Source of the DNA: a virus
IMG/VR virus record: IMGVR_UViG_3300031251_000002
Span: 1 to 64,000 of that record
Reading direction: 5' to 3' (one strand)
Length of the DNA: 64,000 nucleotides
Below, piece after piece: positions 1 to 64,000 of this stretch. The notes under the pieces were generated by a model. That model had not been told where the DNA came from. It did no database searches and saw nothing but the letters and a program-made list of their open reading frames with translations. The translations under genes were made by a program, and so were the position numbers. Within the stretch, counting starts at the first letter, position 1; the number at the start of each line of letters is the position of its first letter.

Positions 1-1
1 T

Positions 2-157
2 GTCTTCTCTCCGTGGTCAGCGTGTGATCGAGTAGCATTGAAAGACGGCAAGGTATTTTTCGTGGAATTCAAAAAGCCACAACAGGAGCTAAGCCCAATT
101 CAACAACGTGTTCATGATGCGCTCCCGGATAATTATCTAGTTCTGTATTCTGGATAG
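2..157 (+). CDS. 3' end of a VRR-NUC-like PD-(D/E)xK nuclease (partial)
   Basis: Frame 2 reads ...CDRVALKDGKVFFVEFKKPQQELSPIQQRVH...SG*, a D...EFK...LSxxQ pattern. The stop TAG (155-157) lies inside tRNA-Ser. Confidence 0.6.
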   Translation, partial: VFSPWSACDRVALKDGKVFFVEFKKPQQELSPIQQRVHDALPDNYLVLYSG

Positions 158-241
158 TTGGCCGAGTCTGGTTTATGGCACTTGTCCCGAAAACAAGCGT
201 GGGTAACACCACCGGGGGTTCAAATCCCTCACTATCCGCCA
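152..241 (+). tRNA. tRNA-Ser(CGA)
   Basis: Acceptor GGATAGT/ACTATCC-GCCA; anticodon arm CTTGT-CCCGAAA-ACAAG; long variable arm; T loop TTCAAAT; C33. Confidence 0.93.
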
Positions 242-243
242 AC

Positions 244-319
244 GCCTCTATAGCACAAATGGCGGTGCAGCGCCCCCGTAAGGCGAAGGCTGTCAGTTCA
301 AATCTGACTGGAGGCTCCA
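244..319 (+). tRNA. tRNA-Thr(CGT)
   Basis: GCCTCTA/TGGAGGC-TCCA; anticodon loop CCCGTAA (C33); T loop TTCAAAT. Confidence 0.9.
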
Positions 320-320
320 T

Positions 321-393
321 GCCGGTGACCTTTAGGAAAGGGCAGATGATTGGTATTCATCTGGAGTGATTTCGAGTATCACCATCGGCTCCA
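321..393 (+). tRNA. tRNA-Thr(GGT), atypical D arm
   Basis: GCCGGTG/CATCGGC-TCCA; GATGA-TTGGTAT-TCATC; T loop TTCGAGT. Confidence 0.82.
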
Positions 394-406
394 TTGAAAT
401 TTTTTA

Positions 407-512
407 GCCGGAAAGACTCCCGTTAAACTCGGGTGGCCCTCAGACTTTCATTAGGGAGGGGTATAGCTCAACGGTACTACAGACTTTAATTAGGGTAGTA
501 GAGCATCCGCCA
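407..512 (+). ncRNA. circularly permuted tRNA-like RNA (YrlA/Y-RNA-like architecture)
   Basis: Order is GCCGGA, T arm (CCCG-TTAAACT-CGGG), closed acceptor helix (TGGCCCTC/GAGGGGTA), D arm (TA-GCTC...GAGC), TCCGC. It has two loops AGACTTT(C/A)ATTAGG. Confidence 0.6.
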
Positions 513-573
513 ATTTGGAATAGGCAGACCGGACGGCCTTAATAAAGGACTAAATCCCCATCCGGAACCAAGT

Positions 574-648
574 GGGCTTGTCGTTCAATTAGGAGGATTC
601 CGCACTTGCAATGCGGGGACGACGGGGCAGAGCCGTCCGGGTCCACCA
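574..648 (+). tRNA. tRNA-Ala(TGC)
   Basis: GGGCTTG/CGGGTCC-ACCA with G3:U70; CCGCA-CTTGCAA-TGCGG; non-canonical T loop GGCAGAG. Confidence 0.88.
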
Positions 649-650
649 AT

Positions 651-724
651 TCCCTCATGGTTCAAAAGTAGAACAGACGCCTGATAAGCGTCAGACTTCC
701 GTGCGATTCGGAATGAGGGAACCA
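651..724 (+). tRNA. tRNA-Ile(GAT)
   Basis: TCCCTCA/TGAGGGA-ACCA; GACGC-CTGATAA-GCGTC. Confidence 0.9.
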
Positions 725-739
725 CTTTGTTATATTTTT

Positions 740-808
740 CGTGTCCTGACGATTGGCCGGAAGGTCGAAACGCGGGGGTGCCTCGAAACCGAGGCCCGCG
801 TAGACACG
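740..808 (+). ncRNA. type I hammerhead ribozyme
   Basis: Stem I CGTGTC/GACACG; core CTGACGA (746-752); stem II GGCC-GGAA-GGTC; GAAAC (767-771); stem III ACGCGGG/CCCGCGT; cleavage triplet GTA (800-802). Confidence 0.8.
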
Positions 809-811
809 TAC

Positions 812-886
812 GAGACTATGGTCAAGCGGAACTGACGCCTCGCTGTCTACGAGGAAGCCGGGGTTCAACTCCCCGTAGTCTCGCCA
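812..886 (+). tRNA. tRNA-Asp(GTC)
   Basis: GAGACTA/TAGTCTC-GCCA; CCTCG-CTGTCTA-CGAGG (U37). Confidence 0.9.
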
Positions 887-888
887 AT

Positions 889-966
889 AGGTACGTAGCC
901 CAATTTGGCAGAGGCCACAGGTCGAGGGCCTGTGTAGTGTGGGTTCGATGCCCGCCGTACCTACCA
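889..966 (+). tRNA. tRNA-Leu(GAG), short variable loop
   Basis: AGGTACG/CGTACCT-ACCA; ACAGG-TCGAGGG-CCTGT (C33). Confidence 0.82.
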
Positions 967-977
967 TTTCAAATAAC

Positions 978-1053
978 GCCTAGGTAGGCTAACGGCAAAG
1001 CCGCTAAGCTCAGAACTTAGTGATTGGAAGTTCAAATCTTCTCCTAGGCACCA
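978..1053 (+). tRNA. tRNA-Leu(CAG), short variable loop
   Basis: GCCTAGG/CCTAGGC-ACCA; CTAAG-CTCAGAA-CTTAG. Confidence 0.9.
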
Positions 1054-1059
1054 ACTTTT

Positions 1060-1133
1060 GGCCCGTTAGTCTAGTGGCAGAACGCTGGTCTCTCTAACCG
1101 GAAGCGCGAGTCCGATTCTCGCACGGGCTACCA
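1060..1133 (+). tRNA. tRNA-Glu(CTC)
   Basis: GGCCCGT/ACGGGCT-ACCA; CTGGT-CTCTCTA-ACCGG (U37). Confidence 0.87.
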
Positions 1134-1142
1134 AGTCTTTAT

Positions 1143-1217
1143 GGGCTGTTCGTCTATCGGGAAGGATAGCGCCCTTTCAAGGCGTTGAGGTGGGTTCAAC
1201 TCCCACACAGCCTACCA
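1143..1217 (+). tRNA. tRNA-Glu(TTC)
   Basis: GGGCTGT/ACAGCCT-ACCA; GCGCC-CTTTCAA-GGCGT. Confidence 0.93.
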
Positions 1218-1228
1218 ATTTTTGCGAT

Positions 1229-1304
1229 GGTGGCTATGGCCGAGCGGCTGAGGCGGCGGACTGTGAATCCGTTTAGACGAGTTCAACTCTCGTTAGTCAC
1301 CCCA
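1229..1304 (+). tRNA. tRNA-His(GTG)
   Basis: G-1:C73 acceptor GGTGGCTA/TAGTCACC-CCA; GCGGA-CTGTGAA-TCCGT. Confidence 0.93.
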
Positions 1305-1323
1305 ACTTTCTAACTGGCCCGGA

Positions 1324-1387
1324 GTAGGGCGTTTCCCATGATGGGAGTCATGGGATAGCTGCTCCCACAGCGATAAGCGCCCTGCCA
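1324..1387 (+). ncRNA. unknown three-way-junction RNA with kissing loops, ending in CCA
   Basis: Closing helix GTAGGGCGTTT/AAGCGCCCTGC; hairpins CCCATGA-TGGGAG-TCATGGG and GCTG-CTCCCA-CAGC, whose loops are perfectly complementary. Confidence 0.6.
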
Positions 1388-1429
1388 CCGGCATTCGGTG
1401 TTATAGTGGTAACCGAAGGACATTTACCT

Positions 1430-1618
1430 ATGGAGATCAAGGTCGAACAGGGCATCATCGGGGTTGTGAAGACTGAGGCAGAGAATGCAGCGACTGAGGC
1501 GGCGTGGCGGGAATGGTATCGAGCCAACTGCCGCGACTGCGGTAGTTCGGTAGGTTTGGTTCAATACGATACGTCATACGCTCTCTGTGACCGCTGTCGA
1601 GCGAAGGCAAAGAGATAG
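1430..1618 (+). CDS. small Zn-ribbon protein
   Basis: AAGGA RBS; CRDC...CDRC. Confidence 0.65.
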   Translation: MEIKVEQGIIGVVKTEAENAATEAAWREWYRANCRDCGSSVGLVQYDTSYALCDRCRAKAKR

Positions 1619-1622
1619 GATC

Positions 1623-1657
1623 AAAAAAATAGGGGGGCTGTGAAAGCCCCCCGTTTT
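1623..1657. terminator. bidirectional intrinsic terminator
   Basis: A-tract, GGGGGGCT-GTGAA-AGCCCCCC hairpin, then T-tract, between convergent ORFs. Confidence 0.8.
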
Positions 1658-1659
1658 CC

Positions 1660-1857
1660 TCAAGCGCGGATACCGCGCTCTCTTCCCAACCCGTTGCCCC
1701 GCGAGCGATGCAGCTTTACGACCCGACCTGCCGGATGATAGCGAAGGCTGTTCAACTCATGCCGCGTCTCATCGAGACGGTTGATGAGGGCGGCGATACG
1801 CCGCGCATCCTTCAGATCCATCGCCGAGTCTGCTCCGTCCACCTTGACGTTACCCAT
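1660..1857 (-). CDS. hypothetical protein (the only convincing minus-strand gene)
   Basis: Minus-strand AAAGGAGG RBS upstream of the ATG; ends at the bidirectional terminator. Confidence 0.6.
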   Translation of the reverse strand: MGNVKVDGADSAMDLKDARRIAALINRLDETRHELNSLRYHPAGRVVKLHRSRGNGLGRERGIRA

Positions 1858-2124
1858 TGGTATGGGCCTCCTTTAAGCCCATGTGCATTATCAAAAATGG
1901 AAGCGTCAATTTCTAATCGTTTGTTTGTCTGGAACTGAGAGGTTAAAACGATGAAAGGCCATGCACGGATCCCCTCCCGAAGAAGACGGAGAAGGCGGTT
2001 CCGCACAAGAAGAAGGCGAAGCGGCAGAAGGCTGAGGAGCGAGATGTGGCTTTGGAACACGGTCGGTACGATGACTACCTGATCGACATGGATTCAGAGA
2101 ACAGGAACTTTTGAGGAGGCTGTA

Positions 2125-2508
2125 ATGGGTGTGGAGTTCAACGGGAAGTATTGCTACGGGTCGGACAAGACGTATCTCGGGTTGGAGCTTTTGGACGAAC
2201 TGGAGTTCTCGGATCGGTCGTACTGCTTCGATACTCTCGTCGTCTGGCGCGATACCGAGGGCCGGGTTTTCGCAGCGCGGGATTCAGGTTGCTCCTGCCC
2301 GTCGCCGTTTGAGAACTACAACGACCTGTCCTCCTTCACCCGGATCTTCTCGGTAGCCGACTTGGAGGAGTTCTTCCATACCTATGACGGGAACAACTAT
2401 CCGACCGTGGAAGACAAGGCAGCGTTCAAGGCAACGGTTCAGTCCGCGCTGGACGCCCTGAAGGGGCCGGATTCGTTCAAGCCTGTGCCGATGGGTTGTC
2501 GGCAATGA
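2125..2508 (+). CDS. conserved phage hypothetical protein
   Basis: GAGGAGG RBS; DSGCSCPSPFE motif typical of a widespread phage family. Confidence 0.8.
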   Translation: MGVEFNGKYCYGSDKTYLGLELLDELEFSDRSYCFDTLVVWRDTEGRVFAARDSGCSCPSPFENYNDLSSFTRIFSVADLEEFFHTYDGNNYPTVEDKAAFKATVQSALDALKGPDSFKPVPMGCRQ

Positions 2509-2831
2509 AGTGCAAGAATTGCAACGACGAAGGCTCTCTCCATATACCGCTTGCGTTCCGCGAAATGGATGCCCCTAACAGGGGCAACTGTCCGGTCTGT
2601 TGTCGTCGCTTTCGATTACATCGCCAACCGGTGTCGTCCAGTCCTGATGGCGTCTGGCAGGTATGCTACTGGCTTGGTATCTACCAGAATCGTGCGTGTG
2701 AGTTTGGAGAACACATGGAGGTCATCTCAACCGAGATCCACGATCCGCTGGTTGATCAGATGAAGAAGGTTAAAGCAGCCGTCGCGGGACTTCACTATGG
2801 AGACCTGAGGCGGATTTTCGAGATCCCGTAA
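2505..2831 (+). CDS. Zn-finger hypothetical protein
   Basis: ATGA overlap with the upstream gene; CxxC pairs. Confidence 0.65.
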   Translation: MKCKNCNDEGSLHIPLAFREMDAPNRGNCPVCCRRFRLHRQPVSSSPDGVWQVCYWLGIYQNRACEFGEHMEVISTEIHDPLVDQMKKVKAAVAGLHYGDLRRIFEIP

Positions 2832-2854
2832 ATTCCAGTGAAGTATCCGTTTTT

Positions 2855-2932
2855 TGGCAGGAAGTTGGCGGGGTGCCGACGCCTGACTGTTAATCAGGAT
2901 AAAGGCAGGTTCGACTCCTGCCCTGCCAGCCA
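2855..2932 (+). tRNA. tRNA-Asn(GTT) with an extended 6-bp D stem
   Basis: TGGCAGG/CCTGCCA-GCCA; CCTGA-CTGTTAA-TCAGG; D arm GTTGGC/GCCGAC. Confidence 0.85.
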
Positions 2933-2934
2933 AT

Positions 2935-3010
2935 TCCAGTCAAGCTGAAGTGGGACAGCATCCGCCTGTTAAGCGGAGGGGTGTGGGTTCGATGCCCACG
3001 ACTGGAGCCA
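2935..3010 (+). tRNA. tRNA-Asn(GTT)
   Basis: TCCAGTC/GACTGGA-GCCA; TCCGC-CTGTTAA-GCGGA. Confidence 0.9.
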
Positions 3011-3011
3011 G

Positions 3012-3085
3012 AGCCCGCGAGTAGGAAAGTAGCACTCCGTTCTTACAAATCGGAAAACACGGGGCAGTACCGTGGCGGGCTACCA
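3012..3085 (+). tRNA. tRNA-Val(TAC), divergent
   Basis: AGCCCGC/GCGGGCT-ACCA; loop CTTACAA; T loop GGCAGTA. Confidence 0.78.
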
Positions 3086-3140
3086 CTTAAATCCGAGGCG
3101 ATTGCCTCTTTTCCGTGGCGATTGCCACAGATCGGTCGCT

Positions 3141-3215
3141 TGTCCCGTAGCTCAACGGCCAGAGCGGTCTCCTTATAAGAGACGGACGAAGGTTCAACTC
3201 CTTCCGGGACAACCA
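3141..3215 (+). tRNA. tRNA-Ile(TAT)
   Basis: TGTCCCG/CGGGACA-ACCA; GTCTC-CTTATAA-GAGAC. Confidence 0.9.
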
Positions 3216-3227
3216 GTAAGGGTAGGT

Positions 3228-3800
3228 ATGAAGAAGATTCCGAGTCTGTTTGAAAGAGACTGGAACGGCGACCGTTCCCGAGTTCTCAACAAGGTAACTC
3301 CCGGCTGCGAGTGGGTCATGGAGGGCCACGGCGTCCCGACCCGGAAGTGGGATGGCACCTGCTGCAAGGTCGAGGCTGGCCTCCTGCACAAGCGCTACGA
3401 CGCCAAGCAGGGCAAGACGCCCCCGGAGGGCTTCGTACCGGCACAGGAGCCTGATCCGATTACTGGCCACTGGCCGGGTTGGCTTCCGGTCCGGGATGTT
3501 CCAGAAGATCGCTGGTTCCGCGAGGCGTGGAACAGCCTCAAATCTGGAACACTCAAGGACGGCACCTACGAACTTGTCGGACCGAAGATCAACGGCAACC
3601 CAGAGGGCTACGACCAGCACACGCTGATCCTGCACGGCTGGCAACCGTTCTACCGGTTCCCGACCCCGCCGACCTTTGAGACGGTACGAGACTTCCTAGA
3701 GGCGAATGTAATCGAGGGCATCGTTTGGCACAATCTCGATGGTAGAATGGCCAAGGCCAAGAGGATTGACTTCGGTTTTCCGTGGGGGAGCAGGAAGTGA
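3228..3800 (+). CDS. ATP-dependent RNA ligase, DUF5565 / RLIG1 (C12orf29)-like
   Basis: Motif I TRKWDGTCC, then GHWPGWLPV, TYELVGPKINGNP, EGIVWH and GFPW, in the same order as in the RLIG1 family. Confidence 0.82.
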   Translation: MKKIPSLFERDWNGDRSRVLNKVTPGCEWVMEGHGVPTRKWDGTCCKVEAGLLHKRYDAKQGKTPPEGFVPAQEPDPITGHWPGWLPVRDVPEDRWFREAWNSLKSGTLKDGTYELVGPKINGNPEGYDQHTLILHGWQPFYRFPTPPTFETVRDFLEANVIEGIVWHNLDGRMAKAKRIDFGFPWGSRK

Positions 3801-4027
3801 AGAAGATCATCCATGTTAATCAAGCTGTGATCGTACGGAATCGCCGCCACTGCACGAACGATCCGCCGCTGATCGTGCGAACTTACAAGGGTTCGACACC
3901 GGCCCAGCAGGTTGACATCAACGGGCCGTCACGGCTGATTAACAGCCCGCACAAGCCGCTTAGCTGCGGAGCGCGGGTCTGGATAGAGACGACTGCGGAA
4001 GTAGTCGCGGACGGAAAAGTAATATGA
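3797..4027 (+). CDS. conserved phage hypothetical protein
   Basis: IIHVNQ...KPLSCGARVWIET family; GTGA overlap. Confidence 0.75.
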   Translation: MKKIIHVNQAVIVRNRRHCTNDPPLIVRTYKGSTPAQQVDINGPSRLINSPHKPLSCGARVWIETTAEVVADGKVI

Positions 4028-4269
4028 CCAAAGAAGAGTTGATCAAGCTGGAAGCCGTACTCGTCGCATGCGAGTTCGCGCAGGATCGTCAGGACGGGTG
4101 TCCAACTTGTGGTTACGATACGACGGAGATTTGCCCGCTTTGCTCTGCCGAAAAGGCCAGCGGAAAGAAGGGCAACCGCCATAATGACTGTGCGCTTTGG
4201 GAGAGCTTGCAAGCAGTTCGCAAGCAGCTTACCGGCGCTCACTGTTCGGAATGCAATTCATTTAGTTAG
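4024..4269 (+). CDS. Cys-rich hypothetical protein
   Basis: ATGA overlap; CPTC/CPLC...H..DC. Confidence 0.65.
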   Translation: MTKEELIKLEAVLVACEFAQDRQDGCPTCGYDTTEICPLCSAEKASGKKGNRHNDCALWESLQAVRKQLTGAHCSECNSFS

Positions 4270-4343
4270 ACCCTGTAGTTCAATGGACAGAATAAGAGCC
4301 TACGAAGCTTTTGATGCGTGTTCGACTCACGCCGGGGTCACCA
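4269..4343 (+). tRNA. tRNA-Arg(ACG)
   Basis: GACCCTG/CGGGGTC-ACCA; AGAGC-CTACGAA-GCTTT. Confidence 0.92.
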
Positions 4344-4349
4344 AATTTT

Positions 4350-4691
4350 ATGGGTAAGAAAGAGGATCAAGCTCGCTGGTATGCGTCTCATCGGGTGGCG
4401 CAGAAGGCGCGTGTTAAGCGCAATCGAACGCTTCGTGAGATGGGGCGGATAAGACGTTTGTCTGACTATCTCATTGAACAAGGATGTAAGGATTGTGGCG
4501 AACGAGATCCGGTTGTTCTGGAGTTTGATCATCTGCGAGATAAGACTGATTCGGTCAGCAAGCTCTTTCAGAGTGGTTGGTCTTGGGAACGCCTCATGAC
4601 TGAAATAGCAAAATGTGAAGTTGTCTGTCGAAACTGCCACACTCGACGGACCGCAAAACGCAACGGGTGGCGAAAAGCAGCGGGTCGGTAA
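4350..4691 (+). CDS. HNH endonuclease
   Basis: CKDCG...LEFDH...EIAKCEVVCRNCH; the stop lies inside tRNA-Lys. Confidence 0.9.
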   Translation: MGKKEDQARWYASHRVAQKARVKRNRTLREMGRIRRLSDYLIEQGCKDCGERDPVVLEFDHLRDKTDSVSKLFQSGWSWERLMTEIAKCEVVCRNCHTRRTAKRNGWRKAAGR

Positions 4692-4758
4692 CTCAAGTGG
4701 AACAGAGTCCTCCCTCTTAAGGAGCGAGATGGCGGTTCAAATCCGCCCCGGCCCACCA
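4682..4758 (+). tRNA. tRNA-Lys(CTT)
   Basis: GGGTCGG/CCGGCCC-ACCA; loop CTCTTAA. Confidence 0.92.
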
Positions 4759-4759
4759 T

Positions 4760-4850
4760 GATCTTGTGCGGTAATAGACAACCTACCTTCCTCCTAAGAA
4801 GGGAATCCGAGTGCAACTCTATTCGGGTTCAAATCCCGATGGACTCACCA
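4760..4850 (+). pseudogene. chimeric tRNA remnant (5' part of tRNA-Arg(CCT) fused to the 3' end of another tRNA)
   Basis: Anticodon arm CCTTC-CTCCTAA-GAAGG, a truncated T arm CCGAG-TGCAACT-CT, then a second T arm TCGGG-TTCAAAT-CCCGA and TGGACTC-ACCA, which does not pair with the 5' end. Confidence 0.6.
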
Positions 4851-4865
4851 TGATATAATCGTTCG

Positions 4866-5267
4866 ATGCCCTACTTAGACCCGAAACGTCAAAGCCAACA
4901 CCAGTACGCTCGCATGAAAAAGCGACGAGACGAGTGGTTTGACAAGAACGGTCCCTGTGTTCGATGCAAGAGTTGGAAACAGCTTGAGCTTGACCACCGC
5001 GACCCGACGACCAAGGTTTCTCATGCCATCTGGTCATGGTCTGACGCCCGTAGAGCAGTTGAACTAGCAAAGTGCCAAGCTCTTTGTCATCCCTGCCATC
5101 TAACGAAGAGCATTGAAGAGTTCAAGGCCGCTAGACCGCGAAAGCACGGAGCCGCATCTTATAATAAAGGATGCCGTTGCGCGAGTTGTCGAGCCGCTAA
5201 AAATGCACAGAAAAAGAGATGGCGAGAACGACTCCATGGCCTAACAGACAAGGCAGCACTCTCCTAA
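4866..5267 (+). CDS. HNH endonuclease
   Basis: CVRC...LELDH...ELAKCQALCHPCH plus HG...Y..GCRC..C; the stop TAA lies in the anticodon loop of tRNA-Arg(CCT). Confidence 0.9.
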   Translation: MPYLDPKRQSQHQYARMKKRRDEWFDKNGPCVRCKSWKQLELDHRDPTTKVSHAIWSWSDARRAVELAKCQALCHPCHLTKSIEEFKAARPRKHGAASYNKGCRCASCRAAKNAQKKRWRERLHGLTDKAALS

Positions 5268-5304
5268 AGTGTTCATGCGTGTGCAACTCACGCTGGAGTC
5301 ACCA
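5230..5304 (+). tRNA. tRNA-Arg(CCT)
   Basis: GACTCCA/TGGAGTC-ACCA; GCACT-CTCCTAA-AGTGT. Confidence 0.9.
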
Positions 5305-5316
5305 TATTTAATCAAT

Positions 5317-5391
5317 GCGACTGTAGTTCAGGAGTAGAATGTCTCGTTGCCAACGAGAAGGTCGAGGGTGCGAAGCCCTCCAGTCGCTCCA
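5317..5391 (+). tRNA. tRNA-Gly(GCC)
   Basis: GCGACTG/CAGTCGC-TCCA; TCTCG-TTGCCAA-CGAGA. Confidence 0.92.
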
Positions 5392-5397
5392 AGTTTC

Positions 5398-5473
5398 GCG
5401 GGTGTAGTGTTCAATGGCAGCACGGGACGCTTCCAACGTTCAAGTCGGGGTTCAAATCCCCTCACCCGCTCCA
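5398..5473 (+). tRNA. tRNA-Gly(TCC)
   Basis: GCGGGTG/CACCCGC-TCCA; loop CTTCCAA. Confidence 0.92.
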
Positions 5474-5491
5474 CTTTTTCTGGTAAACTAG

Positions 5492-5530
5492 TGTGATCCC
5501 GTCTGCGCGAACTGTCATCGTGAACGTACA
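5492..5530 (+). pseudogene. C-terminal remnant of an HNH endonuclease
   Basis: Translates to CDPVCANCHRERT, matching KCEVVCRNCHTRRT of the HNH at 4350; it is preceded by an in-frame stop. Confidence 0.7.
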
Positions 5531-5531
5531 T

Positions 5532-5607
5532 TCAGGAGTGGTGTAAATGGCAACATCTCTGGCTCTGAACCAGAAGACTCTACGTTCGACCCGTAGCTCC
5601 TGAACCA
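5532..5607 (+). tRNA. tRNA-Gln(CTG)
   Basis: TCAGGAG/CTCCTGA-ACCA; TCTGG-CTCTGAA-CCAGA. Confidence 0.92.
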
Positions 5608-5625
5608 ATTTTTTCTTGAGGGTCT

Positions 5626-5778
5626 ATGGCCAACTACAAGAAGCGTAAAGCCAAGCAGAGTTCCCGCCGATGCGGGATGTGCAAGTCCTACAAGAAGGAC
5701 GGCAACAAGGCCGAATCCAAGGCCGAGAAGCTGAACCGGAAGATTGTCAAAGCACTCAGGGAGTACCTGAAGCCGTAA
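5626..5778 (+). CDS. small basic protein (MANYKKRKAK...CGMCK...)
   Basis: GAGG RBS; 50 codons, below the ORF-track cutoff. Confidence 0.65.
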   Translation: MANYKKRKAKQSSRRCGMCKSYKKDGNKAESKAEKLNRKIVKALREYLKP

Positions 5779-5780
5779 CC

Positions 5781-6170
5781 ATGCATACTCCTGAAACGCG
5801 CAAACGGGCATACGCAAAAGTTCGTCAACGTCGTGAGGACTGGCTTGAAAAGAACGGGCCATGCAAGAAGTGCGGCAGCATGATCCGTCTTGAGGTCGAT
5901 CATATCAACCCAACCACAAAAGTTTCGCATACGGTTTGGTCTTGGCGAGAGCCACGGCGCTTAGCTGAGCTAAAGAAATGTCAAGTTCTCTGCCACGACT
6001 GCCATCTTGAAAAAACTCGCTTGTCGCTTGTCAAACCTTTGGTTCATGGCACTCTAACTGGTTACAAGACATGTCGCTGTTCGCTCTGCTTGGCCGCAAA
6101 CAGGGCCTATAAGCTAATCTACAATCGTACCTATCGTTCAATGAAAAGGACATGCCCCTCCGAAGGGTAA
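5781..6170 (+). CDS. HNH endonuclease
   Basis: CKKCG...LEVDH...ELKKCQVLCHDCH; paralog of 4866-5267; runs 44 nt into tRNA-Arg(CCG). Confidence 0.9.
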   Translation: MHTPETRKRAYAKVRQRREDWLEKNGPCKKCGSMIRLEVDHINPTTKVSHTVWSWREPRRLAELKKCQVLCHDCHLEKTRLSLVKPLVHGTLTGYKTCRCSLCLAANRAYKLIYNRTYRSMKRTCPSEG

Positions 6171-6201
6171 AATCTCGGTTTGACTCCGAGTAGGTACACC
6201 A
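6127..6201 (+). tRNA. tRNA-Arg(CCG)
   Basis: GTACCTA/TAGGTAC-ACCA; TGCCC-CTCCGAA-GGGTA. Confidence 0.87.
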
Positions 6202-6210
6202 AGCAACATT

Positions 6211-6233
6211 GCCCGCCGAAAGGCGGGCTTTTT
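6211..6233 (+). terminator. intrinsic terminator closing the tRNA array
   Basis: GCCCGCC-GAAA-GGCGGGC-TTTTT. Confidence 0.88.
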
Positions 6234-6250
6234 CATGTTAGGATTACCTG

Positions 6251-6532
6251 ATGAACGAATTGACTGAACTGGCGAAGATGGGCGCGGTCAAGGAGAAGTC
6301 TCAAGCAATCGGTGAGTTCATCGAGTGGTTACGGGACACAAAGAGCGTCGTCTTTGCCGAGTGGGTAGATGAAATCTGCGAGTCGAACTGTCGTCACAAG
6401 CATGAGGCGCGGCTGGTGTCAGCGTACGTCGATATCGAAAGCTGGCTGGCTCAATTTTTTGACATTGATCTGGATAAGGTCGAGAAAGAAAAGCGAGCGA
6501 TCCTGAAGGCCCTGCGGGAGAAGACAAAATGA
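6251..6532 (+). CDS. conserved phage hypothetical protein
   Basis: SQAIGEFIEWL...FDIDLDKVEKEKRAIL. Confidence 0.75.
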   Translation: MNELTELAKMGAVKEKSQAIGEFIEWLRDTKSVVFAEWVDEICESNCRHKHEARLVSAYVDIESWLAQFFDIDLDKVEKEKRAILKALREKTK

Positions 6533-7074
6533 ACGGCATTGAACTGGATCCCCGCTACATCCGAGCGTATCGCTTCGCTCTGAAGGCTCACGAAGGACAG
6601 GTACGCAAGTACACGACAGACCAGCCGATTCCGTACGTGACCCACCCCGTCGCGGTAGCCCGGATGGTTGATCGGGTTCCGGGCCGCTCGGACGCCATGG
6701 TTCAGGCGGCGCTCCTCCACGATGTTGTCGAGGACACGCCGGTGACCTTGCAGACCATCCATGACGAGTTCGGGCATGACGTAGGGGACTTGGTTCACTG
6801 GCTGACCAACCCGCCGAAGGTCAAGGGCGAGAACCGGGTAGCGAAGAAGGCCAGCGATGTCCTGCGCTTGTCCAAGGCTCCATGGTCGGTCCAGACCATC
6901 AAGCTCGCGGACCGGTTGCACAACCTGCCATCGACCATCGAGTTCGATCCACCGTTCGCTGCGGTCTATGTCGGAGAGACGAAACTGTTACTCACGGCTC
7001 TGTCGGAGGGTGATCCTACCCTCTGGCATCAACTCCACGAAGTAGTTCAACGGTACAGGGAGGCCAAGAGATGA
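6529..7074 (+). CDS. HD-domain small alarmone ((p)ppGpp) hydrolase, Mesh1/SpoT-like
   Basis: AHEGQVRK, PYVTHPVAVA, AALLHDVVEDT, IKLADRLHNL. Confidence 0.88.
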   Translation: MNGIELDPRYIRAYRFALKAHEGQVRKYTTDQPIPYVTHPVAVARMVDRVPGRSDAMVQAALLHDVVEDTPVTLQTIHDEFGHDVGDLVHWLTNPPKVKGENRVAKKASDVLRLSKAPWSVQTIKLADRLHNLPSTIEFDPPFAAVYVGETKLLLTALSEGDPTLWHQLHEVVQRYREAKR

Positions 7075-7370
7075 TGCCTGAAGACCACTGGCACTCTGCT
7101 AACTGCCCGCGCTGCGATCTGGACTTTGCGTGTGTCGTGGAATGCACCCCGGATACGCTTGCTTGCGGGCGTTGTGGCAGAGGGCGGCAAGGGGTTTGTG
7201 ACTGTACGGAATACTGGCTCGATGAGAATGCGCCTTTTCCTGCACGTTGGTTAGTCAATCACCGATGTTCGGATGGCAAGGTCAGACGCCACCGTGAACT
7301 TGGTAAATGCCAGCCCGGTGCCGTCGATCCGTTCGACTACACCCTTTCCTTCAAGGATGACAGAGAATGA
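7071..7370 (+). CDS. Cys-rich hypothetical protein
   Basis: Coupled ORF with several CxxC motifs. Confidence 0.6.
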   Translation: MMPEDHWHSANCPRCDLDFACVVECTPDTLACGRCGRGRQGVCDCTEYWLDENAPFPARWLVNHRCSDGKVRRHRELGKCQPGAVDPFDYTLSFKDDRE

Positions 7371-7606
7371 ACCGTAGAGGCTTTCTGGGACTTCTCCCCG
7401 CAATTCCCGCCGCAATGGCTCTCAAGCCCGCAGAACGCAAAATTTGCCCTATCTGCGAGGGCCGGGGCTGGTCTCCCGGACCGGACAACCGTCCTTCCTC
7501 GCCATCTGGCCTTGATGTCTACCTCCCGACTATCTACATCCGGACGGATCTCTTCGCCATGACCTGTCTCCCCTGCAAGGGAACAGGCTTGACTCAAGAA
7601 TCCTGA
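7367..7606 (+). CDS. small protein with a twin-arginine-like N-terminus and DnaJ-type CxxCxGxG motifs
   Basis: MNRRGFLG; CPICEGRG, CLPCKGTG. Confidence 0.65.
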   Translation: MNRRGFLGLLPAIPAAMALKPAERKICPICEGRGWSPGPDNRPSSPSGLDVYLPTIYIRTDLFAMTCLPCKGTGLTQES

Positions 7607-7793
7607 CCCCTTACCTTCCTGATACCGCTAGGGGATAGTTCCATGGGGCGGTCAAGCTGGGGTAACCTGAGCAAAGTGAAAGGTAACCATGGAGACTCGT
7701 CAGACTGAGATGATGAGCTATCTAACCTTCACAGAAATGTGGGGTAGGGGTAGCTCATCTCCTGAGATAAGAATCCGTGGGGAAAAGCAAAGT

Positions 7794-7804
7794 TGTGGTA
7801 ACAT
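7794..7804 (+). promoter_or_regulatory. extended -10 promoter motif TGTGGTAACAT
   Basis: The same 11-mer recurs at 11664, 34204 and 43457, each just upstream of a start codon. Confidence 0.55.
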
Positions 7805-7826
7805 GCTCGGATCGAAAGGAAAAACC

Positions 7827-8036
7827 ATGAAGAACGGAACAGCATTCACAAAACCCGGTGAGGGAGTAACATTGGCCGCTCTGGCTGATGAACTGGAAGC
7901 AAACGGCATCCCTGACCCGTGGGGGCTTCCTGATGATGGACGGGCAAGCAAGGTTGGTGCTGAGCGTACGGCTCTGATCCTCTTGGGATCTCCACTGACC
8001 GAAGAGGACATTCGGCGCATCATGGAGTACGCATGA
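7827..8036 (+). CDS. hypothetical protein
   Basis: AAAGGA RBS before the ATG at 7827. Confidence 0.6.
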   Translation: MKNGTAFTKPGEGVTLAALADELEANGIPDPWGLPDDGRASKVGAERTALILLGSPLTEEDIRRIMEYA

Positions 8037-8407
8037 AGATGGAAGTTCCGACAATCCACCAGAACGACATGTACTACTGCGCTGGATGTGGTGTCCAAGT
8101 CGGGGATTCCTCATGGGACTTGGACCGCCACGATATCCTGACTTGCATCCGTAACATCCGAGAGGAGCTTGAGACGGCGGGTGGCTCAGGAGTGGTGCGG
8201 TTGACCGGCTACCCCTACCGCCTTCCAATTTCCAAGGAGGAAAAATGAAGCTGATGGAGAGCATTCAGCTTCAGTTCCTGCTCAGCATCGCGTTCCATGG
8301 CTGGGAACCGCGTTACAATGCAATCGCGGCCCTGATTCTGGGAGCGCTGGTCAGCTTGGTACTAGCGGTCTACGAAGCGCATTGGGAGAAAAGGAAAGGG
8401 AAGTAAC

Positions 8408-8674
8408 ATGGCACCTGACATTCAGCTTGGGGACGTTGCTGAGGATATGATCACAGGATTCCGTGGGGTTGTTACCTCACGTACAGAGTGGCTCAATGGC
8501 TGCTGGCGTCTTGGCCTCCAGCCCCAGAAGTTGACCAAGGACGGTGGGTTGCAGGAGGCTCAGGTCTTCGACTCCGAGCAGTTGAAGCTCATCACCGCGA
8601 AGAAGCACAAGGCGAAGAAGGAAACCGGAGGTCCGCGTCCCACGATCTCGGCACAGCCCGCGATCAGGAGGTAA
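8408..8674 (+). CDS. conserved phage SH3-like hypothetical protein
   Basis: LGDVAEDMITGFRGVV...WLNGC...LQP. Confidence 0.78.
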   Translation: MAPDIQLGDVAEDMITGFRGVVTSRTEWLNGCWRLGLQPQKLTKDGGLQEAQVFDSEQLKLITAKKHKAKKETGGPRPTISAQPAIRR

Positions 8675-8679
8675 CTCCC

Positions 8680-9129
8680 ATGTCGCGCTGTCGCTACTGC
8701 GATGAATCCATCTTTTGGGCTACTACGAGCCACGGCAAGAAAATGCCGGTGGATGTGATGCCGAGCGACGACGGAACGTTTCTTGTCTACGAGGGTGAGG
8801 AGGAAGCGAGTCTTCCCGAAGCCGTGTACATTCACGCTGAAAGCCGTTACCGCCACACTGGTCTACTGTACGAAAGCCACATCGCAACCTGCGTGAATCG
8901 GCAGAATCGACAGCAGCCTCCCGCCACCCCGTCCACTCGGCTTGATCCGTACCAGACTCTTGGTGTTTCTCGGGGGGCAAAAAAAGAAGAGATTCGCTCT
9001 GCTTACCTTCAGATGATGTCGCTCTACCACCCGGACAAGGTGGCGCATCTGGCTCCTGAGTATCAGGAGATTGCCAAATACAAGAGCCAGCAGATCAACG
9101 AGTCTTACCAGCAGTTGTTGAAGCGCTAA
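8680..9129 (+). CDS. J-domain (DnaJ-like) protein with an N-terminal Zn-binding domain
   Basis: DPYQTLGV...IRSAY...YHPDK...INESY. Confidence 0.88.
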   Translation: MSRCRYCDESIFWATTSHGKKMPVDVMPSDDGTFLVYEGEEEASLPEAVYIHAESRYRHTGLLYESHIATCVNRQNRQQPPATPSTRLDPYQTLGVSRGAKKEEIRSAYLQMMSLYHPDKVAHLAPEYQEIAKYKSQQINESYQQLLKR

Positions 9130-9143
9130 AGGAAAGGGAAGTC

Positions 9144-9587
9144 ATGAAGAAGTGGAAGCCTGTCACGGAAACCCCGGCAGAGCGTGTCGCCAAGGGCGCT
9201 GCGTGGCTCGATAAGAACCAGCCGGATTGGGTCGTCGCCCTCATCTACAACGGCAAGCGGAACGGATTCGATCTGGGTGACCCCAACATCTGCATCCTTG
9301 GTAACGTCTTCGCGGACATGGTTGAGTATGACAGTTGGATGGACGGGTACGATTACGGTGCCGTCAAGCGGTTGAAGAACAAGAACGTTGACGAGTTCGG
9401 GTTCAACATCTCCTGCCCGAACAACTACGACGATGCCGGGGAGGAGTGCGAGAATTCTCACAAGGCTGAGTGGCAGGGGTTGGCTGAGGCTTGGCAGAAC
9501 GAAGTCCTCAAGCGGACTACCTGCTTGCCCGCCTTGGAGACGACCGTGGTCAAGATTTTCAAGCCCAAGCCCAAGAGGAAACGGTGA
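9144..9587 (+). CDS. conserved phage hypothetical protein
   Basis: ERVAKGAAWLD...PDW...CILG. Confidence 0.75.
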   Translation: MKKWKPVTETPAERVAKGAAWLDKNQPDWVVALIYNGKRNGFDLGDPNICILGNVFADMVEYDSWMDGYDYGAVKRLKNKNVDEFGFNISCPNNYDDAGEECENSHKAEWQGLAEAWQNEVLKRTTCLPALETTVVKIFKPKPKRKR

Positions 9588-9883
9588 TGTTCTGGAAAAA
9601 GAAGCTGGACCCGGATCCACAGCCGCAGAAGAAGGTTGGCTTACTGATTCCTCAGGTCGGCATGACCCCGCAGGAAGTAATCAAGATGTGGGGCAAGCCT
9701 ACGAGCGGGGTCACCGAGACGAAGCAGACCGGAAAAGGCTACATCGAAGACATGATGTGGTTTTACTTTGAACCCGGCGACAAGTCTGTTATGCGTGGGT
9801 CGGTTGCCTTTACTGATAATGTCGTGAGTTGGGTCAGCAAGAAGCACGATTTGAAGGACGAAGACTTCGACCGGTGGGTGTGA
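9587..9883 (+). CDS. SmpA/OmlA-like fold protein
   Basis: VGMTPQEVIKMWGKP...WFY...F.DNVV. Confidence 0.55.
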   Translation: MFWKKKLDPDPQPQKKVGLLIPQVGMTPQEVIKMWGKPTSGVTETKQTGKGYIEDMMWFYFEPGDKSVMRGSVAFTDNVVSWVSKKHDLKDEDFDRWV

Positions 9884-9885
9884 AA

Positions 9886-10221
9886 ATGACTAAAAATGAT
9901 TTTGAGGCTGGCGAGATTGTCGAAATGACAGAGGGCTGTTACTCCGATTTCGGGCGCATCGGATTCGTCAAGGTGCTGCATCCGTTCAAGGTCATGGATG
10001 TTCTTCCCGCGTTCCTGAAGACGGATCCGCATTCGTCCCTTGAGAACAGCTTCGACCAGTCCCGGTTCTTGGACTACCCTGACGTTTACGACTGTCACCG
10101 ACGAGACGAGCGCGGGCGATTCGTTGACGACCCGTTGCGCTTCTATCGGCACCCCGACATGAAGCTAATCGAGTCGTATATGCGCGCCCCTGCGCCGACG
10201 CGAAGCGAGGAGAGAAAGTGA
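9886..10221 (+). CDS. hypothetical protein
   Basis: Fits the + strand gene train. Confidence 0.6.
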   Translation: MTKNDFEAGEIVEMTEGCYSDFGRIGFVKVLHPFKVMDVLPAFLKTDPHSSLENSFDQSRFLDYPDVYDCHRRDERGRFVDDPLRFYRHPDMKLIESYMRAPAPTRSEERK

Positions 10222-10429
10222 AGTGCCTTCGTTGTGGCGCTGGAGCCGAGTGGATCGACGACACGCGAGACAAGACGCCTCCGGCGAAGCTGATCGCCAA
10301 GCTGGCCGCGACTCTGGCTATGGAGCGGATGGACAACCACAAGCACAAGCGATTCGTGAAGGGCTGCGGGCCGTGCTTCTTCCTGCGCGAGTCGAAACGG
10401 ATTACGAAGGACGCCTTCAAGGAGAAGCC

Positions 10430-11119
10430 ATGACTGACGCCGCCGCCGAGCGCGAGAGGAAGATCGAGAAGGCGAGACGGATGTTGCAACGGCTCTACGA
10501 TTCCGCCAGCGATCCAACTGACTACTGGCCTGACGAAATCCGAAAGGTGCTGTCCGCTTTCCCTGCCCAGCGCGTCGAGGGGGAGAAGGTGCTGGCGAAG
10601 TGCGTCTGCGGGCATGACCGAAACTACCACGCCGACCTTCATTGCATGGGGGCCATCACCCACCAGTTCGGTCAAACGTCCTGCGTCTGTCAGGTGTTCA
10701 GGCTTGCCCCCGCCCCTCCTCCTGCGTCGGGGACGGAGAAGTCGTGGCGCTGCGCCTACGTCTACGACTACGGAGAGGGGAACAGATCGCCGTGCCCCTA
10801 CGCTAAGTCTCAGCACAATACGGACGGCATTCACGAGTTCTTTCCGTTCCCTCCCTCGCCGCAGCCTGCGTCGGGGACGGAGAAGTGCGAAGGATGGCCG
10901 GGATGCAAGTACGGTCCCGATTCTGTCGTTCACGAGGCCCCGTTAGACCCAAAGCAGGAACCGGCTGCGGAGTGCCACCCCTTCACCCCTCCCTCGCGGG
11001 AGAAGCGGTGTTTCGTTTGTCTTCAAGAGATCACGGGCGCTTGGGACTCCTACGAAGGCGACGGCTTCGGACGGCTGCTTCACGTTGTCTGTCGAAAGAT
11101 GATCGAGAGGATAAAGTAA
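10430..11119 (+). CDS. multi-module Cys/His-rich protein
   Basis: Modules separated by PASGTEK (22-bp direct repeats at 10721-10742 and 10865-10886). Confidence 0.7.
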   Translation: MTDAAAERERKIEKARRMLQRLYDSASDPTDYWPDEIRKVLSAFPAQRVEGEKVLAKCVCGHDRNYHADLHCMGAITHQFGQTSCVCQVFRLAPAPPPASGTEKSWRCAYVYDYGEGNRSPCPYAKSQHNTDGIHEFFPFPPSPQPASGTEKCEGWPGCKYGPDSVVHEAPLDPKQEPAAECHPFTPPSREKRCFVCLQEITGAWDSYEGDGFGRLLHVVCRKMIERIK

Positions 11120-11649
11120 TGGCCTCTAGTTCAATGCCTACGCGGATTCCAATCCAGAAGCGGCGTCGAAAGCCAACCATAAAGAAGGCGCTCTATCGAA
11201 CGCCGACTAACTTCCGTCGTCAGGGGCCTGATGGCCCAGCACAAGGCCATCAGGTGGTCAACATGAACGACATGGTTCTGCTGGCGAGCGAGGCGGCTGC
11301 GGAATCCCGTCAATGCTATATCCGGGCACATGGCCAACGTGGCATGCCGTTTGATCTCATCGAGTGCCCGTGTTGCATCAAGACGGTTCGTCGTTTCAAG
11401 TACAGCCGCAACCGGAAGGGCGCAGTCGAGTTTCATTACGCGCCCTGCGGCTTGCCCTGCGCTTACGGGCCGTTCATCTACGATGCGTTTATCCTCGCCA
11501 AGCGTCGGGCGCACACCACGAAAGGCAAGCACGGTGTCTGCGAGATTTGTGGGCCGATGACTCCTGCGCTGGCCAATGCCTTTCGTCAGATGTGGAAGCG
11601 CAAAGAGATCGCTGAAAAGCTGCACGATAAGGAAATCTGGGAGGATTGA
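11119..11649 (+). CDS. basic Cys-rich hypothetical protein
   Basis: TAATG overlap with the upstream gene; GAGAGGA RBS. Confidence 0.65.
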   Translation: MASSSMPTRIPIQKRRRKPTIKKALYRTPTNFRRQGPDGPAQGHQVVNMNDMVLLASEAAAESRQCYIRAHGQRGMPFDLIECPCCIKTVRRFKYSRNRKGAVEFHYAPCGLPCAYGPFIYDAFILAKRRAHTTKGKHGVCEICGPMTPALANAFRQMWKRKEIAEKLHDKEIWED

Positions 11650-11674
11650 ATAATCAAGGTAGCTGTGGTAACAT
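11646..11674 (+). promoter_or_regulatory. sigma70-like promoter
   Basis: TTGAAT-17 nt-TAACAT with a TG extension. Confidence 0.6.
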
Positions 11675-11698
11675 AGCTGCCCTTTTGGATATTGAGCT

Positions 11699-12289
11699 AT
11701 GACTTTTGAAGAAGCAATCGAGCGAGCGGTAACCGAGTGGAGCATCTCTCGGGCGTACCAGCAGTTCTTGGACGGCAAGACTAAGAGCTTCGCCATCATT
11801 ACGTCTTGGCGGGCCACGGTTGACGGAAAGCCGGTTCCGGCATCGGTCAACAACGCTAACTGGTCTTCCTTCAAGAGTTCGGCGGGTAGCGCGGGTCATG
11901 GCTACATCGAGTTGCGTGGGGTAGGTCAGGAGAACGATGCGACGGGGAAGGTGGTTCAGGTTTCTGAACCCTCTCTGTGGATCAACGGTATCTCTCTGTC
12001 CAATGCCCAGTCCTTGGCTGATCGCTATGGTCAGTACGCTTTCGTGTACTCCGGACCGGAAACTAGCGGTGTGGTAACGCTATTTGCTGCTGGTTCTCGG
12101 ACGACTCTGGGCAACTTCTCTCCGACCAAGCCGTTGTCAGCCGATGACATCAACAAGTATTGGTCGGATTGGCGTGGTCGCTCGTTCCGATTCATCGAGA
12201 TGGTTCACCCGGTTCAGAACAACGTTGAGGGGTTGGGGTACGGGGCGATGATCCGTGAACGTGCCCGTAAGATTCTTCTGGGGTCATAA
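11699..12289 (+). CDS. DUF3293-like protein, possibly a virion protein with an N-terminal propeptide
   Basis: FAIITSWRA...E.S......YGQYAFVY; N-terminal VTE|WSISR resembles T4-type processing sites. Confidence 0.55.
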   Translation: MTFEEAIERAVTEWSISRAYQQFLDGKTKSFAIITSWRATVDGKPVPASVNNANWSSFKSSAGSAGHGYIELRGVGQENDATGKVVQVSEPSLWINGISLSNAQSLADRYGQYAFVYSGPETSGVVTLFAAGSRTTLGNFSPTKPLSADDINKYWSDWRGRSFRFIEMVHPVQNNVEGLGYGAMIRERARKILLGS

Positions 12290-12361
12290 ACTTAGCTCAT
12301 CTTTCAACGGTTTTGGCTCTCCGCCGCCCTCTGGATTTGATTCTTATCCGAGGAGGCAACT

Positions 12362-12499
12362 ATGCCAAAGCGTCCCCGCACAACTCAGGTTCGTAAGCGC
12401 CGCCAGATCGGCACGACCGCAGCACCCAAAGCTCCGAAGAAAGTTACTGGAGGCCGCGTTCGTTCTGCCACCTCCAGCACCAAGGTTCACACTCCGTAA
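12362..12499 (+). CDS. 45-aa basic peptide (MPKRPRTTQVRKRRQ...) coupled to the PAPS-reductase-like gene
   Basis: GAGGAGG RBS; TAATG overlap with the next gene. Confidence 0.75.
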   Translation: MPKRPRTTQVRKRRQIGTTAAPKAPKKVTGGRVRSATSSTKVHTP

Positions 12500-13338
12500 T
12501 GGAACGGACGCTTGAGACCCATGGGAAACTGGCGGCTGTCAAGCAACTGGCGAAGGTTACAGACCACGTAGTTGTTTCTTTCAGCGGCGGTAAGGACAGC
12601 CTCGCCGTTCTTGCCCTCTGCAAGCGCTTCATCCCACAGGTCTCAGCCGTCTTCTTCTACAAGTTCCCCAACCTGACGTTTGAGCAGGACTACCTAGCTC
12701 GCGTCGGTCGAATGCTCAAGGTAACGATTGAGCAGTATCCGGCTCCTAGCCTCATCGCGCTGCTTCAGAGCGGCACGTATGGCTCTGACCGGATTCGGGG
12801 CACTGGAGCCATCGTAGAGCCACCGTGGTGGCGTTCTAAGGCCCGCGAGAGCAAGATGCTCAACGCCTTCCTGCTCCGCTCCACCGGAGCTTCGTATGCC
12901 GCCGTGGGCATCAAGAAGTACGACACCCTCGTTCGCTACCACACCATCTACAAGCAGTTCGGCTTCATGAACACCCGTGATCACATCGCCTATCCGGTAA
13001 TCGACTGGAAGGATTCGGAGGTGTGGTCCTACATCCGCCTTAACCGCTTGCCCGTGAACCCGATCTATGCCCGCACTGGGCGGTCCTTCGGAACCCTCAC
13101 CCCGGCAAGTCTCAAGGCGGTTCGTGATTTGTTTCCCAAAGACTTCAAGAAGATTGAGGCCCTGTACCCGGACATCTGGGCATCAGTAGTAAGAGGAGAA
13201 GAAATTGAAAGAGTCAAAGCCAACCGCCGTGCCTTCGTTACCGAACGAAGAAAAGCTGCCAACGCTGCTGAAGCATCAGGCGTTCACGATAGAGCGTCTG
13301 GATCGTCGGAAGATCAAGAAAGCGCCGTACAACCCTAG
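12499..13338 (+). CDS. PAPS reductase family (PP-loop) protein
   Basis: VVVSFSGGKDS; YPVIDWKDSEVWSYIRLNRLPVNPIY. Confidence 0.88.
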   Translation: MERTLETHGKLAAVKQLAKVTDHVVVSFSGGKDSLAVLALCKRFIPQVSAVFFYKFPNLTFEQDYLARVGRMLKVTIEQYPAPSLIALLQSGTYGSDRIRGTGAIVEPPWWRSKARESKMLNAFLLRSTGASYAAVGIKKYDTLVRYHTIYKQFGFMNTRDHIAYPVIDWKDSEVWSYIRLNRLPVNPIYARTGRSFGTLTPASLKAVRDLFPKDFKKIEALYPDIWASVVRGEEIERVKANRRAFVTERRKAANAAEASGVHDRASGSSEDQESAVQP

Positions 13339-14020
13339 GGCGATCTCTCCTGCTGCTCACAAGGAGCTTCTGGCGGGCATCAAGCGCTCTGGCCTCGTCA
13401 TGCCGCTTGTTGTTAACCGCACGACCGGTAATCTCGTTGCTGGCCATCAGCGGATAGACGACCTCGACCAGCTTGCAGGCTCAGATCGGTATTTGATGGA
13501 CTGTGCTGTGATCGAGGTCTCCGAGAAAGAAGAGATCGCATTGAACATTTTCCTGAACAACGAGAAGGCACAAGGCTACTTCGATGAGGAGATGCTGGCC
13601 AAAGCCCTCAAAGAAGTTGATTACAACCCTGCCACCGGCTTCGACTCGGCTGACATCGAGATCATGTTTGGCGTTCAGGACAGTGCGGAAGCGACCACTG
13701 CTCTCGATATGGTGGCCAAGGACATCGAGAAGATGGGCCAGTTCGCTCCCCCAGAGAAGGCCAAGCCAGAGGGCAAGACCGGGCAGGACACGCGCTTCAA
13801 CCCCTATACGGACAAGGAAGAGGGCGTGTCTGACGCTAACCACAACATCACGGCTAGCGCGACTGACAGCGAGCATTACCTGTACCTTGTCTTCAGGACC
13901 GGCGATGAGCGTGAGCGCTATCTGCGCTTGATGGGCGAACCCGAGGATCAGAAGTACGTCAATGGGACACGCCTTCTGAAGACGTTGGAGGATGAGGAGG
14001 CGAAGCGTGGCAAGGCGTAA
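13205..14020 (+). CDS. ParB/Srx N-terminal domain protein
   Basis: APYNPRAI...GLVMPLVVNRTTGNLVAGHQRI; TTG start with an AAGAGGAG RBS. Confidence 0.88.
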   Translation: MKESKPTAVPSLPNEEKLPTLLKHQAFTIERLDRRKIKKAPYNPRAISPAAHKELLAGIKRSGLVMPLVVNRTTGNLVAGHQRIDDLDQLAGSDRYLMDCAVIEVSEKEEIALNIFLNNEKAQGYFDEEMLAKALKEVDYNPATGFDSADIEIMFGVQDSAEATTALDMVAKDIEKMGQFAPPEKAKPEGKTGQDTRFNPYTDKEEGVSDANHNITASATDSEHYLYLVFRTGDERERYLRLMGEPEDQKYVNGTRLLKTLEDEEAKRGKA

Positions 14021-14672
14021 GCGTCCCACTCCCGAACCGGTTGATGCCCGAATGGAGGCGCTTCTTGACCTCAACCTGAGTGAAGAAGAGGCTCATCTGT
14101 ACCGCTCTCAGCTAGGCCAAGACATCCCCATCACCGCACTGCGCGAAGATCCAGACAAGCAGACTGTATGGCGCGTTCTGGAGTGGCTGTTCACCGAGGC
14201 TGGCTCCGGAACCATGGAACCAGACTTGGCTGCGATGTTTGATCGCATGCTGTCTGATTACAAGACCAAGCATCGCATCATGGCGTACGCCATCGGACGC
14301 GAGCGCCTCCAGCGCATCGTAGAACAGGTTGACCTAGAGCGCGAGATATCCGATGATCTGAAAAACGCTCTGCCCTACATGTCCAACGAGAACAAGGTTA
14401 AGGCGCTGATGGCGCTTTCAAACTCCATCTCCGCCGGTCTGGAGAACTTGGACAAGCTGGCTGGTGTGGCAGACGTATCAGAGGATGTCATGGCGGCTTT
14501 GCAGGGGCATATGAAGGACTCCGCTGTTAACAAACCGTTGAAGGAAGCGACTGGCGAGGAGCGCGAGGCAATCCGTAAGTTTGTCGAGTCGATTCGGGAC
14601 ATGGCGAAGAACGATCAATTCAGCACACTCGCTTCGGAGGAACCAGATGGAGACGCCCCTAAAGTCGAATAA
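14007..14672 (+). CDS. helical protein, possible terminase small subunit
   Basis: Position upstream of the large terminase only; no diagnostic motif. Confidence 0.45.
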   Translation: MARRKRPTPEPVDARMEALLDLNLSEEEAHLYRSQLGQDIPITALREDPDKQTVWRVLEWLFTEAGSGTMEPDLAAMFDRMLSDYKTKHRIMAYAIGRERLQRIVEQVDLEREISDDLKNALPYMSNENKVKALMALSNSISAGLENLDKLAGVADVSEDVMAALQGHMKDSAVNKPLKEATGEEREAIRKFVESIRDMAKNDQFSTLASEEPDGDAPKVE

Positions 14673-14943
14673 GGGTTCATTCACCTGTAACATATGCAAG
14701 ATTCTGGTCAAGCAAAGTGGCTTTGTACTGGGTGTCAAGGAAGCCTTTACGATAGCTCAGGCGGTCATGATCCGGATGTGCGAGCGCTGTTACCAGCAGA
14801 TAACCAATCACATGATTTACCTAGCCAAGACACTCCCCGAGACGGACAATAGTGTTTTGGAGTGGACCAATGCGGACGACACGGCTTTGTTGAAGAGCTT
14901 TGGAATATCCAATGACATCGGATCTCCTACAACTAAAGAGTAA
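14647..14943 (+). CDS. Zn-finger hypothetical protein
   Basis: CNIC...CERC. Confidence 0.55.
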   Translation: METPLKSNKGSFTCNICKILVKQSGFVLGVKEAFTIAQAVMIRMCERCYQQITNHMIYLAKTLPETDNSVLEWTNADDTALLKSFGISNDIGSPTTKE

Positions 14944-17038
14944 GGTCTCGACGGAGGCCCTGTACGGCGTCCGTCAGCTATACGACAGCCTGACTCCTCA
15001 TGAGAAGGAGCTTGCGATCAAGATCCTTGAGGATATGGATCGCAACAAGAACCCCCAGCTATACAAGACCCTCTGGGAGCTTGACTATGTGCGCCGTCCC
15101 GTCTCAGCCGAGGAGTTCATCAACAGCGAATACTATCTCGGTAAGATATGCCGGAACATCTATCCCCCATGGCGGCGGGATCTGGCCTACGTTCTCGATC
15201 CAAAGAACGAAATCTTTGAGTGGATCTGCACTGGCTCGATTGGTTCAGGGAAAACGAATTCATCCCTGATTGCACAGATGTACAAGCTGTACTTTCTGTC
15301 CTGTATCCGCAAGCCAGCCGAGTTCTTTGGGTTGATGGAGACCACACTGCTGGTGTTCATGTTCTTCTCGCTGACAGCCGAGAAGGCTGAGATGGCAGTC
15401 TCTGGCACGTTCAAGACGATGCTGGAGAAGTCCCCGTACTTCATTGACACCTTTCCCACCCGCAAGTCCAGCCGTCGAATGAAGATCGCTGGGGATAAGA
15501 CCTCCTCAGACCGTGAGTTGCTGTTCCCAAAGGGCATCGCGGTAATCACTGGTTCGCGTATGTCACACGCGCTGTCGTTCTCGGTCTTCTCAGCGGTACT
15601 CGATGAGGTGAACTTCCGCAGCAAGAAGACGATCACCGAAGATCAGGACATGGACAGCGCGGTTCAGGTCTACGAAGAAACCGCTTCGCGTATTCAGTCG
15701 CGTTTCATGGCCAAGGGTGTCATCCCCGGCATTCTCTGTACCGTGTCATCGAAGAAGTCCACGACAGACTTCATTGACCGCCACATCGAGAAGGTGCGCC
15801 ACAGCCCGAACGTCTACATCAGCGACTACAAAATCTGGGACGTTAAGCCAGACCGCATCTACTCCGGTAAGCGCTTCTTCATCAAGCTTGGTGGCAGTCC
15901 AAGCACCTCGTATGTGGTTGATAGCACCTCTGACGAGGATGCGTACTACCGTAAGTATTACGAGGAAGGCTCAGCCGTAGAGGGCAAGCCCAGTGACACG
16001 CTTCTGCCCAAGAGCGTCATGTCCGTGCCAGTGGAATACTACGATCAGTTCATCCGTGACTTCACAAAGAACCTACAGAACCTAGCGGGTGTAGCGACCG
16101 AGCCATTCGGCATGCTGTTCGACAATCCGATGATCCTCAAGAGCAGCTTTGAGACAGGCCGTGCTTCGCCATTCAATACCGATGTGCTGGAAGCTGGCGT
16201 CAAGGGCGGTCAGAAGATCAAGGACTCGTACAACTATCAGGCTGTGACAGTCTGGGATGGCCGGAACCGGATGCCTAAGTTCTATCCCCGTGCCATACGC
16301 TTCGCTCATATCGACTTAGCTAAAGGTGTACGCGACTCGGTTGGTATCTCGGTCGGCTGCATCTCCAAGCTGGTCTGGGTCGAGGTGGTCGATGTGGACG
16401 GATCGGTGGTTCGGGTGCCACGACCTGAGATATTCGTGGACTTCGTGATCAAGATTCGCGCTCCGCGTGGGGACGAGGTGTACTTCGACGAGATCCGTAA
16501 CTTCCTAGGCTGGCTACGTGACTCACTGAACTACAAGCTGGAACTGATCAGCTATGACCAATACAACAGCATTGACTCCCTCCAGCTACTCCAGAAGCAG
16601 AACTTTCAGACGCGCTACCTGTCCGTAGACCGGAATACCCGAGCGTACATGCTGCTCAAGGAGACGATTGTCGAGGATCGCTTGAAGTGCTACGACTACG
16701 CGCCTGTGTACGAGGAGCTACGTAATCTCATCTACGATCAGGTGAAGGACAAGGTTGACCATCCCCAGTTCACCAACCTTGGCTATCGCGGCTCCAAGGA
16801 CGTAGCGGACGCGCTGGCTGGGATGGTTAAGAACTGCCACGACGCACTGACGGACGCGAAGCTGCCCGGTACACGGACCCAGTTTGAGAAGCCGCTGGCA
16901 CCCACCTCGACATATCCGGGATCAACCGGCATTCAGCCGAAGGATGACTTCGCCGTGAACCGCCCAATCATCCGCCGCCCGTTTGAGCCTGAGATTACGC
17001 AGGTTTTTCCGACCACCCCATTCAAGGCCAAGATGTAA
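14912..17038 (+). CDS. terL: terminase large subunit
   Basis: Walker A GSIGSGKT, Walker B AVLDEV, RNase H-like HIDLA...DS, YDQYNS, KVDHP...GSKDVADALAG. Confidence 0.95.
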   Translation: MTSDLLQLKSKVSTEALYGVRQLYDSLTPHEKELAIKILEDMDRNKNPQLYKTLWELDYVRRPVSAEEFINSEYYLGKICRNIYPPWRRDLAYVLDPKNEIFEWICTGSIGSGKTNSSLIAQMYKLYFLSCIRKPAEFFGLMETTLLVFMFFSLTAEKAEMAVSGTFKTMLEKSPYFIDTFPTRKSSRRMKIAGDKTSSDRELLFPKGIAVITGSRMSHALSFSVFSAVLDEVNFRSKKTITEDQDMDSAVQVYEETASRIQSRFMAKGVIPGILCTVSSKKSTTDFIDRHIEKVRHSPNVYISDYKIWDVKPDRIYSGKRFFIKLGGSPSTSYVVDSTSDEDAYYRKYYEEGSAVEGKPSDTLLPKSVMSVPVEYYDQFIRDFTKNLQNLAGVATEPFGMLFDNPMILKSSFETGRASPFNTDVLEAGVKGGQKIKDSYNYQAVTVWDGRNRMPKFYPRAIRFAHIDLAKGVRDSVGISVGCISKLVWVEVVDVDGSVVRVPRPEIFVDFVIKIRAPRGDEVYFDEIRNFLGWLRDSLNYKLELISYDQYNSIDSLQLLQKQNFQTRYLSVDRNTRAYMLLKETIVEDRLKCYDYAPVYEELRNLIYDQVKDKVDHPQFTNLGYRGSKDVADALAGMVKNCHDALTDAKLPGTRTQFEKPLAPTSTYPGSTGIQPKDDFAVNRPIIRRPFEPEITQVFPTTPFKAKM

Positions 17039-17098
17039 AACTCCCTGATTGTGTAGGGAGTTTGGTGATTACTTTGACGCTTTAGGGATTTTGAATAC

Positions 17099-19036
17099 AT
17101 GGCAGAAGATATCAAACTGAATATATTTCAGAAGGGTCTCCTAAAGCTCTTCAAGATGCGTCCGGAGGATCTCCCCGGTCATCGTGAAGGCGAGATGGAG
17201 ATGTCGTGGATTGAGTTCCTACGCTCAGGACTCGATCCATTTACCGGGTACGCGCAGATCAGTCAGGATCGAATCGTTCGCTACAACGATTACGATTTGA
17301 TGGACCAGTACAGCGATATTGCAACCGCGCTGGACATCTACGCTGAGGAGGCTTCACAGCCGGATCCCCGCAAGAAGCGGGTAGTCTGGGTGGACACTGA
17401 GAAGGCTGAGATCAAGGAAGAGGGCCGCAAGTGGCTGGCGATGATCAGCGCCGAGGACCGGGCATTCGCACTGGCGCGTAACGTGGCCAAGTACGGCGAT
17501 ACCTTTGAGTACAACCTGATGAACCAGAACGGTATCTACAACCTTCAGTTCATCCATCCGAGCCGCGTGAACCGTATCGAGTCAGACAAGCTGCTTGGTT
17601 ACCAGTGTGACGAGTTAGCGCGTCTCATGATGCGGACAGGCACACAGCAAGCCCCTGAGGGCCGCTTCTTCACGCCATGGGACTTCCTGCACTTCCGCAT
17701 CGAGGCATATGACCGAGAGACCATCTATGGTCGTAGCCTGATTGAGAACGTTCGCAAGACATGGAAAGAGCTTCAGATCCTTGAGACCATGATCGCTGTC
17801 TTCCGTGTTACCAAGAGCGTTCAGCGTAACGTCTTCATCGTAGACGTTTCCCAGTCCTCGCCACAGGAAGCACAGGGCATCCTTGAGAAGTGGCGGCAGC
17901 ACCTGCGTAAGCAGCAGTTCATTGATCCGGTGACTGGGGATTTCCGTGTTGATGCTCAGGCCATTACCCCGATGGAGGATCTCATCCTCCCCGTTCGTGG
18001 CGAAAACAACAAGACGCGAGTCGAGAAGCTCCAAGCGGATCCGGATATCGGCGCTATCGAGGATCTGCACTACTTCCGCGTCAAGCTCCGCACAGCGCTG
18101 GGTATCCCACAGAGCTACTTTGAACAGTCCTTGGAGAACACGGGCTGGAACAACAAGGAAGCGTTGGTCATGCAGGACCAGCGGTTCAGCCGCAAGATCA
18201 CGCGCATCCAGCGCTCCGTGAAGAGTGGGATGACCCGAGGGTTTGCTATCCACCTGACGCTCAAGGGAATCAAGTGGGAGCCGGGTGACTTCAAGATCGA
18301 GATGGCCCCGGTTAACCAGATCACCGAGCGCCTGAAGGAAGAGTGGTGGCTGCGTCGTGGTGAGCTATTGAATGCGCTGCTTCCAGTAGCCACGGTGGCC
18401 AATTTCGACCAGCAGGAGTGGAATGACCTGATCTGCAAGGAACTGCTCCCCCTTAGCCCGTCTGACCGGAAGAAGCTCCTGACCCCTCCACCCGAGCAGA
18501 TGGCCCAGCAAGCGGCTCTGGCGGGCGCAGGAGCGGCAAAGCCGGGTCAACCCGGAGCCAAGGGCGGTCAGTCTGGTGCGAAGGCTCCTAAGCCCGGTGC
18601 TGGGGGCAAGGTGGGTAAATTCTCAACCTTTGCCGAGCCGGATAAGGCCGAGGACACCATTTCGATGCTTTCGGACTTCTTCGCAGGACGCCCGGATATC
18701 CAGACTAGCGTTCGGTCCATCGTGGAAGGCATGGAGGAGCATCAGCTTTACGAGGTGACCAGCAAGGTCAAGGAGTTGACTGAGATCCGTGAGCTTATGG
18801 CCGAGGAGAAGCAGGTGCTTGAGTCCGATCTGGCTGACCTCAAGGGTGGTCTCAAAGAATCCGACATCAAGGCCATGAAGTCCTTCGCCGCTCCGGAGTT
18901 CAACAAGTTCCCGGTCTCCGTCTTCATGGGCGATAAGCAGATGAGCATCAACGAGAAGGTTGCCAAGCTGGAGAAGCGTGGGACCAACGAAGCGGTAATC
19001 AAGATGGACTATAAGCGGATTGACAGAAAGAGGTAA
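17099..19036 (+). CDS. portal protein, T4 gp20-like
   Basis: RYNDYDLMDQYSDIATALDIYAEEA, RNVAKYGD, RNVFIVDV, EDLILPVR, IEDLHYF...ALGIP; follows terL. Confidence 0.92.
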   Translation: MAEDIKLNIFQKGLLKLFKMRPEDLPGHREGEMEMSWIEFLRSGLDPFTGYAQISQDRIVRYNDYDLMDQYSDIATALDIYAEEASQPDPRKKRVVWVDTEKAEIKEEGRKWLAMISAEDRAFALARNVAKYGDTFEYNLMNQNGIYNLQFIHPSRVNRIESDKLLGYQCDELARLMMRTGTQQAPEGRFFTPWDFLHFRIEAYDRETIYGRSLIENVRKTWKELQILETMIAVFRVTKSVQRNVFIVDVSQSSPQEAQGILEKWRQHLRKQQFIDPVTGDFRVDAQAITPMEDLILPVRGENNKTRVEKLQADPDIGAIEDLHYFRVKLRTALGIPQSYFEQSLENTGWNNKEALVMQDQRFSRKITRIQRSVKSGMTRGFAIHLTLKGIKWEPGDFKIEMAPVNQITERLKEEWWLRRGELLNALLPVATVANFDQQEWNDLICKELLPLSPSDRKKLLTPPPEQMAQQAALAGAGAAKPGQPGAKGGQSGAKAPKPGAGGKVGKFSTFAEPDKAEDTISMLSDFFAGRPDIQTSVRSIVEGMEEHQLYEVTSKVKELTEIRELMAEEKQVLESDLADLKGGLKESDIKAMKSFAAPEFNKFPVSVFMGDKQMSINEKVAKLEKRGTNEAVIKMDYKRIDRKR

Positions 19037-19039
19037 CAG

Positions 19040-19399
19040 GTGCTGCGTCCAGACCTAGTAAACAGAGTAACTGAAATCGTTTGTAAGGATCGTATCCCAA
19101 CGCCAGAAGAGAAGGCGTTGGTTAGGTCCGTAACGTATGCTGTATTCGATGAAATCGTAAATGCCTGTATGCATGGCGATCAGGTCTCCATCTCCGGGTT
19201 CGGCAAGTTCTACCCCAAGATGTCGAAGGCCAAAATCATCAACAACGGAATGCAGAACAATACCAAGTACAAGGTTCCTTCACGGCTCAAGATGAAGTTC
19301 AAGTCCAGTGAGACAGCCGACAGGATCCTAAACGATGGTCTGCAAGGGTACATGCGAGCAGCCGCAAGGCAAGTTGTTGAAGAGGAGGTCGCCAAGTGA
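19040..19399 (+). CDS. HU/IHF family DNA-binding protein
   Basis: GDQVSISGFGKF...VP...MKFKSS. Confidence 0.85.
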   Translation: MLRPDLVNRVTEIVCKDRIPTPEEKALVRSVTYAVFDEIVNACMHGDQVSISGFGKFYPKMSKAKIINNGMQNNTKYKVPSRLKMKFKSSETADRILNDGLQGYMRAAARQVVEEEVAK

Positions 19400-21152
19400 G
19401 TGAGAAGAAGAACGACGCCCTGAATCGGTATACGTTTCTCAAGCCAGAGACTGAGAAGGACGAGCTAACGCCGCTGGCAAAGGCCAAGTCTTTCCTACAG
19501 ATGCTGTGGGAAGGGATCATTCCTCGCGCTGAGTTAACACCCCAGCAGGTGAGAACGAAGACAAAGAACCGCAAGAAGCGGAAGGTTGTCAAAGCCTCAC
19601 GGAAGCGCAATCGTCGGGTGAAATGATGGCGCAGATTGACATTGAGCTTCTGGCGCGGAGAATGGAGAAGGTAATCGTTCAGGCGCTAGATGAGAAGGAC
19701 ATGGCTGCTCGTAAGCGTGGAGTAATCGGTGGGGACAAGTCTCCTCTTGCGATTGAGTTTCGTGGTTGCCTGTCCGCAATGAAGCAATGGGCACAGCAGC
19801 GCAGAGAGTTGGTTCGACAGGGATGAGCTATAACCCGTTGCAGGTATCCAATTACTTCGACATGCGAGTACGGGATTGGTATCCTGTTCCAGAGTCAATC
19901 ACGCTCCAGCTATACGACCACAACTATGGGATCCCGGATGCAGAACCAGAGTGGCACGTATCCTTCCATGTCGAGCATGAGCATCCGTGGGAGGCTCCAT
20001 GGGGCCGACTCGATGGCCCAGACTTCTCGCGGATGCTCTTCAAGATCGCTACAGAACTAGAAGCCAAGTTTGGTGTTAAGTTTCCAAGAAAGAAGGCAGA
20101 ATGAGTAAGGTAAGTATCACTCCTGTTGGTGGACCTGAGGCGACGTTGGAGACCAGCGAGCCAGATGAGATCGTGGAAGGCGTCAAGGAGTGGGAGGATT
20201 CAATCAAGACAGTTCAGCGCGATGCTGATGTTGCTCTGCTTCAGAAGCTCCTAGTCGAGCGTCAAACCGCTTTGGATGCTACTGGCCCCCGCGTTACCCC
20301 GGATCGCAACCCTCTCGGTGCTATGACTCAAAAGGGCTTTGAAGGAGCTATTCAGGCGATCAAGAGCGCTATCGCCGTTCTGACCAACGCACCCTTGGCT
20401 GAGATCAAGTACGAGGGCGATGTCGAGCCAACATGAGAAGCTCTAAGGAGTCCATCCTCGGTTGGTTTTTGATGGGCGTTGCCATTGTAGTGGTGGTAGT
20501 GGGCATAAAGGCTTTCCTTGCTCCGATTCCATCGCCACACTTCAAGCTCGCTCCCAGTGTTCGGGTCATCCAGACTCTGAAGGCGGATGACTTTACGTTG
20601 ACGATCATTCAGGACGACAAGACGGCGCGGCAGTGGATCGTGCTGACCAATGAACACAACATCCTGCTGATGGAGCGTAAGTGGGATCTGGAAACTATTC
20701 TGCCCCTGCTGCCAAAAGAGAAAGATCATGACAACGAGGTTCCGTTCGATGACCCGGCTAAGCGAGGGAAGTCCTTCTGAGATGAGATTTAGCTGGCGTC
20801 TCGCCCTGTTCTGGGGCGTCTACCTGCTGGTTGTCTGCTACTGGTACGTTAAGCTTGTAACCTTTCTTTGGAGCTTCCTATGATTGGTGATTATCCGTCG
20901 AACATGTGGGGTTTCTATCCGCCCTTGTACCCCATGTATCCGTGGTGGACATGGCCATCTTGTGAGACTGGCTGGGTCTGCCCAATCTGTCGCCGCGTCT
21001 ACGCGCCCAGCATGATGATGTGTTCGTATTGCCCGCCTAACACCACGACCGCGACCGGCACCAACGTGACGATTACATGGAATCCAGACAATTTGTCTCC
21101 GTCCACGACTGGCTCTTCCCCGCCCATCAACGGAAATACCGAAACTCGGTGA
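19396..21152 (+). other. train of about 7 small hypothetical ORFs (19396-19626, 19623-19826, 19823-20104, 20101-20436, 20433-20780 membrane-anchored, 20880-21152 with GWVCPICRRVYAP)
   Basis: Tight ATGA/GTGA coupling. Confidence 0.65.
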
Positions 21153-21196
21153 CTTTGTAAAAATCCCGGAGTACGATTCTCTTCAGGAGGGTCGCT

Positions 21197-21712
21197 ATGG
21201 TTGAGTCGGAGTCTCTAGTTGTTGGAACTGTAACACCTGCTGGGAGTGGTTTTCAAAATACCACCGTAAAGGTGTGCATCGAGCATAAGCTTCCTGTCTG
21301 CCACGCCTGTGGCTTCAATGTCATCAAAGTAACAGTGGTTCCTAGCCCGCCTACGTCGGTAACGGTTCCTATGCCCGTAGTCCGTGAGTTTGAGACTGGC
21401 GCGACACGGGATGTTGAAACCGGTAAGTATGACTATGAAGGGTTTCTCTCTCCTCTCGCCATCGAGGCGTTCGGTGCGTACATGCACAAGAATCGCCACC
21501 TCCGCGATGGCTCCCTCCGGGATTCCGACAACTGGCAGAAGGGCATTCCCATCCCTGTGTACATGAAGTCCCTGTGGCGGCACGTACAGACGCTCTGGAA
21601 GGCTCATCGTGGCTGGGGCGGTACAGACGAGGACAGGATCGAAGCCCTCTGCGCGGTTATCTTCAACGCTCAGGGCTACCTGCATGAGCTATTGAAGGCG
21701 AAGCTCAAGTGA
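21197..21712 (+). CDS. dATP/dGTP diphosphohydrolase-like (DUF5664-type) protein
   Basis: REFETGATRD...GKYDY...DNWQKGIP...SLWRH...AVIFNA. Confidence 0.72.
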   Translation: MVESESLVVGTVTPAGSGFQNTTVKVCIEHKLPVCHACGFNVIKVTVVPSPPTSVTVPMPVVREFETGATRDVETGKYDYEGFLSPLAIEAFGAYMHKNRHLRDGSLRDSDNWQKGIPIPVYMKSLWRHVQTLWKAHRGWGGTDEDRIEALCAVIFNAQGYLHELLKAKLK

Positions 21713-24700
21713 TTACGGTCGCCTTCTGTCCGAACTGCAAAGTCTCCTTCAAGGATAAGCTTCAGATGGAGACGGATGACACGGTGTATTGCAAGGTTTG
21801 CGATAGCCGGTTCTATGCGTTTGGTAACATGCTGTGGAATCTGACGTTGATCAGTGCGGCTGTCCATCGGTGGGCTGAGACGGTAATGGGTAAGGTGCGC
21901 TGATGCAGTGTCCAGAGCCTGACTGCGGCAAAGAGGTTCGTCTGCTGGAGACGTTCTCGACTCTTGTTGGCTATCATTCACCTGAAGGCCATAATCATGA
22001 TGGCAACTGTGCGCGAGAATACTGGGCTTGCGAGGACAAGCATCGGTATGTTGCTCATCCCCGCCGTAGCTGTGAAAAGTGCGACTGGCAGGGTGTCAAA
22101 AAGTGCTGGTGCCATTTTGGTGAAAAGTATGAGGGAACCCCTGTCCTGCTTAACCTTAACGACACCAAGTACAAACACGATGCGTGGTTGTTTGAGCGTC
22201 TAGGTTACTAGATTAACAAGGTAAGTATGCTTTGTCCTGATTGTTCAAGTCCTAATCTTAATCGTATGCTGTACGACAAAGACATGATTGAATGCCTTGA
22301 CTGCCATGAGGTCTTCCATGAGGCTGAGTTGTTAACAGATCCAGAGGAGATTGACGATGAAGAGTAACATTGATGATTCTCTGTAAGAACGAGTGGTATT
22401 GGCATGAGTGTGGGGCATATAGCGCTCCGTGTGATGGCAGCAGTGTTCCGTCAAGAACCCCGTCTGTAGCCCCCGAGTGTCCATGTCTTCAGCATGCGGA
22501 ATGGATGTTCCATAGCTGGATGCAGCCGCAAGTTGAAGCCAAGAAGAAGGCTGTTGAAGCGCTTGCCAAGATCCTGCATGAGACGGGCCGCGCTGCGGTG
22601 GAGGCGAACAAGGTCTATCGCAACGATCTCCCGGTAAAGCCATTCTGTGAGTGGGACAACCTGTCTGAAGAGGCCAAGGAAGGCCGTCGCATGATGGCCG
22701 AGGCGTTGGCTCATCACGGGTATGAAGTAGTTCGACTGTTCGATTCAATTTAGGAGGTTCTATGAGTCTATCCATGATCATTTTTCTCGTTTGTGTCCTT
22801 GTGGTTCTGTTTGTTCCATTCCCGCATCTAGGAACGCTGGTTGCTATTGGTGGGCTGTATTGTTTCGTGTCTTTCATCGTTGGCCTCTTCCCGGCGCGCA
22901 AGCAGTAACCAACAAAACGCGGAGGTAACCTGAGATGACACACAATGAAGAACGACCAGATTACTCAGGATCAAGTCCTACAGATGGAGTTAGCTTGTGA
23001 GATGCTGGTAGAGCGGGCGGTCTTCGCTCCCTCTACGATGGCACTCGTACTAAAGTCCTATTGGCGAGCAATGGAAGCTTTACAGCAGCTAGCGTACGCA
23101 AAACCGTTTGAGCCGGATGCCCGGAGGGAAGCTGAGGCTGTCCTACATGATGCAGAGTGGCGGATCCCGCTGTCCGAGGAGATGAATTGAACGACCCTGT
23201 TGACCCTAGTGGTTGTTACTTCTGTCTCAACAAGGCCAGCGTAACGGAGACATTGACCAAGGGCTTTGGTGATTGCCTAGATGGTACAATCGAGGAGTAC
23301 GAAATCCCCGTAGGCTGTCGGTGGCATGAAGGCCAAGTCGAGCGATTCTTGAAAGACTCAGGACTCGCAGGAGAAGACGATGATTAAGATTCCGAACGAC
23401 AAGATGCCCGCGCTGAGTGCGGCCCCGTGGGCTGACGCTGATGGCAAGCCCGGTAAAGCCCGAGGGCTGGTCATCCCCGTTGAGTGTAGCTGCGGGGCGA
23501 CGGATGAGATCACCCTGCATATGTACGAGTACGACGATCAGTCTGAGTTCTACGATACGGCTGCACCTCCCGAGGGCTTCGATGGGGTTGACGCCTACGT
23601 GGAAGAGGTGGACCCTAACTATGACGTAGACGCCCGCACTGACGACGCCGATGTGGATCCGGATGTGGACTTCTGATGATCAGCATTCAGGGCAAGCCCA
23701 CGATCATCGAGAAGTCCTTCTCCGCTTTCTCTGAGGAGAAGGCTGGGATCACGTTCGTCCAGATCCTGCGTGAGCGTAAGCAGGAAGTAATCACTGTCCC
23801 TGTTGTCTGCTCCAAGTGCGGCACTGCTAACAGTATCGAGGTGGAGGGGAAGGTTCGATGACTAGCGATGAAGCTCTGGCTGAGGCAAGAGAAGTCGTAT
23901 CGGACTTCCACGCGGATCCAAGGTATGGATCTGTAACGATTTCAGGTATGGGTCTGACATCCGATGAGTTTGTAGCAAGGCACCATGACTTTCAAATCAA
24001 GAGGTCCGAGGTTCTGGCCGAGCATATTGCTGCGGCTCTCATGCGGGCTACGGGCGACCGCGACTGCCTTGCTTGCCTTGGCCTTGGGTGCGCTGACGGC
24101 ACCGGCTGTGCTGTTGGCGAGGATGATTGCGAAACCTGTCGCGGAACTGGGAAGGTGGCTCGATGAGCGTCGAGACTGATCTTCGTGATGTGGTAACGGA
24201 TACACTGCGGGATGAGTTCGCTGGACAGGCGATGTGTAGCTCGTTTGGCTTGCTGCTCAATGATCCCGTTATGAGCGATCCGGTTAAAGGGTCAGAGATG
24301 CTTGATGGGTTGGCTGTCTGTGCTTATCGAATGGCTGACGCCATGTTGAGAGCGAGACTGAAATGACACAGGAGCGATTCGTATGAAGGACCACAAGCCC
24401 GGTTGCGCGTCACGGTTGAGTTGCACGATGATGCACAGCGATGGGGAATGTCCCGGTTACCCCTGTAATTGTGGCTTCTCTGCCCCGCCCGCTGTTCCTT
24501 CAATTGAGGACTTCAAGCAGAAGAAGGCACAGGAATCCCACTACCGAGGCGATGCCTTCCGGTTCGTGGAGTCCGTGTTCGATGGAGACTCGGTTGGCTT
24601 CACGGAAGAGGATGGCCGGGTTGTCATCGTGGCTAACTGGGAGGATCTTGAAGGTGTCTCGTATACGGTAGCTGATGCTAGACGCTTAGCGTACGCGCTG

Positions 24701-27398
24701 CTGCTAGCCGCCGTTGAAGCCGAGGAGTTCTCGCAGGTGGCGCAGAAATGACCCAGAAGGGCGATATCGTCCTGCGGTTTGGTGGCCATGAGTGGCGATA
24801 CTTCGGTGACGCAACCAACCATCCAAGCTCGATTGTTAACTGCGAGAAGTGTAAACGAATTCAGGTTTGGGATACGTTGGTGTTGATGACTCAGATTGCC
24901 TCCTGCGGCGAACCAGACATCAAGCCGCCTCGCGGTTTTTTCAACAAGTGGGGCGTTCTGATTCGATACGGCGAGTCCTACTGTGGTCAGTGCTTGAGTG
25001 AGTATCACAACTACAGCAAGAACTGTTCTGACATCGGCTACCCGGCTGAGTACAAGGCTTATTTGAAGGCGGGAAACCTATGAACCCCTCGTTGCGGCTG
25101 CGGGTGGATCGGCTCGCACGGATGTCGGCTGAGGCCGGGTGGGATCATCTGCGGTCGAGAGCGATTACTGGGACAACATGGAAGCGAGTCATTGACTTGC
25201 TGGAGCTGACCGGTAGCCCTGAGCCGTTCGTATCCCCGTGTAGTGATGGCTCAGTTCACCTGAACTGGACGAACAATAACGATTCGTTTCTGGTCGAGGT
25301 CTCTGACGGCAAGGTGGATTGGACTATCGTAGAAGGTCGAAGCGTAGTTAGTAACATGACCACAGGCGAATGGCCCGATGACGAAGAGCTTGAGATGAAG
25401 GTCTTGGAAGGTGTAGCAAAATTGTATGAACGGCATTGAAGACTTCTTCCCCATCCTGTACCACGTACTCCTCCTGCTTGTGCCCATGGCACCAGCTTAC
25501 CTGTTCTTCAAGATCCTGCCATCGAGTGCGGCTGCGGAAGGCCCGTTCAAAGGCTTGCAGATAAAGCTGGGTGGAGCGTTTGCTGGCTACTTCGTACTCG
25601 TCCTGCTGAGCCTGTTCGTCAGCGATCCCATCATCAAGGCTAGAGAAGCAGCATGGACTCGGTACGTAGCGGACCTTGAGAAGAACATCTACCAGAGTTG
25701 GCGGGTAACCGGCCATCTGGCAGTCAAGCCCGCTGACCCGAGGTTCGATCCGCAAAGTGTAGTGGTATTCGTACGCCCCCCGGATCTCCACATCCAGCCT
25801 GACGCCCAGCTTCGCTTCGATATACCCATTCTTTTGAAGCCGGATGGCTCCAGCGACCCTCCGATGCTCATCTTTGATGCTCCGGGCTACCAGCCCTCGA
25901 CCGTGACTCTCCTAGAGCCTCCCTCTGGGGCCGGGGGTGGATCCTCCCCGGTACGCCAGCACTTCGATCCAGACAGGCACACGATTGTTCTTGACGACCC
26001 GATTACTTTGACTTCCAAAGCGAATGAACCGGCGTATAATCCCAAGCCATGACTTTCATTGACGTAACCCTTGAGCAAGTCAAACTCTCCCCGAAGGCTC
26101 GCAAGCTTAAGGGCAAGTGGCGCGTTGAGCCGGAACACTTCATGGTGCATGTTAACGGATTGACAGATCCGTACACGATTGAAGTGATCAACCTCAGGAC
26201 CGGCAAGACTCGTCCGTTCAAGCGTGGTCTTTTGGGAGCGCGATGAGTGGGTGGCAGGGATGCCGAGGATGTCGGTACATCTGGCTCATGGGGCCGTTTC
26301 ATCGGCACCTGTGGTGGCGCTTGCATCAGATTGTGGTGACCGGTGATTACCCCAAGACCAACACAAGTTCGTAGGCAGCGTCTCCCGCATAAAGCGGTTG
26401 GCTTTGCTGAAGCCTTACGGGAGGCTACACTCCGGGCGTCAACAACCGAGGATCCGAGAGGAGAAGCTGGCTGCTTGGGAGGAGAAGGAGAAGTTGAGAT
26501 GATTGACGACAAGGAATTCAATTTGGTTAGCCAGTCGGCTCACGCATTCAGCGGAGCCTTCATCGGGTTACTTGGGATGGTGCTGCATCAGTGGTGGATC
26601 CCCGCTGGCTTCGTGGTCTACAGCGCCGTCAAAGAGTTCTGGTACGACGCCAAGTATGAGACGCCCGAGGTTCGTGGTAGCAGCCTTGAGGACTTTCTGG
26701 TGTCTACTGGCGGGGCGGGCATTGGCGTGATTGTGGGGGTGTTACTATGTCGGTAGATCCGAATGATGTGGCCTTTGAGATTGCACGGAAGTGGGCTGGT
26801 CGCATCCACGACGAACACGATAAGGGCGCGGAGCATTACTTCGCGCTGCGAGACATTCTCTGGGCAGCGATTGCGACGTATGGCATGGATAGGTACACGG
26901 CTGGCCGAGAGTCCCGTGAGCTTGAGTTTCAGCAGATGAAGATCAAGGCATTTACTGAAGGTATTAGAACAGCCAATTCACTCATTCCGGAGGTGGGATG
27001 AAACTGATTACACTGCAAATTGATCCAGACGAGTTTCAGGCCATCTGTGACGGCATTGCTGCGATGTCCAAGAAGCGGCAGGAAGGCACGATTACTACGA
27101 TGGCCTTCTGTAACGGGTGTGGCTGCTCGTCTGGTGGGCCGTATTGCACCTCCCTCTGTCAGAAGCTGGCGGAAGCAAAAGAGGCAGCGAAATGAGAGAG
27201 TACGCGGATGCGTGGGCCGAGTGCAGTGCCAACGACCTATGCACTTCCCTCCATCCGCGTCAGAAGAACGGTAGTTACTTTTGTAACAGGCGTGGGCAAC
27301 GCTGGGTGTTGCTGTCTGAAGCGGAGTACCAAGCAGAGATCAAGGAATCAAGAGAATGGCAGGACGGCGATACGTGGAGGCAAGATGCCGCTAGATAA
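21709..27398 (+). other. accessory cluster of more than 20 small ORFs, many with Zn fingers or membrane anchors (e.g. 22370-22753, 23380-23676, 24383-24751, 25080-25439, 25426-26052, 26499-26756)
   Basis: Continuous stop/start overlaps on the + strand; LRDEFAGQAM...AYRMADAML motif at about 24163-24366. Confidence 0.65.
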
Positions 27399-27858
27399 TT
27401 TTGGAATGGTTACCCCGAAGCTGTTTCGTTGTGCCCAGCCCGACCCGGCTGGCATCGCTACATTGAAGGCACTGGGCGTGACGATGATCTACAAGCTCAA
27501 CAGCGATTGGTCCGCTAAGGGCGAGGCTGAGGTGTTAGGTGGCGAGGTTCAGTACGATAGTTCTATCTCGCCGTTCAAGCCCAAGAAGCAAGCGCTCCTG
27601 AACGCGGCTGACCAGCTTCACACGTTTGCCTTGGCCCAGAAGACGGTGGCGTTGCACTGTCTGCACGGGCGAGATCGGACTGGGGCGGTTGCTGCGACAT
27701 TCCGGATCAAGTACGAGTCCAAGCCGTGGCACGAAATCTACGATGACTTCATGACGTACGACACGTTGTTACTCAAGGAAGCCCTGCCCATCGTTGACAT
27801 GGGGATCATCGAAGTCCTCAAGGAAATCTACTTCGACGTTCTCGGGGTGAAGGTGTGA
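27385..27858 (+). CDS. protein tyrosine / dual-specificity phosphatase family
   Basis: NFGMVTPKLFRCAQP; catalytic loop HCLHGRDRTG. Confidence 0.88.
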   Translation: MPLDNFGMVTPKLFRCAQPDPAGIATLKALGVTMIYKLNSDWSAKGEAEVLGGEVQYDSSISPFKPKKQALLNAADQLHTFALAQKTVALHCLHGRDRTGAVAATFRIKYESKPWHEIYDDFMTYDTLLLKEALPIVDMGIIEVLKEIYFDVLGVKV

Positions 27859-28312
27859 GGCAGTACCTGTTCTTCATGTCAGCGGCAGTCGCTGGGTACT
27901 ACTTTCCGGACCTATGCTTTTGGGTATGGTGTAAGGTAACAGGAAGGGTGAGAGTATGAAGCTGCCTCTTTGGTTTTGGGTCTTCACGCTTCTGCTGGAT
28001 GTGGCCTGTGTGGTGCTGGTGTACGAGGCTCTTGTTCACGCTGCTGAGATGACAATGGTTTCATGGGCCTGTGTGGCCTTTGCGGTCTTTGTCTGTGCCC
28101 GTTCGACTACAAAGGCGGTCTTCGATGATGGAGATTGACTGGAACAAGGCGACCGTCGAGATGCTTCAGGCCGAGTACACCAAGGTAACCAAGCAGCTAG
28201 CTGAAACGCCCGATGAGGTGCTGAGGCTGAAGCAGCAGTGGCTGTTCAATCGCATCTGTTCGCTTACCTCAGCCCGCATGGATCGAGCGTTTGAGCAGTC
28301 GAGGGGTGAGGT

Positions 28313-28624
28313 ATGAAAAAGATCCTGTTAATCACGCTGTTGTTTCTGATGGCGTTGTCCGCGACAGCCGGTACGGTACGCGGCCTCCTGACGCGGGGTA
28401 ACTACCCAGCCGCTGCCATAGCGGTTACAATCTCCAGTCCCAACACCGGGCGCTCGTCCCCGAGCGTTACCGGCCATGACGGAATGTACTACCTGTTTAA
28501 CGTGCCTCCGGGTTACTATACGCTGGAAGTTTGGGCGTACGGGGTTAACCAACCACCGATGACATTCAACATCACGGTCTACAACCAGCCGTATACGGAC
28601 ATTCCACCAGTGAGGGTTCCGTGA
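28313..28624 (+). CDS. secreted carboxypeptidase-regulatory-like domain protein
   Basis: Signal peptide; TGHDGMYYLFNVPPGYYTLEV. Confidence 0.75.
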   Translation: MKKILLITLLFLMALSATAGTVRGLLTRGNYPAAAIAVTISSPNTGRSSPSVTGHDGMYYLFNVPPGYYTLEVWAYGVNQPPMTFNITVYNQPYTDIPPVRVP

Positions 28625-29459
28625 GAAATTTTCGCATCGCGCTTTTCTGGCTCTACATCACTCTGGTGCTTTCCTCGGTCATCTACGTCGAAGCCCGGTG
28701 GGGCAGTACGAAGATGGGCATGGTCTACTGGCACATCAACGAGACTGGCAAGCGCGTCCTGACGGACGAGAACTATGTGCCGTGGACGATCCGCATGGCA
28801 CAGGGCGAGAAGGGACCGTTCTTGGAATGAGCGAAGAATTCCACGGCTGCGACGACCCTCGCACTACACCGGTCAACGTCGGAGACAAGGTATGGGTGCT
28901 GTTCGGAAAAGTCAGCACTCCCGCCGTCGTCACAGGCGTAGAGGGGATTGTCCATAAGCACTACCGGGTTTCTTCGTTCTCGACCCTTCACTGTCATCGC
29001 GGGGATCTCATGCTGCGCTCTGACGGTGAGGAGCCTCCAAATATTGAAACGCGCTGCGGGGGACACGGATGACCAGCACCATCGAGCGGATGATCGACGC
29101 CGCCGTCAAGTGCGTGAAGTGCGGCAAGGGTAAGACCGAGTGCGATTGTTGGGTGAAATGCCCGTGTGTCGGATGCCGGATGGCTTCAGCCGCGACCTGC
29201 ACAACGCGCTCTTGGGACAGCGTGTGCTCACGCCATCCGAGAAGGCGTACAAGATCGTCAGCGATGCGTGGAAAGCACTGTGGTAGCCACGAAATCGAAC
29301 GTCTCCAACTGGAAGTCGTCCTGCACGACCGGAGCCACAATAAAGGCTCATCGCGCGGGGCGTGGGCGGATGCGGAAGCTAAGAACAAGTGGCTGGAGCA
29401 TTGTCTGGTGGAGAAGCGTGAAGAGTTGACCCAGCGGTTGGGGATAAAGGAAGTGCCTG

Positions 29460-29858
29460 ATGCCAAAAGAGAGTTCTAAGACTAAGAAGGCGAAGGAGCC
29501 GACACGCTTCAACGACATGGCGGTTCATTACTCCTACGTCACCGGATCGAAGTGCTTCTGTGGCGAGGAAGTAACCGGCACGGATCCACTGCCCGCGCAC
29601 AACTGCATCCAGACGCTCGATGAGCGGGTCGCCAAGCTTGAGGCTTTCGCCAAGGGCGCTTGTCAGTGTGGTTCCGGGTTGCCTTGTGACTTGCATAAGG
29701 TGTGGGCACCGAAGGACGCGCCAGTGAACACGAAGGCCGCACCAGATGATAGGCGCTGCTGGTGCCAGCACTTTGAGAGCAACCACATCAAGTCCGGTGC
29801 GGGAACTAACCTGTGTCGGTATTGCGATTGTCAAGGTTTCAGCGTAGTAGCGAAGTAG
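29460..29858 (+). CDS. Cys/His-rich protein with a CxCxH...H...CxxCxCxxF module
   Basis: CWCQHFESNH...CRYCDCQGF. Confidence 0.65.
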   Translation: MPKESSKTKKAKEPTRFNDMAVHYSYVTGSKCFCGEEVTGTDPLPAHNCIQTLDERVAKLEAFAKGACQCGSGLPCDLHKVWAPKDAPVNTKAAPDDRRCWCQHFESNHIKSGAGTNLCRYCDCQGFSVVAK

Positions 29859-30259
29859 GAGGTAACATGCCTTGGACGGATCAGGCCACGGATCTGCACA
29901 TCAAGATCGAGAAGATCCACAAGCGGAGTACGACGATTTGCGCGTGTATGGCCACGGTCTCGCTGGTAGCGGCGTTCTGGGCAGGGAAGAAGGATCCGTA
30001 CTTGGCAGTATTCCTTGCCTTCATGGCAGGTGTACTCTACGATATCTGGAGCCACAACAAATTCATTTGCAAAAATTCCCATCTGCCGACCAAGGAGGAT
30101 CTCTATGGCGCGTAAGGCTGAGCAGGAATCCAAGAAGGCAACGATAATGGTGCTGATCTGCTCTGATTGGGATTCTGATGCGCGTCCGATTATCCTCACT
30201 CCTGAGGATGTGTCGTTTGAGGTTTGCGAGAACTGTCGCATCGTGGAGATGGTTGAGAA

Positions 30260-30469
30260 GTGACGCCACGGGTTACAAAGCGGCGACGGCAACGGACCGT
30301 GACTGGCCTTGTGAATGGGCTTGTTCCGGATTACACGCCGTGGCTGGCGTTGACGGCAGATACAGCAACTTGGGAAGCGCCTATTATGCGCCCACAGGAG
30401 GGGCTTTCGGGGTTTAGCTCTCTGCGGGACATGCTGACGCGAAAGCTGGGACGGAAATGGAAACGCTGA
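30260..30469 (+). CDS. small protein with N-terminal TPRVTKRRRQR
   Basis: GTGA overlap with the upstream ORF. Confidence 0.55.
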   Translation: MTPRVTKRRRQRTVTGLVNGLVPDYTPWLALTADTATWEAPIMRPQEGLSGFSSLRDMLTRKLGRKWKR

Positions 30470-30696
30470 CTCCGCGAGCAACACAGGTACGCAGATCATT
30501 GCGCTCGATTGTTATACTACTGATGGCGATCTTCAGCGTATGCGTAATCTTCAGTTTGAGAATGTGTGTGACGAACTGTCGCGGATTGTTCCAATGGTCT
30601 TTGGTGATGCGGAAAAGAGAGAAGGTTCAAGTGGCGCTGGAGATGTTGAAGGCGACGGACAAGATGATGGCTCTTATGGGTATATACGGCAAATGA
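30457..30696 (+). CDS. small protein with N-terminal TPRATQVRR
   Basis: Ends in an ATGA overlap with 30693. Confidence 0.55.
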   Translation: METLTPRATQVRRSLRSIVILLMAIFSVCVIFSLRMCVTNCRGLFQWSLVMRKREKVQVALEMLKATDKMMALMGIYGK

Positions 30697-31088
30697 TTAA
30701 CCAGATTTGCACTCTCGTCGTGTTCTCAGCCTATGCGGCTATCAGTGCCATCCTCATGGTCTATGTCCGCATTCGCACCGGGACATCGAAGCTGGCGTCT
30801 ACGGCTCTGGCTACGTTGATCTTCGTTTCAGGCGCTGCACATTTGATTGAGGCGTTGACCTCCCTTCACTGGCTGTATGTTCTCTGCGAGGTGTTGGAAG
30901 CTGTGCTGGCGGTTGTTGTCTCCATCATCCTGTTCATTCTCCTGCCGAGAATGCTTCGTACAGATACCAGCGCGGGCCGGGTTTCTATGCACGATAGGAT
31001 CTTAGAGCTTCAGGGCGAACTGGCACATCTCAAGGACACGAAGGTTGAACTGGAAAAGCTGATTGGACAGGAGCCGAAGAATGGCTAA
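30693..31088 (+). CDS. 3-TM membrane protein with a coiled coil, resembling an ethylene-receptor-type sensor input domain
   Basis: AYAAIS...LIFVSGAAHLIE...AVVVSI...LLPRML. Confidence 0.5.
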   Translation: MINQICTLVVFSAYAAISAILMVYVRIRTGTSKLASTALATLIFVSGAAHLIEALTSLHWLYVLCEVLEAVLAVVVSIILFILLPRMLRTDTSAGRVSMHDRILELQGELAHLKDTKVELEKLIGQEPKNG

Positions 31089-31818
31089 GAAGCCGGTCGA
31101 GAAGAAGCCAGTGGATCCACTCAAGTACGTAACCAAGGCGCAGATGGCTGAGGACTACGACCACCTCACATCGGTTTACCATGTCCTTTCGGAGTCCCAC
31201 AACAATCTCAAGACCCTGTACAATGGCCAGCAGTTGCGTCTAGCGGAAGAGCGGGACGCACATGTGAAAGAGGTTGACGAGTTGATCGAGAGTCGCGCTA
31301 AGGCTGTTCTACGTGTTAACCAGTACAGGATCATGCTGGACCTGTACGGTCAGCACCTGTCTGGGTGTAAGTTCTTGGCAAGCTGGTTTCGTCAGCAGGG
31401 TGATTTTCCATGTGACTGTGGTTTACATCAGGCGCGGGGGACTGGAAAGTAATGAAAGAGGACTGGTATGAATTTCCTGCCATTCCTGAAACGAAAAAGT
31501 AGGAGGGGGATCGTGAAACTCGGTGAACGTGTTCTAGTTAATCTTGGGGCATTTACTCTAACGGAAGCTGTCGTGACGCGCATCGGTGATACTGGTGTGG
31601 CAGTCGAGGTCGAAGTGGCCGTGGCGGCTGGGCTGACTGGTAACAAGACGAGCAAGTATTGGCTCACGCCGGATAAGGTAGTTGACACTCTGGCTAGCCA
31701 GACGCAGCCTGTTCCGGTTTCCTAGCTATGCTCGCTGACGTTGTGCCTATGCTCTTGATGGGCGCGTTCTGCTTCGCGCTAGGAGTCAAAGCTGGTATGT
31801 GGTTAGAGAGGAGCGGTG

Positions 31819-33165
31819 ATGAAGCGTCTAACACTTAGTCTTTGTTTGTTAGGACTCTTAACGTCAGTCTTAGGGGGGACGACTCTTCAGACGATTCCCT
31901 TTAGTACCTCTCCCTATAACCCCAACATGCAGCAGTCCTCTGATGCCGCGTATTCAGGCCGTTGGGTTATTCGGGGGCAGCAGTATGGCGTCTATGCCTT
32001 GAACGCCGACAACGGTACTTACAAGATGATTACCGGTGTTGGCAAGAATGATGGGGTAGCACCAGCAGCAAACATTTTCATTACTGGGGATTGTTGGCAG
32101 AGCTTTACCAGTTTGGCAGCGACTCCCGGTGTAGCGAAGTGGGTTGTCTGGATTGGGACTCCGGAGATGTGCGCTCCGTCCGGTGTGCCGGTCCCCGCTG
32201 AGTACATTCAAGTGGCGCGACTTGACGGTGGACAGGGGCTTCGTTGGGTCGGTCAGATCCACGCGCCTCTTGTTAATCGGCTCGCACATTTCATCTACAC
32301 GGCTGGCGACACAGTATGGGCACCGGAAGGGTTATACCCTCCGACGACATGGACGAAGTGTGATCTCAACGTTCTTGGTAGCTGCGTTTCGGGTCAGCCG
32401 AGTCCTGCCGCCCAAGCTCCGCCCCAGCCGAACATTGATGGGTACACGTATTCGCTTGTAGGCGGCGGGCCGCAGTTCCATTGGACGATGGTGCGAAGTG
32501 ATGTTCAGTTGCCAACCGCAACGCCTAACCTGACGCCGATTATCTCTGTTACCCCTTCTCGTACACCGACCAAGACGAAGACTGGGACGCCGGGGCCGTG
32601 TGCGCCTCCTGCTCCGTGTCCAGCGACTCAGACGCCTATCGGGACTAGGACTGCGACTCCGGTTCCCTCGCCTACGCCAGCAGCTTCTGGATGTGGCGGC
32701 GTGGACAAGTACACGCTCTGTCTTGGCGAGCGCTTCAAGGTCACGGCCCAGTGGGTCTCGACTTCGGGATCGGGCGCGGGGACGGCTGTTACCCTGACCG
32801 ACGACACTGGAACCTTCTGGTTCTTCAGCGCTGGGAACTACGAGTTGATGGTCAAGGTGCTGGCTGGCTGCTCGACCAACTCCCACTACTGGGTCTTTGC
32901 GGCGGGCCTGACGAACGTCAATGTCACCCTGACCGTGACGGATACTCAGACCGGGGCCATTAAAACGTACGTTAATCCGCAGGGGACGGCCTACCAGCCC
33001 ATTCAGGACACGACGGCATTCCAGTGCCCTGCCGCCCCCGCTCGGGCTTTAAAAGCCAGCGTAGAGAAGAAACCGTTGTCAAAAATCGGGAAGGGCGTTA
33101 CCATCACGCTCATGCTTCTGGCAGCGGCGGCTATCGGGATGATGACGAGAGAGTTTCGTGGCTGA
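31819..33165 (+). CDS. secreted/membrane-anchored protein with a Pro/Thr linker and an Acidobacteriota-type C-terminal domain
   Basis: Signal peptide; LCL..RFKV..QW...TDDTGTFWFFS..NYELMVKVL.GC..NSHYWVFAAGLTNV.VTLTVTDT; C-terminal TM. Confidence 0.8.
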   Translation: MKRLTLSLCLLGLLTSVLGGTTLQTIPFSTSPYNPNMQQSSDAAYSGRWVIRGQQYGVYALNADNGTYKMITGVGKNDGVAPAANIFITGDCWQSFTSLAATPGVAKWVVWIGTPEMCAPSGVPVPAEYIQVARLDGGQGLRWVGQIHAPLVNRLAHFIYTAGDTVWAPEGLYPPTTWTKCDLNVLGSCVSGQPSPAAQAPPQPNIDGYTYSLVGGGPQFHWTMVRSDVQLPTATPNLTPIISVTPSRTPTKTKTGTPGPCAPPAPCPATQTPIGTRTATPVPSPTPAASGCGGVDKYTLCLGERFKVTAQWVSTSGSGAGTAVTLTDDTGTFWFFSAGNYELMVKVLAGCSTNSHYWVFAAGLTNVNVTLTVTDTQTGAIKTYVNPQGTAYQPIQDTTAFQCPAAPARALKASVEKKPLSKIGKGVTITLMLLAAAAIGMMTREFRG

Positions 33166-35603
33166 CATGGCTAAGTTGGCAATCGAGGAACGTGTTACCC
33201 GAATCGAAGAGGCGCTGAGAGCGTTGGAGTTGGAAACGAAGCCCCACTGGCCGGGGTGTGGCTGCTCCCTCCGCGCTTTCGCGGGTAAGCCGCCAGAGCC
33301 TCCCCTCCCGCCCCTCTGCCCTGCGTGTGGACGTTGGACTTGGCGGGTAGGTGGTTACTGCACCCGTCATTGTGAGAGCAAAGGTCCAGCGAAGACTTGC
33401 TCGCATGGCATATACGAGTGGGCTTGCACTCAGTCGCATCAGCCTCCGTACGCCGAATGCACCACCTGTAAGTCAGTAACCTGCTCCGGAAGTGGTTGCT
33501 GGCATGGCTTGTCTACGCACCTTCCCGGTGAAGGTTGCACGGTGAAGGGCTGTGGTTGTGAGCGCCCATGATTACTCATCTCGATTCCACCTGTCCGCAT
33601 CTGGTTGAGCTTAATCGGCTGAAGGCTGAGTCTGATGAAGTGCTGGAAGACTTTTACAATGAGGTCGAGAGCGCGTTGAAGTGCCAGCCCAAACCGAATG
33701 GCGAGTACGCGCATCTCGTTTACTGCAACGGCGACCCGCGAAAGCCGCCCGGAACCCCCGGTGTTTCTTGCTCCTGTCCTGTAGGCCGCGTTTGGCGTGA
33801 AGCTGCGGCCAAGATCGTTGAAGCCGCCCCCCGGTGTCGCATGTATGTCTGTGGGAGGAACGAAATTGCCGAAGCAGTTAGGCAGGGGAAGTGGACAGAC
33901 GAGACTCGCTGGACCGAAGAGGCCCCCGAAAAAGAGCCTCCCCGCACCGAAGCCCTCAAAGAACACTACGGCGAAGAGTGCGCGTACACCTGCCCCAAGC
34001 ACTCCTACCGATAAGGGTCCATGCACTGACGTTCTAAGGGCCGAAGCCATGAAGCTTCGGGACATGGGGCGTGTCAACGTCACCATCTGCTGGAACTGCA
34101 AGCCCGTCAACGCTTCCCTGAAGGAAGCCACGTTCGTCTGCATCTACTGCTGGCAATGCAAGCACTGGTACTTCAAGGGGCGGGATCTCACGGCACCCAA
34201 AGCTGTGGTAACATAGGCGATTATGTTTGAGACACTGAAGAGTCGCGCCTTCTGGAATGGCTGGTGGACGGGAACCTTCTGGGGTCTGCTGGTCGGCAAT
34301 CTTGGTTTCACGATCTGGTATGCCTTCCACTGGCGCTGGATTGGGCTGGTCAACATCGTAGCTTTGGTGCTTTTGGTAACGGTCTGTCGAGACCGGTTCA
34401 AGCACAAGGACTGTGGTTGCTGGTTCGGTCAGTGCCACAACTGCCATCGCTTCTTCTGCGTCTCCCATAAGATCCTGAGTCCAGTTAACTGGCTGCTCTC
34501 GCTTCCGTGGGAGTACGCTTCTGTACGCGGCCATGTTCGGATGGAACGGGTCACATGGCGAATTCTCGAAAAGTGGATGGCGGTCGAGGGCTGGTACTTG
34601 ACGAAGTTCGATCAGGTCGTTGATGACACTGGTAAGCGTGGCTGAGAATCTAGCGGTCGTGGTGTTCTTGGTGTTCTTCGTCGCCATTACGCGATGGACG
34701 TTCAAGGAGCGAGACGAGGTATGACGAGACAGGAGTTGAAGGAGTGCTTGCTGAGTGGCAGTCCCATTCCAGCATGGGGTGTGATTGTTATACTGATCGA
34801 GTGCGTTGCTCTGTTTGCATGGACGTATAGGTGGTGATTATGAAACCCGATGAGCCGAAGGACGAGAAGCGCTGCGAGACCTGTGCGCGGATGGCTGAAG
34901 CGTTTACGTACCTTCTCCGTGATGTGGTCTATCGTGCCCCCGAGGAGTTGACGGCGGAATACTACGTACGGCAGCTTGCCTTTCTGCGCGAAAAGTTCGT
35001 TGGTCGCGCATGAAGAACTGGCTTTGTCGGCTGGTAGGCCATGCGATGTGCATGAATCAGGGCCACTTCAACCCCCACAACGGCTGGCTTGATTCGCTCC
35101 ACTGCTTGCGTGGCTGTGGGAATTGGGATGCTGAAGACCCGGCTGCTCCTCGTCGCTGGCACAAGTGGATTGGTCGGTGTCGGATAGGCGAATGAACTGG
35201 CAGACCAAGCTGATTGCTTTAGTCATTGTCGGGGTCATCCTCTATGTGATAGAGTGGTGGGTAATCATTAGGGCACTGAAACGCGACGAAAGGGAGGCAC
35301 ATGAAGAACAGCGAGCGGGCCGAGAAGATCCTTTCGCGCCTCGTTGGTGAGGCGGGCGAGCTTGTTCAGGATCGAGATGGCTGTGACTACGCCTTCGATG
35401 AAGAGTCACGGTATCGAGAAGATTACTACGTGGCGCTTCACATCATCGAGGACGCGCTGGAAGAGGCCCTTGAGGATCCGGACAGCGAATTCCAGACGCT
35501 GAAGGCTGAGAACGATATGCTCCGCGAGGAGTTGGACGATCAGGATGTGTATTGCCAGACCTTCCACGTTAGGTCTGGTGAGGGCGAGGACGCGGTAACC
35601 TAG
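33158..35603 (+). other. cluster of small Cys-rich and membrane ORFs (33158-33571, 33568-34014, 34223-34645, 34831-35013, 35010-35195, 35301-35603)
   Basis: Coupled ORFs. Confidence 0.6.
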
Positions 35604-35610
35604 GAGTAAC

Positions 35611-36795
35611 ATGCCGATTAAGCGTACGCTACAGTCGCGGGTGCCAGTCAAGATTTGGACTGAGGATGTGGCAAGCAACGCCATGGATCAGTTGAAGAAC
35701 ACGGCATCTCTGCCCTTCGTCTACCACCACGTAGCGGCCATGCCGGATGTCCACCTTGGCATTGGTGCTACGGTTGGCAGCGTCGTGGCTACGGTGGGTG
35801 CGGTAATGCCCGCCAGCGTTGGTGTGGATATCGGCTGCGGCATGATGTGGATCGAGACCGGATTGGACATCGGTGTTCTCGACGGCAAGCTGCCTGAGCT
35901 TCGCCACAGCATCGAGCGCGGCGTCCCGGTGGGCTTCAACTCCCACAAGGAGCCGAAGATCGCTGCCCAGATTTTCGGGAAGAATTTTGGTCGTCCGATT
36001 GAGGGGGCTGACGACGATGAGCTTATGGGAAAGAGCCTTTGTCAACTGGGTAGCTTGGGCGGCGGGAATCACTTCATCGAGGTGTGCGTCAATCTCGACA
36101 CGAACAAACTCTCAGTCATGCTCCACAGCGGATCACGCAATGTGGGAAAGACTGTGGCCGAACGGTACATCAACAAGGCCAAGCTCCACCACCTCATTAA
36201 ACTGCCCGACCCTGAACTGGCGTACTTTGCCGCCGGGACTGACGAGTTTGCTAACTATGTGAATGACGTTCAGTGGTGTCAGATGTACGCCATGCTGAAC
36301 CGGCAGATCATGATGGACGAGGTGCTGAAGGATCTCGCCCACTTGCTGGGGGTGGATCGGTACAACGCCCACGCGAGTCTGGGTGTTACTCAGAGCGTCA
36401 ACTGCCACCACAACTACATCGCTGAAGAGATTCATTTTGGACAGAAGGTTTTCGTAACTCGTAAGGGAGCGATCAATGCCGAGAAGGGAACGTGGGGAAT
36501 CATTCCGGGAAGTATGGGCACCGGTAGCTTCATCGTTAAGGGCCTTGGGAATCCGGAAAGCTTTAACTCTGCTCCCCACGGTGCTGGTCGTCGTATGTCT
36601 CGCGGTGAGGCAAAGCGGACGTTCACCGTCGCAGACCTTGAAGCTCAGACGAGTGGCGTAGAGTGTCGTAAGGATGCTGATGTTCTCGATGAGGCCCCGG
36701 CAGCATACAAGGATATCGGTGAGGTAATCACTAACTCGTCTGACTTGGTGACCGTCGAGGCACGGATCAAGCAGGTTCTTTGCGTCAAGGGGTAG
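35611..36795 (+). CDS. rtcB: RtcB family RNA ligase
   Basis: MPDVHLG, VGVDIGCG, GGGNHFIE, HSGSR, CHHNY, RKGA, IPGSMG, SAPHGAGR, DEAPAAYK. Confidence 0.97.
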   Translation: MPIKRTLQSRVPVKIWTEDVASNAMDQLKNTASLPFVYHHVAAMPDVHLGIGATVGSVVATVGAVMPASVGVDIGCGMMWIETGLDIGVLDGKLPELRHSIERGVPVGFNSHKEPKIAAQIFGKNFGRPIEGADDDELMGKSLCQLGSLGGGNHFIEVCVNLDTNKLSVMLHSGSRNVGKTVAERYINKAKLHHLIKLPDPELAYFAAGTDEFANYVNDVQWCQMYAMLNRQIMMDEVLKDLAHLLGVDRYNAHASLGVTQSVNCHHNYIAEEIHFGQKVFVTRKGAINAEKGTWGIIPGSMGTGSFIVKGLGNPESFNSAPHGAGRRMSRGEAKRTFTVADLEAQTSGVECRKDADVLDEAPAAYKDIGEVITNSSDLVTVEARIKQVLCVKG

Positions 36796-37726
36796 TATGC
36801 TTCTTGACTTCATTTTCACTTGGTTGTTTAAGTCGCTGGCCTTGCTGTTCGTCTTTGGGGGCTTTGTTGGGATCCTGTATTTGATTGTTTTCGTGAACCC
36901 GTGGTGGGCGCTCTTGCTTGCTCCGTGGCTCGGATTAATCTTAGCCCTTCAGGAAGAGTCATGACTGACCCCAACTTCACGGTGCGTGAAGGCGACCCCG
37001 AGCATGTGGCCTTTCATCGCCTCTACGATGCGCGTGGTAACACCGCTGAGTTGAGAGAAGCCCATCCTGAATACTGCTCGCAGTGCTTGTACTCGGCTGC
37101 GGCAGAGTGGTTCTATCTGGGCTGGCACTCGAAAGAGAAGTTCAAGTGTGGTGGCTGCGGACATGCTGCCTCTGCGGGCAAATACTGCTCGCTCCGCCCT
37201 GAGCCGGATGAGAGGGAAGAGCAGCGCTTGCGCGAATACGCTAAGGCTGATCTTTGTCCTCATGGCTACAAGCGCTGCTGTGGAAATAAAGCCGCTGACG
37301 AACTGCACCCCTAGCCTTCTGAAGAAGTGGAATTCCATTCTGAAGAAGCACGGGCTGCGTGTTATCCAGCCCGGTGATAACACTCGACAATTGAATGCGT
37401 CGAAGCGTAGACTTCTGGAAAGCAAGAGGAGGAAGCGTGAAAGTCGGCTCAGTAGTTCTGTTCAAGACAGAGGGCAGTCCAACGGAAGCACGGATCAGGA
37501 GAGTATCTGATAACGGCGCTGTGGTTGAAATCGAGTATCCACCCAATGGTTCTACGCTAAGTGTAAAGTGGGTGACGGCTGCTAGCATTCTGGATACGCT
37601 TGGCGAGAAGCCTGATGTGGTTCCTGAGGCCGCACCTGCTCCAGCACCCCCGCCTATCAATCCGCTTCCGGAAGGCATTGACACCTCGCGGTTCGATACT
37701 GCGTCCGGGCTGCATCAGAATCGTTG

Positions 37727-38062
37727 ATGACGCCCCGGCGTACCCAGCTTCGCCGTCGTAGGCGGCTGTTCAACGATTTTGAGATTACCGACCGGCTCGG
37801 TAATCCGGTAGACACGCAATACCACTTCAACACTTCACCCTATCCGGGACATTTGGAACTGATCTCCGAACATCGGTACGAGACGTTTGAGATGATCTTT
37901 ACGGTTGTAGCGAAAGACGGCGATACGGATGCACAGGAAGTCCGGATACCGACCCGTGACGGTAGGCAGTTCCTTGCGGTCGGCATCCCAGTTCCGGCGT
38001 TGCGTGAAGGCCAGTTTTACCAGTTCCGGCTCAGTCTTGAAGCCTACATGAGTTTGAGGTAA
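37727..38062 (+). CDS. protein with N-terminal TPRRTQLRRRRR
   Basis: TGATG overlap with the upstream ORF. Confidence 0.65.
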   Translation: MTPRRTQLRRRRRLFNDFEITDRLGNPVDTQYHFNTSPYPGHLELISEHRYETFEMIFTVVAKDGDTDAQEVRIPTRDGRQFLAVGIPVPALREGQFYQFRLSLEAYMSLR

Positions 38063-38064
38063 TC

Positions 38065-38316
38065 ATGCCTTACATCACTCCGTTTGAGCGAGAGAAGTTC
38101 GACAGCCACTTGTGTGACTTTCCTTTCATCGCCTCGCCCGGTCAGTTGAATTATGTAATCAGCCGCTTGATGCTGGAGTACGTAAAGAACATGGGTGAAT
38201 CGTACGCGACCTACAACGCCTTGATTGGGGTTTGTGAGGCGGCGAAGCTGGAGCTTTACAGGAAGCTCGTTGCGCCGTACGAGGACGAGAAAGAGAAGAA
38301 GAATGGAAAGCTCTAA
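38065..38316 (+). CDS. conserved phage protein (MPYI...GQLNY...LELYRK...PYE family)
   Basis: Recognisable widespread phage family motif. Confidence 0.78.
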   Translation: MPYITPFEREKFDSHLCDFPFIASPGQLNYVISRLMLEYVKNMGESYATYNALIGVCEAAKLELYRKLVAPYEDEKEKKNGKL

Positions 38317-38596
38317 GCTGGAGGAGCGCTTCGTCTACGCGCAGGTGCAGGTGGACATCGCCACCGCTGTGCTGGCCGAGATTTCACAGCCCGTCCCGGC
38401 TGAAGACACGATTCCCTATCTGGATCGTTACTGGGCCGATATGGCGATTGGCTATCGGACCCTCGCGCATGAAGCCTTGATGAAACTGAAAAGTCTCGCT
38501 GAAAAAGTAAGCGAGTAACCTCCCAAACCCGGTCTCTGGAAGATTCTTCAATAGTCCGTCTTTGATGTAAGGGCGGAAGCTTGCTCAGGAGTGCCA

Positions 38597-41500
38597 ATGA
38601 AAAAGCTGCTCGGATTGATCGTGCTGGTTGCGACTATGGGGATAGCGTGTTCGGCTCGCCCTCAGCCCCAGCAAGCGAGCGATAAGCTGCCGCCCCTCCC
38701 CAAGCCACCCATCGCGCTGCCGGTTGGCGACGAGGCGGTTGTTACGCCTCCTGTCATTGCCGCAGCGACCGAAGCCCTTGAGACTCTTCCGCGCACAACT
38801 CCCCTTCCTATTTCTGGGCGCTCCTTTGCCAAGTTCTCGACTGCCTCTGCTCCGATTGGCAATACCTACCTCGCGGCTGTGAACGGATCGGGCAACCTTT
38901 GTACGATTGATGCCCCGTGTAGTCGAGCCTACGTTTTTGGTAGTGGTACTCAGATTCACGGGGATGACGTTGTGTATTTCCGTGGTGGTATCTACACCGG
39001 TCTCAACGTCCAACTGACCGCCTCGGGCACCCTTGGCCATCCAATCATCTTTCGTAACTATCAGGATGGCACCTATTTGGGTGAACGAGTAATCTTCCGT
39101 GGTGGTGCTGCCGTTCAGAACGATGTCATCCTCAACAACACTGGTAGCTACAACTGGGTCTGGGGGATTGAGTTCGACCAGTTGCCGACCAACACCGTTC
39201 CTGCTGGCTCAGGAGAAACGAAGTCAGGTCGCGTGTCTTGGTATCAGGGATCGTGGCCTAGCGATATTGCGCTTTCGGATGCAATCAACTCCCTGCCACA
39301 AAGCGGTGCGTACGCTGCCCGCGATGGCCAGAAGTACATCAACATCTACTGCCACGACGTTCGTCAGTGCATCTCTAGCTGGGTAGAGACGACGAATCAG
39401 GAAATCTCAGGCATGCTGGCGATCAATGTCGGCTGGGACGAAGAGCCGGATCCTCTGTGCGGAACTGGCGGCGTCCACCCGGCATGCTTCACGCCCGCTC
39501 GCGGACATGGCTTTCCGGAGTACGTTCAGAACCAGAAGAACTACAGCGGTAATCCGCCCGGAAGCGTGTCGCCCGCTACGCCTTCTACGAAGTACACGCT
39601 GGGCAGTATCGGCCTTGGCGGCTTCACGGGCTGCTTCAAGCTCTATGGCTCAGGCGATCAGAACGAAGAGCAGAACTGGGTCGCTCGACAGAACACGACG
39701 GCTGACTGTGGAGCGCTGTCCACCTATGGCTTGCAGGATAACCTGCTGTTCGGAGGTGGTGGGGCCAATGACACCTACACCGTTGATCAGAACTACGAGT
39801 ACAACTGCTGTACCTTCAATGCTGGTCCGGGTGGTGCATGGGGACCGAACGACAACGGCATCGGTACTTGCACCAATGTCAACATCACTAACAACTTCGT
39901 AGGTTCGCCCTCGACATTTGGTAGTATTGGTGGAACGTCCTGCCACACCCCGACTACGCTGACAGGTAACTCGTTCATGGGTAACACGGTCAACCTGAAC
40001 CGTTCCCTGTACCCGTCCAATACCTACTACTCCTCGACTCCCGCTCAGCAGTTTGTCTTTGTCCGTGCGGATCCGTATGAACCGGGTCGCTGCACGATCA
40101 CAGTCTTCAACTACACGCTGGCTTCGACCGCGCCTGTCGATCTCTCGCAGTGCGGAATGGGCGATGGAACTTCTTGGCAGATTCGTGATGCCTACCGCTT
40201 CCATGGCGATGACAACAACGACACTGGTAACGTTGTCTATGCGGCAGGGACGTACTCGGCAGCGTCTCCAATCCTGAACCTGTCCATGGCAACGGGCACC
40301 CCGGTTGCTCCTGCGAACTGGTCCACGAAACCGGCTGCTGAGACATGGCATGCGCTGACGACTCGCGGCCCGCGCTTTGGTGTCTTCATCCTGCTGCCCT
40401 CGCCTGTGCTTGGCAATAGCTGGTACGCAGCCCCTGCCAACGGTGGCGCTTGCAGCACGATGAACGGCTCTACGTCCGGTACGGGATTGATCAACTGCCC
40501 GTGGGAGCTTCAGACGGCTCTCAACCAGACCTCGATCCATCCGGGCGATACGCTTTGGCTGCGCGGTGGAACCTATTCAGGGACGTATGTCAGCAACCTG
40601 TTGGGCAATACGAGTCAGCCGATTATGGTCAAGCAGTACCCCGGTGAGACGGTGAAGCTCGACGGCGGCACTACGTATGATTTCGGTCTCAACATCTGTG
40701 GTGGCTACACTTGGTTCTGGGATTTTGAAGTCTTCTCGTCATCGACGGATCGGACTTCGGACAACGAGGGTCCGTGGCCGACTGGCCTGAACCGTAGCAA
40801 TGGCGTGACTGGCTCTTGCCCGCCGAATGACTCTCAGAGTGGCGCTATCAAGGGCATCAAGCTCATTCACATGAAGATCCATGACATGGCTGGTGGAGCA
40901 AGCCCGTTCTCTCTGTTCAGCGATTTTGAGATGTACGGGACGACGATTTACAACACCGGATGGGCTTCACCGACAAACATCGGTCACGCGCATAACGTTT
41001 ACATGCAGAATGTCTTTGGTTACAAGCTGATTCAGGACAACCTGTTCTTCGGCGGGTACGCGGAAGACATGCAGCTTTACGGAACTGGTGCGGCATCGCT
41101 CAATGGCGTAACGATTGACGCGAACATCTATGCGGACTCCAGCACCTACGTTGTTAATCAGGGGCGCGAGTTGACGGTTGGTGGAACGTCCGACCTGAAT
41201 AACCTGACGGTTTCCAACAACCTGTTCTACCGTGGACCGAACGGAGACGCGGGTACGTCAGACTGGTACATGGGCTACAACTCGGCATGTCCCGGCGCTT
41301 CTATCACTGGCAACTTCGTTGGAACGGTTACGCTGTGGGGCAGCAACTGCACTGCACCGGCTACCGTTTCTGGTAACACGTTCATGGGTACTTTCAGCGG
41401 CCACTCGCAGTGGGCTGGCAATACCTTCTTGAACAACGTCTACCCGACGAGCGGCTTCAACATCTTCCCGAAGCCATCGAAGTACGAGGCGAACCGTGGG

Positions 41501-42712
41501 TGGATGGTTGTCTACAACTGGGCGAACGCCTCATCGGTCAACCTTGACCTGTCTCCGATTCTCGCACCGGGTACACCGTACACGGTCAAGAACGCGCTTA
41601 ACCCGCCTCAGGCTCCGATTGCGACAGGCACATACACTGGCGGCACGGTTAACATCTTGACTGGACCGTTCCCGATTGCTCCTGCGATTGGTGGTATCCC
41701 GGTTGCTCCGGGAGCGCCGTTCTCGCTTGGCCCGACGTTCAACGTCTTTGAGATCATCCCGACTGGGGGAAGCAGCGGAACGCCGACCCCGACACCGACT
41801 TCAGCCTTTACTCCAACTCCGACGAGGACGCCGACCCCGGTTCCTCCAACGAATACGCCGTCTCCGACTCCAACGCCCACGGCTACTCGTACACCGACCG
41901 CGACTCCGACAAAGGTTCCTACAGCAACCCCGACACCGGGCGGGCCGTGGCACACGTTCCTGAATTCGCCTGTAGTGTCTGCGCCGATGAACATCTCTGG
42001 CGGCTTCGTGAACGCGCCTACGGCTGAGACGGGTACGGCGGTCTATACGTTCACTACGCCGTACACTTCCACGGTCACCTTCTGGGTCTATGCAAATGAT
42101 GCGCTTGACACCGCAGACAGCTTCTACGCCAAGGTGGACTCTGGTTCTGAGGACATCTGGGATGTGGCTGGTAACGGGCCTTGGGGCAACTTCTTCCGCT
42201 GGGATCAGTCCAACGGACGCAACGGCACTGGCGTTGCTTTGACGCTCAACCCGCGTACGTGGGTAATCTCTGGGGCTGGAACGCACACGCTGATTCTCCG
42301 TGCCCGTGAAGCGGGAACGCAGATCAGTGTCGGCATCTATGTCTCGGCTGACCCGTCCTTCTCGCCGCTTACTCCGACTGCGACACCGACGTTCACTCCG
42401 TCGAACACGCCGACCAAGACGGCCACGCCGACCGCTACTCCGACGAAGACTCCAACTCCGACGAGTACGCCTACCAACACGCCGACTCGGACTAACACCC
42501 CGACGAATACACCGACTCGGACCTACACGCCGACTAACACCCCGACGTTTACTCCGTCGAACACTCCGACTGCGACGAATACCTTTACTCCGTCGAACAC
42601 GCCTACGAACACGCCTACGCCTACTCGTACGGCTACGCCGGGGTCTGTCTGTGTAACCATGACGTTCACTAACACCCCGACGTTTACTCCGACCCCGACA
42701 CCGACTCCATGA
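38597..42712 (+). CDS. large predicted lipoprotein with two right-handed beta-helix (pectin-lyase-like) repeats and Pro/Thr linkers
   Basis: Lipobox-like MGIAC; duplicated GD..Y/WxRGGxY...I..(R/K)xY.GE module; (TP)n tracts at about 41780-41940 and 42370-42705. Confidence 0.82.
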   Translation: MKKLLGLIVLVATMGIACSARPQPQQASDKLPPLPKPPIALPVGDEAVVTPPVIAAATEALETLPRTTPLPISGRSFAKFSTASAPIGNTYLAAVNGSGNLCTIDAPCSRAYVFGSGTQIHGDDVVYFRGGIYTGLNVQLTASGTLGHPIIFRNYQDGTYLGERVIFRGGAAVQNDVILNNTGSYNWVWGIEFDQLPTNTVPAGSGETKSGRVSWYQGSWPSDIALSDAINSLPQSGAYAARDGQKYINIYCHDVRQCISSWVETTNQEISGMLAINVGWDEEPDPLCGTGGVHPACFTPARGHGFPEYVQNQKNYSGNPPGSVSPATPSTKYTLGSIGLGGFTGCFKLYGSGDQNEEQNWVARQNTTADCGALSTYGLQDNLLFGGGGANDTYTVDQNYEYNCCTFNAGPGGAWGPNDNGIGTCTNVNITNNFVGSPSTFGSIGGTSCHTPTTLTGNSFMGNTVNLNRSLYPSNTYYSSTPAQQFVFVRADPYEPGRCTITVFNYTLASTAPVDLSQCGMGDGTSWQIRDAYRFHGDDNNDTGNVVYAAGTYSAASPILNLSMATGTPVAPANWSTKPAAETWHALTTRGPRFGVFILLPSPVLGNSWYAAPANGGACSTMNGSTSGTGLINCPWELQTALNQTSIHPGDTLWLRGGTYSGTYVSNLLGNTSQPIMVKQYPGETVKLDGGTTYDFGLNICGGYTWFWDFEVFSSSTDRTSDNEGPWPTGLNRSNGVTGSCPPNDSQSGAIKGIKLIHMKIHDMAGGASPFSLFSDFEMYGTTIYNTGWASPTNIGHAHNVYMQNVFGYKLIQDNLFFGGYAEDMQLYGTGAASLNGVTIDANIYADSSTYVVNQGRELTVGGTSDLNNLTVSNNLFYRGPNGDAGTSDWYMGYNSACPGASITGNFVGTVTLWGSNCTAPATVSGNTFMGTFSGHSQWAGNTFLNNVYPTSGFNIFPKPSKYEANRGWMVVYNWANASSVNLDLSPILAPGTPYTVKNALNPPQAPIATGTYTGGTVNILTGPFPIAPAIGGIPVAPGAPFSLGPTFNVFEIIPTGGSSGTPTPTPTSAFTPTPTRTPTPVPPTNTPSPTPTPTATRTPTATPTKVPTATPTPGGPWHTFLNSPVVSAPMNISGGFVNAPTAETGTAVYTFTTPYTSTVTFWVYANDALDTADSFYAKVDSGSEDIWDVAGNGPWGNFFRWDQSNGRNGTGVALTLNPRTWVISGAGTHTLILRAREAGTQISVGIYVSADPSFSPLTPTATPTFTPSNTPTKTATPTATPTKTPTPTSTPTNTPTRTNTPTNTPTRTYTPTNTPTFTPSNTPTATNTFTPSNTPTNTPTPTRTATPGSVCVTMTFTNTPTFTPTPTPTP

Positions 42713-43452
42713 AGTTGAAGGGCTTAGGGTGGCTCCTGTGCGCGGCTCTTGCCGTGACAGGGCCGCTCTTTGCCCAGACTCCGACACCCACCAATCCGCC
42801 ACCTACGGTCTGCTGGACTTGGACGCCTACCCCGACCAATACCCCGACCCCAACGGCAACCCCGACTAGGACTCCGACACCGACTCCCACGCCGCTTACC
42901 GGCCCGGAAACGGGCTTTGACATGGGGAACGTGGGGGTTGGCGGCTTTGACTCCTTCAACGGCCATGTCTGGTCCGTTTCAGGCGGTGGGGCGGATATTG
43001 GGGGAACAGCCGATGCGGGACGTATCCTGCCCATCACCATCGCCTCACAGGGGTACGTAATTGCTCACATTGCCTCTCAGACGCCATTTGAGGCCGGGGC
43101 CAAGGCTGGAATCATGGTTCGTGACTCCTTGGATCCTAGCGCCCCCAGCGTCTTTATCGGCTACAGCATCGGGACTGGGATCATCAGCATTCACCGGACG
43201 ACTCAAGGCGGTCCAACCACGACTGACTACAGCGCTTCTGGACCGACGACAACATGGCTGCTCATCTCCCGAGCGGGGACGCGCTTCCAGACTTGGAGAT
43301 CGGCTGATCGGCAGTCGTGGGTTCTGGTCAGCACGGTAACCATCAGCATGTCCAACTCGGCTCAGGCGGGGGTCATCGTTTCCTCGCATGATCTCGCCCA
43401 GCTTTCCACCGTCATCTTCGATACCTTCAAGGTAGTTTCTACCATCCCCTAA
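42709..43452 (+). CDS. secreted protein with a Pro/Thr linker and a ConA-like (DUF1349-like) domain
   Basis: Signal peptide; GGGADIGGTAD...AKAGIMVRDSLD...W.....RAG..F...S.D...W. Confidence 0.78.
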   Translation: MKLKGLGWLLCAALAVTGPLFAQTPTPTNPPPTVCWTWTPTPTNTPTPTATPTRTPTPTPTPLTGPETGFDMGNVGVGGFDSFNGHVWSVSGGGADIGGTADAGRILPITIASQGYVIAHIASQTPFEAGAKAGIMVRDSLDPSAPSVFIGYSIGTGIISIHRTTQGGPTTTDYSASGPTTTWLLISRAGTRFQTWRSADRQSWVLVSTVTISMSNSAQAGVIVSSHDLAQLSTVIFDTFKVVSTIP

Positions 43453-43476
43453 AATTTGTGGTAACATCGTTCCGCT

Positions 43477-43761
43477 ATGAAAATATGGCTGGATGATCTG
43501 CGACCGGCCCCCAAGGGGTGGCTGTGGTGCAAGTCCGTTACCGAGGCACAGATTGCTCTGCGTAGCGGGGCAGTCGAGAACTTGTCTCTGGATCACGACT
43601 TGGGTAACCAAGACGATGGGGACGGGATCAAGCTCGTTCTCTGGCTCTGCGAGGCGGAGAAGTTCTGGCCTCGTTCCCGCCCGACCGTTCACAGCCGCAA
43701 TCCCGTAGGCCGCGAGAACATGCTTGCTTTGATCCAGAGGTACGGGCCGTATGAAGAGTAA
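43477..43761 (+). CDS. cyclic-phosphate-processing receiver (cREC) domain protein
   Basis: KIWLDDLRPAP..W...SLDHDLG...VHSRNPVG. Confidence 0.82.
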   Translation: MKIWLDDLRPAPKGWLWCKSVTEAQIALRSGAVENLSLDHDLGNQDDGDGIKLVLWLCEAEKFWPRSRPTVHSRNPVGRENMLALIQRYGPYEE

Positions 43762-44405
43762 GAGGGTGTCCCCTAAGCCGAGGGAGTGGTGGGCGTACGA
43801 CAGCGGGCTTACGGATTCGGGACAAGTCTTGATGGGGTTCGCTATCCGAAACAGTCCGTGGAACGGAGATGTGCCGCGCATCCGCGTCCGCGAAGTCCTC
43901 CCCCGGAAGAAGGGGAAAAAGAAGTGATGTTCTGGAAGAGCAAGAAATCACCCCTACGGCTATACCCGTTCATCAAGGACCACCTCTGTCCTAAGTGCAA
44001 TCGGAACCTCCTAACGGGTGGGATTCATCGAACGTTCGATGATCAGGAATACCTGTGGCGTCTATGTTACGGGTGTGATGCGCGGATCTCTACAGAGGTC
44101 TGTCGTCCCGTACCGGAGGTTAAAGATGCGTAAGCTGTCCGAGGTGGAGCGCAGGATCCTTCGCCGGATGCGGGCGCACCTGAAGAGTCTGGAGCGCTTT
44201 CCCCGCGATGGTGATTGGCAGAAGGGCTGGCGTACTGGGTTTACGGCAGCTATGAGTATGGTCGAGTTCGGAACTGCTGGGGCAACGGTTGTAGAAAGGA
44301 GAAAGTCCGTCGCTAAAGGACGAAGGATTTTCAAGCAGGTAATGCGGAGCATCATGAAAAGGGAAAAGGAAAAGGCTGAAAAGGAACGTAACGAAAGGCG
44401 TAACG

Positions 44406-44606
44406 ATGTACAAGAGCAGGGAGCTTCAACGTAGGCTAACAATGGCCGGATTCACTCTCGATCCCCGGTCGAAGCACATAAAGGTGTTTCAGGGTAATCT
44501 GTTGGTAACGATTCTCACCAAGAATGACTCGCCGGATCCCCACGCGGTCAAGAATACGATCTCATTGATACGCCGGAAGACCGGCATTGACATCAGGAAG
44601 TTTTGA
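44406..44606 (+). CDS. HicA-like dsRBD-fold protein
   Basis: RELQRRL..AGF....SKHIKV....VTI.....DPHAVKN. Confidence 0.55.
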   Translation: MYKSRELQRRLTMAGFTLDPRSKHIKVFQGNLLVTILTKNDSPDPHAVKNTISLIRRKTGIDIRKF

Positions 44607-45319
44607 TGGACACGGTGCGAGACAAGGATCTCAACGAAGAGGTCACGTTGGAGGATTGGTTTGCCGCCCAGCCAGCCAAGCAGCGGTGGCGGTGGGATCT
44701 GACGACTCCGTACGCGGCCTCGATGGAAGCGTGGGACGCGATCAAGGACTGGCAGAAAAAGCAATATCCGATTCGCCATTTTTTTCAGTCCAAGGCTCGT
44801 ATTTTCTTTTTCAGAAAATATCGGCAGTGGATCAAAGATCCGTGGTACTACTTCACCTGCATGGTCTGGAAGCGCTACAACCGCATTCACGTTAAATCTC
44901 TCCCGCCAACTTGGGTAGATCCATGCACCCTCCTTCCTCATGCAGTCTTCACCATTCTCGCTGATCACATCGAGCAGGGCGAAGGTGGACGCGAGAAGTT
45001 CGCCGCGTACACGAAGGATGTTGAGAAGTGGCTGGAGACTGCCAGCGCTAACCCCCAGTTCCCCGGTGAGGTTGCTTCATTGACCAAGCAGCTTTACGCC
45101 ATGACGACTCAGCTTGAGGTCTACGATTACTGGCAGGACCGGAAGCGCTACTTTGAAGCGGAAGATTACAACACGATCAAGGGCAAGGCTGACTTTGCCA
45201 CAAAGGGGGAGTACGACAAATACTTGCGCTGGTACTGGAAGGAAGAGAAGCGGCTTAACAAGCTTGAGGAAGACATGCTGATTAAGCTGATCAAGGTAAG
45301 ACGAAGCCTATGGACTTAG
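44603..45319 (+). CDS. conserved phage helical protein
   Basis: W.D....LPHAVFTIL...EEDMLIKLIKVRRSLWT. Confidence 0.72.
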   Translation: MMDTVRDKDLNEEVTLEDWFAAQPAKQRWRWDLTTPYAASMEAWDAIKDWQKKQYPIRHFFQSKARIFFFRKYRQWIKDPWYYFTCMVWKRYNRIHVKSLPPTWVDPCTLLPHAVFTILADHIEQGEGGREKFAAYTKDVEKWLETASANPQFPGEVASLTKQLYAMTTQLEVYDYWQDRKRYFEAEDYNTIKGKADFATKGEYDKYLRWYWKEEKRLNKLEEDMLIKLIKVRRSLWT

Positions 45320-45749
45320 GGGGGCTATGTTCACGATTCGCTTTTACACCAAGGACGGCAAGGCCGTTTACATGCAGTGTGATTCATCTGGTTTTGTTGA
45401 GACCCTCCAAGGAGAACCCGCCTTCACAGTTTGCGTTGAGATTACCGGAGGTGAATTCCTCCGTTTGAATCGTTTCAAGAAGAAGCCTCCCATTACCGGT
45501 CGGAGAGGCGTCATGGGGCGACGGACAAAGGCAAAGGCTACCGGCCAGATTGGATGCTGATATGAGTGAGATTGTTACTTGCCCCCAGTGTGGCAAGGAG
45601 TGGGAAAAGAAGTTCGGCCAGTCAAGCTACTACGATGATCGCATGACCAAGAGCTATTGCGCCGAGTGCCGCGAGGAGTACAACGCTGAATGCGAGCGTC
45701 TGGCTGAGGAGCGCGAGGTCGAGCGCGAGCAGTGGCGCAGGGAGAGGGA

Positions 45750-46043
45750 ATGAAGCCTGTTGCCAAGATGACGCTGCCTGAACTGGCTGAGATCATTGCA
45801 AAGAAGCACAGACTGTCTGATGGTGAGGCAAAGGCTATTCTCCAATCTACGTTTGGTGTGATAGTCAGAAACGTGAAACGTGGCCGAAGGGTTCAAGTCC
45901 CGAAGGTTGGGTTGTTTTACCTGCACCATCATCGTCGTTCTGTAAGAACTGGTAACCTGCCGGGACACGCTGGGAAGTCGTTTGTGGTTCCGGGACACCC
46001 GCACATCAAGTTCCGTATGAGTGACTGGCTGAGGGGGAAGTGA
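45750..46043 (+). CDS. second HU/IHF family protein
   Basis: GRRVQVPKVGLF...R...G....VPG...IKFR.S. Confidence 0.8.
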   Translation: MKPVAKMTLPELAEIIAKKHRLSDGEAKAILQSTFGVIVRNVKRGRRVQVPKVGLFYLHHHRRSVRTGNLPGHAGKSFVVPGHPHIKFRMSDWLRGK

Positions 46044-46242
46044 TGTTCGGCTATCAGGGCATCCTTCACGAACCCGTTACTACCAAGCATTGCGCCACCT
46101 GCAATGGGCCATTGATCCAGAAGTGGATCTTCACCGAGACCGGGAATTCGTTCAGGTCGAGCAGCGTCTACCAGCACAAGTTGAGAGACTGCGTGATAGA
46201 GCTTGCTGAGCAGGTGGCGAAGCTGGAAGCGAAAGGGAAGAA

Positions 46243-46515
46243 GTGATGGATATCGAAGGCGGGATTCTTTTGTTCATCGCTGTCATCATCGCCCTCATTG
46301 TCTGGCGCATTGTGGTTATGGTCCGCAAGACGGGGCGGATGGAAGCTGCGTGTCCCTTCCAGCCGGGAACGACGGTGCGTCACAAGTCTGGTGGCTTCAG
46401 CCCGAACATGACGGTGTATCTTCTTCAGGGTTCCTTGGTATGGTGTCGCTGGTATGCTGATGGATTCTCTGCGAATCACTTCTATGCGGAGGAGTTGAAG
46501 AAGGTTGATGATTGA
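46243..46515 (+). CDS. membrane-anchored YodC/DUF2158-like protein
   Basis: FQPGTTVRHKSGG..PNMTV...VWCRWY...F..EEL. Confidence 0.7.
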   Translation: MMDIEGGILLFIAVIIALIVWRIVVMVRKTGRMEAACPFQPGTTVRHKSGGFSPNMTVYLLQGSLVWCRWYADGFSANHFYAEELKKVDD

Positions 46516-46540
46516 CGTAACATGTTACTTGTGCTATACT
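46512..46540 (+). promoter_or_regulatory. sigma70-like promoter with a palindromic operator
   Basis: TTGACG-17 nt-TATACT with a TG extension; perfect palindrome GTAACATGTTAC at 46517-46528. Confidence 0.7.
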
Positions 46541-47481
46541 TCGTACTGGAGGTGACATGAAGTCACGCATTGAGACAAGGCTCCGGTATCAGAAGTGGCC
46601 TCTCGTAGTCGAGATCAGCGAAGGAGGAGTCCGGGTGCTTCAGAAGGGTCGGAAGAATCAGAACCACCCGGAGCAGTTCATGTCATGGGACATGATCGCC
46701 AAGCGCGTCTTCCCCGGCGCGGTGGAGGGCCGGGATGCCTAAGAGAAAGAAGCCTCTGACGGAGGCCCAGATCATCGCGGCTCTCAAGGCCCGCGAGCAG
46801 GACTGGGAGCAAGAGGCGGTGATCGAAGCGGCGATGAAGAGCATTGGATTGACGATGGTGGACGACGAGGACGCTGATCTGATTCGGAGGATTGCCCGTC
46901 CCGGCCTCGATGGTTTCATGGCATTGGTAACCTTAGCAAAACCGCCGGAAAAGTAGGAGATTTCAATGCCCAACCAGTCCGTGCTGGATTCTTTCTGTGA
47001 GGAGCTTGAGTCCCTTATTGACGAGCATAGGGTTGGTGAGGCGTTACCGGTTCCAGCTACAAAGACTCGCTTCCACACCGAGTGGGTCAAGTGCGCTGGT
47101 TGTACCAAGACCTATACCTTGATGTTGAACGTCGAAGACGCCGACTTCGTACCCGAGGGCGGTGGGGCAATCGTTTTGTTGTGCGTACATTGCAGGGATG
47201 GATATGGCCGGGGCTAAAAAAGAACTGCGGGTAATCTTCCAGTACCTGAAAGAAGATGGCATGGCGGAAGCTGTGGGCGATCTTGTTAGCCTTGTCCGGA
47301 CACAGGGGCTGGAGTCCTTTGACATCGTAGAGATCAGCGTGGATCGTCTCAATTCGTTTTCCGTTCCGGATTCCAACGTGGCGTTTGAGAAGCTGTTCGC
47401 TGGCGCGACCAACGAGTGCTTCGGTTGCCACCGGGAGATCGGGCGGTCGCATGCCGACGGGTGTCCGGTGGTGGGGAAGAG

Positions 47482-47919
47482 TTGAAGTTCCTGACCAAGT
47501 TCTTCTACGGCAGTCTGGACGGCCTACACCATAGCCGCTGTGATCAGTGTAACGAGAAGGGCGGCTTGTGGCGTGGGCGCGTTGGCGCTCCTGAGCTACG
47601 TGGCAAGCGCTTCCATGACTGGCGTCCTGAGCAAGAGCATGCCTGTACGTGGGACGGCGAAGACCCCAAGGATCCTGTCGAGCATGTCGTTGTCATTCAC
47701 CCAGAGCTACTCCGTCACAAGACTCTCATGGCAGATTGCGTCATCCACGAATGGTTCCATGTGATCGACCATACCGAGCGCTGCCGGGACACGCCGGGGT
47801 GGTATCTGCCCCATTCGGTAATCACCCGGCTAGCCACGGCCTTCGCCAAGTTCCTAGCTGAAAACAACCTAGAGATAGTCCAACACAAGATCGTGAAAGC
47901 GGAGCCAGAAGATGTGTAG
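47482..47919 (+). CDS. HExxH zincin-like protein
   Basis: CVIHEWFHVI. Confidence 0.55.
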   Translation: MKFLTKFFYGSLDGLHHSRCDQCNEKGGLWRGRVGAPELRGKRFHDWRPEQEHACTWDGEDPKDPVEHVVVIHPELLRHKTLMADCVIHEWFHVIDHTERCRDTPGWYLPHSVITRLATAFAKFLAENNLEIVQHKIVKAEPEDV

Positions 47920-48997
47920 CCAGTTTTGGACTATCGAGTTCACCGTACCCTGCCCGGTCTGTCACCAGACGCAGATTTTCCAAGCCCAGACTCATGCCTT
48001 CGGGGAGATTGGAAGCTGTACCAACTACTACAAGACGGGCGATCTCGTAGAAGAGCTTGTGGGTAACCCAGAAGACGTTTTGCAGATAGACGACTTTGTG
48101 GTAACCTGCAAGGCTTGCAACACATGGTTGATGGCCGGTGCCGTCTTTGAGAACGGTCGGTTCATGGGGATCTACGAGTTCGGGATAGACAAGGGGATTG
48201 GTGATGCCGACAAGTGGGATGAGGGTTCTGACGATGGGGAGTGAGTTCACCCCGCCGGGATACGTGCGGAAGCTGTTCTGCCTCCCTTGCGCGGCTGGTG
48301 AGCATGATCTGAAGTACCACGGTGAGCTTGGTTGCTTGCGGGTAACCGATGCGATTCCGATGGACTGGCCCTGCAAGTGCGAGGAACGAAACTACGCCCG
48401 CAAGACGCAGAGGAGGATCATATGAACGAGGATCTCCCGCCCCCGGAAGGACGCGACGAATCTGATATCGAGTTCAGCGAAGGCGATATCATTGATGCGT
48501 ACGAAGCCTCCGCGCTGAAGGCCGTCCAGAAGGCAGCGTTCCTTCTTGGCCTCCTGCGGCGTATCTCTACGATCCTTGAGCCGACTGCCCAGTTGGCCAT
48601 GAACGCGGCTGCTCACGCTCCCGGCTGCTTGGCTGTTCCGGAGGATGGCGATGTGGTCGCTCCTGACAAGTGCATCTGCACCCTGCGCCCCATCCTTCAG
48701 GCATACCGTGAGTCTACTCAAGTCAGTCAGAGTCCCACAGCGACGAACGTTTTGATGTCAGAAGAGTGAAGACTTTTCTCAAGGTCTGGCTGGGCGTCAT
48801 CGGGATCTGCTTGATTTTCCTTGGTGGCCTTGCCCTGCTGAACGTGATCTTCATCTTCTTTCATCGTTGGGGCGAGAAAGGCGATACGGTCTTCCTCTTC
48901 CTATGCGGGACGGCCTTTGTCGCATGGGTGGTTAGTTCGTTTATTGATTGAGAGGGGGCGATAAGTCGAACAGAAATGTGGAGCGGTGTAACAGTAA

Positions 48998-50215
<1,218 letters not shown>

Positions 50216-50260
50216 GCGTAAACTCGCGTTGCTTTTCCCGTAAGTGGGTCGAATTTTTTA

Positions 50261-50297
50261 GGGGTGGCCTACCTCCGTGGGTCACCCCACTTTTTTT
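50261..50297 (+). terminator. intrinsic terminator
   Basis: GGGGTGGCCTAC/GTGGGTCACCCC followed by T7. Confidence 0.75.
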
Positions 50298-50556
50298 GGG
50301 GTGCGTTAATGAAAGTCATTGATGTCAACGGCTGCGATTGCGTCGAGCATCTCCGGATGCGGGCTATCGAGACTCAGGGCATTCTGATTGGGATGCACTA
50401 CGCGCTGAGCCTGACGAAAGACGAGTCCCGGTATGCGTATCTGAATGATGATGTCATTAACGAGATCCGCGCTTCACTGGAGACGGAGCATTCCGAGCCG
50501 CCTGTCCGTCTGAAACTTGTTGACTCCCCCGAGGCTCAGAAGGACAATAAACTCAA

Positions 50557-51000
50557 ATGAATCGCCCTCGCGTTTATCTCGCAGGACCGATAGACGGCTA
50601 TGCGTTGACTGAGGTTTCGGCGTGGCGGGATTATGCCCGCCATCAGTTCGATCAGGCTGAGATCGACGCTTACTCGCCGGTTCGCTTTGAGGATCCCAAG
50701 ACGACGCCCGCCTTTGTGGTCAAGGCATTCACCGCACCGGCTGGAATCGTGGCCAAGGATCGGCATTACCTCTCGACCTGCGATCTCGTCCTGATGAATC
50801 TCAAGGGTGCGAAACATGTTAGCAAAGGCAGCATGATTGAGGTAGGATGGGCCGATGCGTGGCGTAAGCCCCTTGTGACCGTGATAGACGAGGGCAACGT
50901 CCACCTACCCAATCCGATGTTGGAGAAGATGATCGAGGAGTTCCGGGTCAGCGATCTGGACGAGGGCATCGAGATTGCGATCAGGCTACTCCTGCCGTGA
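50557..51000 (+). CDS. nucleoside 2-deoxyribosyltransferase-like protein
   Basis: VYLAGPI...D...CDLVL...S.GS.IEVGWA...KP. Confidence 0.85.
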   Translation: MNRPRVYLAGPIDGYALTEVSAWRDYARHQFDQAEIDAYSPVRFEDPKTTPAFVVKAFTAPAGIVAKDRHYLSTCDLVLMNLKGAKHVSKGSMIEVGWADAWRKPLVTVIDEGNVHLPNPMLEKMIEEFRVSDLDEGIEIAIRLLLP

Positions 51001-51606
51001 AGATGCGACAGGTTGACGGTTACAACACCAGCACTCGTTTTTGCCTCTGCGGAGATTCCTTTACGTGGGAAGGTCCGAGTTCTGAGTTGACGACATGGAT
51101 GGCCGTCCATGAGTCTCACGCAACCCCGGCTTTAGTCTGCCCAGCGTGTGGCGCGGCCTTGGACATCCGGTCTTGCAAAAAGGTTTGCACTAACCGGCCA
51201 AGTTGTGGATACTTTGAAAGCTGCAATGAATTCTGAGGTAACCAATGTCTTTTGACCCGCACACCAAGGTAATCGTGTCCGTTCAAGATGTCTTTGGACA
51301 GGCGTCCTGTGAAGACCATCCGATTAACTGTGTAACCGAAGCTGAGGTTGCGAACGCTGAAACCCTGTTCTCTGCTTTCCGGTGCCTCTGCACTGGATGG
51401 GGTCAGAACTGCGAGAGTTGGTGTGATACCGAGTCCTTCGCTGTCGCCAAGCTTCAGGATGGCCGCTTCTTGGTAGTCTGGGAAAACGCCGACTCTAGCG
51501 GCCATGGTTGCCAGTGTGATGGTGGGGCTGGCGTTTACTCGACGCTGAAGGATGCCGTCAGGCTTGGACTGGGCACGGATCAGCGCAAGCTTTTCGAGGA
51601 GCAGTC

Positions 51607-52245
51607 GTGCCTAGGATCGTAGCGATCAGCGATACGCACTGCCAGATGGGGAAGGTGAAACTCCCCGATGGGGACATCCTCATCCACGCGGGCGATCTGA
51701 CGAACCGTGGTTCAATTCGTGAGACTTCGATGGAGATGACGATCCTGAATCAGCTTGCGGACCGGTTCAAGCATGTCATCTACGTAGCAGGTAACCACGA
51801 CTGGCTTCCGTACATGGATCGTAACGTGGCTAGCTCCCTACTTGGTCGAGTCCAGTACCTTGAGGATTCGATGATCGAAGTCGAGGGGTTGAGGATCTAC
51901 GGTTCGCCTTGGACGCCGCTGTTCATGGACTGGGCCTTCATGCTGCCCCGGCAGGGAGAGGCGATCCGCGCCAAGTGGGACAAGATTCCTGATGGTGTAG
52001 ACGTTTTGGTAACACATGGGCCAGCGTACGGGATCCTTGATCAGAACCCGCAGGGGTTTGCGGTTGGCTGCGAGCAGTTGACCTCGGCTCTTTCAGTCAT
52101 GGCAGTTCCGCCCAAGCATCACATCTTTGGCCACATTCACGATTCGTATGGGACGCACGTAGGCGAGAAGACGAAGAGTTACAATGTCGCGGTTTGCAAC
52201 GAGCGATACCAGCCGTTGAACAAGCCGACTGTCATCGAGGTATAG
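51607..52245 (+). CDS. calcineurin-like metallophosphoesterase (MPPED-type)
   Basis: ISDTH, HAGD, AGNHD, THGP, FGHIH. Confidence 0.92.
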   Translation: MPRIVAISDTHCQMGKVKLPDGDILIHAGDLTNRGSIRETSMEMTILNQLADRFKHVIYVAGNHDWLPYMDRNVASSLLGRVQYLEDSMIEVEGLRIYGSPWTPLFMDWAFMLPRQGEAIRAKWDKIPDGVDVLVTHGPAYGILDQNPQGFAVGCEQLTSALSVMAVPPKHHIFGHIHDSYGTHVGEKTKSYNVAVCNERYQPLNKPTVIEV

Positions 52246-52500
52246 ATGCTGCCTGTCAACATCAACACTGAAGAAGCTTTCGATACTGTCGAGTTCAACG
52301 AAGAGTCCAAGCGGATATCAGGGAAGATCGTAGATGCAGCCAAATACTTCACGATGATTATCAACTCCAACCTCTACAATTGCGCTGAGAAGACGCTGAC
52401 AATCCGCAAGGTTCAGGAGGCAGTCTTCTGGGCCAATGCAACGATCAAGGCGAATCAGGTAAAGCGGAAAGAGAAGCACGTTCTGGTGGAGGAGAAGTGA
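52246..52500 (+). CDS. Acb2/Tad1-like hairpin protein (putative immune-signal sponge)
   Basis: C-terminal EKTLTIRKVQEAVFWANATI. Confidence 0.5.
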   Translation: MLPVNINTEEAFDTVEFNEESKRISGKIVDAAKYFTMIINSNLYNCAEKTLTIRKVQEAVFWANATIKANQVKRKEKHVLVEEK

Positions 52501-53125
52501 AGCTGTCAGCCAGCCATAAGAAGGTTCTACACCACTTGGCGCTTCGGTTCCCAGCAACAGTATCCCCGGCTTCGATAGGTGCAGAGGTTAACGGTGAGGG
52601 CGCGAAGTGGGCCGCTCCGATTTGCGCCAAGCTGAACGAGAAGAAACTGATCGACCGTAACGAACTCGGCCACTATAGGATTAACGACGATGGGATCGCA
52701 GCGTTACGGGAGACGATGGGTGATAAGGATTAGCCTTCTGACTTTGACATTGGCTGGTCTGTGGTTGTTGCAGAGAAGCAATGCACGGTGGGTATCGCGT
52801 GTTACTTCTGACTACGGTCCAGATACATGGGGCGTATGAAAGGAAGTATGAATACTGAAGAGTTTCTCAAGTTCATCGAGAACAAGCAGCAGACTGAGGA
52901 TTGCATTTACTCCAACTTCGACCATTGCTTTGACTCAACAATGGTGGAGCAGGTGGAGAAAGGCGCATACGCCCAGCATGCGGCGTACAACTTCTGTGGC
53001 TACGTCTGGAAGGACAACGAAGGTTGGCATGAGGCCCAGATGGTGTACGGCAGTGTTGTTCGTATCCTGCATGCCGCGACGGCAGAGGCGGTAATCAAAG
53101 AAGCGAATGAGTGCGGGGGCACGGA

Positions 53126-53449
53126 TTGAAAAAGATTCTGACAGTCTGTGAGGGGGGTAACGTTCGATCCGTTGGCTTGGCGTACGCGCTGAAGTCCAAC
53201 GGTCAGGACGCGGTAGCGGCTAGCTGGCGCTTCAACACCAAAGAGACACTGGCCATGCTGTACCGATGGGCTGACTTCATCGTGGTCATGCAGCCCGAGA
53301 TGATGGAGCATATTCCGAATCGCTATAAGCCCAAGCTCCGCTGCATAGACGTTGGTCCGGATCGCTTCGGGTCTGCCTTCCACCCGGAGTTGCAGGGGAT
53401 CTTTCAGGCGCACATGCTGGACTGGCAAGCCCGAGACTTTGAGCTATGA
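53126..53449 (+). CDS. low-molecular-weight phosphotyrosine phosphatase-like protein
   Basis: ILTVCEGGNVRS; WADFIVVM. Confidence 0.75.
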   Translation: MKKILTVCEGGNVRSVGLAYALKSNGQDAVAASWRFNTKETLAMLYRWADFIVVMQPEMMEHIPNRYKPKLRCIDVGPDRFGSAFHPELQGIFQAHMLDWQARDFEL

Positions 53450-53653
53450 CGAAATTTCAGGAAGCTGAGGCTCGCTGGAATCGTGTTACCGAGGAAGCTC
53501 TAGCGAAGCGGAAAGCAATGTTCTTGGCCGGGGTTTCTTTTGAGCTAGTTCAGGCCGAGTGGAAGCGAACCATCCCAGCGGAGTTGGATCTCTGGTTGTC
53601 GGCGTTGGCTGAAGAGAATCCATGGATGGCTCCCGCGCTGACTTGGAGGCCAG

Positions 53654-54484
53654 ATGACCCTGATTGAGATGCTGGAGCATCGGGCTGCAAGCTTCTATCA
53701 GGGCGTCCTAGAGGGCAAGGCTCTGGCCACCCACGCGGCCCCGTCCAATACTGCCCGTCAGGCCCTAGCCCTAAAGGCCCGTAATTTCCTTCGTACGGAC
53801 CCTTATGGGCGCAAGGCCAGCCCGTCCTACCACGCAGACATGGAGGCGCAGTTCAAGGCCCTCCAGACGGCCTTCAGAGCCAAATTACGGGGTCTGTACC
53901 GGAACTGGGAGAAGACTGGGAACATTGACGCCTTCAAAGCCCAGTCCGAGAAGGTTTTCAAGGACCACTACACCAAGGTCTTCCAGCTAGGCATGACCTC
54001 TGGCGACCTGAGCCGTCACACCAATCCCGGTGCCCGCCGAGTCCGAGCGGCGCTGGTGACGCCCGCTGATCGGGCTTGGATCGCCTCCGCCGCCAAGGAG
54101 GAACTCGGCTTCTGGAAGAAGTTCCTGTCGGATCTGCGGTTCGGTCGGGTCGGCGGGGATCCATTCAAGCGGATTGACATGTACGTGAAGTCCGCTGAGG
54201 CTCCGTATCACGCGGGCAAGGTTGTAGCTCTGCCCCACCAGACAGGCATTCGCTGGCGCTACAGCCCAATCGTGGAGAAGCACTGCGCGGGTTGCCTGTA
54301 CTTGGCCAGCCAAGGGCCGTACACGAAAGAGTCCCTTCCCTGCACCCCACGGGACGGGTCAACCCTCTGCCGATTCAACTGCAAATGCGAACTTGATTAC
54401 TTCGACATCACAGCCGAGGAGTATGTTAAGCTCTCCCGAAAGAGTAAGACATGGCTACTGAGCAGAGTCAAAAGTCGCAGGTAA
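53654..54484 (+). CDS. MuF-like head morphogenesis / minor head protein
   Basis: RIDMY...W......HC.GC.......PY....LP..P..G.T.C..NCKC.L. Confidence 0.65.
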   Translation: MTLIEMLEHRAASFYQGVLEGKALATHAAPSNTARQALALKARNFLRTDPYGRKASPSYHADMEAQFKALQTAFRAKLRGLYRNWEKTGNIDAFKAQSEKVFKDHYTKVFQLGMTSGDLSRHTNPGARRVRAALVTPADRAWIASAAKEELGFWKKFLSDLRFGRVGGDPFKRIDMYVKSAEAPYHAGKVVALPHQTGIRWRYSPIVEKHCAGCLYLASQGPYTKESLPCTPRDGSTLCRFNCKCELDYFDITAEEYVKLSRKSKTWLLSRVKSRR

Positions 54485-54864
54485 AGCATTGTAAGAAGCA
54501 CGGTCGCGTCTGGCACTATGCCGTTCGCTACTGGGCACAAGTAATCCGCCACCCCGGCGTGATTAAAAATCCCCTCTCGACCAGCGAGAATCCGATTCTT
54601 CGCCGCCGCAAGGTGCGCTTTGTCTGTAAGGCATGCCAGCGGGTGATGCATGCCCGACGGAAGAGGAAGAAGGCCAAGGCAGATAAGGCTTGGGCGCTTG
54701 CTAACCCGGATAAGGTGAAAGCCGCGCAGAGGAAATACTACCTGCGTAACAAAGAGCGTCGTCATGCAGCTTCGCGTCGTTGGCGGCAGCGTAAGGCAGC
54801 GGCGGATCCGGCGTGGGCAGCAGCTTCACTGGAACGCTTGAAGAGTTGGAAGAAGAAGGCATGA
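54451..54864 (+). CDS. basic Zn-binding protein resembling the N-terminal DNA-binding region of HNH proteins
   Basis: CKKHG...CKAC...NPDKVKAAQRKYYLRNKE. Confidence 0.5.
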   Translation: MATEQSQKSQVKHCKKHGRVWHYAVRYWAQVIRHPGVIKNPLSTSENPILRRRKVRFVCKACQRVMHARRKRKKAKADKAWALANPDKVKAAQRKYYLRNKERRHAASRRWRQRKAAADPAWAAASLERLKSWKKKA

Positions 54865-54976
54865 TCTTTTTGGTTTTACTGGCGATCATGGCTGTAGTTC
54901 TCTTCTTTACAGAAGCAGACGATGAACCTTGACACAGTAAACACCGGTCTCTAAAATCGCATCAATCTCGGGTACG

Positions 54977-55029
54977 GGGCGGGAAGTGGGGCTTAGTCCT
55001 TTCGACCACTTCCCGCCCTTTTCTTTTTC
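54977..55029 (+). terminator. intrinsic terminator
   Basis: 13-bp stem GGGCGGGAAGTGG/CCACTTCCCGCCC followed by a T-tract. Confidence 0.8.
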
Positions 55030-55244
55030 TCCTAAAAACATAAGCTGTCGTCTCTGTTAACCCCTTAGAAGTTGATTCTTCTACAGGTGGCGTAACTGTT
55101 CAAAATTGACTGGACGCGCTTAGTAGGCTTGATCGTCACATGGTTCCCCATCTTTCTGGCCATGTGGTATCTCGTTAGTCTCCCACCTGACTGAGAAATC
55201 AACCTATTTGCCGGTTTTCAAGCCTTCGCTGGGATTGTTCAAAC

Positions 55245-58200
55245 ATGAGTAGAGAGAACCTTCGCGGTGTCATCAGCGGTCTGCCGAAGACCCTCATTGA
55301 CACGCCTGTTACCCCAGACGCCCAACCCCTGATGGAAGTCAAACCATCTGACTTCAAGCCTTGCGCTCGCTGCAACGGTACGGGTAAGGTAGACGGCAAG
55401 CAGTGTGTTCTCTGTCAGGCCAAGGGGACGATGCTCCACCGGCCTGTTCCCGAGTCGAAGTCCATTCTCTCTGAGGTCTGTCAGGCATGCGGTGGTCACG
55501 GCGCACAGGGGCTGAAGACCTGTGTAATCTGTCAGGGCGAGCCATTCATGGTTAACTTCACGAACGAAGCTGTGGATCCTCTCTGCTCATGTCGGCATCC
55601 ATTTAGTAAGCATACGAGCCGTCCCGGTGATATCGCTGGTCACGCGGGCGCATGTACTAGCAATCCAACCATCCCACCGAAGCCCGGATTTGGGTGTCGC
55701 TGTCAATACTTTTCCTTGAAGCCGAACGAGCCTGATCCTTGGACTATCGAGAAACAGTTCCATGAAGCAGTTCTTCCTCATAAATATGATGTTAGCTGCC
55801 AGTGCGGTTGGTCGTGTGTTGGAAAGCACAGCGTTCTTAGTGATGCGACCGAGTGTGCCTATCATCATGAGGGATCAGGATCAGGCCACAACTGTGAGAT
55901 TGAAGATAAGGGCACGGGTCTGACCTTCAACTCTATGGGCAGCATCACTGATTACTACGAGTCCGCCGAACCTCCCGATACGCAGCCTGAGTTGACCTGT
56001 AAGAAGTGCGATAAGCGCTTTTCTCCCGATGACGCGGAGTGGAAAGCAGCCCAGCGCGGCGACCCCTTCGTTTGTGCCGAGTGCAAGGCCAAGAAGAAGA
56101 CGAACGAAGCTGTGAATGAGATGGCTGATGCTATCAAGGCCAAGATCAAGGCGCAGCTTCAGGGCAAATACCCTGATGATGTTCTCAAGAAGGCTTTAGC
56201 TAGGACAGAGCGCTGGCAAAAGGCCGCATACGGCAGCAAGGACTGGTCAAGTCATCAGGATGAGTCAGGCTACGACAACCTCGTTGGGACTGTAGAACTG
56301 TACGCTGATGAGATTACCAAAGAGCAGGCTGGCAAGACGGGTCCAACTGCTAACCAGAGCCAGTTTGGTATCTGGTCGCCTAACGTTAGAAACCGCAAGG
56401 GTGAAGCTGAGGGTACGAGCTACAAGGGCTTCTGGCTTGACCAAGACAGTTCAAATCCGCACACAGGCTATCCCGGTGGGATGTGGTACGCGCTGACCAA
56501 GAGTGGCGTACCTGTTACAGACGGTGCTCCGTCCATCGAAGCTCTCAAGAAAGAGATCGACAAGATTGTGGCTCATGGCGCGGATGCGAACCGTTGCCCG
56601 TGTTGCGAGACTGTCGAGAAAGTCCTGTACGGCGTGAAGAACGGCGACGAGGACTGGCAGGAGCAGCTTCTTCTCAGTGGTCCCAACGCGACAGACGCGA
56701 ACATCGAGAAGGTCAAACAGCTAGCGGCCAAGGACGGCTTTGGGAAGTTTCGCGTTGCTTCGATTGACCTGAGCAAGCCGCCCGACTTTACCAAGGCTCT
56801 GCGGAAGAACGAGGCTGATGACCATTGTCGTGTCCGTGGGACCGACGGTGAGACACGGATCTGCGGCGAGAGGAAGCCCTGTCCCCTTCACGACGACGAA
56901 GGCCGGAAGGGCGAAGCCAACTCCTATCGCCACCCCAAGACCGGCCAGTTCGACGCCAAGGAAGGCGACTGCTGGGCGTGTGAGGGATCAGGGACGAAGG
57001 AAGACGGACAGGGCCGCTGCGCGATGTGCGATGGTGGCAAGAAGCTCCCCAACCAAGGTAACAACCTGAAGCGAAACGAGGGGCGGGACTACTCAGCAAA
57101 GGTTACTGGCCCGAGCGCAGTTGCTTTGAAGCGTCTTGCGACAGAAGCCGCGAAGCACCAACTCACATCCGAGCAGCAGGGTGCGGTGAACATGGTTCAG
57201 CGGGATACAGTTTCTATCCTCGCACGGCCCAAGCTCGCTCTAGAGATTAAGATGGTGTTGGATTTCGCTATCCTGCATCAGCCATTGAAGCAGGGCGAAT
57301 CTGACGACCGTTGTGGTTACTGCGGTCACACGCCGGTTGCTCACGATCCGAAGATGAGTCTCGGTTCTGGCCTCTGCACGGGTGGCCTTGGCTGCGACTG
57401 CCGTCAGTTCCAAAAGGGCAGTGCGTGGGTCGAAGCGACCGGTACGGCCATGGTCGCGGGCGCGGAGCCACAGGCTGATGTGGCCTTCAAGGGCGACGAT
57501 CTAAAGGGCGATAGCGATTACGGAGACCGCGACGAGGATTGGTCGATTACCAACACGACCGATCTTCCGCGAAACGAGGGCACAGTGGACGATCTACCAG
57601 TTAACATCAAGCGCATGTGGAAGAACGATGAGTTCCATTGTCCAATCTGTGACCTGAGCATTGGCAAGAACCTGCTGGGTGACATACCTCACGCCCTAGC
57701 GGCTCAGCACCTGTCACAAGCCCACCCCGGCGACAAGGCGTCCATCCTAGCGGGCAACTTTGAGCCAAAGATGGGATCTGCGGCCTCGTACATCAAAATG
57801 GAAGCTGAGGACAAGAAGATCGTTTTCAAGTGTCAGGAGTGCGGCAAGAAGCTCCCCGGTACGGCCCGCAAATGCTCCAAGTGCGGCTCTGAGGACATTG
57901 ATCTAGCTGAAGCCTACATGGACAACACCAAATGCGAGACTTGTGACCACGCCTCACGGTTGCACAACGAAGGCGAAGGCCGCTGCTTTGCCGAAGTGAA
58001 CGATGAGGGCGGTGGGACTGATTGCCGATGCAAGAAGTTCGTTCGCGGTAAGAACGAGGCTGGAGACTACTGCCCGAAGTGCGACCACGCGATGAAGGAT
58101 CATTCGGCCAATGGTTGCGAAGTCTGTGCGGATCACGGGGAGAAGTGCAACGTAGTTGATGAGGCCAACACTTGGTTGATGGCCCGCTCCTCGTCCCAGC

Positions 58201-59807
58201 CGAAGCTGGCCGAGCCGACCTTTACCCACGCGGACGCTATCGAGGCGTGGCAGAACTTCCGCATGCCCGCTGATATTGAGCGCCGCAAGCAGCTACAGAA
58301 GTTCTGGCTCCAGCAGCATCAGGACTTCTCCGTGGGCGGTAGTCAGTTCAACGACCCGGATGCTGAGGCACATCGTTACTACTACAAGCTGTTACTTCAG
58401 ACGTTGGGCGTCAAGGTAGCTGAAGAGGTTACACGTTGGACTGAAACTACGTCCGGCTCGGTGCATAGACCCGGCATTGACACCTATACTGGTTATAGCG
58501 AAATGAACGAAGCCATGCAGTGCTTCTGCGGCCACTCCAAGACGGCGCATGAGGATGGCGTAGGCAAGTGTAGCAGCAGCGGGAACACCTCTGCGGGTGC
58601 GTGTCTCTGCAAGAGCTACAGGAATCGTCCTGTCAAGGAAGCCTTCCCCAACGACGGCCCCGGTGAGGACATGGGCACAGACATGCCTGAGATGGGCGAC
58701 GACGAGTGGACACGCAACGTGATTACTGGCGACGGCACCGGCTCGACAGTCGGCGTCGAGGATAAGAATGAGGCCGAAGAGCTTCGATGGAAGGCTGGAG
58801 ATATCGTGATAATTCGTTCGCATAACAGCGAACCGGGTCACGGTCTTTCCTATTCGGCTGCTGCCATCGTTGCTTTCGAGGATGGCGTTGCTGGCGGATG
58901 GGATGTGTACGATGGAGCGAGCTTGGATGCGCCGACTTTGGAAACGAGCTTCTACGGCTTCAGCGTACTCCGTGTAAGGCGGGGGACGGCGGGGAAGAAT
59001 GAGGCCGAAGAGGTTACTTCTCCTCTCAACACCTATCTCGCTGTTCACAGCAAGAAGGGCAAGATCCAACTCAAGGCTGCGACGACCTATCAAGCTCAGC
59101 AGCTAGCTGCCAAGCAGATGGGTGTCCCTAAGCCGTTTGAGATTTCGATCCACCTGATTGGCAAAGCAGACGGTACACCCGTTCCCGTCCATGTCGAAAG
59201 CACTAATACTACGCCCTATGTTAAGCCGTTACAGGCTTTCTCCTATCGCGTAGGTCAGAAGTACGACTCCGCATACAACTCAAAGCTGGCACAGGCAGTC
59301 GGTCGGATCGTGGTTCCGGCCAGCCATATCTTTGAACCTGATAGCGTGGCGGATGCGAACGACTGCGATCTCTACACGACGATGATCGCCTTGCGGCTGA
59401 AGGAGCTTGGTTACTTACTGCTAAGCCCACAGGACAAGGCGGAGTGGGAGACTCTTTCAACGAAATTCATGCAGGACGTTCAGGCATACGCTGGACACTA
59501 CGATAAGCATGAGTCAATCGCGCCAGACGATGGGACGCGCATCTCGTCTGACTGGGGCGACATCTGGGGCGACCCGACCAAGAGCGGGATTACTCCTCGC
59601 CATGAGACGGCTGAGGCGGTCCTCGCGTCGATCTCCCTGCTCCAGTCTGCTTTTGTAGAGGGTGTTGAGACACTAACCATGTGCCACAACTGCGGTCATG
59701 CGGAGCATTTCCACCTCCTTGGAGCAGCCCTTGGCGCACAAGGGTTTGCTGATAATTCAACAGCTTGTTACGTAGATGGCTGCACTTGCGGGATGTTTAC
59801 AGCATGA
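55245..59807 (+). CDS. 1520-aa multi-module Zn-finger protein, probable protease-processed internal head polyprotein
   Basis: About 20 short modules separated by xNE|A-type linkers. Confidence 0.8.
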   Translation: MSRENLRGVISGLPKTLIDTPVTPDAQPLMEVKPSDFKPCARCNGTGKVDGKQCVLCQAKGTMLHRPVPESKSILSEVCQACGGHGAQGLKTCVICQGEPFMVNFTNEAVDPLCSCRHPFSKHTSRPGDIAGHAGACTSNPTIPPKPGFGCRCQYFSLKPNEPDPWTIEKQFHEAVLPHKYDVSCQCGWSCVGKHSVLSDATECAYHHEGSGSGHNCEIEDKGTGLTFNSMGSITDYYESAEPPDTQPELTCKKCDKRFSPDDAEWKAAQRGDPFVCAECKAKKKTNEAVNEMADAIKAKIKAQLQGKYPDDVLKKALARTERWQKAAYGSKDWSSHQDESGYDNLVGTVELYADEITKEQAGKTGPTANQSQFGIWSPNVRNRKGEAEGTSYKGFWLDQDSSNPHTGYPGGMWYALTKSGVPVTDGAPSIEALKKEIDKIVAHGADANRCPCCETVEKVLYGVKNGDEDWQEQLLLSGPNATDANIEKVKQLAAKDGFGKFRVASIDLSKPPDFTKALRKNEADDHCRVRGTDGETRICGERKPCPLHDDEGRKGEANSYRHPKTGQFDAKEGDCWACEGSGTKEDGQGRCAMCDGGKKLPNQGNNLKRNEGRDYSAKVTGPSAVALKRLATEAAKHQLTSEQQGAVNMVQRDTVSILARPKLALEIKMVLDFAILHQPLKQGESDDRCGYCGHTPVAHDPKMSLGSGLCTGGLGCDCRQFQKGSAWVEATGTAMVAGAEPQADVAFKGDDLKGDSDYGDRDEDWSITNTTDLPRNEGTVDDLPVNIKRMWKNDEFHCPICDLSIGKNLLGDIPHALAAQHLSQAHPGDKASILAGNFEPKMGSAASYIKMEAEDKKIVFKCQECGKKLPGTARKCSKCGSEDIDLAEAYMDNTKCETCDHASRLHNEGEGRCFAEVNDEGGGTDCRCKKFVRGKNEAGDYCPKCDHAMKDHSANGCEVCADHGEKCNVVDEANTWLMARSSSQPKLAEPTFTHADAIEAWQNFRMPADIERRKQLQKFWLQQHQDFSVGGSQFNDPDAEAHRYYYKLLLQTLGVKVAEEVTRWTETTSGSVHRPGIDTYTGYSEMNEAMQCFCGHSKTAHEDGVGKCSSSGNTSAGACLCKSYRNRPVKEAFPNDGPGEDMGTDMPEMGDDEWTRNVITGDGTGSTVGVEDKNEAEELRWKAGDIVIIRSHNSEPGHGLSYSAAAIVAFEDGVAGGWDVYDGASLDAPTLETSFYGFSVLRVRRGTAGKNEAEEVTSPLNTYLAVHSKKGKIQLKAATTYQAQQLAAKQMGVPKPFEISIHLIGKADGTPVPVHVESTNTTPYVKPLQAFSYRVGQKYDSAYNSKLAQAVGRIVVPASHIFEPDSVADANDCDLYTTMIALRLKELGYLLLSPQDKAEWETLSTKFMQDVQAYAGHYDKHESIAPDDGTRISSDWGDIWGDPTKSGITPRHETAEAVLASISLLQSAFVEGVETLTMCHNCGHAEHFHLLGAALGAQGFADNSTACYVDGCTCGMFTA

Positions 59808-61930
59808 AGCTGGTGGAAGCATTTTTCGTAGGGACCAAGCCCGATGGATCCAAGGAAGTTTTCCAAGGCTCCCGGAACCCGACGACAGAAACGCATCCCC
59901 GGTTTAAGTCCATCGCTGGCCCGTTCAGCGAAGAAGAGGCTAAGAAAATGGCTGGCGACGAAAAGAAAGAAGCCCTCAAGCGAGAACTGATGGGAGAGCT
60001 TTCAGATGGTTACGTATCCTGTACCAAGTGTGGTGTGGTTCCCGAGAAAAGCTGTCCGCACAGTGCGCCCTTTAAGAGCGTGACAAAAAAGAACGAGTCC
60101 TCTGGCGTAGTGATCACCGCGCCCGGTGCTGGTGACACTCCTGAGACTCTCCTGAAGGCGATCCCGCGCACGATGGATGCTTCTGCGTTCATCAGCCACA
60201 TCGGTGATCTCGTCGTTGCTGGCAAGGGTGCTGCGCCGACTGACATGAAGTTGACTGGCGAGCCAATTACTCCGAGCGACGTTACCATGATGGCTCAGTG
60301 CAAGATTGGCGAAGCTGAGAATGTCTTTGACAAACATGCACTGAAGATTGCTAAAGACACCCTGAAGATTGCTAAAGACACCCTGAAGATGCATCCAGCG
60401 GTGGTAGGCGTCATGGGCGGCACCACGCACGAAGGTGCCCATCAGACTATCAAGCGCATCACTGGCAAAGACCAGTCCTGCACCCAAGACGGCTGTCCTT
60501 ACAAGCAGACCGGGAAGACCGAATCCCGCGAACTGCGCGAAGGCTCCAGCATCTGCAACTGTGGGGACTCTGAGAACGACCACTACAAGGATCCGCCGTC
60601 TTCTTGCAGCCGCTGTGCTTGCGACTCGTTTGAGTCCAACAGCCTCCCGGATAAGGCGAAGGCTCCTGCTGCAAAGGACAAACCAGTGGACAAGAAGGAA
60701 TCCCTCAAGCGCGAGCTTTTGGGTGAGGATAACTTTGTAACATGCGTTGGGTGCGGCAAAGAAACTCTGTCGCGTGACGCTGCTAATCTTAATGACCGTG
60801 GAAAGTGGGCGAGTCCGCCAGAGGGAAAGCCACATTGCCGGTCTTGCGATATGTATGGGCCACCTGACAATGGTGGTAAGTCGTCTCCCGGTGTCGCTGG
60901 TTATACGAGCCGGGAAGCCGGGTCGGGACCGGCTAAAAAGAATGAGTCGGATGCCTACGACCGCGATTTCACCTGCAAGATGTGCGGTAAGACTGACGAC
61001 GGCCCGGAGTTCGTAGTTGCTGGCAAGCACCCGGTTTGCAAGGCATGCAAAGAGAAGAAGGATCCAGACAAGCCGATTAAGCTGCGCGGGGAATCCACAA
61101 GTAACGATAAAAACTGCCAAGCGTGTGGTGCTTCCGGTGCGTCCCCAAGGGATAGAGGCAACGGTCGAGTTCTCAACCTCTGCTCAACCTGCACTTCTAA
61201 GAAGGCCGAAGGCGCGGTCTTTGCATCCAATGCTAGCCTACATAAGAAGTACCCCGGTCCTGCGGCTGACGCTCAGTCTGACAAAGCTCGAAAGTCCGTA
61301 CCGAACACAGTTTGCAATTTCTGCACTAACCCGGTGACGCCACCGGCAACCGTTTGTGACACTTGCTATGACAAGTTCAACAAGAAGAAGGAATCTAAGG
61401 AGAAACCTATGAAGACCAAGCCAGTTGGCGAGCAGTTTCATGCTCTGGCCAACGCTGCCATCAAGATGATGGTTAGCATTCAGGAGTCCCCGCGAGCGGG
61501 GCGGGTGACCCCGCTACTGGCGCGGTTGGACAAGGTAGCGAACAAGGCAGCGGATGCTGTCGCCGCGAAGATGATGGGGGAGAACCAAGGTTACGAGTTC
61601 CCCGCGCTCTTCAAGGAGTTGAAGGAGATCCACGCCAAGCTCAGGACCGCAATGGGCGAAGGCTGGCACATGTATCCGGCTCTCGGGCTGGGCAATGACT
61701 TCAACATGGGTGGCGATGGTCGCGAGATGTCGCCAGAGCTTTCTGGTGTTGATCCGGTCGAGGGCATGGTTGCTGCGGCAGTCCCGCTCGACGCTGGTGC
61801 CAACAAGATGGAGAACGTTAACAAGTACGTTGACAGTCTCCTGAAGGAAGACGATGACGAGAAGTGCGATACCTGTGGTGGTGTTGACAAGCACGACAGG
61901 AACAAGCACGACGCGGATTTCAAAGGCTAA
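59804..61930 (+). CDS. 708-aa multi-module Zn-finger protein with the same architecture
   Basis: Linkers KKE|A, KNE|S, RGE|S; repeated KKE(A/S)LKREL(M/L)GE; ATGA-coupled to the previous gene. Confidence 0.8.
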   Translation: MKLVEAFFVGTKPDGSKEVFQGSRNPTTETHPRFKSIAGPFSEEEAKKMAGDEKKEALKRELMGELSDGYVSCTKCGVVPEKSCPHSAPFKSVTKKNESSGVVITAPGAGDTPETLLKAIPRTMDASAFISHIGDLVVAGKGAAPTDMKLTGEPITPSDVTMMAQCKIGEAENVFDKHALKIAKDTLKIAKDTLKMHPAVVGVMGGTTHEGAHQTIKRITGKDQSCTQDGCPYKQTGKTESRELREGSSICNCGDSENDHYKDPPSSCSRCACDSFESNSLPDKAKAPAAKDKPVDKKESLKRELLGEDNFVTCVGCGKETLSRDAANLNDRGKWASPPEGKPHCRSCDMYGPPDNGGKSSPGVAGYTSREAGSGPAKKNESDAYDRDFTCKMCGKTDDGPEFVVAGKHPVCKACKEKKDPDKPIKLRGESTSNDKNCQACGASGASPRDRGNGRVLNLCSTCTSKKAEGAVFASNASLHKKYPGPAADAQSDKARKSVPNTVCNFCTNPVTPPATVCDTCYDKFNKKKESKEKPMKTKPVGEQFHALANAAIKMMVSIQESPRAGRVTPLLARLDKVANKAADAVAAKMMGENQGYEFPALFKELKEIHAKLRTAMGEGWHMYPALGLGNDFNMGGDGREMSPELSGVDPVEGMVAAAVPLDAGANKMENVNKYVDSLLKEDDDEKCDTCGGVDKHDRNKHDADFKG
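60341..60390 (+). repeat. 21-bp in-frame tandem duplication (LKIAKDT x2)
   Basis: CTGAAGATTGCTAAAGACACC twice plus a partial third copy. Confidence 0.9.
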
Positions 61931-61950
61931 GTTTTACAAGGAGGAGAATC

Positions 61951-62382
61951 ATGATTGCTGTTAGAAAGATGCTCATCGCTACTGCGCTAGCTCTCGCTAG
62001 TGTCGTGGCATGCAAGAAGGCGGCAGCACCAGCCCCGGCTGTTGTTCCCGCCCCGGTCGTATCGGTAGCCCCGAGCGTACCGACTGTCCCGGTCCCACCG
62101 GCTACCCAGCCACCTGTCAAGCAGGTTTGCAAGCCGGGTGAGTCCATCGGTGTCGGCGCGGGCGCGGGCAAGTTCGTGTGCAAGGTTTGCAATTCCGATG
62201 GTACGGCGTGGGGCGCTCCCGGTCCATGCCCGGTAGGCTCACCGGCCCCGGCTCCGAAGCCAACCATCAAGCCTGTCTGCAAAGAAGGCGACAAGACGGG
62301 CGGCGTAGGCGGTCCGAACGGTCAGATCATGTGCAACGTGTGCAAGGGCGGGCAGTGGGTACAGGATCTCGGTTGTAAGTAA
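61951..62382 (+). CDS. Pro/Cys-rich predicted lipoprotein
   Basis: Lipobox-like VVAC; two CKxG...CxVC...W repeats; AGGAGGAG RBS. Confidence 0.78.
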   Translation: MIAVRKMLIATALALASVVACKKAAAPAPAVVPAPVVSVAPSVPTVPVPPATQPPVKQVCKPGESIGVGAGAGKFVCKVCNSDGTAWGAPGPCPVGSPAPAPKPTIKPVCKEGDKTGGVGGPNGQIMCNVCKGGQWVQDLGCK

Positions 62383-62466
62383 CTCCGTAAGCGTCCCGCC
62401 TGCTGTGGGTAACCTAACTAAGAAAGGGGGACTTGCAGAGACGGTAAAGCAGTTAACGGAGGAAAC

Positions 62467-62664
62467 ATGTTCGACAAGCATCGTAAGCACAAGGACGAGG
62501 ACTGTGAGTGTGAGGCACCCTGCAATGAAGAGATTCTCTCTATTGACCTCTTGTTCGACATCTTGGACACGCTGGTAGAGATTAAGGATTTGTTGAAGGG
62601 GATGCAGCCACCGCCACAGGAAGCAAAACTGGTGATCCCAATTGGGACACCAACAGAACAATAA
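62467..62664 (+). CDS. hypothetical protein
   Basis: GGAGG RBS; its C-terminal IPIGTPTEQ resembles LPVGAPVAQ of the next gene. Confidence 0.7.
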   Translation: MFDKHRKHKDEDCECEAPCNEEILSIDLLFDILDTLVEIKDLLKGMQPPPQEAKLVIPIGTPTEQ

Positions 62665-62675
62665 GGAGTTCTACA

Positions 62676-62972
62676 ATGGCAACAGTTCTAACTGACTCAC
62701 AGAAGGTTACGGTCGGCCCGGTTTCGGCAGTTGACGCGAAGGGCAACGCGGCTCCGCTCGGCGGCGCTCTCGTTTTCTCGGCGTCGAATGCCAACGTTAC
62801 CCTAGCCCCGTCTGCCGATGGTCTCTCCTGCGATGTCATCGCGGGTTCGACCCTAGGCGACGTTCAGCTATCGGTTACGGACGGCGTTCTCACCGGCACG
62901 GCGGATTTCACCGTCATCGCTGGTGCTGAGGCGTCCCTGTCCCTCCCGGTCGGCGCTCCGGTAGCCCAGTAA
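62676..62972 (+). CDS. small Ig-like beta-sandwich protein
   Basis: AAGGAG RBS; VDAKGN.......FS.S...V.....DG.S. Confidence 0.72.
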   Translation: MATVLTDSQKVTVGPVSAVDAKGNAAPLGGALVFSASNANVTLAPSADGLSCDVIAGSTLGDVQLSVTDGVLTGTADFTVIAGAEASLSLPVGAPVAQ

Positions 62973-62991
62973 GGTTTCTCAGGTAATCTTT

Positions 62992-63027
62992 GGCCCGCCT
63001 GCTCAATTGGGGCGGGCGGGCCTTTTT
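62992..63027 (+). terminator. intrinsic terminator
   Basis: GGCCCGCC...GGCGGGCC followed by TTTTT. Confidence 0.8.
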
Positions 63028-63038
63028 ACAGGAACGAA

Positions 63039-63431
63039 ATGGACGCCAAGGCACGAGACAAGGCAGAGAAGCTCATCCGGCTCTCCGCTTCTAATCACCA
63101 GAACGAAGCCGATATGGCTGCGCGCAACGCATGCAAGATCATTCGTGAGAATGGCTTTAGCCTGCATGAGCCAGCCCCGACACGTTCTGCGCCACAGGTC
63201 GTCCGTGAAGTGGTTCGGCAGGTTGTCCGCGTCCCAGACCCCGAGAGCTATGATCGTGGCTATCGAACTGGTTACAGTGAGGGAACGAAGCAGCTTCCCC
63301 CGGTGCCAGAGGTTGATATAGAGAAAGAGCGGGCCGCGTACATGGAGGCCGCACAAGCGGATTCGCGCAAGAAGATGCGCGTTGTCATGGAGCTAATGGC
63401 CCTGTTACGGGAAGAGGACAAGTACACGTAA
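63039..63431 (+). CDS. DUF2786-like N-terminal domain protein
   Basis: DKAEKLIRLSAS.HQNEA..A...A.KI. Confidence 0.6.
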   Translation: MDAKARDKAEKLIRLSASNHQNEADMAARNACKIIRENGFSLHEPAPTRSAPQVVREVVRQVVRVPDPESYDRGYRTGYSEGTKQLPPVPEVDIEKERAAYMEAAQADSRKKMRVVMELMALLREEDKYT

Positions 63432-63490
63432 TGGATAGCGCAACACTCTGGTATCTCTATCAGAACTACGGATCGAAGGAAGGCCCTCCG

Positions 63491-64000
63491 ATGAGGGCGA
63501 AGCCTCAGATCAAGCAAGGCGTAGAAGCTGATATGAAGAAGGGCGAGTTCACCATCGAGCGATCTGGTGAGACGCCTGACGGCCAGCAGGTTGTGGTGGC
63601 CACTGTTGACCAGCACGTTGCTTTGATCGTGGACAAAGAGATCAAGGACATGTGGGACATCACCAAGCGCGATGCCGCGCTGGCTGTCTTTGATCGCATG
63701 ATTAAGGTCGGCGCTGAGAAGGTTCGTCCGTACTCGGTAGACGCCAAGCCGGTGGACGAAGCACTCCTTCGGAAAGACGACTTGGAGTTGCTGAAGCACC
63801 TCTGGACGACTGCCAAAGAGAGCAACAACGAGTACGAAAAACACCCGGATATCGAGCATGCGGATAAGGTGATTGTTAACCTGAAGTCCCTAGTAGCCGC
63901 GTGTCAGTCGTACGGTTCGTCAGAGTGGCTGAACGCTGCTCAGACGATCCTCGGTCGTTTGGACAGGCAGACAATGATGGCCGTGGACAACCCCCGTTCG
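63491..64000 (+). CDS. hypothetical protein, runs off the end of the window
   Basis: GAAGGAAGG upstream; open frame MRAKPQIKQGVEADMKKGEF... to the end. Confidence 0.65.
   Translation, partial: MRAKPQIKQGVEADMKKGEFTIERSGETPDGQQVVVATVDQHVALIVDKEIKDMWDITKRDAALAVFDRMIKVGAEKVRPYSVDAKPVDEALLRKDDLELLKHLWTTAKESNNEYEKHPDIEHADKVIVNLKSLVAACQSYGSSEWLNAAQTILGRLDRQTMMAVDNPRS

Follow-up and report, generated by a model that had tools for sequence, protein, structure and literature searches.

A type I hammerhead ribozyme candidate with two extra uridines in its catalytic core fills a spacer of a phage tRNA array

The stretch of DNA analysed here (the window, 64,000 nucleotides) opens an IMG/VR virus record of 166,450 bases, judged complete by CheckV, and it comes from a phage encoding a T4-type portal protein with less than 30% identity to every cultured-phage portal. 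ARAGORN predicts 20 tRNAs in the window, all on the plus strand and between positions 152 and 6201. L151, an ENA contig from this same phage with one mismatch (the window's first base) over the 10,997 bases compared, adds six tRNAs just upstream of the window's array, giving a total of 26–27 on one strand throughout. Within the block from 152 to 1304 the spacers measure mostly 1–12 nt; the spacer between tRNA-Ile and tRNA-Asp (725–811) measures 87 nt, and the element described here exactly fills this unusually long gap in an otherwise tight array. The next terminator-like site downstream of the element lies at 1632–1652. The features concerned are the following:

651–724, plus strand: tRNA-Ile(GAU) with encoded CCA, the upstream neighbour (ARAGORN; Rfam tRNA model, 58.2 bits)
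725–739, plus strand: AU-rich linker CUUUGUUAUAUUUUU between tRNA-Ile and stem I, unpaired in all folds
740–745, plus strand: 5′ strand of stem I, CGUGUC, forming six Watson–Crick pairs with 803–808
746–752, plus strand: core residues C3 U4 G5 A6 C7 G8 A9 (CUGACGA), invariant columns of covariance model R1
753–754, plus strand: UU insertion between A9 and G10.1, an insert in model R1
755–766, plus strand: stem II, GGCC (755–758) with GGUC (763–766), 4 bp, closed by the GNRA-type loop GGAA
767–769, plus strand: core residues G12 A13 A14 (GAA), invariant model columns
770–801, plus strand: stem III, about 12 bp, with a 4-nt G-rich bulge and the loop AAAC (from folds and descriptor)
802, plus strand: H17, an A; predicted scissile bond A802/G803 (triplet GUA), positioned by hammerhead rules
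803–808, plus strand: 3′ strand of stem I, GACACG, pairing with 740–745
809–811, plus strand: UAC linker, in which U809 A810 are the class's conserved UA 3′ of stem I
812–886 (ARAGORN) or 812–883 (Rfam, 53.9 bits), plus strand: tRNA-Asp(GUC), the downstream neighbour
3228–3800, plus strand: RLIG1-type RNA ligase gene inside the tRNA array (Pfam PF17720, E = 2.2e-10)
35611–36795, plus strand: RtcB RNA ligase of the phage (Pfam PF01139, E = 8.6e-119)

Elsewhere in the array, positions 394–573 form a 180-nt spacer with tRNA-like arms in unusual order and no Rfam family match, and 574–645, directly upstream of tRNA-Ile, scores 35 bits against the Rfam tRNA model with no ARAGORN call and could represent a degenerate or atypical tRNA. 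The array is also broken up by three small paralogous ORFs that carry Cys/His motifs (4311–4691, 4866–5267 and 5670–6170); the first has a weak HNH match, and all three may be homing-endonuclease-like mobile genes. Homologues of the RLIG1-type ligase (PF17720) are very widespread in phage and metagenome contigs, the best at about 60% identity, and together with RtcB this gene gives the phage two RNA ligases that differ in end chemistry. No other ribozyme family was found in the tRNA array by Rfam.

Between 740 and 808 the spacer reads as a complete type I hammerhead, as a preliminary description of this DNA had claimed: the stems, the core, the GAAA and the GUA triplet can all be taken directly from the sequence. 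Three helices meet with the 5′ and 3′ ends in stem I, the descriptor stems measure 6, 4 and at least 7 bp, and the features required of type I are present, namely the core strand, G12 A13 A14, the A15.1–U16.1 pair and a non-G residue at H17. A conserved pyrimidine, U739, lies immediately 5′ of stem I. Stem II is closed by G10.1–C11.1 (G755–C766), contains one G-U pair, and has the geometry of verified phage hammerheads (n = 81 among the matches listed). Stem III begins with A15.1–U16.1 (A770–U801) and C15.2–G16.2; A770–U801 and five pairs lead to the G-rich bulge, whose register is ambiguous (776–779 or 777–780), and then to a 6-bp hairpin with the AAAC loop. This stem had been called branched and bulged, of which the bulge is confirmed whereas the fold shows no branch. 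The GUA triplet is found in natural hammerheads (PMC1636495) and occurs in 9 of 100 members of the class to which we compare the element below. The predicted cut, which hammerhead rules place after A802 just as first proposed, would leave a 9-nt leader, GACACGUAC, ahead of tRNA-Asp. The MFE fold of 735–811 is a three-way junction (−33.5 kcal/mol, z = −2.66; RNAfold), and the junction stays a separate domain when 640–900 or 574–1060 is folded with the flanking tRNAs. The sole departure from the consensus core is the 2-nt insertion after A9, also noticed earlier: type I hammerheads have A9 contiguous with G10.1, and here U753 and U754 intervene.

A strict descriptor (core, insert of 0–2 nt, stems of at least 4/3/3) matched the element alone, whether run on the 64-kb window or on all 166 kb of the genome. 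Across 300 dinucleotide shuffles it gave 0.06 matches per window at minimal stems and none with at least 17 pairs, and 59 Mb of Markov sequence contained two matches with at least 17 pairs and no match whose stems reached 5/4/5. The chance rate is about 3e-8 per base (at least 17 pairs), or roughly 3e-6 for the 87-nt spacer, and the chance expectation for the element is negligible. Descriptor matches in seven other loci (L050, L051, L021, L094, L117, L118 and L126) were weak or lay in AT-rich coding sequence and were rejected, and the first pattern-scan match, in L002, was set aside as chance.

The element was then compared with hammerheads of other phages. A control pattern, CUGAYGA-G-NNN-GNRA-NNN-C-GAAAC, returned at least 90 matches in at least 80 loci of IMG/VR; among the matches listed, 81 of 90 satisfy the full descriptor and 61 of those 81 belong to type I and, with few exceptions, have 6 bp in stem I and 4 bp in stem II. 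The covariance model R1 was built from eight unrelated 51-nt phage hammerheads with two flanking bases on each side. It aligns to the window at 738–810 over all 55 positions (31.8 bits, E = 3.5e-7), accommodating as inserts both the UU and 19 nt in the loop of stem III; in the 166-kb genome the element is its sole match (E = 9e-7), and in 2.55 Mb of other phage loci it recovered only the hammerhead of L007 and the contig of the same phage, L151, with no false positives. The class itself is under strong structural selection: in an alignment fitted to the model, 98.8% of cells are paired and double-sided changes number 465, compared with about 60 in the slid controls. U739 on the 5′ side of the element and U809 A810 on the 3′ side form a flank signature, which corresponds to the commonest combination in the class (T before and TA after, 31 of 99) and is a possible tertiary-contact site. 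Given the 6-bp open stem I, the 4-bp stem II, the GNRA loop and the U and UA flanks that it shares with these ribozymes, the element very probably belongs to the common phage type I hammerhead class, in which stem III is variable. Its identity as a hammerhead is supported more strongly than by the evidence of the preliminary description, since the class covariance model matches it from end to end and the stem lengths and flank signature are those of the class.

Phage and prophage type I hammerheads were described by Perreault et al. 2011 (PMC3088659; RF00163, CL00010), and the element has in common with them the core, the three helices, the open stem I, the GUH triplet, the phage origin and an intergenic site on the transcribed strand. 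It differs in carrying two extra U between A9 and G10.1, in lying inside a tRNA array whereas the others lie between protein genes, and in falling below Rfam detection. It is also present in a single copy in its genome, unlike the hammerheads of many multi-copy phages such as L274 and L321. In these two loci, about ten hammerheads each lie roughly 200–900 bases apart (L321:9152-13522 and L274:2231-9485), an arrangement likewise described by Perreault et al. 2011 (PMC3088659); the intervals in L321 are mostly 300–500 and its copies are type II with one type III, and those of L274 are mostly type I.

The comparison with Rfam hammerhead models suggested in the preliminary description came back empty: Rfam 15 gave no hammerhead family at the gathering threshold, nor any at E ≤ 10, on 1 kb or even on 91 nt, and the element does not reach the curated thresholds of RF00163, RF00008 or clan CL00010. 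An RF00163 match at genome position 133744 lies in coding sequence, lacks the GAAA and was rejected as chance. Rfam silence says little here, since canonical phage hammerheads also score below its cut-offs. That of L007 reaches 30.7 bits against a cut-off of 48.5, with the wrong topology in the alignment, and those of L226 reach 26 against 34 and 24.5 against 48.5. There was likewise no HDV-family match for the element in Rfam at E ≤ 10, and unlike HDV-like or theta ribozymes it folds as a three-way junction, starts 15 nt after tRNA-Ile and would be cut at its far end.

These results bear on whether the element is a hammerhead at all. It might instead be a chance junction, a degenerate tRNA or another structured spacer, such as a protein-binding site, a reading that would accord with the missing Rfam hammerhead match and with the odd tRNA-like elements of the array (574–645 and 407–570). 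Against it stand the chance rate of about 3e-8 per base and the absence of any match with at least 17 pairs in the 300 shuffles, the class model's E of about 4e-7 with no false positives in 2.55 Mb, and a flank signature that fits the class. Rfam fails its own cut-off on the canonical hammerheads of L007 and L226, and its tRNA model has no match in 725–811, where the arm spacing is wrong for a tRNA. We consider this explanation very improbable and close to refuted.

The UU insertion sets the element apart from every hammerhead recovered in our scans. The A9/G10.1 junction that it interrupts belongs to the metal-binding region of the hammerhead core. In IMG/VR the pattern CUGAYGA-UU-G-N10-C-GAAAC gave 45 matches, none a hammerhead, and the pattern with UU and a GNRA loop gave 41 matches in 241 M metagenome records and 32 in 32 M genome contigs, again with no hammerhead in either set. 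A scan for any dinucleotide insert with a GNRA loop gave 23 matches, and the real hammerheads among them carry 0 or 1 extra base. Thus 2.9 M viral contigs, 241 M metagenome records and 32 M genome contigs yielded no hammerhead with a two-base insert in scans that covered a 4-bp stem II, required a GNRA loop in all but the first IMG/VR UU scan, and admitted inserts other than UU in the any-dinucleotide GNRA scan only. A register that takes both U into stem II was considered and rejected; it destroys G12–A13 and so is no hammerhead register. In the MFE fold, UU pairs with G12/A13 at a probability of 0.8–0.9 in the nearest-neighbour ensemble, and adopting the hammerhead-competent fold costs 1.5 kcal/mol relative to the MFE.

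Smaller insertions at the identical core position are known from a viroid and from other phages. The CChMVd(+) hammerhead carries an extra A between A9 and G10.1 that causes a moderate drop in rate, and with U in place of this A it cleaves 3–4 times faster (PMC3705267, PMC1636495). Five phage hammerheads, spanning types I, II and III, carry a single U between A9 and G10.1 (L322:3189-3250 and 4406-4461; L324:976-1037; L328:11036-11093; L331:7451-7506), and comparison of L322 with L324 reveals a compensatory change from U-A to C-G in stem I. In every phage case the inserted base is U, which was also the base best tolerated in the viroid study (De la Pena and Flores 2001, as summarised in PMC3705267 and PMC1636495). 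CChMVd(+) and the single-U phage hammerheads have one extra nucleotide, whereas the element has two; activity was measured in the viroid case, and the phage single-U cases are known from sequence. The UU bulge is unlikely to be neutral and probably makes the reaction slower or conditional. Judged from its sequence, the element stands about an even chance of self-cleaving, an estimate held down by a two-base insert without precedent and by the pairing of UU with G12/A13, which favours the competing fold.

No homologue of the element came to light. Megablast of 1–6300 against phages and a search of IMG/VR with the portal protein returned no relatives, and blastn of 725–890 against phages returned tRNA-Asp-like pieces only. 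The RNA ligase, compared with 5.8 billion proteins, has 100% matches from the same phage only and a next best match at 62% identity, and 148 loci of IMG/VR in which DUF7574 and ligase neighbourhoods were inspected hold no homologous element. In the collections searched there are identical copies of this phage only and no homologous loci, and the element is a singleton known from one phage.

Hammerheads of the same class do occur in the tRNA arrays of other phages, placed between two tRNA genes and on the tRNA strand, as the element is. Among the matches listed, 3 of 81 hammerheads lie in loci with tRNAs. In L226 (IMGVR_UViG_3300001605_000031), which has 12 tRNAs, a canonical type I hammerhead sits between tRNA-Gln and tRNA-His (1432–1508). 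Its stem I consists of the CCA end of tRNA-Gln paired with G-1 and the first five bases of tRNA-His, so that the predicted cut after C1502 would produce the tRNA-His 5′ end at G-1 with no need of RNase P; tRNA-His is followed by a second hammerhead (1632–1690). In L233 (IMGVR_UViG_3300028590_000016, 6031–6236) a type I hammerhead starts 7 nt past tRNA-Asp, and the 152 nt past its cut site fold at −74.6 kcal/mol (z = −6.0). There a 17-bp helix starting from the cut site surrounds, in permuted order, a T-arm, an acceptor-like hairpin capped by GAAA and a D-arm, an arrangement that looks like a permuted tRNA-like RNA with its ends set up for ligation; by this model the ends could be joined by a ligase such as RtcB. 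The cores in L226 and L233 are canonical, whereas that of the element has the UU insert, and the stem I of the element is separate from both tRNAs with a cut predicted 9 nt upstream, whereas the cut in L226 would make a mature 5′ end.

The nearest functional precedent is of a different fold. Theta ribozymes, which are minimal HDV-like ribozymes, lie beside phage tRNAs and have been proposed to process pre-tRNA without host RNases (Kienbeck et al. 2024, PMC10879173), so the preliminary description was right to place HDV-like ribozymes at phage tRNA 3′ ends. They too are small self-cleaving ribozymes embedded beside tRNA genes of tailed phages; they directly abut the 3′ side of a tRNA, whose 3′ end their cleavage would generate, whereas the element lies 5′ of tRNA-Asp and would leave a 9-nt leader still needing RNase P. 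Natural hammerheads in phage tRNA arrays are not described in the literature searched, which has only theta ribozymes at tRNA 3′ ends, and the theta paper does not mention hammerheads (PMC10879173).

We suggest, with a probability of about 0.5, that the ribozyme cuts the tRNA precursor; such a subdivision of pre-tRNA is plausible and has parallels in the arrays of L226 and L233. The analysis shows the co-orientation of the element with the tRNAs, its fold class and the predicted cut site. The ribozyme would be transcribed within the polycistronic tRNA precursor, where the independent three-way junction would fold and cut itself co-transcriptionally after A802. The upstream product would end in tRNA-Ile and a 78-nt trailer that contains the whole ribozyme and carries a 2′,3′-cyclic phosphate end, and the downstream product would begin with a 5′-OH on the 9-nt leader and continue into tRNA-Asp-Leu-Leu-Glu-Glu-His. 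Host RNase P would then remove the leader from tRNA-Asp, and host endo- and exonucleases would trim the trailer through the AU-rich linker 725–739. This linker contains AU|AUU, which fits the RNase E consensus, although that consensus may not be the host's. No sigma-70 promoter was found in the AU-rich linker or the spacer, a pseudoknot between loop II (GGAA) and the flanks offered a weak and unconvincing UUUU option only, and no long-range helix of at least 8 nt joins the 5′ leader to downstream RNA within 1–2000. There is no evident need for the cut, since RNase P alone could make the 5′ end of tRNA-Asp.

The main rival to this proposal follows from its weak point, the UU insert. The element may be a recently disabled or strongly attenuated relic of an active class member, perhaps one acquired with a tRNA cassette, in which UU crippled catalysis and left an inert structured spacer. 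The two-base insertion is unique among the matches in three large collections and sits in the catalytic core, where it gives G12/A13 a competing pairing partner. With this one hammerhead in its genome, the phage has no general dependence on the class, and, as is established for tRNA maturation, RNase P makes the cut dispensable. On the other hand, the other core bases, all 22–23 pairs and the flank signature are intact, a state not to be expected had it decayed neutrally for long. Activity is compatible with one additional U here (PMC3705267), and such a U is kept under selection in other phage hammerheads, as seen between L322 and L324; bulged pyrimidines, moreover, can presumably be extruded from a helix junction in most cases. 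Weighing these points, we take loss of function to be a serious possibility, short of probable. The same insertion admits a functional interpretation: since U753 and U754 can sequester G12/A13, the UU-bulged core could be a tuned hammerhead, slow or conditional, that times the release of tRNA-Asp to tRNA-His and represents one case of an undescribed habit of wiring hammerheads into tRNA arrays among phages. We regard tuning of this kind as rather unlikely.

A further idea, raised in the preliminary description, is that the cleavage is reversible, with the phage RtcB resealing the two ends left by the ribozyme. Such a switch would adjust how much tRNA-Asp, and how much of the tRNAs behind it, becomes available. 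Hammerhead products bear 2′,3′-cyclic phosphate and 5′-OH ends, which are RtcB substrates. The corresponding end chemistry has been put to use in PMC8782182. The phage does encode RtcB (35611–36795), as had been supposed, and the cut site of L233, which opens a 17-bp helix joining the ends of a permuted tRNA-like RNA, may hint at ribozyme-plus-ligase processing. The supposed connection of the ligase to the ribozyme site, however, gained no support: no physical or comparative link was found, RtcB lies 35 kb from the site, and the cut ends would be held by the 6-bp stem I only, with no further helix joining them. Rejoining would merely undo the processing, and a phage RtcB is more simply understood as repairing tRNAs cut by host anticodon nucleases, a role that is established knowledge. 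Reversible cleavage through RtcB is pure speculation, and we hold it to be the least probable of the explanations considered here.

Returning to the proposed cutting of the tRNA precursor, the class to which the element is assigned is well known; what is new here is a two-base core insert without precedent in the scanned collections, together with the tRNA-array context. Members of this phage sub-class with a long stem III escape the hammerhead models of Rfam. If the element is active, the hammerhead core would tolerate more than is now known, namely two bases between A9 and G10.1; if inactive, the element would provide a dated snapshot of ribozyme loss. For the hammerheads of bacteria and phages, whose biological role is not yet settled (PMC6155905, PMC3088659), a place in a tRNA array offers a simple, testable function, the RNase-independent cutting of a tRNA precursor.

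Follow-up and report, generated by a model that had tools for sequence, protein, structure and literature searches.

The genome analysed here belongs to one uncultured T4-like phage of 166,450 bp, and the window is the whole 64,000-nt stretch of DNA with which its record begins. Five open reading frames of the plus strand, called A to E below, share a short motif close to their first start codon. A (12362-12499) encodes 45 amino acids with a net charge of +13 and without a single Asp or Glu, is preceded by an AGGAGG SD sequence and has been called by public gene callers. Its motif, RPRTTQVRKRR, lies at 12371-12403, and the coding score behind the motif is 8.8 per 50 codons, where true genes reach 10.9 +/- 4.5. 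The stop codon of A overlaps by 1 nt (TAATG) with the ATG of a PAPS-reductase-like PP-loop gene (12499-13338, plus strand), so that the translational coupling that had been claimed for A is indeed seen. Next come a ParB_N-like gene (13205-14020), the large terminase (14912-17038) and a T4-type portal (Portal_T4, 17099-19036). A is a conserved, protamine-like 45-aa protein that is coupled to a DNA-modification and packaging block. A weaker case of the motif, previously placed near 11134, does exist as the start (MASSSMPTRIPIQKRRRKPT) of a 176-aa Cys-rich protein (11119-11649, plus strand), but it does not match the strict pattern, and its score in the profile scan stays under 22. This N-terminus resembles the start of the A homolog in the relative L095 (MPTGIRPAMAQAKRRRTIGT).

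The other four carriers differ considerably in how well they are supported as genes. B (26343-26756, plus strand, 137 aa from a GTG) consists of the tag, a 38-codon acidic and Gly linker and a membrane body; its motif TPRPTQVRRQR (26349-26381) has an in-frame stop 4 codons upstream. This long form has never been called by public gene callers, and the form on record, in 5 contigs, is an untagged one of 85 aa (26499-26756, plus strand), which begins at an internal SD-led ATG (GGAGGAGAAGGAG upstream). C (30260-30469, plus strand, 69 aa from a GTG) is coupled through GTGA to an upstream 52-aa gene and has the motif TPRVTKRRRQR at 30263-30295; its tagged start was never called by public gene callers either. 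D (30457-30696, plus strand, 79 aa) begins with the tag (TPRATQVRRSL, 30469-30501), continues with one TM helix and ends in an ATGA formed with a start at 30693. It overlaps an alternative 182-aa ORF (30540-31088): D and a 131-aa gene are called on 2 contigs, and the 182-aa ORF instead on 3. A frameshift or bypass that would join the D tag in frame 0 to the frame-2 ORF was considered and rejected, as there is no slippery site and independent assemblies are identical.

E (37727-38062, plus strand, 111 aa), with the motif TPRRTQLRRRR at 37730-37762, is coupled through TGATG to an upstream 96-aa gene, is called on every contig and has a coding score of 7.2 per 50 codons. Its body is a beta-sandwich, the last strands of which are DUF11/CARDB-like. 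An exhaustive HMMER search with E gave DUF11-repeat matches to the C-terminal strands only and no full-length homolog. A and E are the only firm genes among the five carriers. Therefore the original prediction of five small proteins was too strong: five tagged ORFs are there, at the positions where the shared peptides had been reported, but public gene callers never used the GTG starts on which B and C depend, and their calls for D vary.

In the six-frame translation of the entire 166,450-bp genome the pattern PR.T[QK].R[RK] has exactly 5 matches, all of them on the plus strand (none on the minus strand), none internal to an ORF, and all between 12.3 and 37.8 kb. Each match begins 1-5 codons past the first start codon of an ORF, within the first five residues as had been claimed, and this zone, which holds all five, makes up only 7% of the six-frame positions. 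The equivalent DNA pattern finds the 5 copies and one out-of-frame match in the forward direction and nothing in reverse, and the backwards control is likewise empty. First-order Markov genomes contain on average 0.15 matches of the motif (maximum 1 in 40), and a residue-shuffled proteome contains none in 300 shuffles. A BLOSUM profile built from the five copies scores them at 36-43, and every other position of the genome at 25 or less. The consensus of the tag is T-P-R-x-T-(Q/K)-x-R-(R/K)-x-R, starting 1-5 residues past the initiator. Each copy holds a cluster of about four basic residues (RKRR, RRQR, RRRQR, RRSLR and RRRRR), and the tagged N-termini have the highest positive charge in the entire proteome. 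In summary, the five-copy motif is non-random, strictly N-terminal and portable.

The most common base is found on average in 3.9 of the 5 copies at the first codon position and in 4.2 at the second, and in 2.6 at the third; the Arg codons of the motif include both AGA and CGN. Since the first two codon positions are kept and the third is not, the conservation resides in the peptide and not in a DNA or RNA element, as the original prediction had held when it set the motif apart from a DNA repeat. It was also right that the downstream bodies share nothing. They are a low-complexity basic peptide (A), a membrane protein (B), a small soluble protein (C), a single-TM protein (D) and a DUF11-like beta-sandwich (E), without any pairwise similarity, and the DNA that flanks the five copies shows no similarity after correction for ten comparisons. 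A Tat or Sec signal peptide was rejected as a candidate: a hydrophobic h-region follows the tag in D only, A, C and E have none, and that of B lies more than 60 residues away.

The same codon pattern bears on whether the motif could be a cis-acting DNA or RNA element, such as a promoter, an operator, a translational-repressor site or a structured RNA, with the peptide being incidental. Four of the five copies do lie within 200-280-nt stretches that have no confidently called gene, and the 9-mer TGCATCAGA is found only upstream of B and E, a coincidence that is insignificant after multiple testing. However, base conservation follows the codon positions, the flanks are dissimilar after multiple-test correction, RNAalifold did not find a common structure, a search of 10-40 kb gave no Rfam match, and promoter- or terminator-like sites are not in excess. 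We consider this explanation largely refuted already and its residual probability to be very small.

Potentially, the copies in B, C and D could be left over from duplications of gene starts, either decaying or not translated, in which case the real family would consist of A and E. The calls described above fit this idea, since the long form of B and the tagged form of C are uncalled and D is called inconsistently, and so do the coding scores behind the motif, which per 50 codons are -1.6 in B, where the linker scores weakly, 3.1 in C (the 5th percentile of true genes) and about 0 in the overlap of D, compared with 10.9 +/- 4.5 for true genes. Furthermore, B has a strong SD-led ATG of its own at 26499, 52 codons downstream. 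On the other hand, neutral remnants would not hold their amino acids while the third positions diverge, each copy stands 1-4 codons past a start codon and directly after an in-frame stop, C is coupled through GTGA and the stop of D forms an ATGA with the start of the following gene, and three additional matches by chance are very unlikely. We therefore regard the relic explanation as unlikely.

We were not able to find the motif in other genomes, either in five other large phages, in 1.7 Mb of related or RtcB loci, or, with a narrower pattern, across all of IMG/VR. The back-translated motif gave 33 matches in IMG/VR, and since each of these either lies in a tiny ORF or is not in frame, there is no convincing N-terminus among them. 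The 54 phage RtcB loci (853 kb), which are not close relatives, contain neither the motif nor homologs of the five proteins, and these proteins have no match in Pfam or PHROGs. Neither a blastn search of phage records with the terminase/portal region nor scans of IMG/VR with peptide patterns of these two proteins gave a match. Portal-profile scans of metagenome and genome collections led only to relatives of at most 42% identity, all without the motif. That closer relatives exist is shown by two short ENA contigs whose portal identity is 74-81%. The phage is carried by fen or rhizosphere samples; near-identical contigs from other samples differ by 0-3 SNPs and are for this reason uninformative. 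Among the genomes searched, the motif is limited to one phage lineage, and comparative support is absent.

The only relative with the PAPS-reductase/ParB module is L095, which carries a syntenic basic homolog of A with 59 aa and a net charge of about +17, likewise coupled to the PAPS-reductase-like gene. Where A has RPRTTQVRKRR, this homolog has RPAMAQAKRRR; it contains the basic half of the motif only and keeps Q-x-basic-basic-R-R-x-I-G-T. The PR.T part has therefore been lost while the module stays, and no further copy of the motif occurs in the 12 kb of L095 that were examined.

Two earlier proposals were that the PAPS-reductase-like PP-loop enzyme recognises the tag as its leader, or that the tag is a Thr phosphorylation site. 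It is true that the coupling of A to the PP-loop gene is conserved in L095, that T-P and T-Q are kinase-type sites, and that a DSP/PTP-type phosphatase is encoded at 27385-27858. But L095 has both the module and A without PR.T and without a second copy, a Pkinase search found no protein kinase in the genome, and the kinase-like genes of another relative, L096, have no homolog here. Enzymes of the PAPS-reductase family act on nucleotides or nucleic acids and are not known to act on peptides. We find both proposals improbable.

The tag, then, is a translated, lineage-specific N-terminal arginine-rich module that sits on unrelated bodies and is maintained by selection at the level of the peptide. 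To this extent the portable N-terminal tag of the original prediction stands, whereas none of the specific roles suggested for it is supported. The most likely reading, to which we assign a probability of roughly one in three, is that the tag is a short nucleic-acid-binding arm, a docking or address tag being nearly as likely. Such an arm would hold its carrier on the phage DNA or RNA, as the arginine-rich motif (ARM) of lambdoid N or the adenovirus 'molecular sled' peptide does. The motif of A is the first part of an obviously polyanion-binding peptide, from which we infer that this module probably acts likewise on B to E. Examples are known of short basic peptides at a protein terminus that bind RNA hairpins (the lambda N ARM, PMC2724277) or slide cargo along DNA (pVIc, PMC4740752). 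As for a common RNA target, no hairpin recurs among the 126 perfect 7-bp stem-loops of the phage genome, to which the scan was confined.

Several observations about the carriers sit uneasily with a nucleic-acid arm. Two of them are membrane proteins, the fold of another is one usually seen in surface proteins, and behind the motif the coding statistics of three of the five (B, C and D) are weak. Specific recognition is suggested by the invariant Thr, Pro and Gln, and a protein partner would account for these just as well.

Nearly as likely, the tag is instead a docking address, read by a protein of the phage or the host that would direct all carriers to one shared destination or fate, for example the prohead core (as the capsid targeting sequence, CTS, of T4 does), a membrane complex or timed turnover by a protease. 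A recognition peptide is typically marked by such invariant residues (here Thr, Pro and Gln) at fixed spacing on unrelated bodies, the phage is T4-like by its Portal_T4 portal, and the internal proteins of T4 share only their N-terminal CTS (PMC3012670). A docking or degradation tag also suits a mixture of membrane and soluble carriers better than a nucleic-acid arm. Against this, no candidate reader was found, the PR.T half of the motif is lost in the A homolog of L095, and membrane proteins are unlikely cargo for a capsid. A prohead-protease site (x-x-Glu and a small residue) directly after the tag is not consistently found: A is entirely free of Glu, no consistent site lies near the tag in C, D and E, and the sequences FAE-A, LRE-A and RGE-A occur in the linker of B only. 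The earlier suggestion of a capsid signal thus finds no support in a conserved Glu-type site, and it is also at odds with the two membrane carriers.

Tentatively, the tag may be a new phage-encoded address label, by which a specific putative reader would bring together, at a single site on the phage genome or inside the particle, five unrelated proteins: one protamine-like peptide, one small soluble protein, one Ig-like protein and two membrane proteins. If so, it would be one case of a wider, undescribed phage habit of using short Arg-rich terminal peptide tags. Portable terminal tags give viruses a way to sort proteins without dedicated machinery for each of them; foreign proteins are now packaged with the help of the T4 CTS, and the lambda N peptide has turned into a standard tether for RNA. 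A new basic tag, sharply defined and 9-11 residues long, could, together with its reader, offer a similar handle, and it would explain some of the 'dark' small genes that large environmental phages contain. For now, what is well supported is the sequence pattern, in a single uncultured lineage.

Among known systems, the CTS of T4 is a non-basic peptide that the prohead protease cuts off at a Glu-type site. The tag described here differs from it in being strongly basic and in having two carriers that are membrane proteins with TM helices, which argues against packaging into the prohead or virion. What the two have in common is a portable N-terminal peptide that, in a T4-like phage, is the only part shared by otherwise unrelated small proteins, just as the CTS is a short conserved peptide on the otherwise diverse internal proteins IPI-III (PMC3012670). 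With regard to arginine-rich motifs, no PDB chain matched residues 1-30 of A or E at E <= 10, and there was no Pfam or PHROG match. The local polar-Q-x-R-R pattern of the tag recalls residues 3-8 of lambda N, which we regard as a lead only. A phage has a single lambdoid N protein, which is matched by a repeated hairpin, and we see five unrelated carriers; in both cases the protein begins with a phage-encoded Arg-rich peptide of about 15-20 residues (PMC2724277). Finally, the adenovirus peptide pVIc differs in being a C-terminal cleavage product that attaches covalently to its protease, and in coming from a eukaryotic virus; yet pVIc, too, is short, viral and terminal and has several basic residues in a row, and it can carry heterologous cargo along DNA independently of sequence (PMC4740752).

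A six-frame translation of the whole phage genome has exactly five matches to the arginine-rich motif PR.T[QK].R[RK], always on the plus strand, and all five peptides (in the ORFs starting at 12362, 26343, 30260, 30457 and 37727, here A to E) read as given in the original prediction. The regular-expression scan proposed there finds no match in shuffled proteomes, and simulated genomes that preserve the dinucleotide content contain 0.15 matches on average and one at most, compared with the five observed. In each copy the nearest start codon lies 2-5 codons and an in-frame stop 3-18 codons before the motif; only 7% of six-frame positions follow the first start codon of an ORF that closely. A profile built from the five instances gives them scores of 36-43 and at most 25 to the rest of the genome, so that we see a discrete family with exactly five members. 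The peptide at 11134 (176-aa ORF, 11119-11649), suggested as a weaker case, falls outside it.

The virus record (166,450 bp, with the window as its first 64 kb) is rated complete by CheckV and holds nearly all genes on the plus strand. It encodes 20 tRNAs, a T4-type portal (Portal_T4, 2.4e-53), a PAPS-reductase-like PP-loop protein, a ParB_N-like protein and RtcB (35611-36795). The same genome has a 157-aa DSP/PTP-type phosphatase (27385-27858; Y_phosphatase3, 7e-7), whose substrates may be either proteins or RNA ends. Since several independent metagenome assemblies contain near-identical copies (0-3 SNPs), the sequence is not an assembly artefact; copies this similar give no evolutionary information.

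With the five copies aligned on the proline codon, the commonest base is common to 3.9 of 5 copies at codon position 1 and 4.2 at position 2, but only to 2.6 at position 3, and the arginines of the motif use both AGA and CGN codons. We were not able to find a common RNA structure among the copies, a match in Rfam, an excess of promoter- or terminator-like sites or, after accounting for the ten pairs, any significant similarity between the flanks. Given both the codon pattern and these negative results, the conservation is in the peptide and not in a DNA repeat, as had been claimed. The 9-mer TGCATCAGA has just two occurrences in the 64 kb of the window (26322-26330 and 37711-37719), both of them 8-13 nt upstream of the start codon of a tagged ORF (B and E); it is not significant once multiple testing is considered.

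To judge the carriers as genes, we used a codon log-odds score calibrated on long genes from the same phage (true genes 10.9 +/- 4.5 per 50 codons, open shadow frames about -9 to -12). Behind the motif A scores 8.8; it has an AGGAGG SD and is a called gene on the record. E, with a score of 7.2 and TGATG coupling to the gene before it, is among the called genes of every contig, and C, GTGA-coupled to its upstream gene, scores 3.1 and is never called. For B, the record has an untagged membrane protein of 85 aa that begins at an ATG with a strong SD (26499), so the tagged 137-aa form (26343-26756, GTG start), with a 38-codon linker scoring -1.6, would be an alternative isoform of greater length. 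Such dual initiation, at 26343 (tagged) and 26499 (untagged), would recall the two starts of holin/antiholin, but the forms of B differ by 52 residues. D (30457-30696), followed by the ATGA start at 30693 of a 131-aa ETR1_N-like membrane protein, is called so on two contigs, whereas another three contigs have a 182-aa ORF starting at 30540 in its place; where this ORF and D overlap, both frames score near zero. The 131-aa protein (30693-31088), whose start is ambiguous (30540 or 30693), has three TM helices and matches the ethylene-receptor N-terminal domain (Pfam ETR1_N, 29.7 bits, cut-off 27), an unusual domain for a phage. From scores and gene calls, therefore, two carriers are firm (A and E), and B, C and D rest mainly on the motif itself. 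The motif is a fairly strong argument for these three as genes, because neutral relics would keep neither the amino acids while third positions diverge nor a start codon directly before the motif.

As predicted, the bodies behind the tag are mutually unrelated: A continues as a peptide of low complexity that lacks acidic residues (net charge +13), B has at least one TM helix at its end, C is small and basic, D has one TM helix directly behind the tag and E is a beta-sandwich. Residues 33-111 of E align in the Atlas structure model to Ig-like domains with a TM below 0.5, and all that an exhaustive HMMER search recovered was two giant proteins, matched at the last strands of DUF11/CARDB repeats. 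No other N-termini in the proteome carry as much positive charge as the tagged ones. Elsewhere in the window there are long Thr-Pro repeat linkers (41780-42890, where a Pel9A-like beta-helix protein of 1371 aa ends and the next gene, of 247 aa, begins) and collagen-like GPP repeats (49716-49966).

The relatives are known from fragments alone, with portal homologs at 81, 74, 64, 62 and 60% identity. In locus L095 (portal 62%) the gene order is the same: a small basic gene, a PAPS-reductase-like gene (1-nt coupling), a ParB-like gene, terminase and portal. The small basic gene of L095 encodes a 59-aa protein that can be aligned with A (RPAMAQAKRRRTIGT against RPRTTQVRKRRQIGT), which makes A a conserved protein of this lineage; the basic half and IGT are retained, the PR.T half is not. 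Loci L096 and L097 (portal 60%) have neither the PAPS-reductase/ParB module nor the motif. Judged on two informative relatives, the strict motif does not appear tied to the module. A leader for the PP-loop enzyme (12499-13338), as originally proposed, has gene adjacency as its sole favouring point and seems unlikely. L095 also has a LAGLIDADG-like ORF between the PAPS-reductase-like and ParB-like genes (L095:2056-2487) and, separating its terminase and portal genes, an Endonuclease_7 ORF (L095:6341-6883); both are absent at these places in the window. The gene directly after the portal (19040-19399 in the window, 58% identical to that of L095) is HU-like (Bac_DNA_binding) in L095, L096 and an SRR490139 contig; in T4, gp67 and gp68, which are small core proteins, are encoded at this position.

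Searches for the DNA pattern of the motif were negative in five other large phage genomes, in 853 kb of RtcB loci, in 895 kb surrounding distant T4-like portals and in the two nearest relatives found, and a narrower pattern gave only 33 matches in all of IMG/VR, none a credible N-terminus. A described signal of this sequence did not turn up, nor did a match in Pfam, PHROG or PDB; the concept of such a tag is already known. The pattern is robust, yet confined to one uncultured lineage, with five copies, two of them on firm genes. At the level of sequence, the data establish a portable N-terminal peptide under selection.

As to its putative role, a Thr phosphosite is doubtful, the nearby DSP-type phosphatase being the one point for it. 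We favour, with a probability of roughly one in three, a candidate nucleic-acid-binding arm, because the motif of A is the head of a protamine-like peptide beside DNA-modification and packaging genes. Almost as likely, though still only possible, is an address or turnover tag read by a protein: Thr, Pro and Gln are invariant, the carriers mix membrane and soluble proteins, and in T4 diverse internal proteins have a CTS in common (PMC3012670). However, the defining feature of the T4 CTS is a protease site, which is missing behind the tag of this phage. The nucleic-acid-binding arm would resemble terminal arginine-rich peptides with a known activity, be it the binding of RNA hairpins by lambda N (PMC2724277) or the sliding of cargo along DNA by pVIc (PMC4740752).

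Follow-up and report, generated by a model that had tools for sequence, protein, structure and literature searches.

Two modular reading frames of an uncultured T4-like phage as putative cargo polyproteins for the prohead protease

The uncultured T4-like phage represented by the 166-kb IMG/VR record IMGVR_UViG_3300031251_000002 carries two adjacent reading frames, A and B, which together read as Cys-rich strings of ~30 modules with a recurrent Glu-small border between them. Since these joints end in Glu, like the cut sites of head-maturation proteases, the polyprotein genes probably deliver a changeable kit of small proteins. We propose that A and B are cargo polyproteins that would be cut at the Glu-small joints by the S77 protease of the phage inside the prohead, the mini-proteins being delivered with the DNA, a reading of the sequence that we hold to be somewhat on the probable side. 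The window analyzed here is the first 64,000 nucleotides of the record, and features are collected in Table 1.

Results

Both reading frames lie where the preliminary description had placed them. The ATG of B is set on the TGA of A (ATGA overlap), B is translationally coupled to A, and a strong intrinsic terminator ends the unit, in which A and B are followed by two small ORFs. Upstream of A, a near-consensus sigma-70-like promoter is directly followed by a terminator-like hairpin, such sites being no commoner than chance. The protease and capsid genes are 10 to 16 kb away, and the adjoining genes are of unknown function. Cys accounts for 4.2% of A and 4.1% of B versus 1.4% of the remaining proteome, with 28 CxxC and 11 CxC motifs counted in A/B. 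Pfam and PHROG searches gave no family at threshold in A, nothing being significant with PHROGs, and no effector enzyme domain was recognizable in A/B, where Pfam returned only sub-threshold zinc-ribbon, HypA, and DnaJ-CR matches. Among these, A34-108 was rejected as a DnaJ central cysteine-rich domain (PF00684), its 18.7 bits against a cutoff of 32.7 marking a resemblance only, and the Zn_Ribbon_1 match in A779-889 was weak and under the cutoff.

Table 1. Positions of the polyprotein genes, their modules and joints, and associated features (window positions, except for the protease, given in genome positions; a slash marks a proposed cut)
Feature	Position	Strand	Description
Portal, T4-type	17099..19036	+	C-terminal extension with Glu-small sites, including Thr-Asn-Glu/Ala-Val 15 residues before the end
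ORF A (P0001)	55245..59807	+	1520-aa polyprotein, ~22-24 modules; predicted fragments of 3.5-14 kDa
A N-terminal leader (1-31)	55245..55337	+	Ends Leu-Met-Glu; conserved in homolog P0003
A joints, 21 proposed (P1 Glu codon starts)	55335, 55566, 55959, 56106, 56403, 56607, 56811, 56913, 57078, 57297, 57432, 57576, 57909, 58056, 58161, 58509, 58638, 58770, 59001, 59196, 59511	+	
Zinc module, copy 1 of 7	55569..55730	+	CxxC-x-H...H...C...CxC; profile search
Zinc module, other 6 copies	57297-57437, 57918-58064, 58053-58178, 58506-58643, 59667-59807, 60539-60658		Same profile
A240-288	55962..56108	+	CxxC...CxxC zinc ribbon
A456-523 (family 1)	56610..56813	+	Small beta-beta-alpha-beta domain between Glu455 and RKNE linker
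A779-840 and A841-889	57579..57911	+	CxxC...HxxxxxH finger and zinc ribbon; ends Leu-Ala-Glu
18-nt linker DNA, two identical copies	58764..58781 and 58995..59012	+	Family D2, 20/21 nt identical; bracket the SH3-like module
A1177-1253 (family 2)	58773..59003	+	SH3-like beta-barrel between two KNE/A linkers
A1254-1318 and A1319-1423	59004..59513	+	Two modules
ORF B (P0007)	59804..61930	+	708-aa polyprotein counted from ATG, ~8-10 modules
B joints, 7 proposed (P1 Glu codon starts)	59969, 60095, 60521, 60698, 60944, 61091, 61391	+	
B382-430	60947..61093	+	CxxC...CxxC zinc ribbon
B C-terminal domain (531-708)	61394..61930	+	Conserved
Intrinsic terminator	62992..63022	+	13-bp stem, 11 GC pairs, then T run
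S77 prohead protease (T4 gp21-type)	71934-72449 (genome)		Fused to scaffold; PF03420, 87.5 bits, E 7e-26; PHROG 207

Every linker of the preliminary description was found again in A/B, and the motif is far commoner than composition predicts: [KRTQ][NG]E/[ASG] was counted 14 times in A+B, whereas 2000 composition-preserving shuffles gave 1.1 ± 1.0 and never reached 14. The exact P value is optimistic because the motif was defined after inspecting the sequence, the effect being nonetheless large. Outside A+B, another 14 occurrences are spread over 49 kaa of proteome, which represents an ~22-fold lower density. P1 is Glu in 27 of 27 proposed borders and P1' is Ala, Ser, or Gly in 26 and Thr in 1, while P3 is Lys or Arg in 16 of the 27, L or V in few, and rarely A, S, or G. 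Glu-small dipeptides also occur inside some modules; therefore, the Glu-small rule alone predicts too many sites.

At the DNA level, the linker codons are purine-rich and only two linker pairs share 17 to 20 nt, so that the linkers might be taken for nucleic-acid signals, i.e., Shine-Dalgarno sites for internal initiation (relic or active) or recombination sites. This reading is extremely improbable and was largely refuted by codon analysis: 15 of 27 linkers use GAA for Glu against the genome preference for GAG, the Asn and Ala codons vary, none of the linkers is followed by an in-frame start codon at a useful distance, and most have no DNA identity. As the codons vary at synonymous sites, the signal resides in the peptide and not in the DNA.

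The modules recur as proteins of their own. A search of A321-1520 against 1.84 billion proteins gave 157 matches, nearly all of 60 to 100 aa and each covering one whole module, and at least seven modules have free-standing relatives of 50 to 200 aa in other phages. These relatives sit in small-gene arrays typical of phage early regions, and stand-alone homologs occur in many phages without such a polyprotein. For example, A240-288 resembles the N terminus of a 193-aa phage protein encoded in a small-gene array (P0158; 49% identity, E 8e-19), the A779-840 finger has free-standing homologs in P0125 and P0141 and the A841-889 ribbon in P0090 and P0077, and A1254-1313 is similar to the C terminus of P0146. 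Dozens of free-standing homologs of 60 to 90 aa were found for family 1, with the same overhangs as in A456-523, and homologs of 62 to 80 aa for family 2. The N/C overhangs of predicted fragments (4/8 and 8/12 residues) compare with medians of 4.5/7 and 8/8 in free-standing proteins. Moreover, AlphaFold2 (AF2) predicted confident folds for two modules alone, with pLDDT falling at the linkers: mean pLDDT was 87.6 for A456-523, with a drop at the linker and no fold match in the PDB, and 90.4 for A1177-1253, falling to ~51 at its very end, where the downstream linker lies. All top Foldseek matches of the latter in the PDB were SH3 domains (probability 0.9 to 1.0), although weak (E ≥ 0.04, TM 0.42 to 0.60). 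In line with the earlier remark that new CxxC/CxCxH modules often start shortly after a linker, the seven copies of the zinc module (C-x(1,2)-C-x-H-x4-H...C...C-x-C) each begin 3 to 6 residues downstream of one. Its profile found none further in the whole genome, and its sole PDB resemblance was a weak one to the bL32 zinc knuckle.

Only two relatives of A/B were found, both on short contigs, and tblastn with A as the query gave no match in 50,697 phage records. The common modules come in a different order in the two relatives, order differing between A and P0003, and 56% of A, including family 2, has no counterpart in the closest relative (P0003). Homology breakpoints fall on the linkers: of the 10 blocks that BLAST aligned with the two relatives, 6 begin exactly on E[ASGT] in both sequences, which, with a chance of 0.03 per position, corresponds by our own arithmetic to a binomial P of ~1e-7. 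One module of A lies in a relative's B-type gene (A1318-1356 matches residues 62 to 98 of P0008, both beginning Glu-Ser-Thr), and another, B382-430, is homologous to a separate 56-aa gene directly after the relative's B-type gene (L008:1985-2152; 49% identity, E 2e-12). The only part of B in common with P0008 is B531-708 (70% identity), a candidate carrier or anchor domain.

Because of the free-standing homologs, matching overhangs, and breakpoints on joints, it is strongly supported that A and B are concatenations of independent mini-proteins with the Glu-small joints as true module borders; the description of both proteins as strings of separate modules punctuated by linkers thus stood. In polyproteins of other phages, family 1 modules are accompanied by a different and equally repetitive linker, [YF]x[KD]GG, which fits linkers being processing signals and not module parts. 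As to how modules are exchanged, the earlier idea that linker microhomology drives cassette exchange held insofar as the 18-nt identity is real and two linker pairs share DNA, but not where synonymous codons differ at linkers; it is weakly supported, and selection for intact modules accounts for the breakpoints equally well.

A and B could instead be uncleaved multidomain proteins that function as intact long chains, e.g., a multivalent zinc-finger scaffold or nucleic-acid binder, the joints reflecting flexible hydrophilic linker composition. Lys/Asn/Gly/Glu-rich linkers are indeed common in multidomain proteins, and Lys/Arg at P3 is off the published gp21-type motifs (PMC10052503). We nevertheless regard this as unlikely, since the invariant P1 Glu and near-always small P1' are stricter than linker composition demands, complete modules with matching ends are found as proteins in their own right, the unconserved order and the large share of A without counterpart are hard to fit to one cooperative machine, and sites of this type are also enriched in the scaffold fused to the protease.

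The search for a prohead protease gene revealed an S77 protease fused to the scaffold, in which alignment to T4 gp21 (5JBL) showed that the His (DHP) and Ser (SSRG) motifs are kept. When the 27 linkers were turned into a position matrix, 5 of its 16 best sites outside A/B fell in the scaffold tail of this protease (5 versus 0.75 by shuffle; P ~0.001), at ~33 times the density of the remaining proteome. The portal tail carries the VLE/S, LKE/S, and TNE/A sites already pointed out, and the five-residue string around the last of these is present at only three places in the proteome, two of them in A and the third in the portal. All characterized gp21-type proteases cleave after Glu (PMC5694885, PMC10052503), the published motifs being L/I-x-E in T4 and A/S/G-x-E in phiKZ and SPN3US (PMC10052503). 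The P3 Lys/Arg of the linkers matches neither, and candidate maturation sites of the capsid protein, mapped against T4 gp23, resemble L-x-E; therefore, one protease would need to accept both contexts. Hence, of the view that the linkers are prohead protease sites, the encoded S77 protease and the site-enriched scaffold tail speak in favor, while P3 and the capsid sites depart from it, and the link of linkers to protease is supported only indirectly.

Cutting might also take place in the cytoplasm, by a host protease or an unrecognized phage Glu-specific protease and without packaging, the fusion then ensuring equal coexpression of small host-takeover proteins. The early-type gene arrays of the free-standing homologs and the promoter-like site upstream of A would suit this, as would the lack of a targeting sequence in a proteome-wide N-terminus comparison, in which no other protein of the genome shared the N terminus of A or B. 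We consider it quite improbable given that S77 was the only one found among the five protease families searched in the genome (Trypsin_2, S78, ClpP, and MPTase [PF18818] being absent), that the S77 protease of T4-type phages acts within the prohead (PMC5694885), that linker-like sites are enriched in the scaffold, and that the promoter-like site is at chance level with a terminator-like hairpin directly after. The A leader, whose conservation extends only to the ortholog of A, may be a targeting peptide or a propeptide, and as no similar N terminus exists elsewhere in the proteome, we only infer its targeting role.

Discussion

We propose a model in which each reading frame would yield one chain of independently folding mini-proteins, ~30 in all, of 3.5 to 19 kDa and more than half of them zinc binding. 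The chains would enter the prohead core, perhaps via the N-terminal leader of A and the C-terminal domain of B, and would there be cut after Glu at the Glu-small borders by the gp21-type (S77) protease, a step with one independent line of support. By analogy with T4 IPI*, the released mini-proteins would accompany the DNA and become active in the host at an early stage. With each piece working independently, no fixed order would be required, so that a module could enter or leave the set, pass from one polyprotein to the other, or become a separate gene; this is the pattern that the relatives show.

Delivery of functional proteins has to be weighed against A/B being a disposable filler of the head core or inner body, chopped and expelled or left inert, with no function after injection. 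In T4, cleavage reduces gp22, gp67, and gp68 of the core to short fragments (PMC5694885), and A contains acidic spacers such as A731-778 and A1133-1176 (pI 4.1). Yet the modules are folded, zinc binding, and kept as stand-alone proteins in many phages lacking the polyprotein, and the speed with which modules are replaced resembles a repertoire in an arms race and not a structural core, which makes a mere filler very improbable.

Beyond this phage, cargo polyproteins might be a general mode of delivery in tailed phages, in which libraries of small anti-host or anti-defense proteins are fused in one or two reading frames, with linkers adapted to the maturation protease that the phage itself encodes (Glu-small for S77 phages such as the present one, [YF]x[KD]GG in another lineage with the same module) and modules shuffled, moved, or released freely. 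We put this forward tentatively, as possible though doubtful.

If the cargo polyproteins are cut and packaged, a 6.7-kb operon would preload the virion with ~30 ready-made small proteins, compared with three to four T4 internal proteins. As a module between two linkers is a self-contained cassette, this would explain the fast turnover of early-acting phage factors. It would also suggest a likely mode of action (early, with the DNA) for several widespread phage families of 60 to 80 aa and of unknown function, offer the repeated protease-type linker as a sequence rule to find such cargo in metagenomes, and provide a model from nature for filling T4-type capsids with many small proteins.

The African swine fever virus (ASFV) polyproteins pp220 and pp62 are cut at Gly-Gly-X. 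Eukaryotic-virus polyproteins of this kind share with A/B one frame giving many products and joints that each bear a copy of a short protease motif, but belong to other virus realms and use other proteases. A full-text literature search gave no description of such polyproteins for tailed phages, and to our knowledge none has been reported.

Closer in function are the T4 internal proteins IPI, IPII, IPIII, and Alt, to which A/B have no sequence similarity. The gp21-family protease, gp20-type portal, and gp23-type capsid protein also exist in this phage, the proposed cuts likewise have Glu at P1 and a small residue at P1', the set of proteins varies greatly, and the predicted products (4 to 14 kDa) are comparable to the 76-residue injected IPI* (PMC3012670). 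In T4, however, each cargo protein has its own gene, its own 10-residue targeting peptide, and an L/I-x-E site, whereas here ~30 cargo units would occupy two reading frames, with Lys/Arg at linker P3 and no common targeting peptide found.

The polyvalent proteins of phages and conjugative elements (Iyer et al. 2017; PMC5512222), for which packaging, entry along with the DNA, and cleavage into individual units have been proposed, are similarly long multimodule proteins of mosaic architecture associated with a portal-terminase system. They differ by having 2 to 15 domains, most of them enzymatic, and a zincin-like MPTase of their own as the proposed processor (PMC5512222), while A/B, without enzyme domain or MPTase, consist of tiny zinc fingers and small folds with a repeated Glu joint motif pointing to the head protease.

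Finally, phiKZ, 201phi2-1, and SPN3US (protease gp175/gp245) have a related protease, several after-Glu cuts per head protein, and cargo ejected into the host (PMC10052503, PMC5694885). With P3 rarely A, S, or G and no tblastn match of A, we rejected the assignment of A/B to processed head proteins of this type. In these phages, cuts at the A/S/G-x-E motif mainly remove and shred N-terminal propeptides and leave large products, whereas the cuts proposed here would free a series of independent mini-proteins.

Results

The linkers recorded in the preliminary description of ORF A and ORF B, the neighbouring genes for candidate cargo polyproteins, are all present, and their supposed excess over composition was borne out: [KRTQ][NG]E followed by A, S or G occurs 14 times in A and B together versus 1.1 times in composition-preserving shuffles, 0/2000 of which reach 14, and 14 times in the remaining 49,000 residues of the proteome. 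Across the 27 proposed joints (Glu at P1 and a small residue at P1'), the codons used for Asn, Glu, Ala and Lys differ freely from joint to joint, with the joint Glu encoded by GAA in 15 of 27 whereas the genome prefers GAG. Since the joint codons vary, the linker signal is in the peptide and not in the DNA. This variation, together with the lack of any in-frame start codon at a usable distance 3' of the 27 joints, rules out a Shine-Dalgarno sequence or internal initiation at the linkers. The 18-nt DNA identity reported between two linkers is real; nevertheless, the idea that linker microhomology moves the modules is weakened, because the joint codons vary and only two linker pairs have 17 to 20 nt in common.

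Among 5.8 billion proteins, relatives of A and B were limited to two, the A-type P0003 and the B-type P0008; none was found by megablast and tblastn in 50,697 phage records, nor by IMG/VR and JGI metagenome pattern scans with A, B and two conserved-module alignments. P0003 (1414 aa) and A have eight blocks in common at 45 to 80% identity, covering ~44% of A and collinear at both termini, with one module placed near the N-terminus rather than at 929 and two more swapped. P0008 (559 aa) has only its C-terminal 180 residues in common with B (70% identity) and also carries one module found in A of the studied phage, while the 56-aa gene immediately 3' of it is a homolog of module B382-430 (modules are named by residue range). 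As anticipated, homolog breakpoints fall on linkers: 6/10 BLAST blocks start exactly at Glu plus A/S/G/T in both partners, with a chance of 0.03 per position. These block starts, and the reordered or relocated modules in P0003 and P0008, show that modules move as units bounded by Glu joints, whether inside one gene, from one of the two genes to the other, or between being fused and standing alone. Moreover, the first five residues of P0008 are those of ORF A, its end is the C-domain of ORF B and the gene 5' of it is unrelated to A, so in this relative the locus may be occupied by just one, chimeric polyprotein gene. An InPase domain lies near the B-type gene of one relative and is absent from the studied phage.

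The Cys content of A and B is three times that of the remaining proteome. Zinc modules do start soon after linkers, with C-x(1,2)-C-x-H-x4-H...C...C-x-C found seven times, each 3 to 6 residues past the linker; against the PDB, their profile showed weak resemblance only, to the bL32 zinc knuckle. When 1.84 billion proteins were scanned in full by HMMER with A321-1520 as query, 157 matched, nearly all of 60 to 100 residues and each covering one module end to end. Large free-standing families correspond to A456-523 (family 1) and A1177-1253 (family 2), and smaller sets to A779-840, A841-889 and A1254-1313; in addition, the start of a 193-aa protein matches A240-288. The genes of the free-standing homologs sit among other small phage genes in closely packed arrays. 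Assuming that A is cut after the linker Glu, the conserved core of the predicted family 1 fragment would be preceded by 4 residues and followed by 8, versus free-standing medians of 4.5 and 7, and that of family 2 would be flanked by 8 and 12, versus medians of 8 and 8. Predicted alone, both modules gave confident folds (pLDDT 87.6 for family 1 and 90.4 for family 2), with confidence dropping in the linker residues. In fold searches, family 2 resembled an SH3-type barrel with weak scores, and family 1 had no significant match and no clear structural relative. Pfam and PHROG gave no useful family for A, B, eight free-standing homologs and ten neighbouring proteins, and a protein atlas search returned unnamed viral clusters only.

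The family 1 module also occurs within long proteins of other uncultured phages, whose modules are joined by a differing, equally repetitive linker, [YF]x[KD]GG; one of the three such proteins on contigs L013 and L014 contains it. On L014, a JGI contig, two of them (1305 and 749 aa, 11 linkers each versus ~3.7 expected) are adjacent, mirroring the A-B pair. Because the same module is found inside two unrelated linker schemes, these patterns fit the view that linkers may serve as signals for processing, with their form dictated by the protease of the phage concerned.

Coordinates of the features in the studied phage and related contigs
Feature	Coordinates	Strand	Remarks
Terminase	14900-17038		
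gp20-type portal	17099-19036		
Portal C-terminal extension	window 18440-19036		~200 residues past family profile
RtcB-type RNA ligase gene	window 35611-36795		PHROG 1075, E 7e-133
Sigma-70-like site and hairpin	window 54929-55030		380-nt gap 5' of ORF A
ORF A	55245-59807	+	1520 aa
ORF B	59804-61930	+	708 aa; ATGA overlap with A
Tandem repeat in ORF B	window 60327-60389		21-nt unit, three copies
Two small ORFs	window 61951-62382, 62676-62972		same operon as A and B
Strong terminator	62992-63022		downstream end of A, B and the two small ORFs
S77 protease-scaffold gene	genome 71925-73889 (L002:11925-13889)		654 aa; outside window
gp23-type capsid protein	genome 73905-75314		29-39% identity to several Bacillus, Listeria, Rhodothermus and Maribacter phage capsid proteins
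P0008 gene	L008:302-1981		
[YF]x[KD]GG bead-string proteins	L014:5358-9275, L014:10001-12250, L013:1578-3851		10-11 copies per protein versus ~3.7 expected

The virus record (166,450 bp, rated complete by CheckV, with the window covering its first 64 kb) is that of a phage placed distantly within the T4 assembly lineage, and it also encodes an RtcB-type RNA ligase. Upstream of ORF A lies a near-consensus sigma-70-like site (TTGACA-17-TAAAAT), followed ~20 nt further by a long, terminator-like GC-rich hairpin with a T run. The tandem repeat within ORF B yields a repeated seven-residue peptide. One of the small operon ORFs (143 aa) has a signal of the lipoprotein type, in which Cys follows a hydrophobic leader, as well as a spacer rich in Pro and Ala and a pair of internal Cys-rich repeats; the product of the second ORF (98 aa) resembles an Ig-like domain.

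The search for a prohead protease gene succeeded, with an S77 (T4 gp21-type) protease encoded directly 5' of the capsid gene. Its first ~200 residues are the protease, with His and Ser motifs retained in alignment with T4 gp21, and the remaining ~440 form a very acidic scaffold-like tail. Trypsin_2, HK97-type S78, ClpP and polyvalent-protein MPTase domains were absent from the genome. When the rest of the proteome was scanned with a position matrix derived from all 27 joints, 5 of the 16 best sites lay in this tail, versus 0.75 expected from its own composition (P about 0.001; ~33x the density elsewhere). Because gp21-type prohead proteases classically act on the scaffold, this enrichment ties the linkers independently, though indirectly, to the prohead protease. 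The portal tail holds one further linker-like site, whose five-residue string occurs elsewhere only twice, both in A. The portal extension comprises low-complexity sequence rich in Ala, Gly, Pro and Lys along with three Glu-small sites, suggesting trimming of the portal tail as well.

Discussion

Altogether, the bead architecture of A and B, the reality of their joints and their cassette-like evolution are well supported, and, as a mechanism, cleavage of the joints by the S77 protease is the best candidate available. We lean slightly toward the full model in which A and B are cut in the prohead and their pieces delivered with the DNA. Within it, we purely infer that A and B would be packaged and ejected, and only by analogy might the pieces be delivered into the host. 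No N-terminal targeting peptide common to several proteins turned up when one was sought, which counts against the model.

Full-text searching of the literature turned up no publication on phage polyproteins. Among published ideas, the T4 internal proteins (PMC3012670) and the polyvalent proteins (PMC5512222) come closest. The studied phage has protease and scaffold as one fused protein, whereas T4 has separate genes. The cuts made by characterised gp21-type proteases are all after Glu (PMC5694885, PMC10052503). Two site contexts also count against the model. At P3, most linkers have Lys or Arg, in contrast to Leu/Ile at the cut sites of T4 and Ala/Ser/Gly in the phiKZ group. The capsid maturation site, expected near residue 42 by mapping onto T4 gp23, has Leu-Asp-Glu|Ser and Leu-Leu-Glu|Val as candidates, with Leu at P3; thus, the enzyme would need to accept both this T4-like context and that of the linkers.
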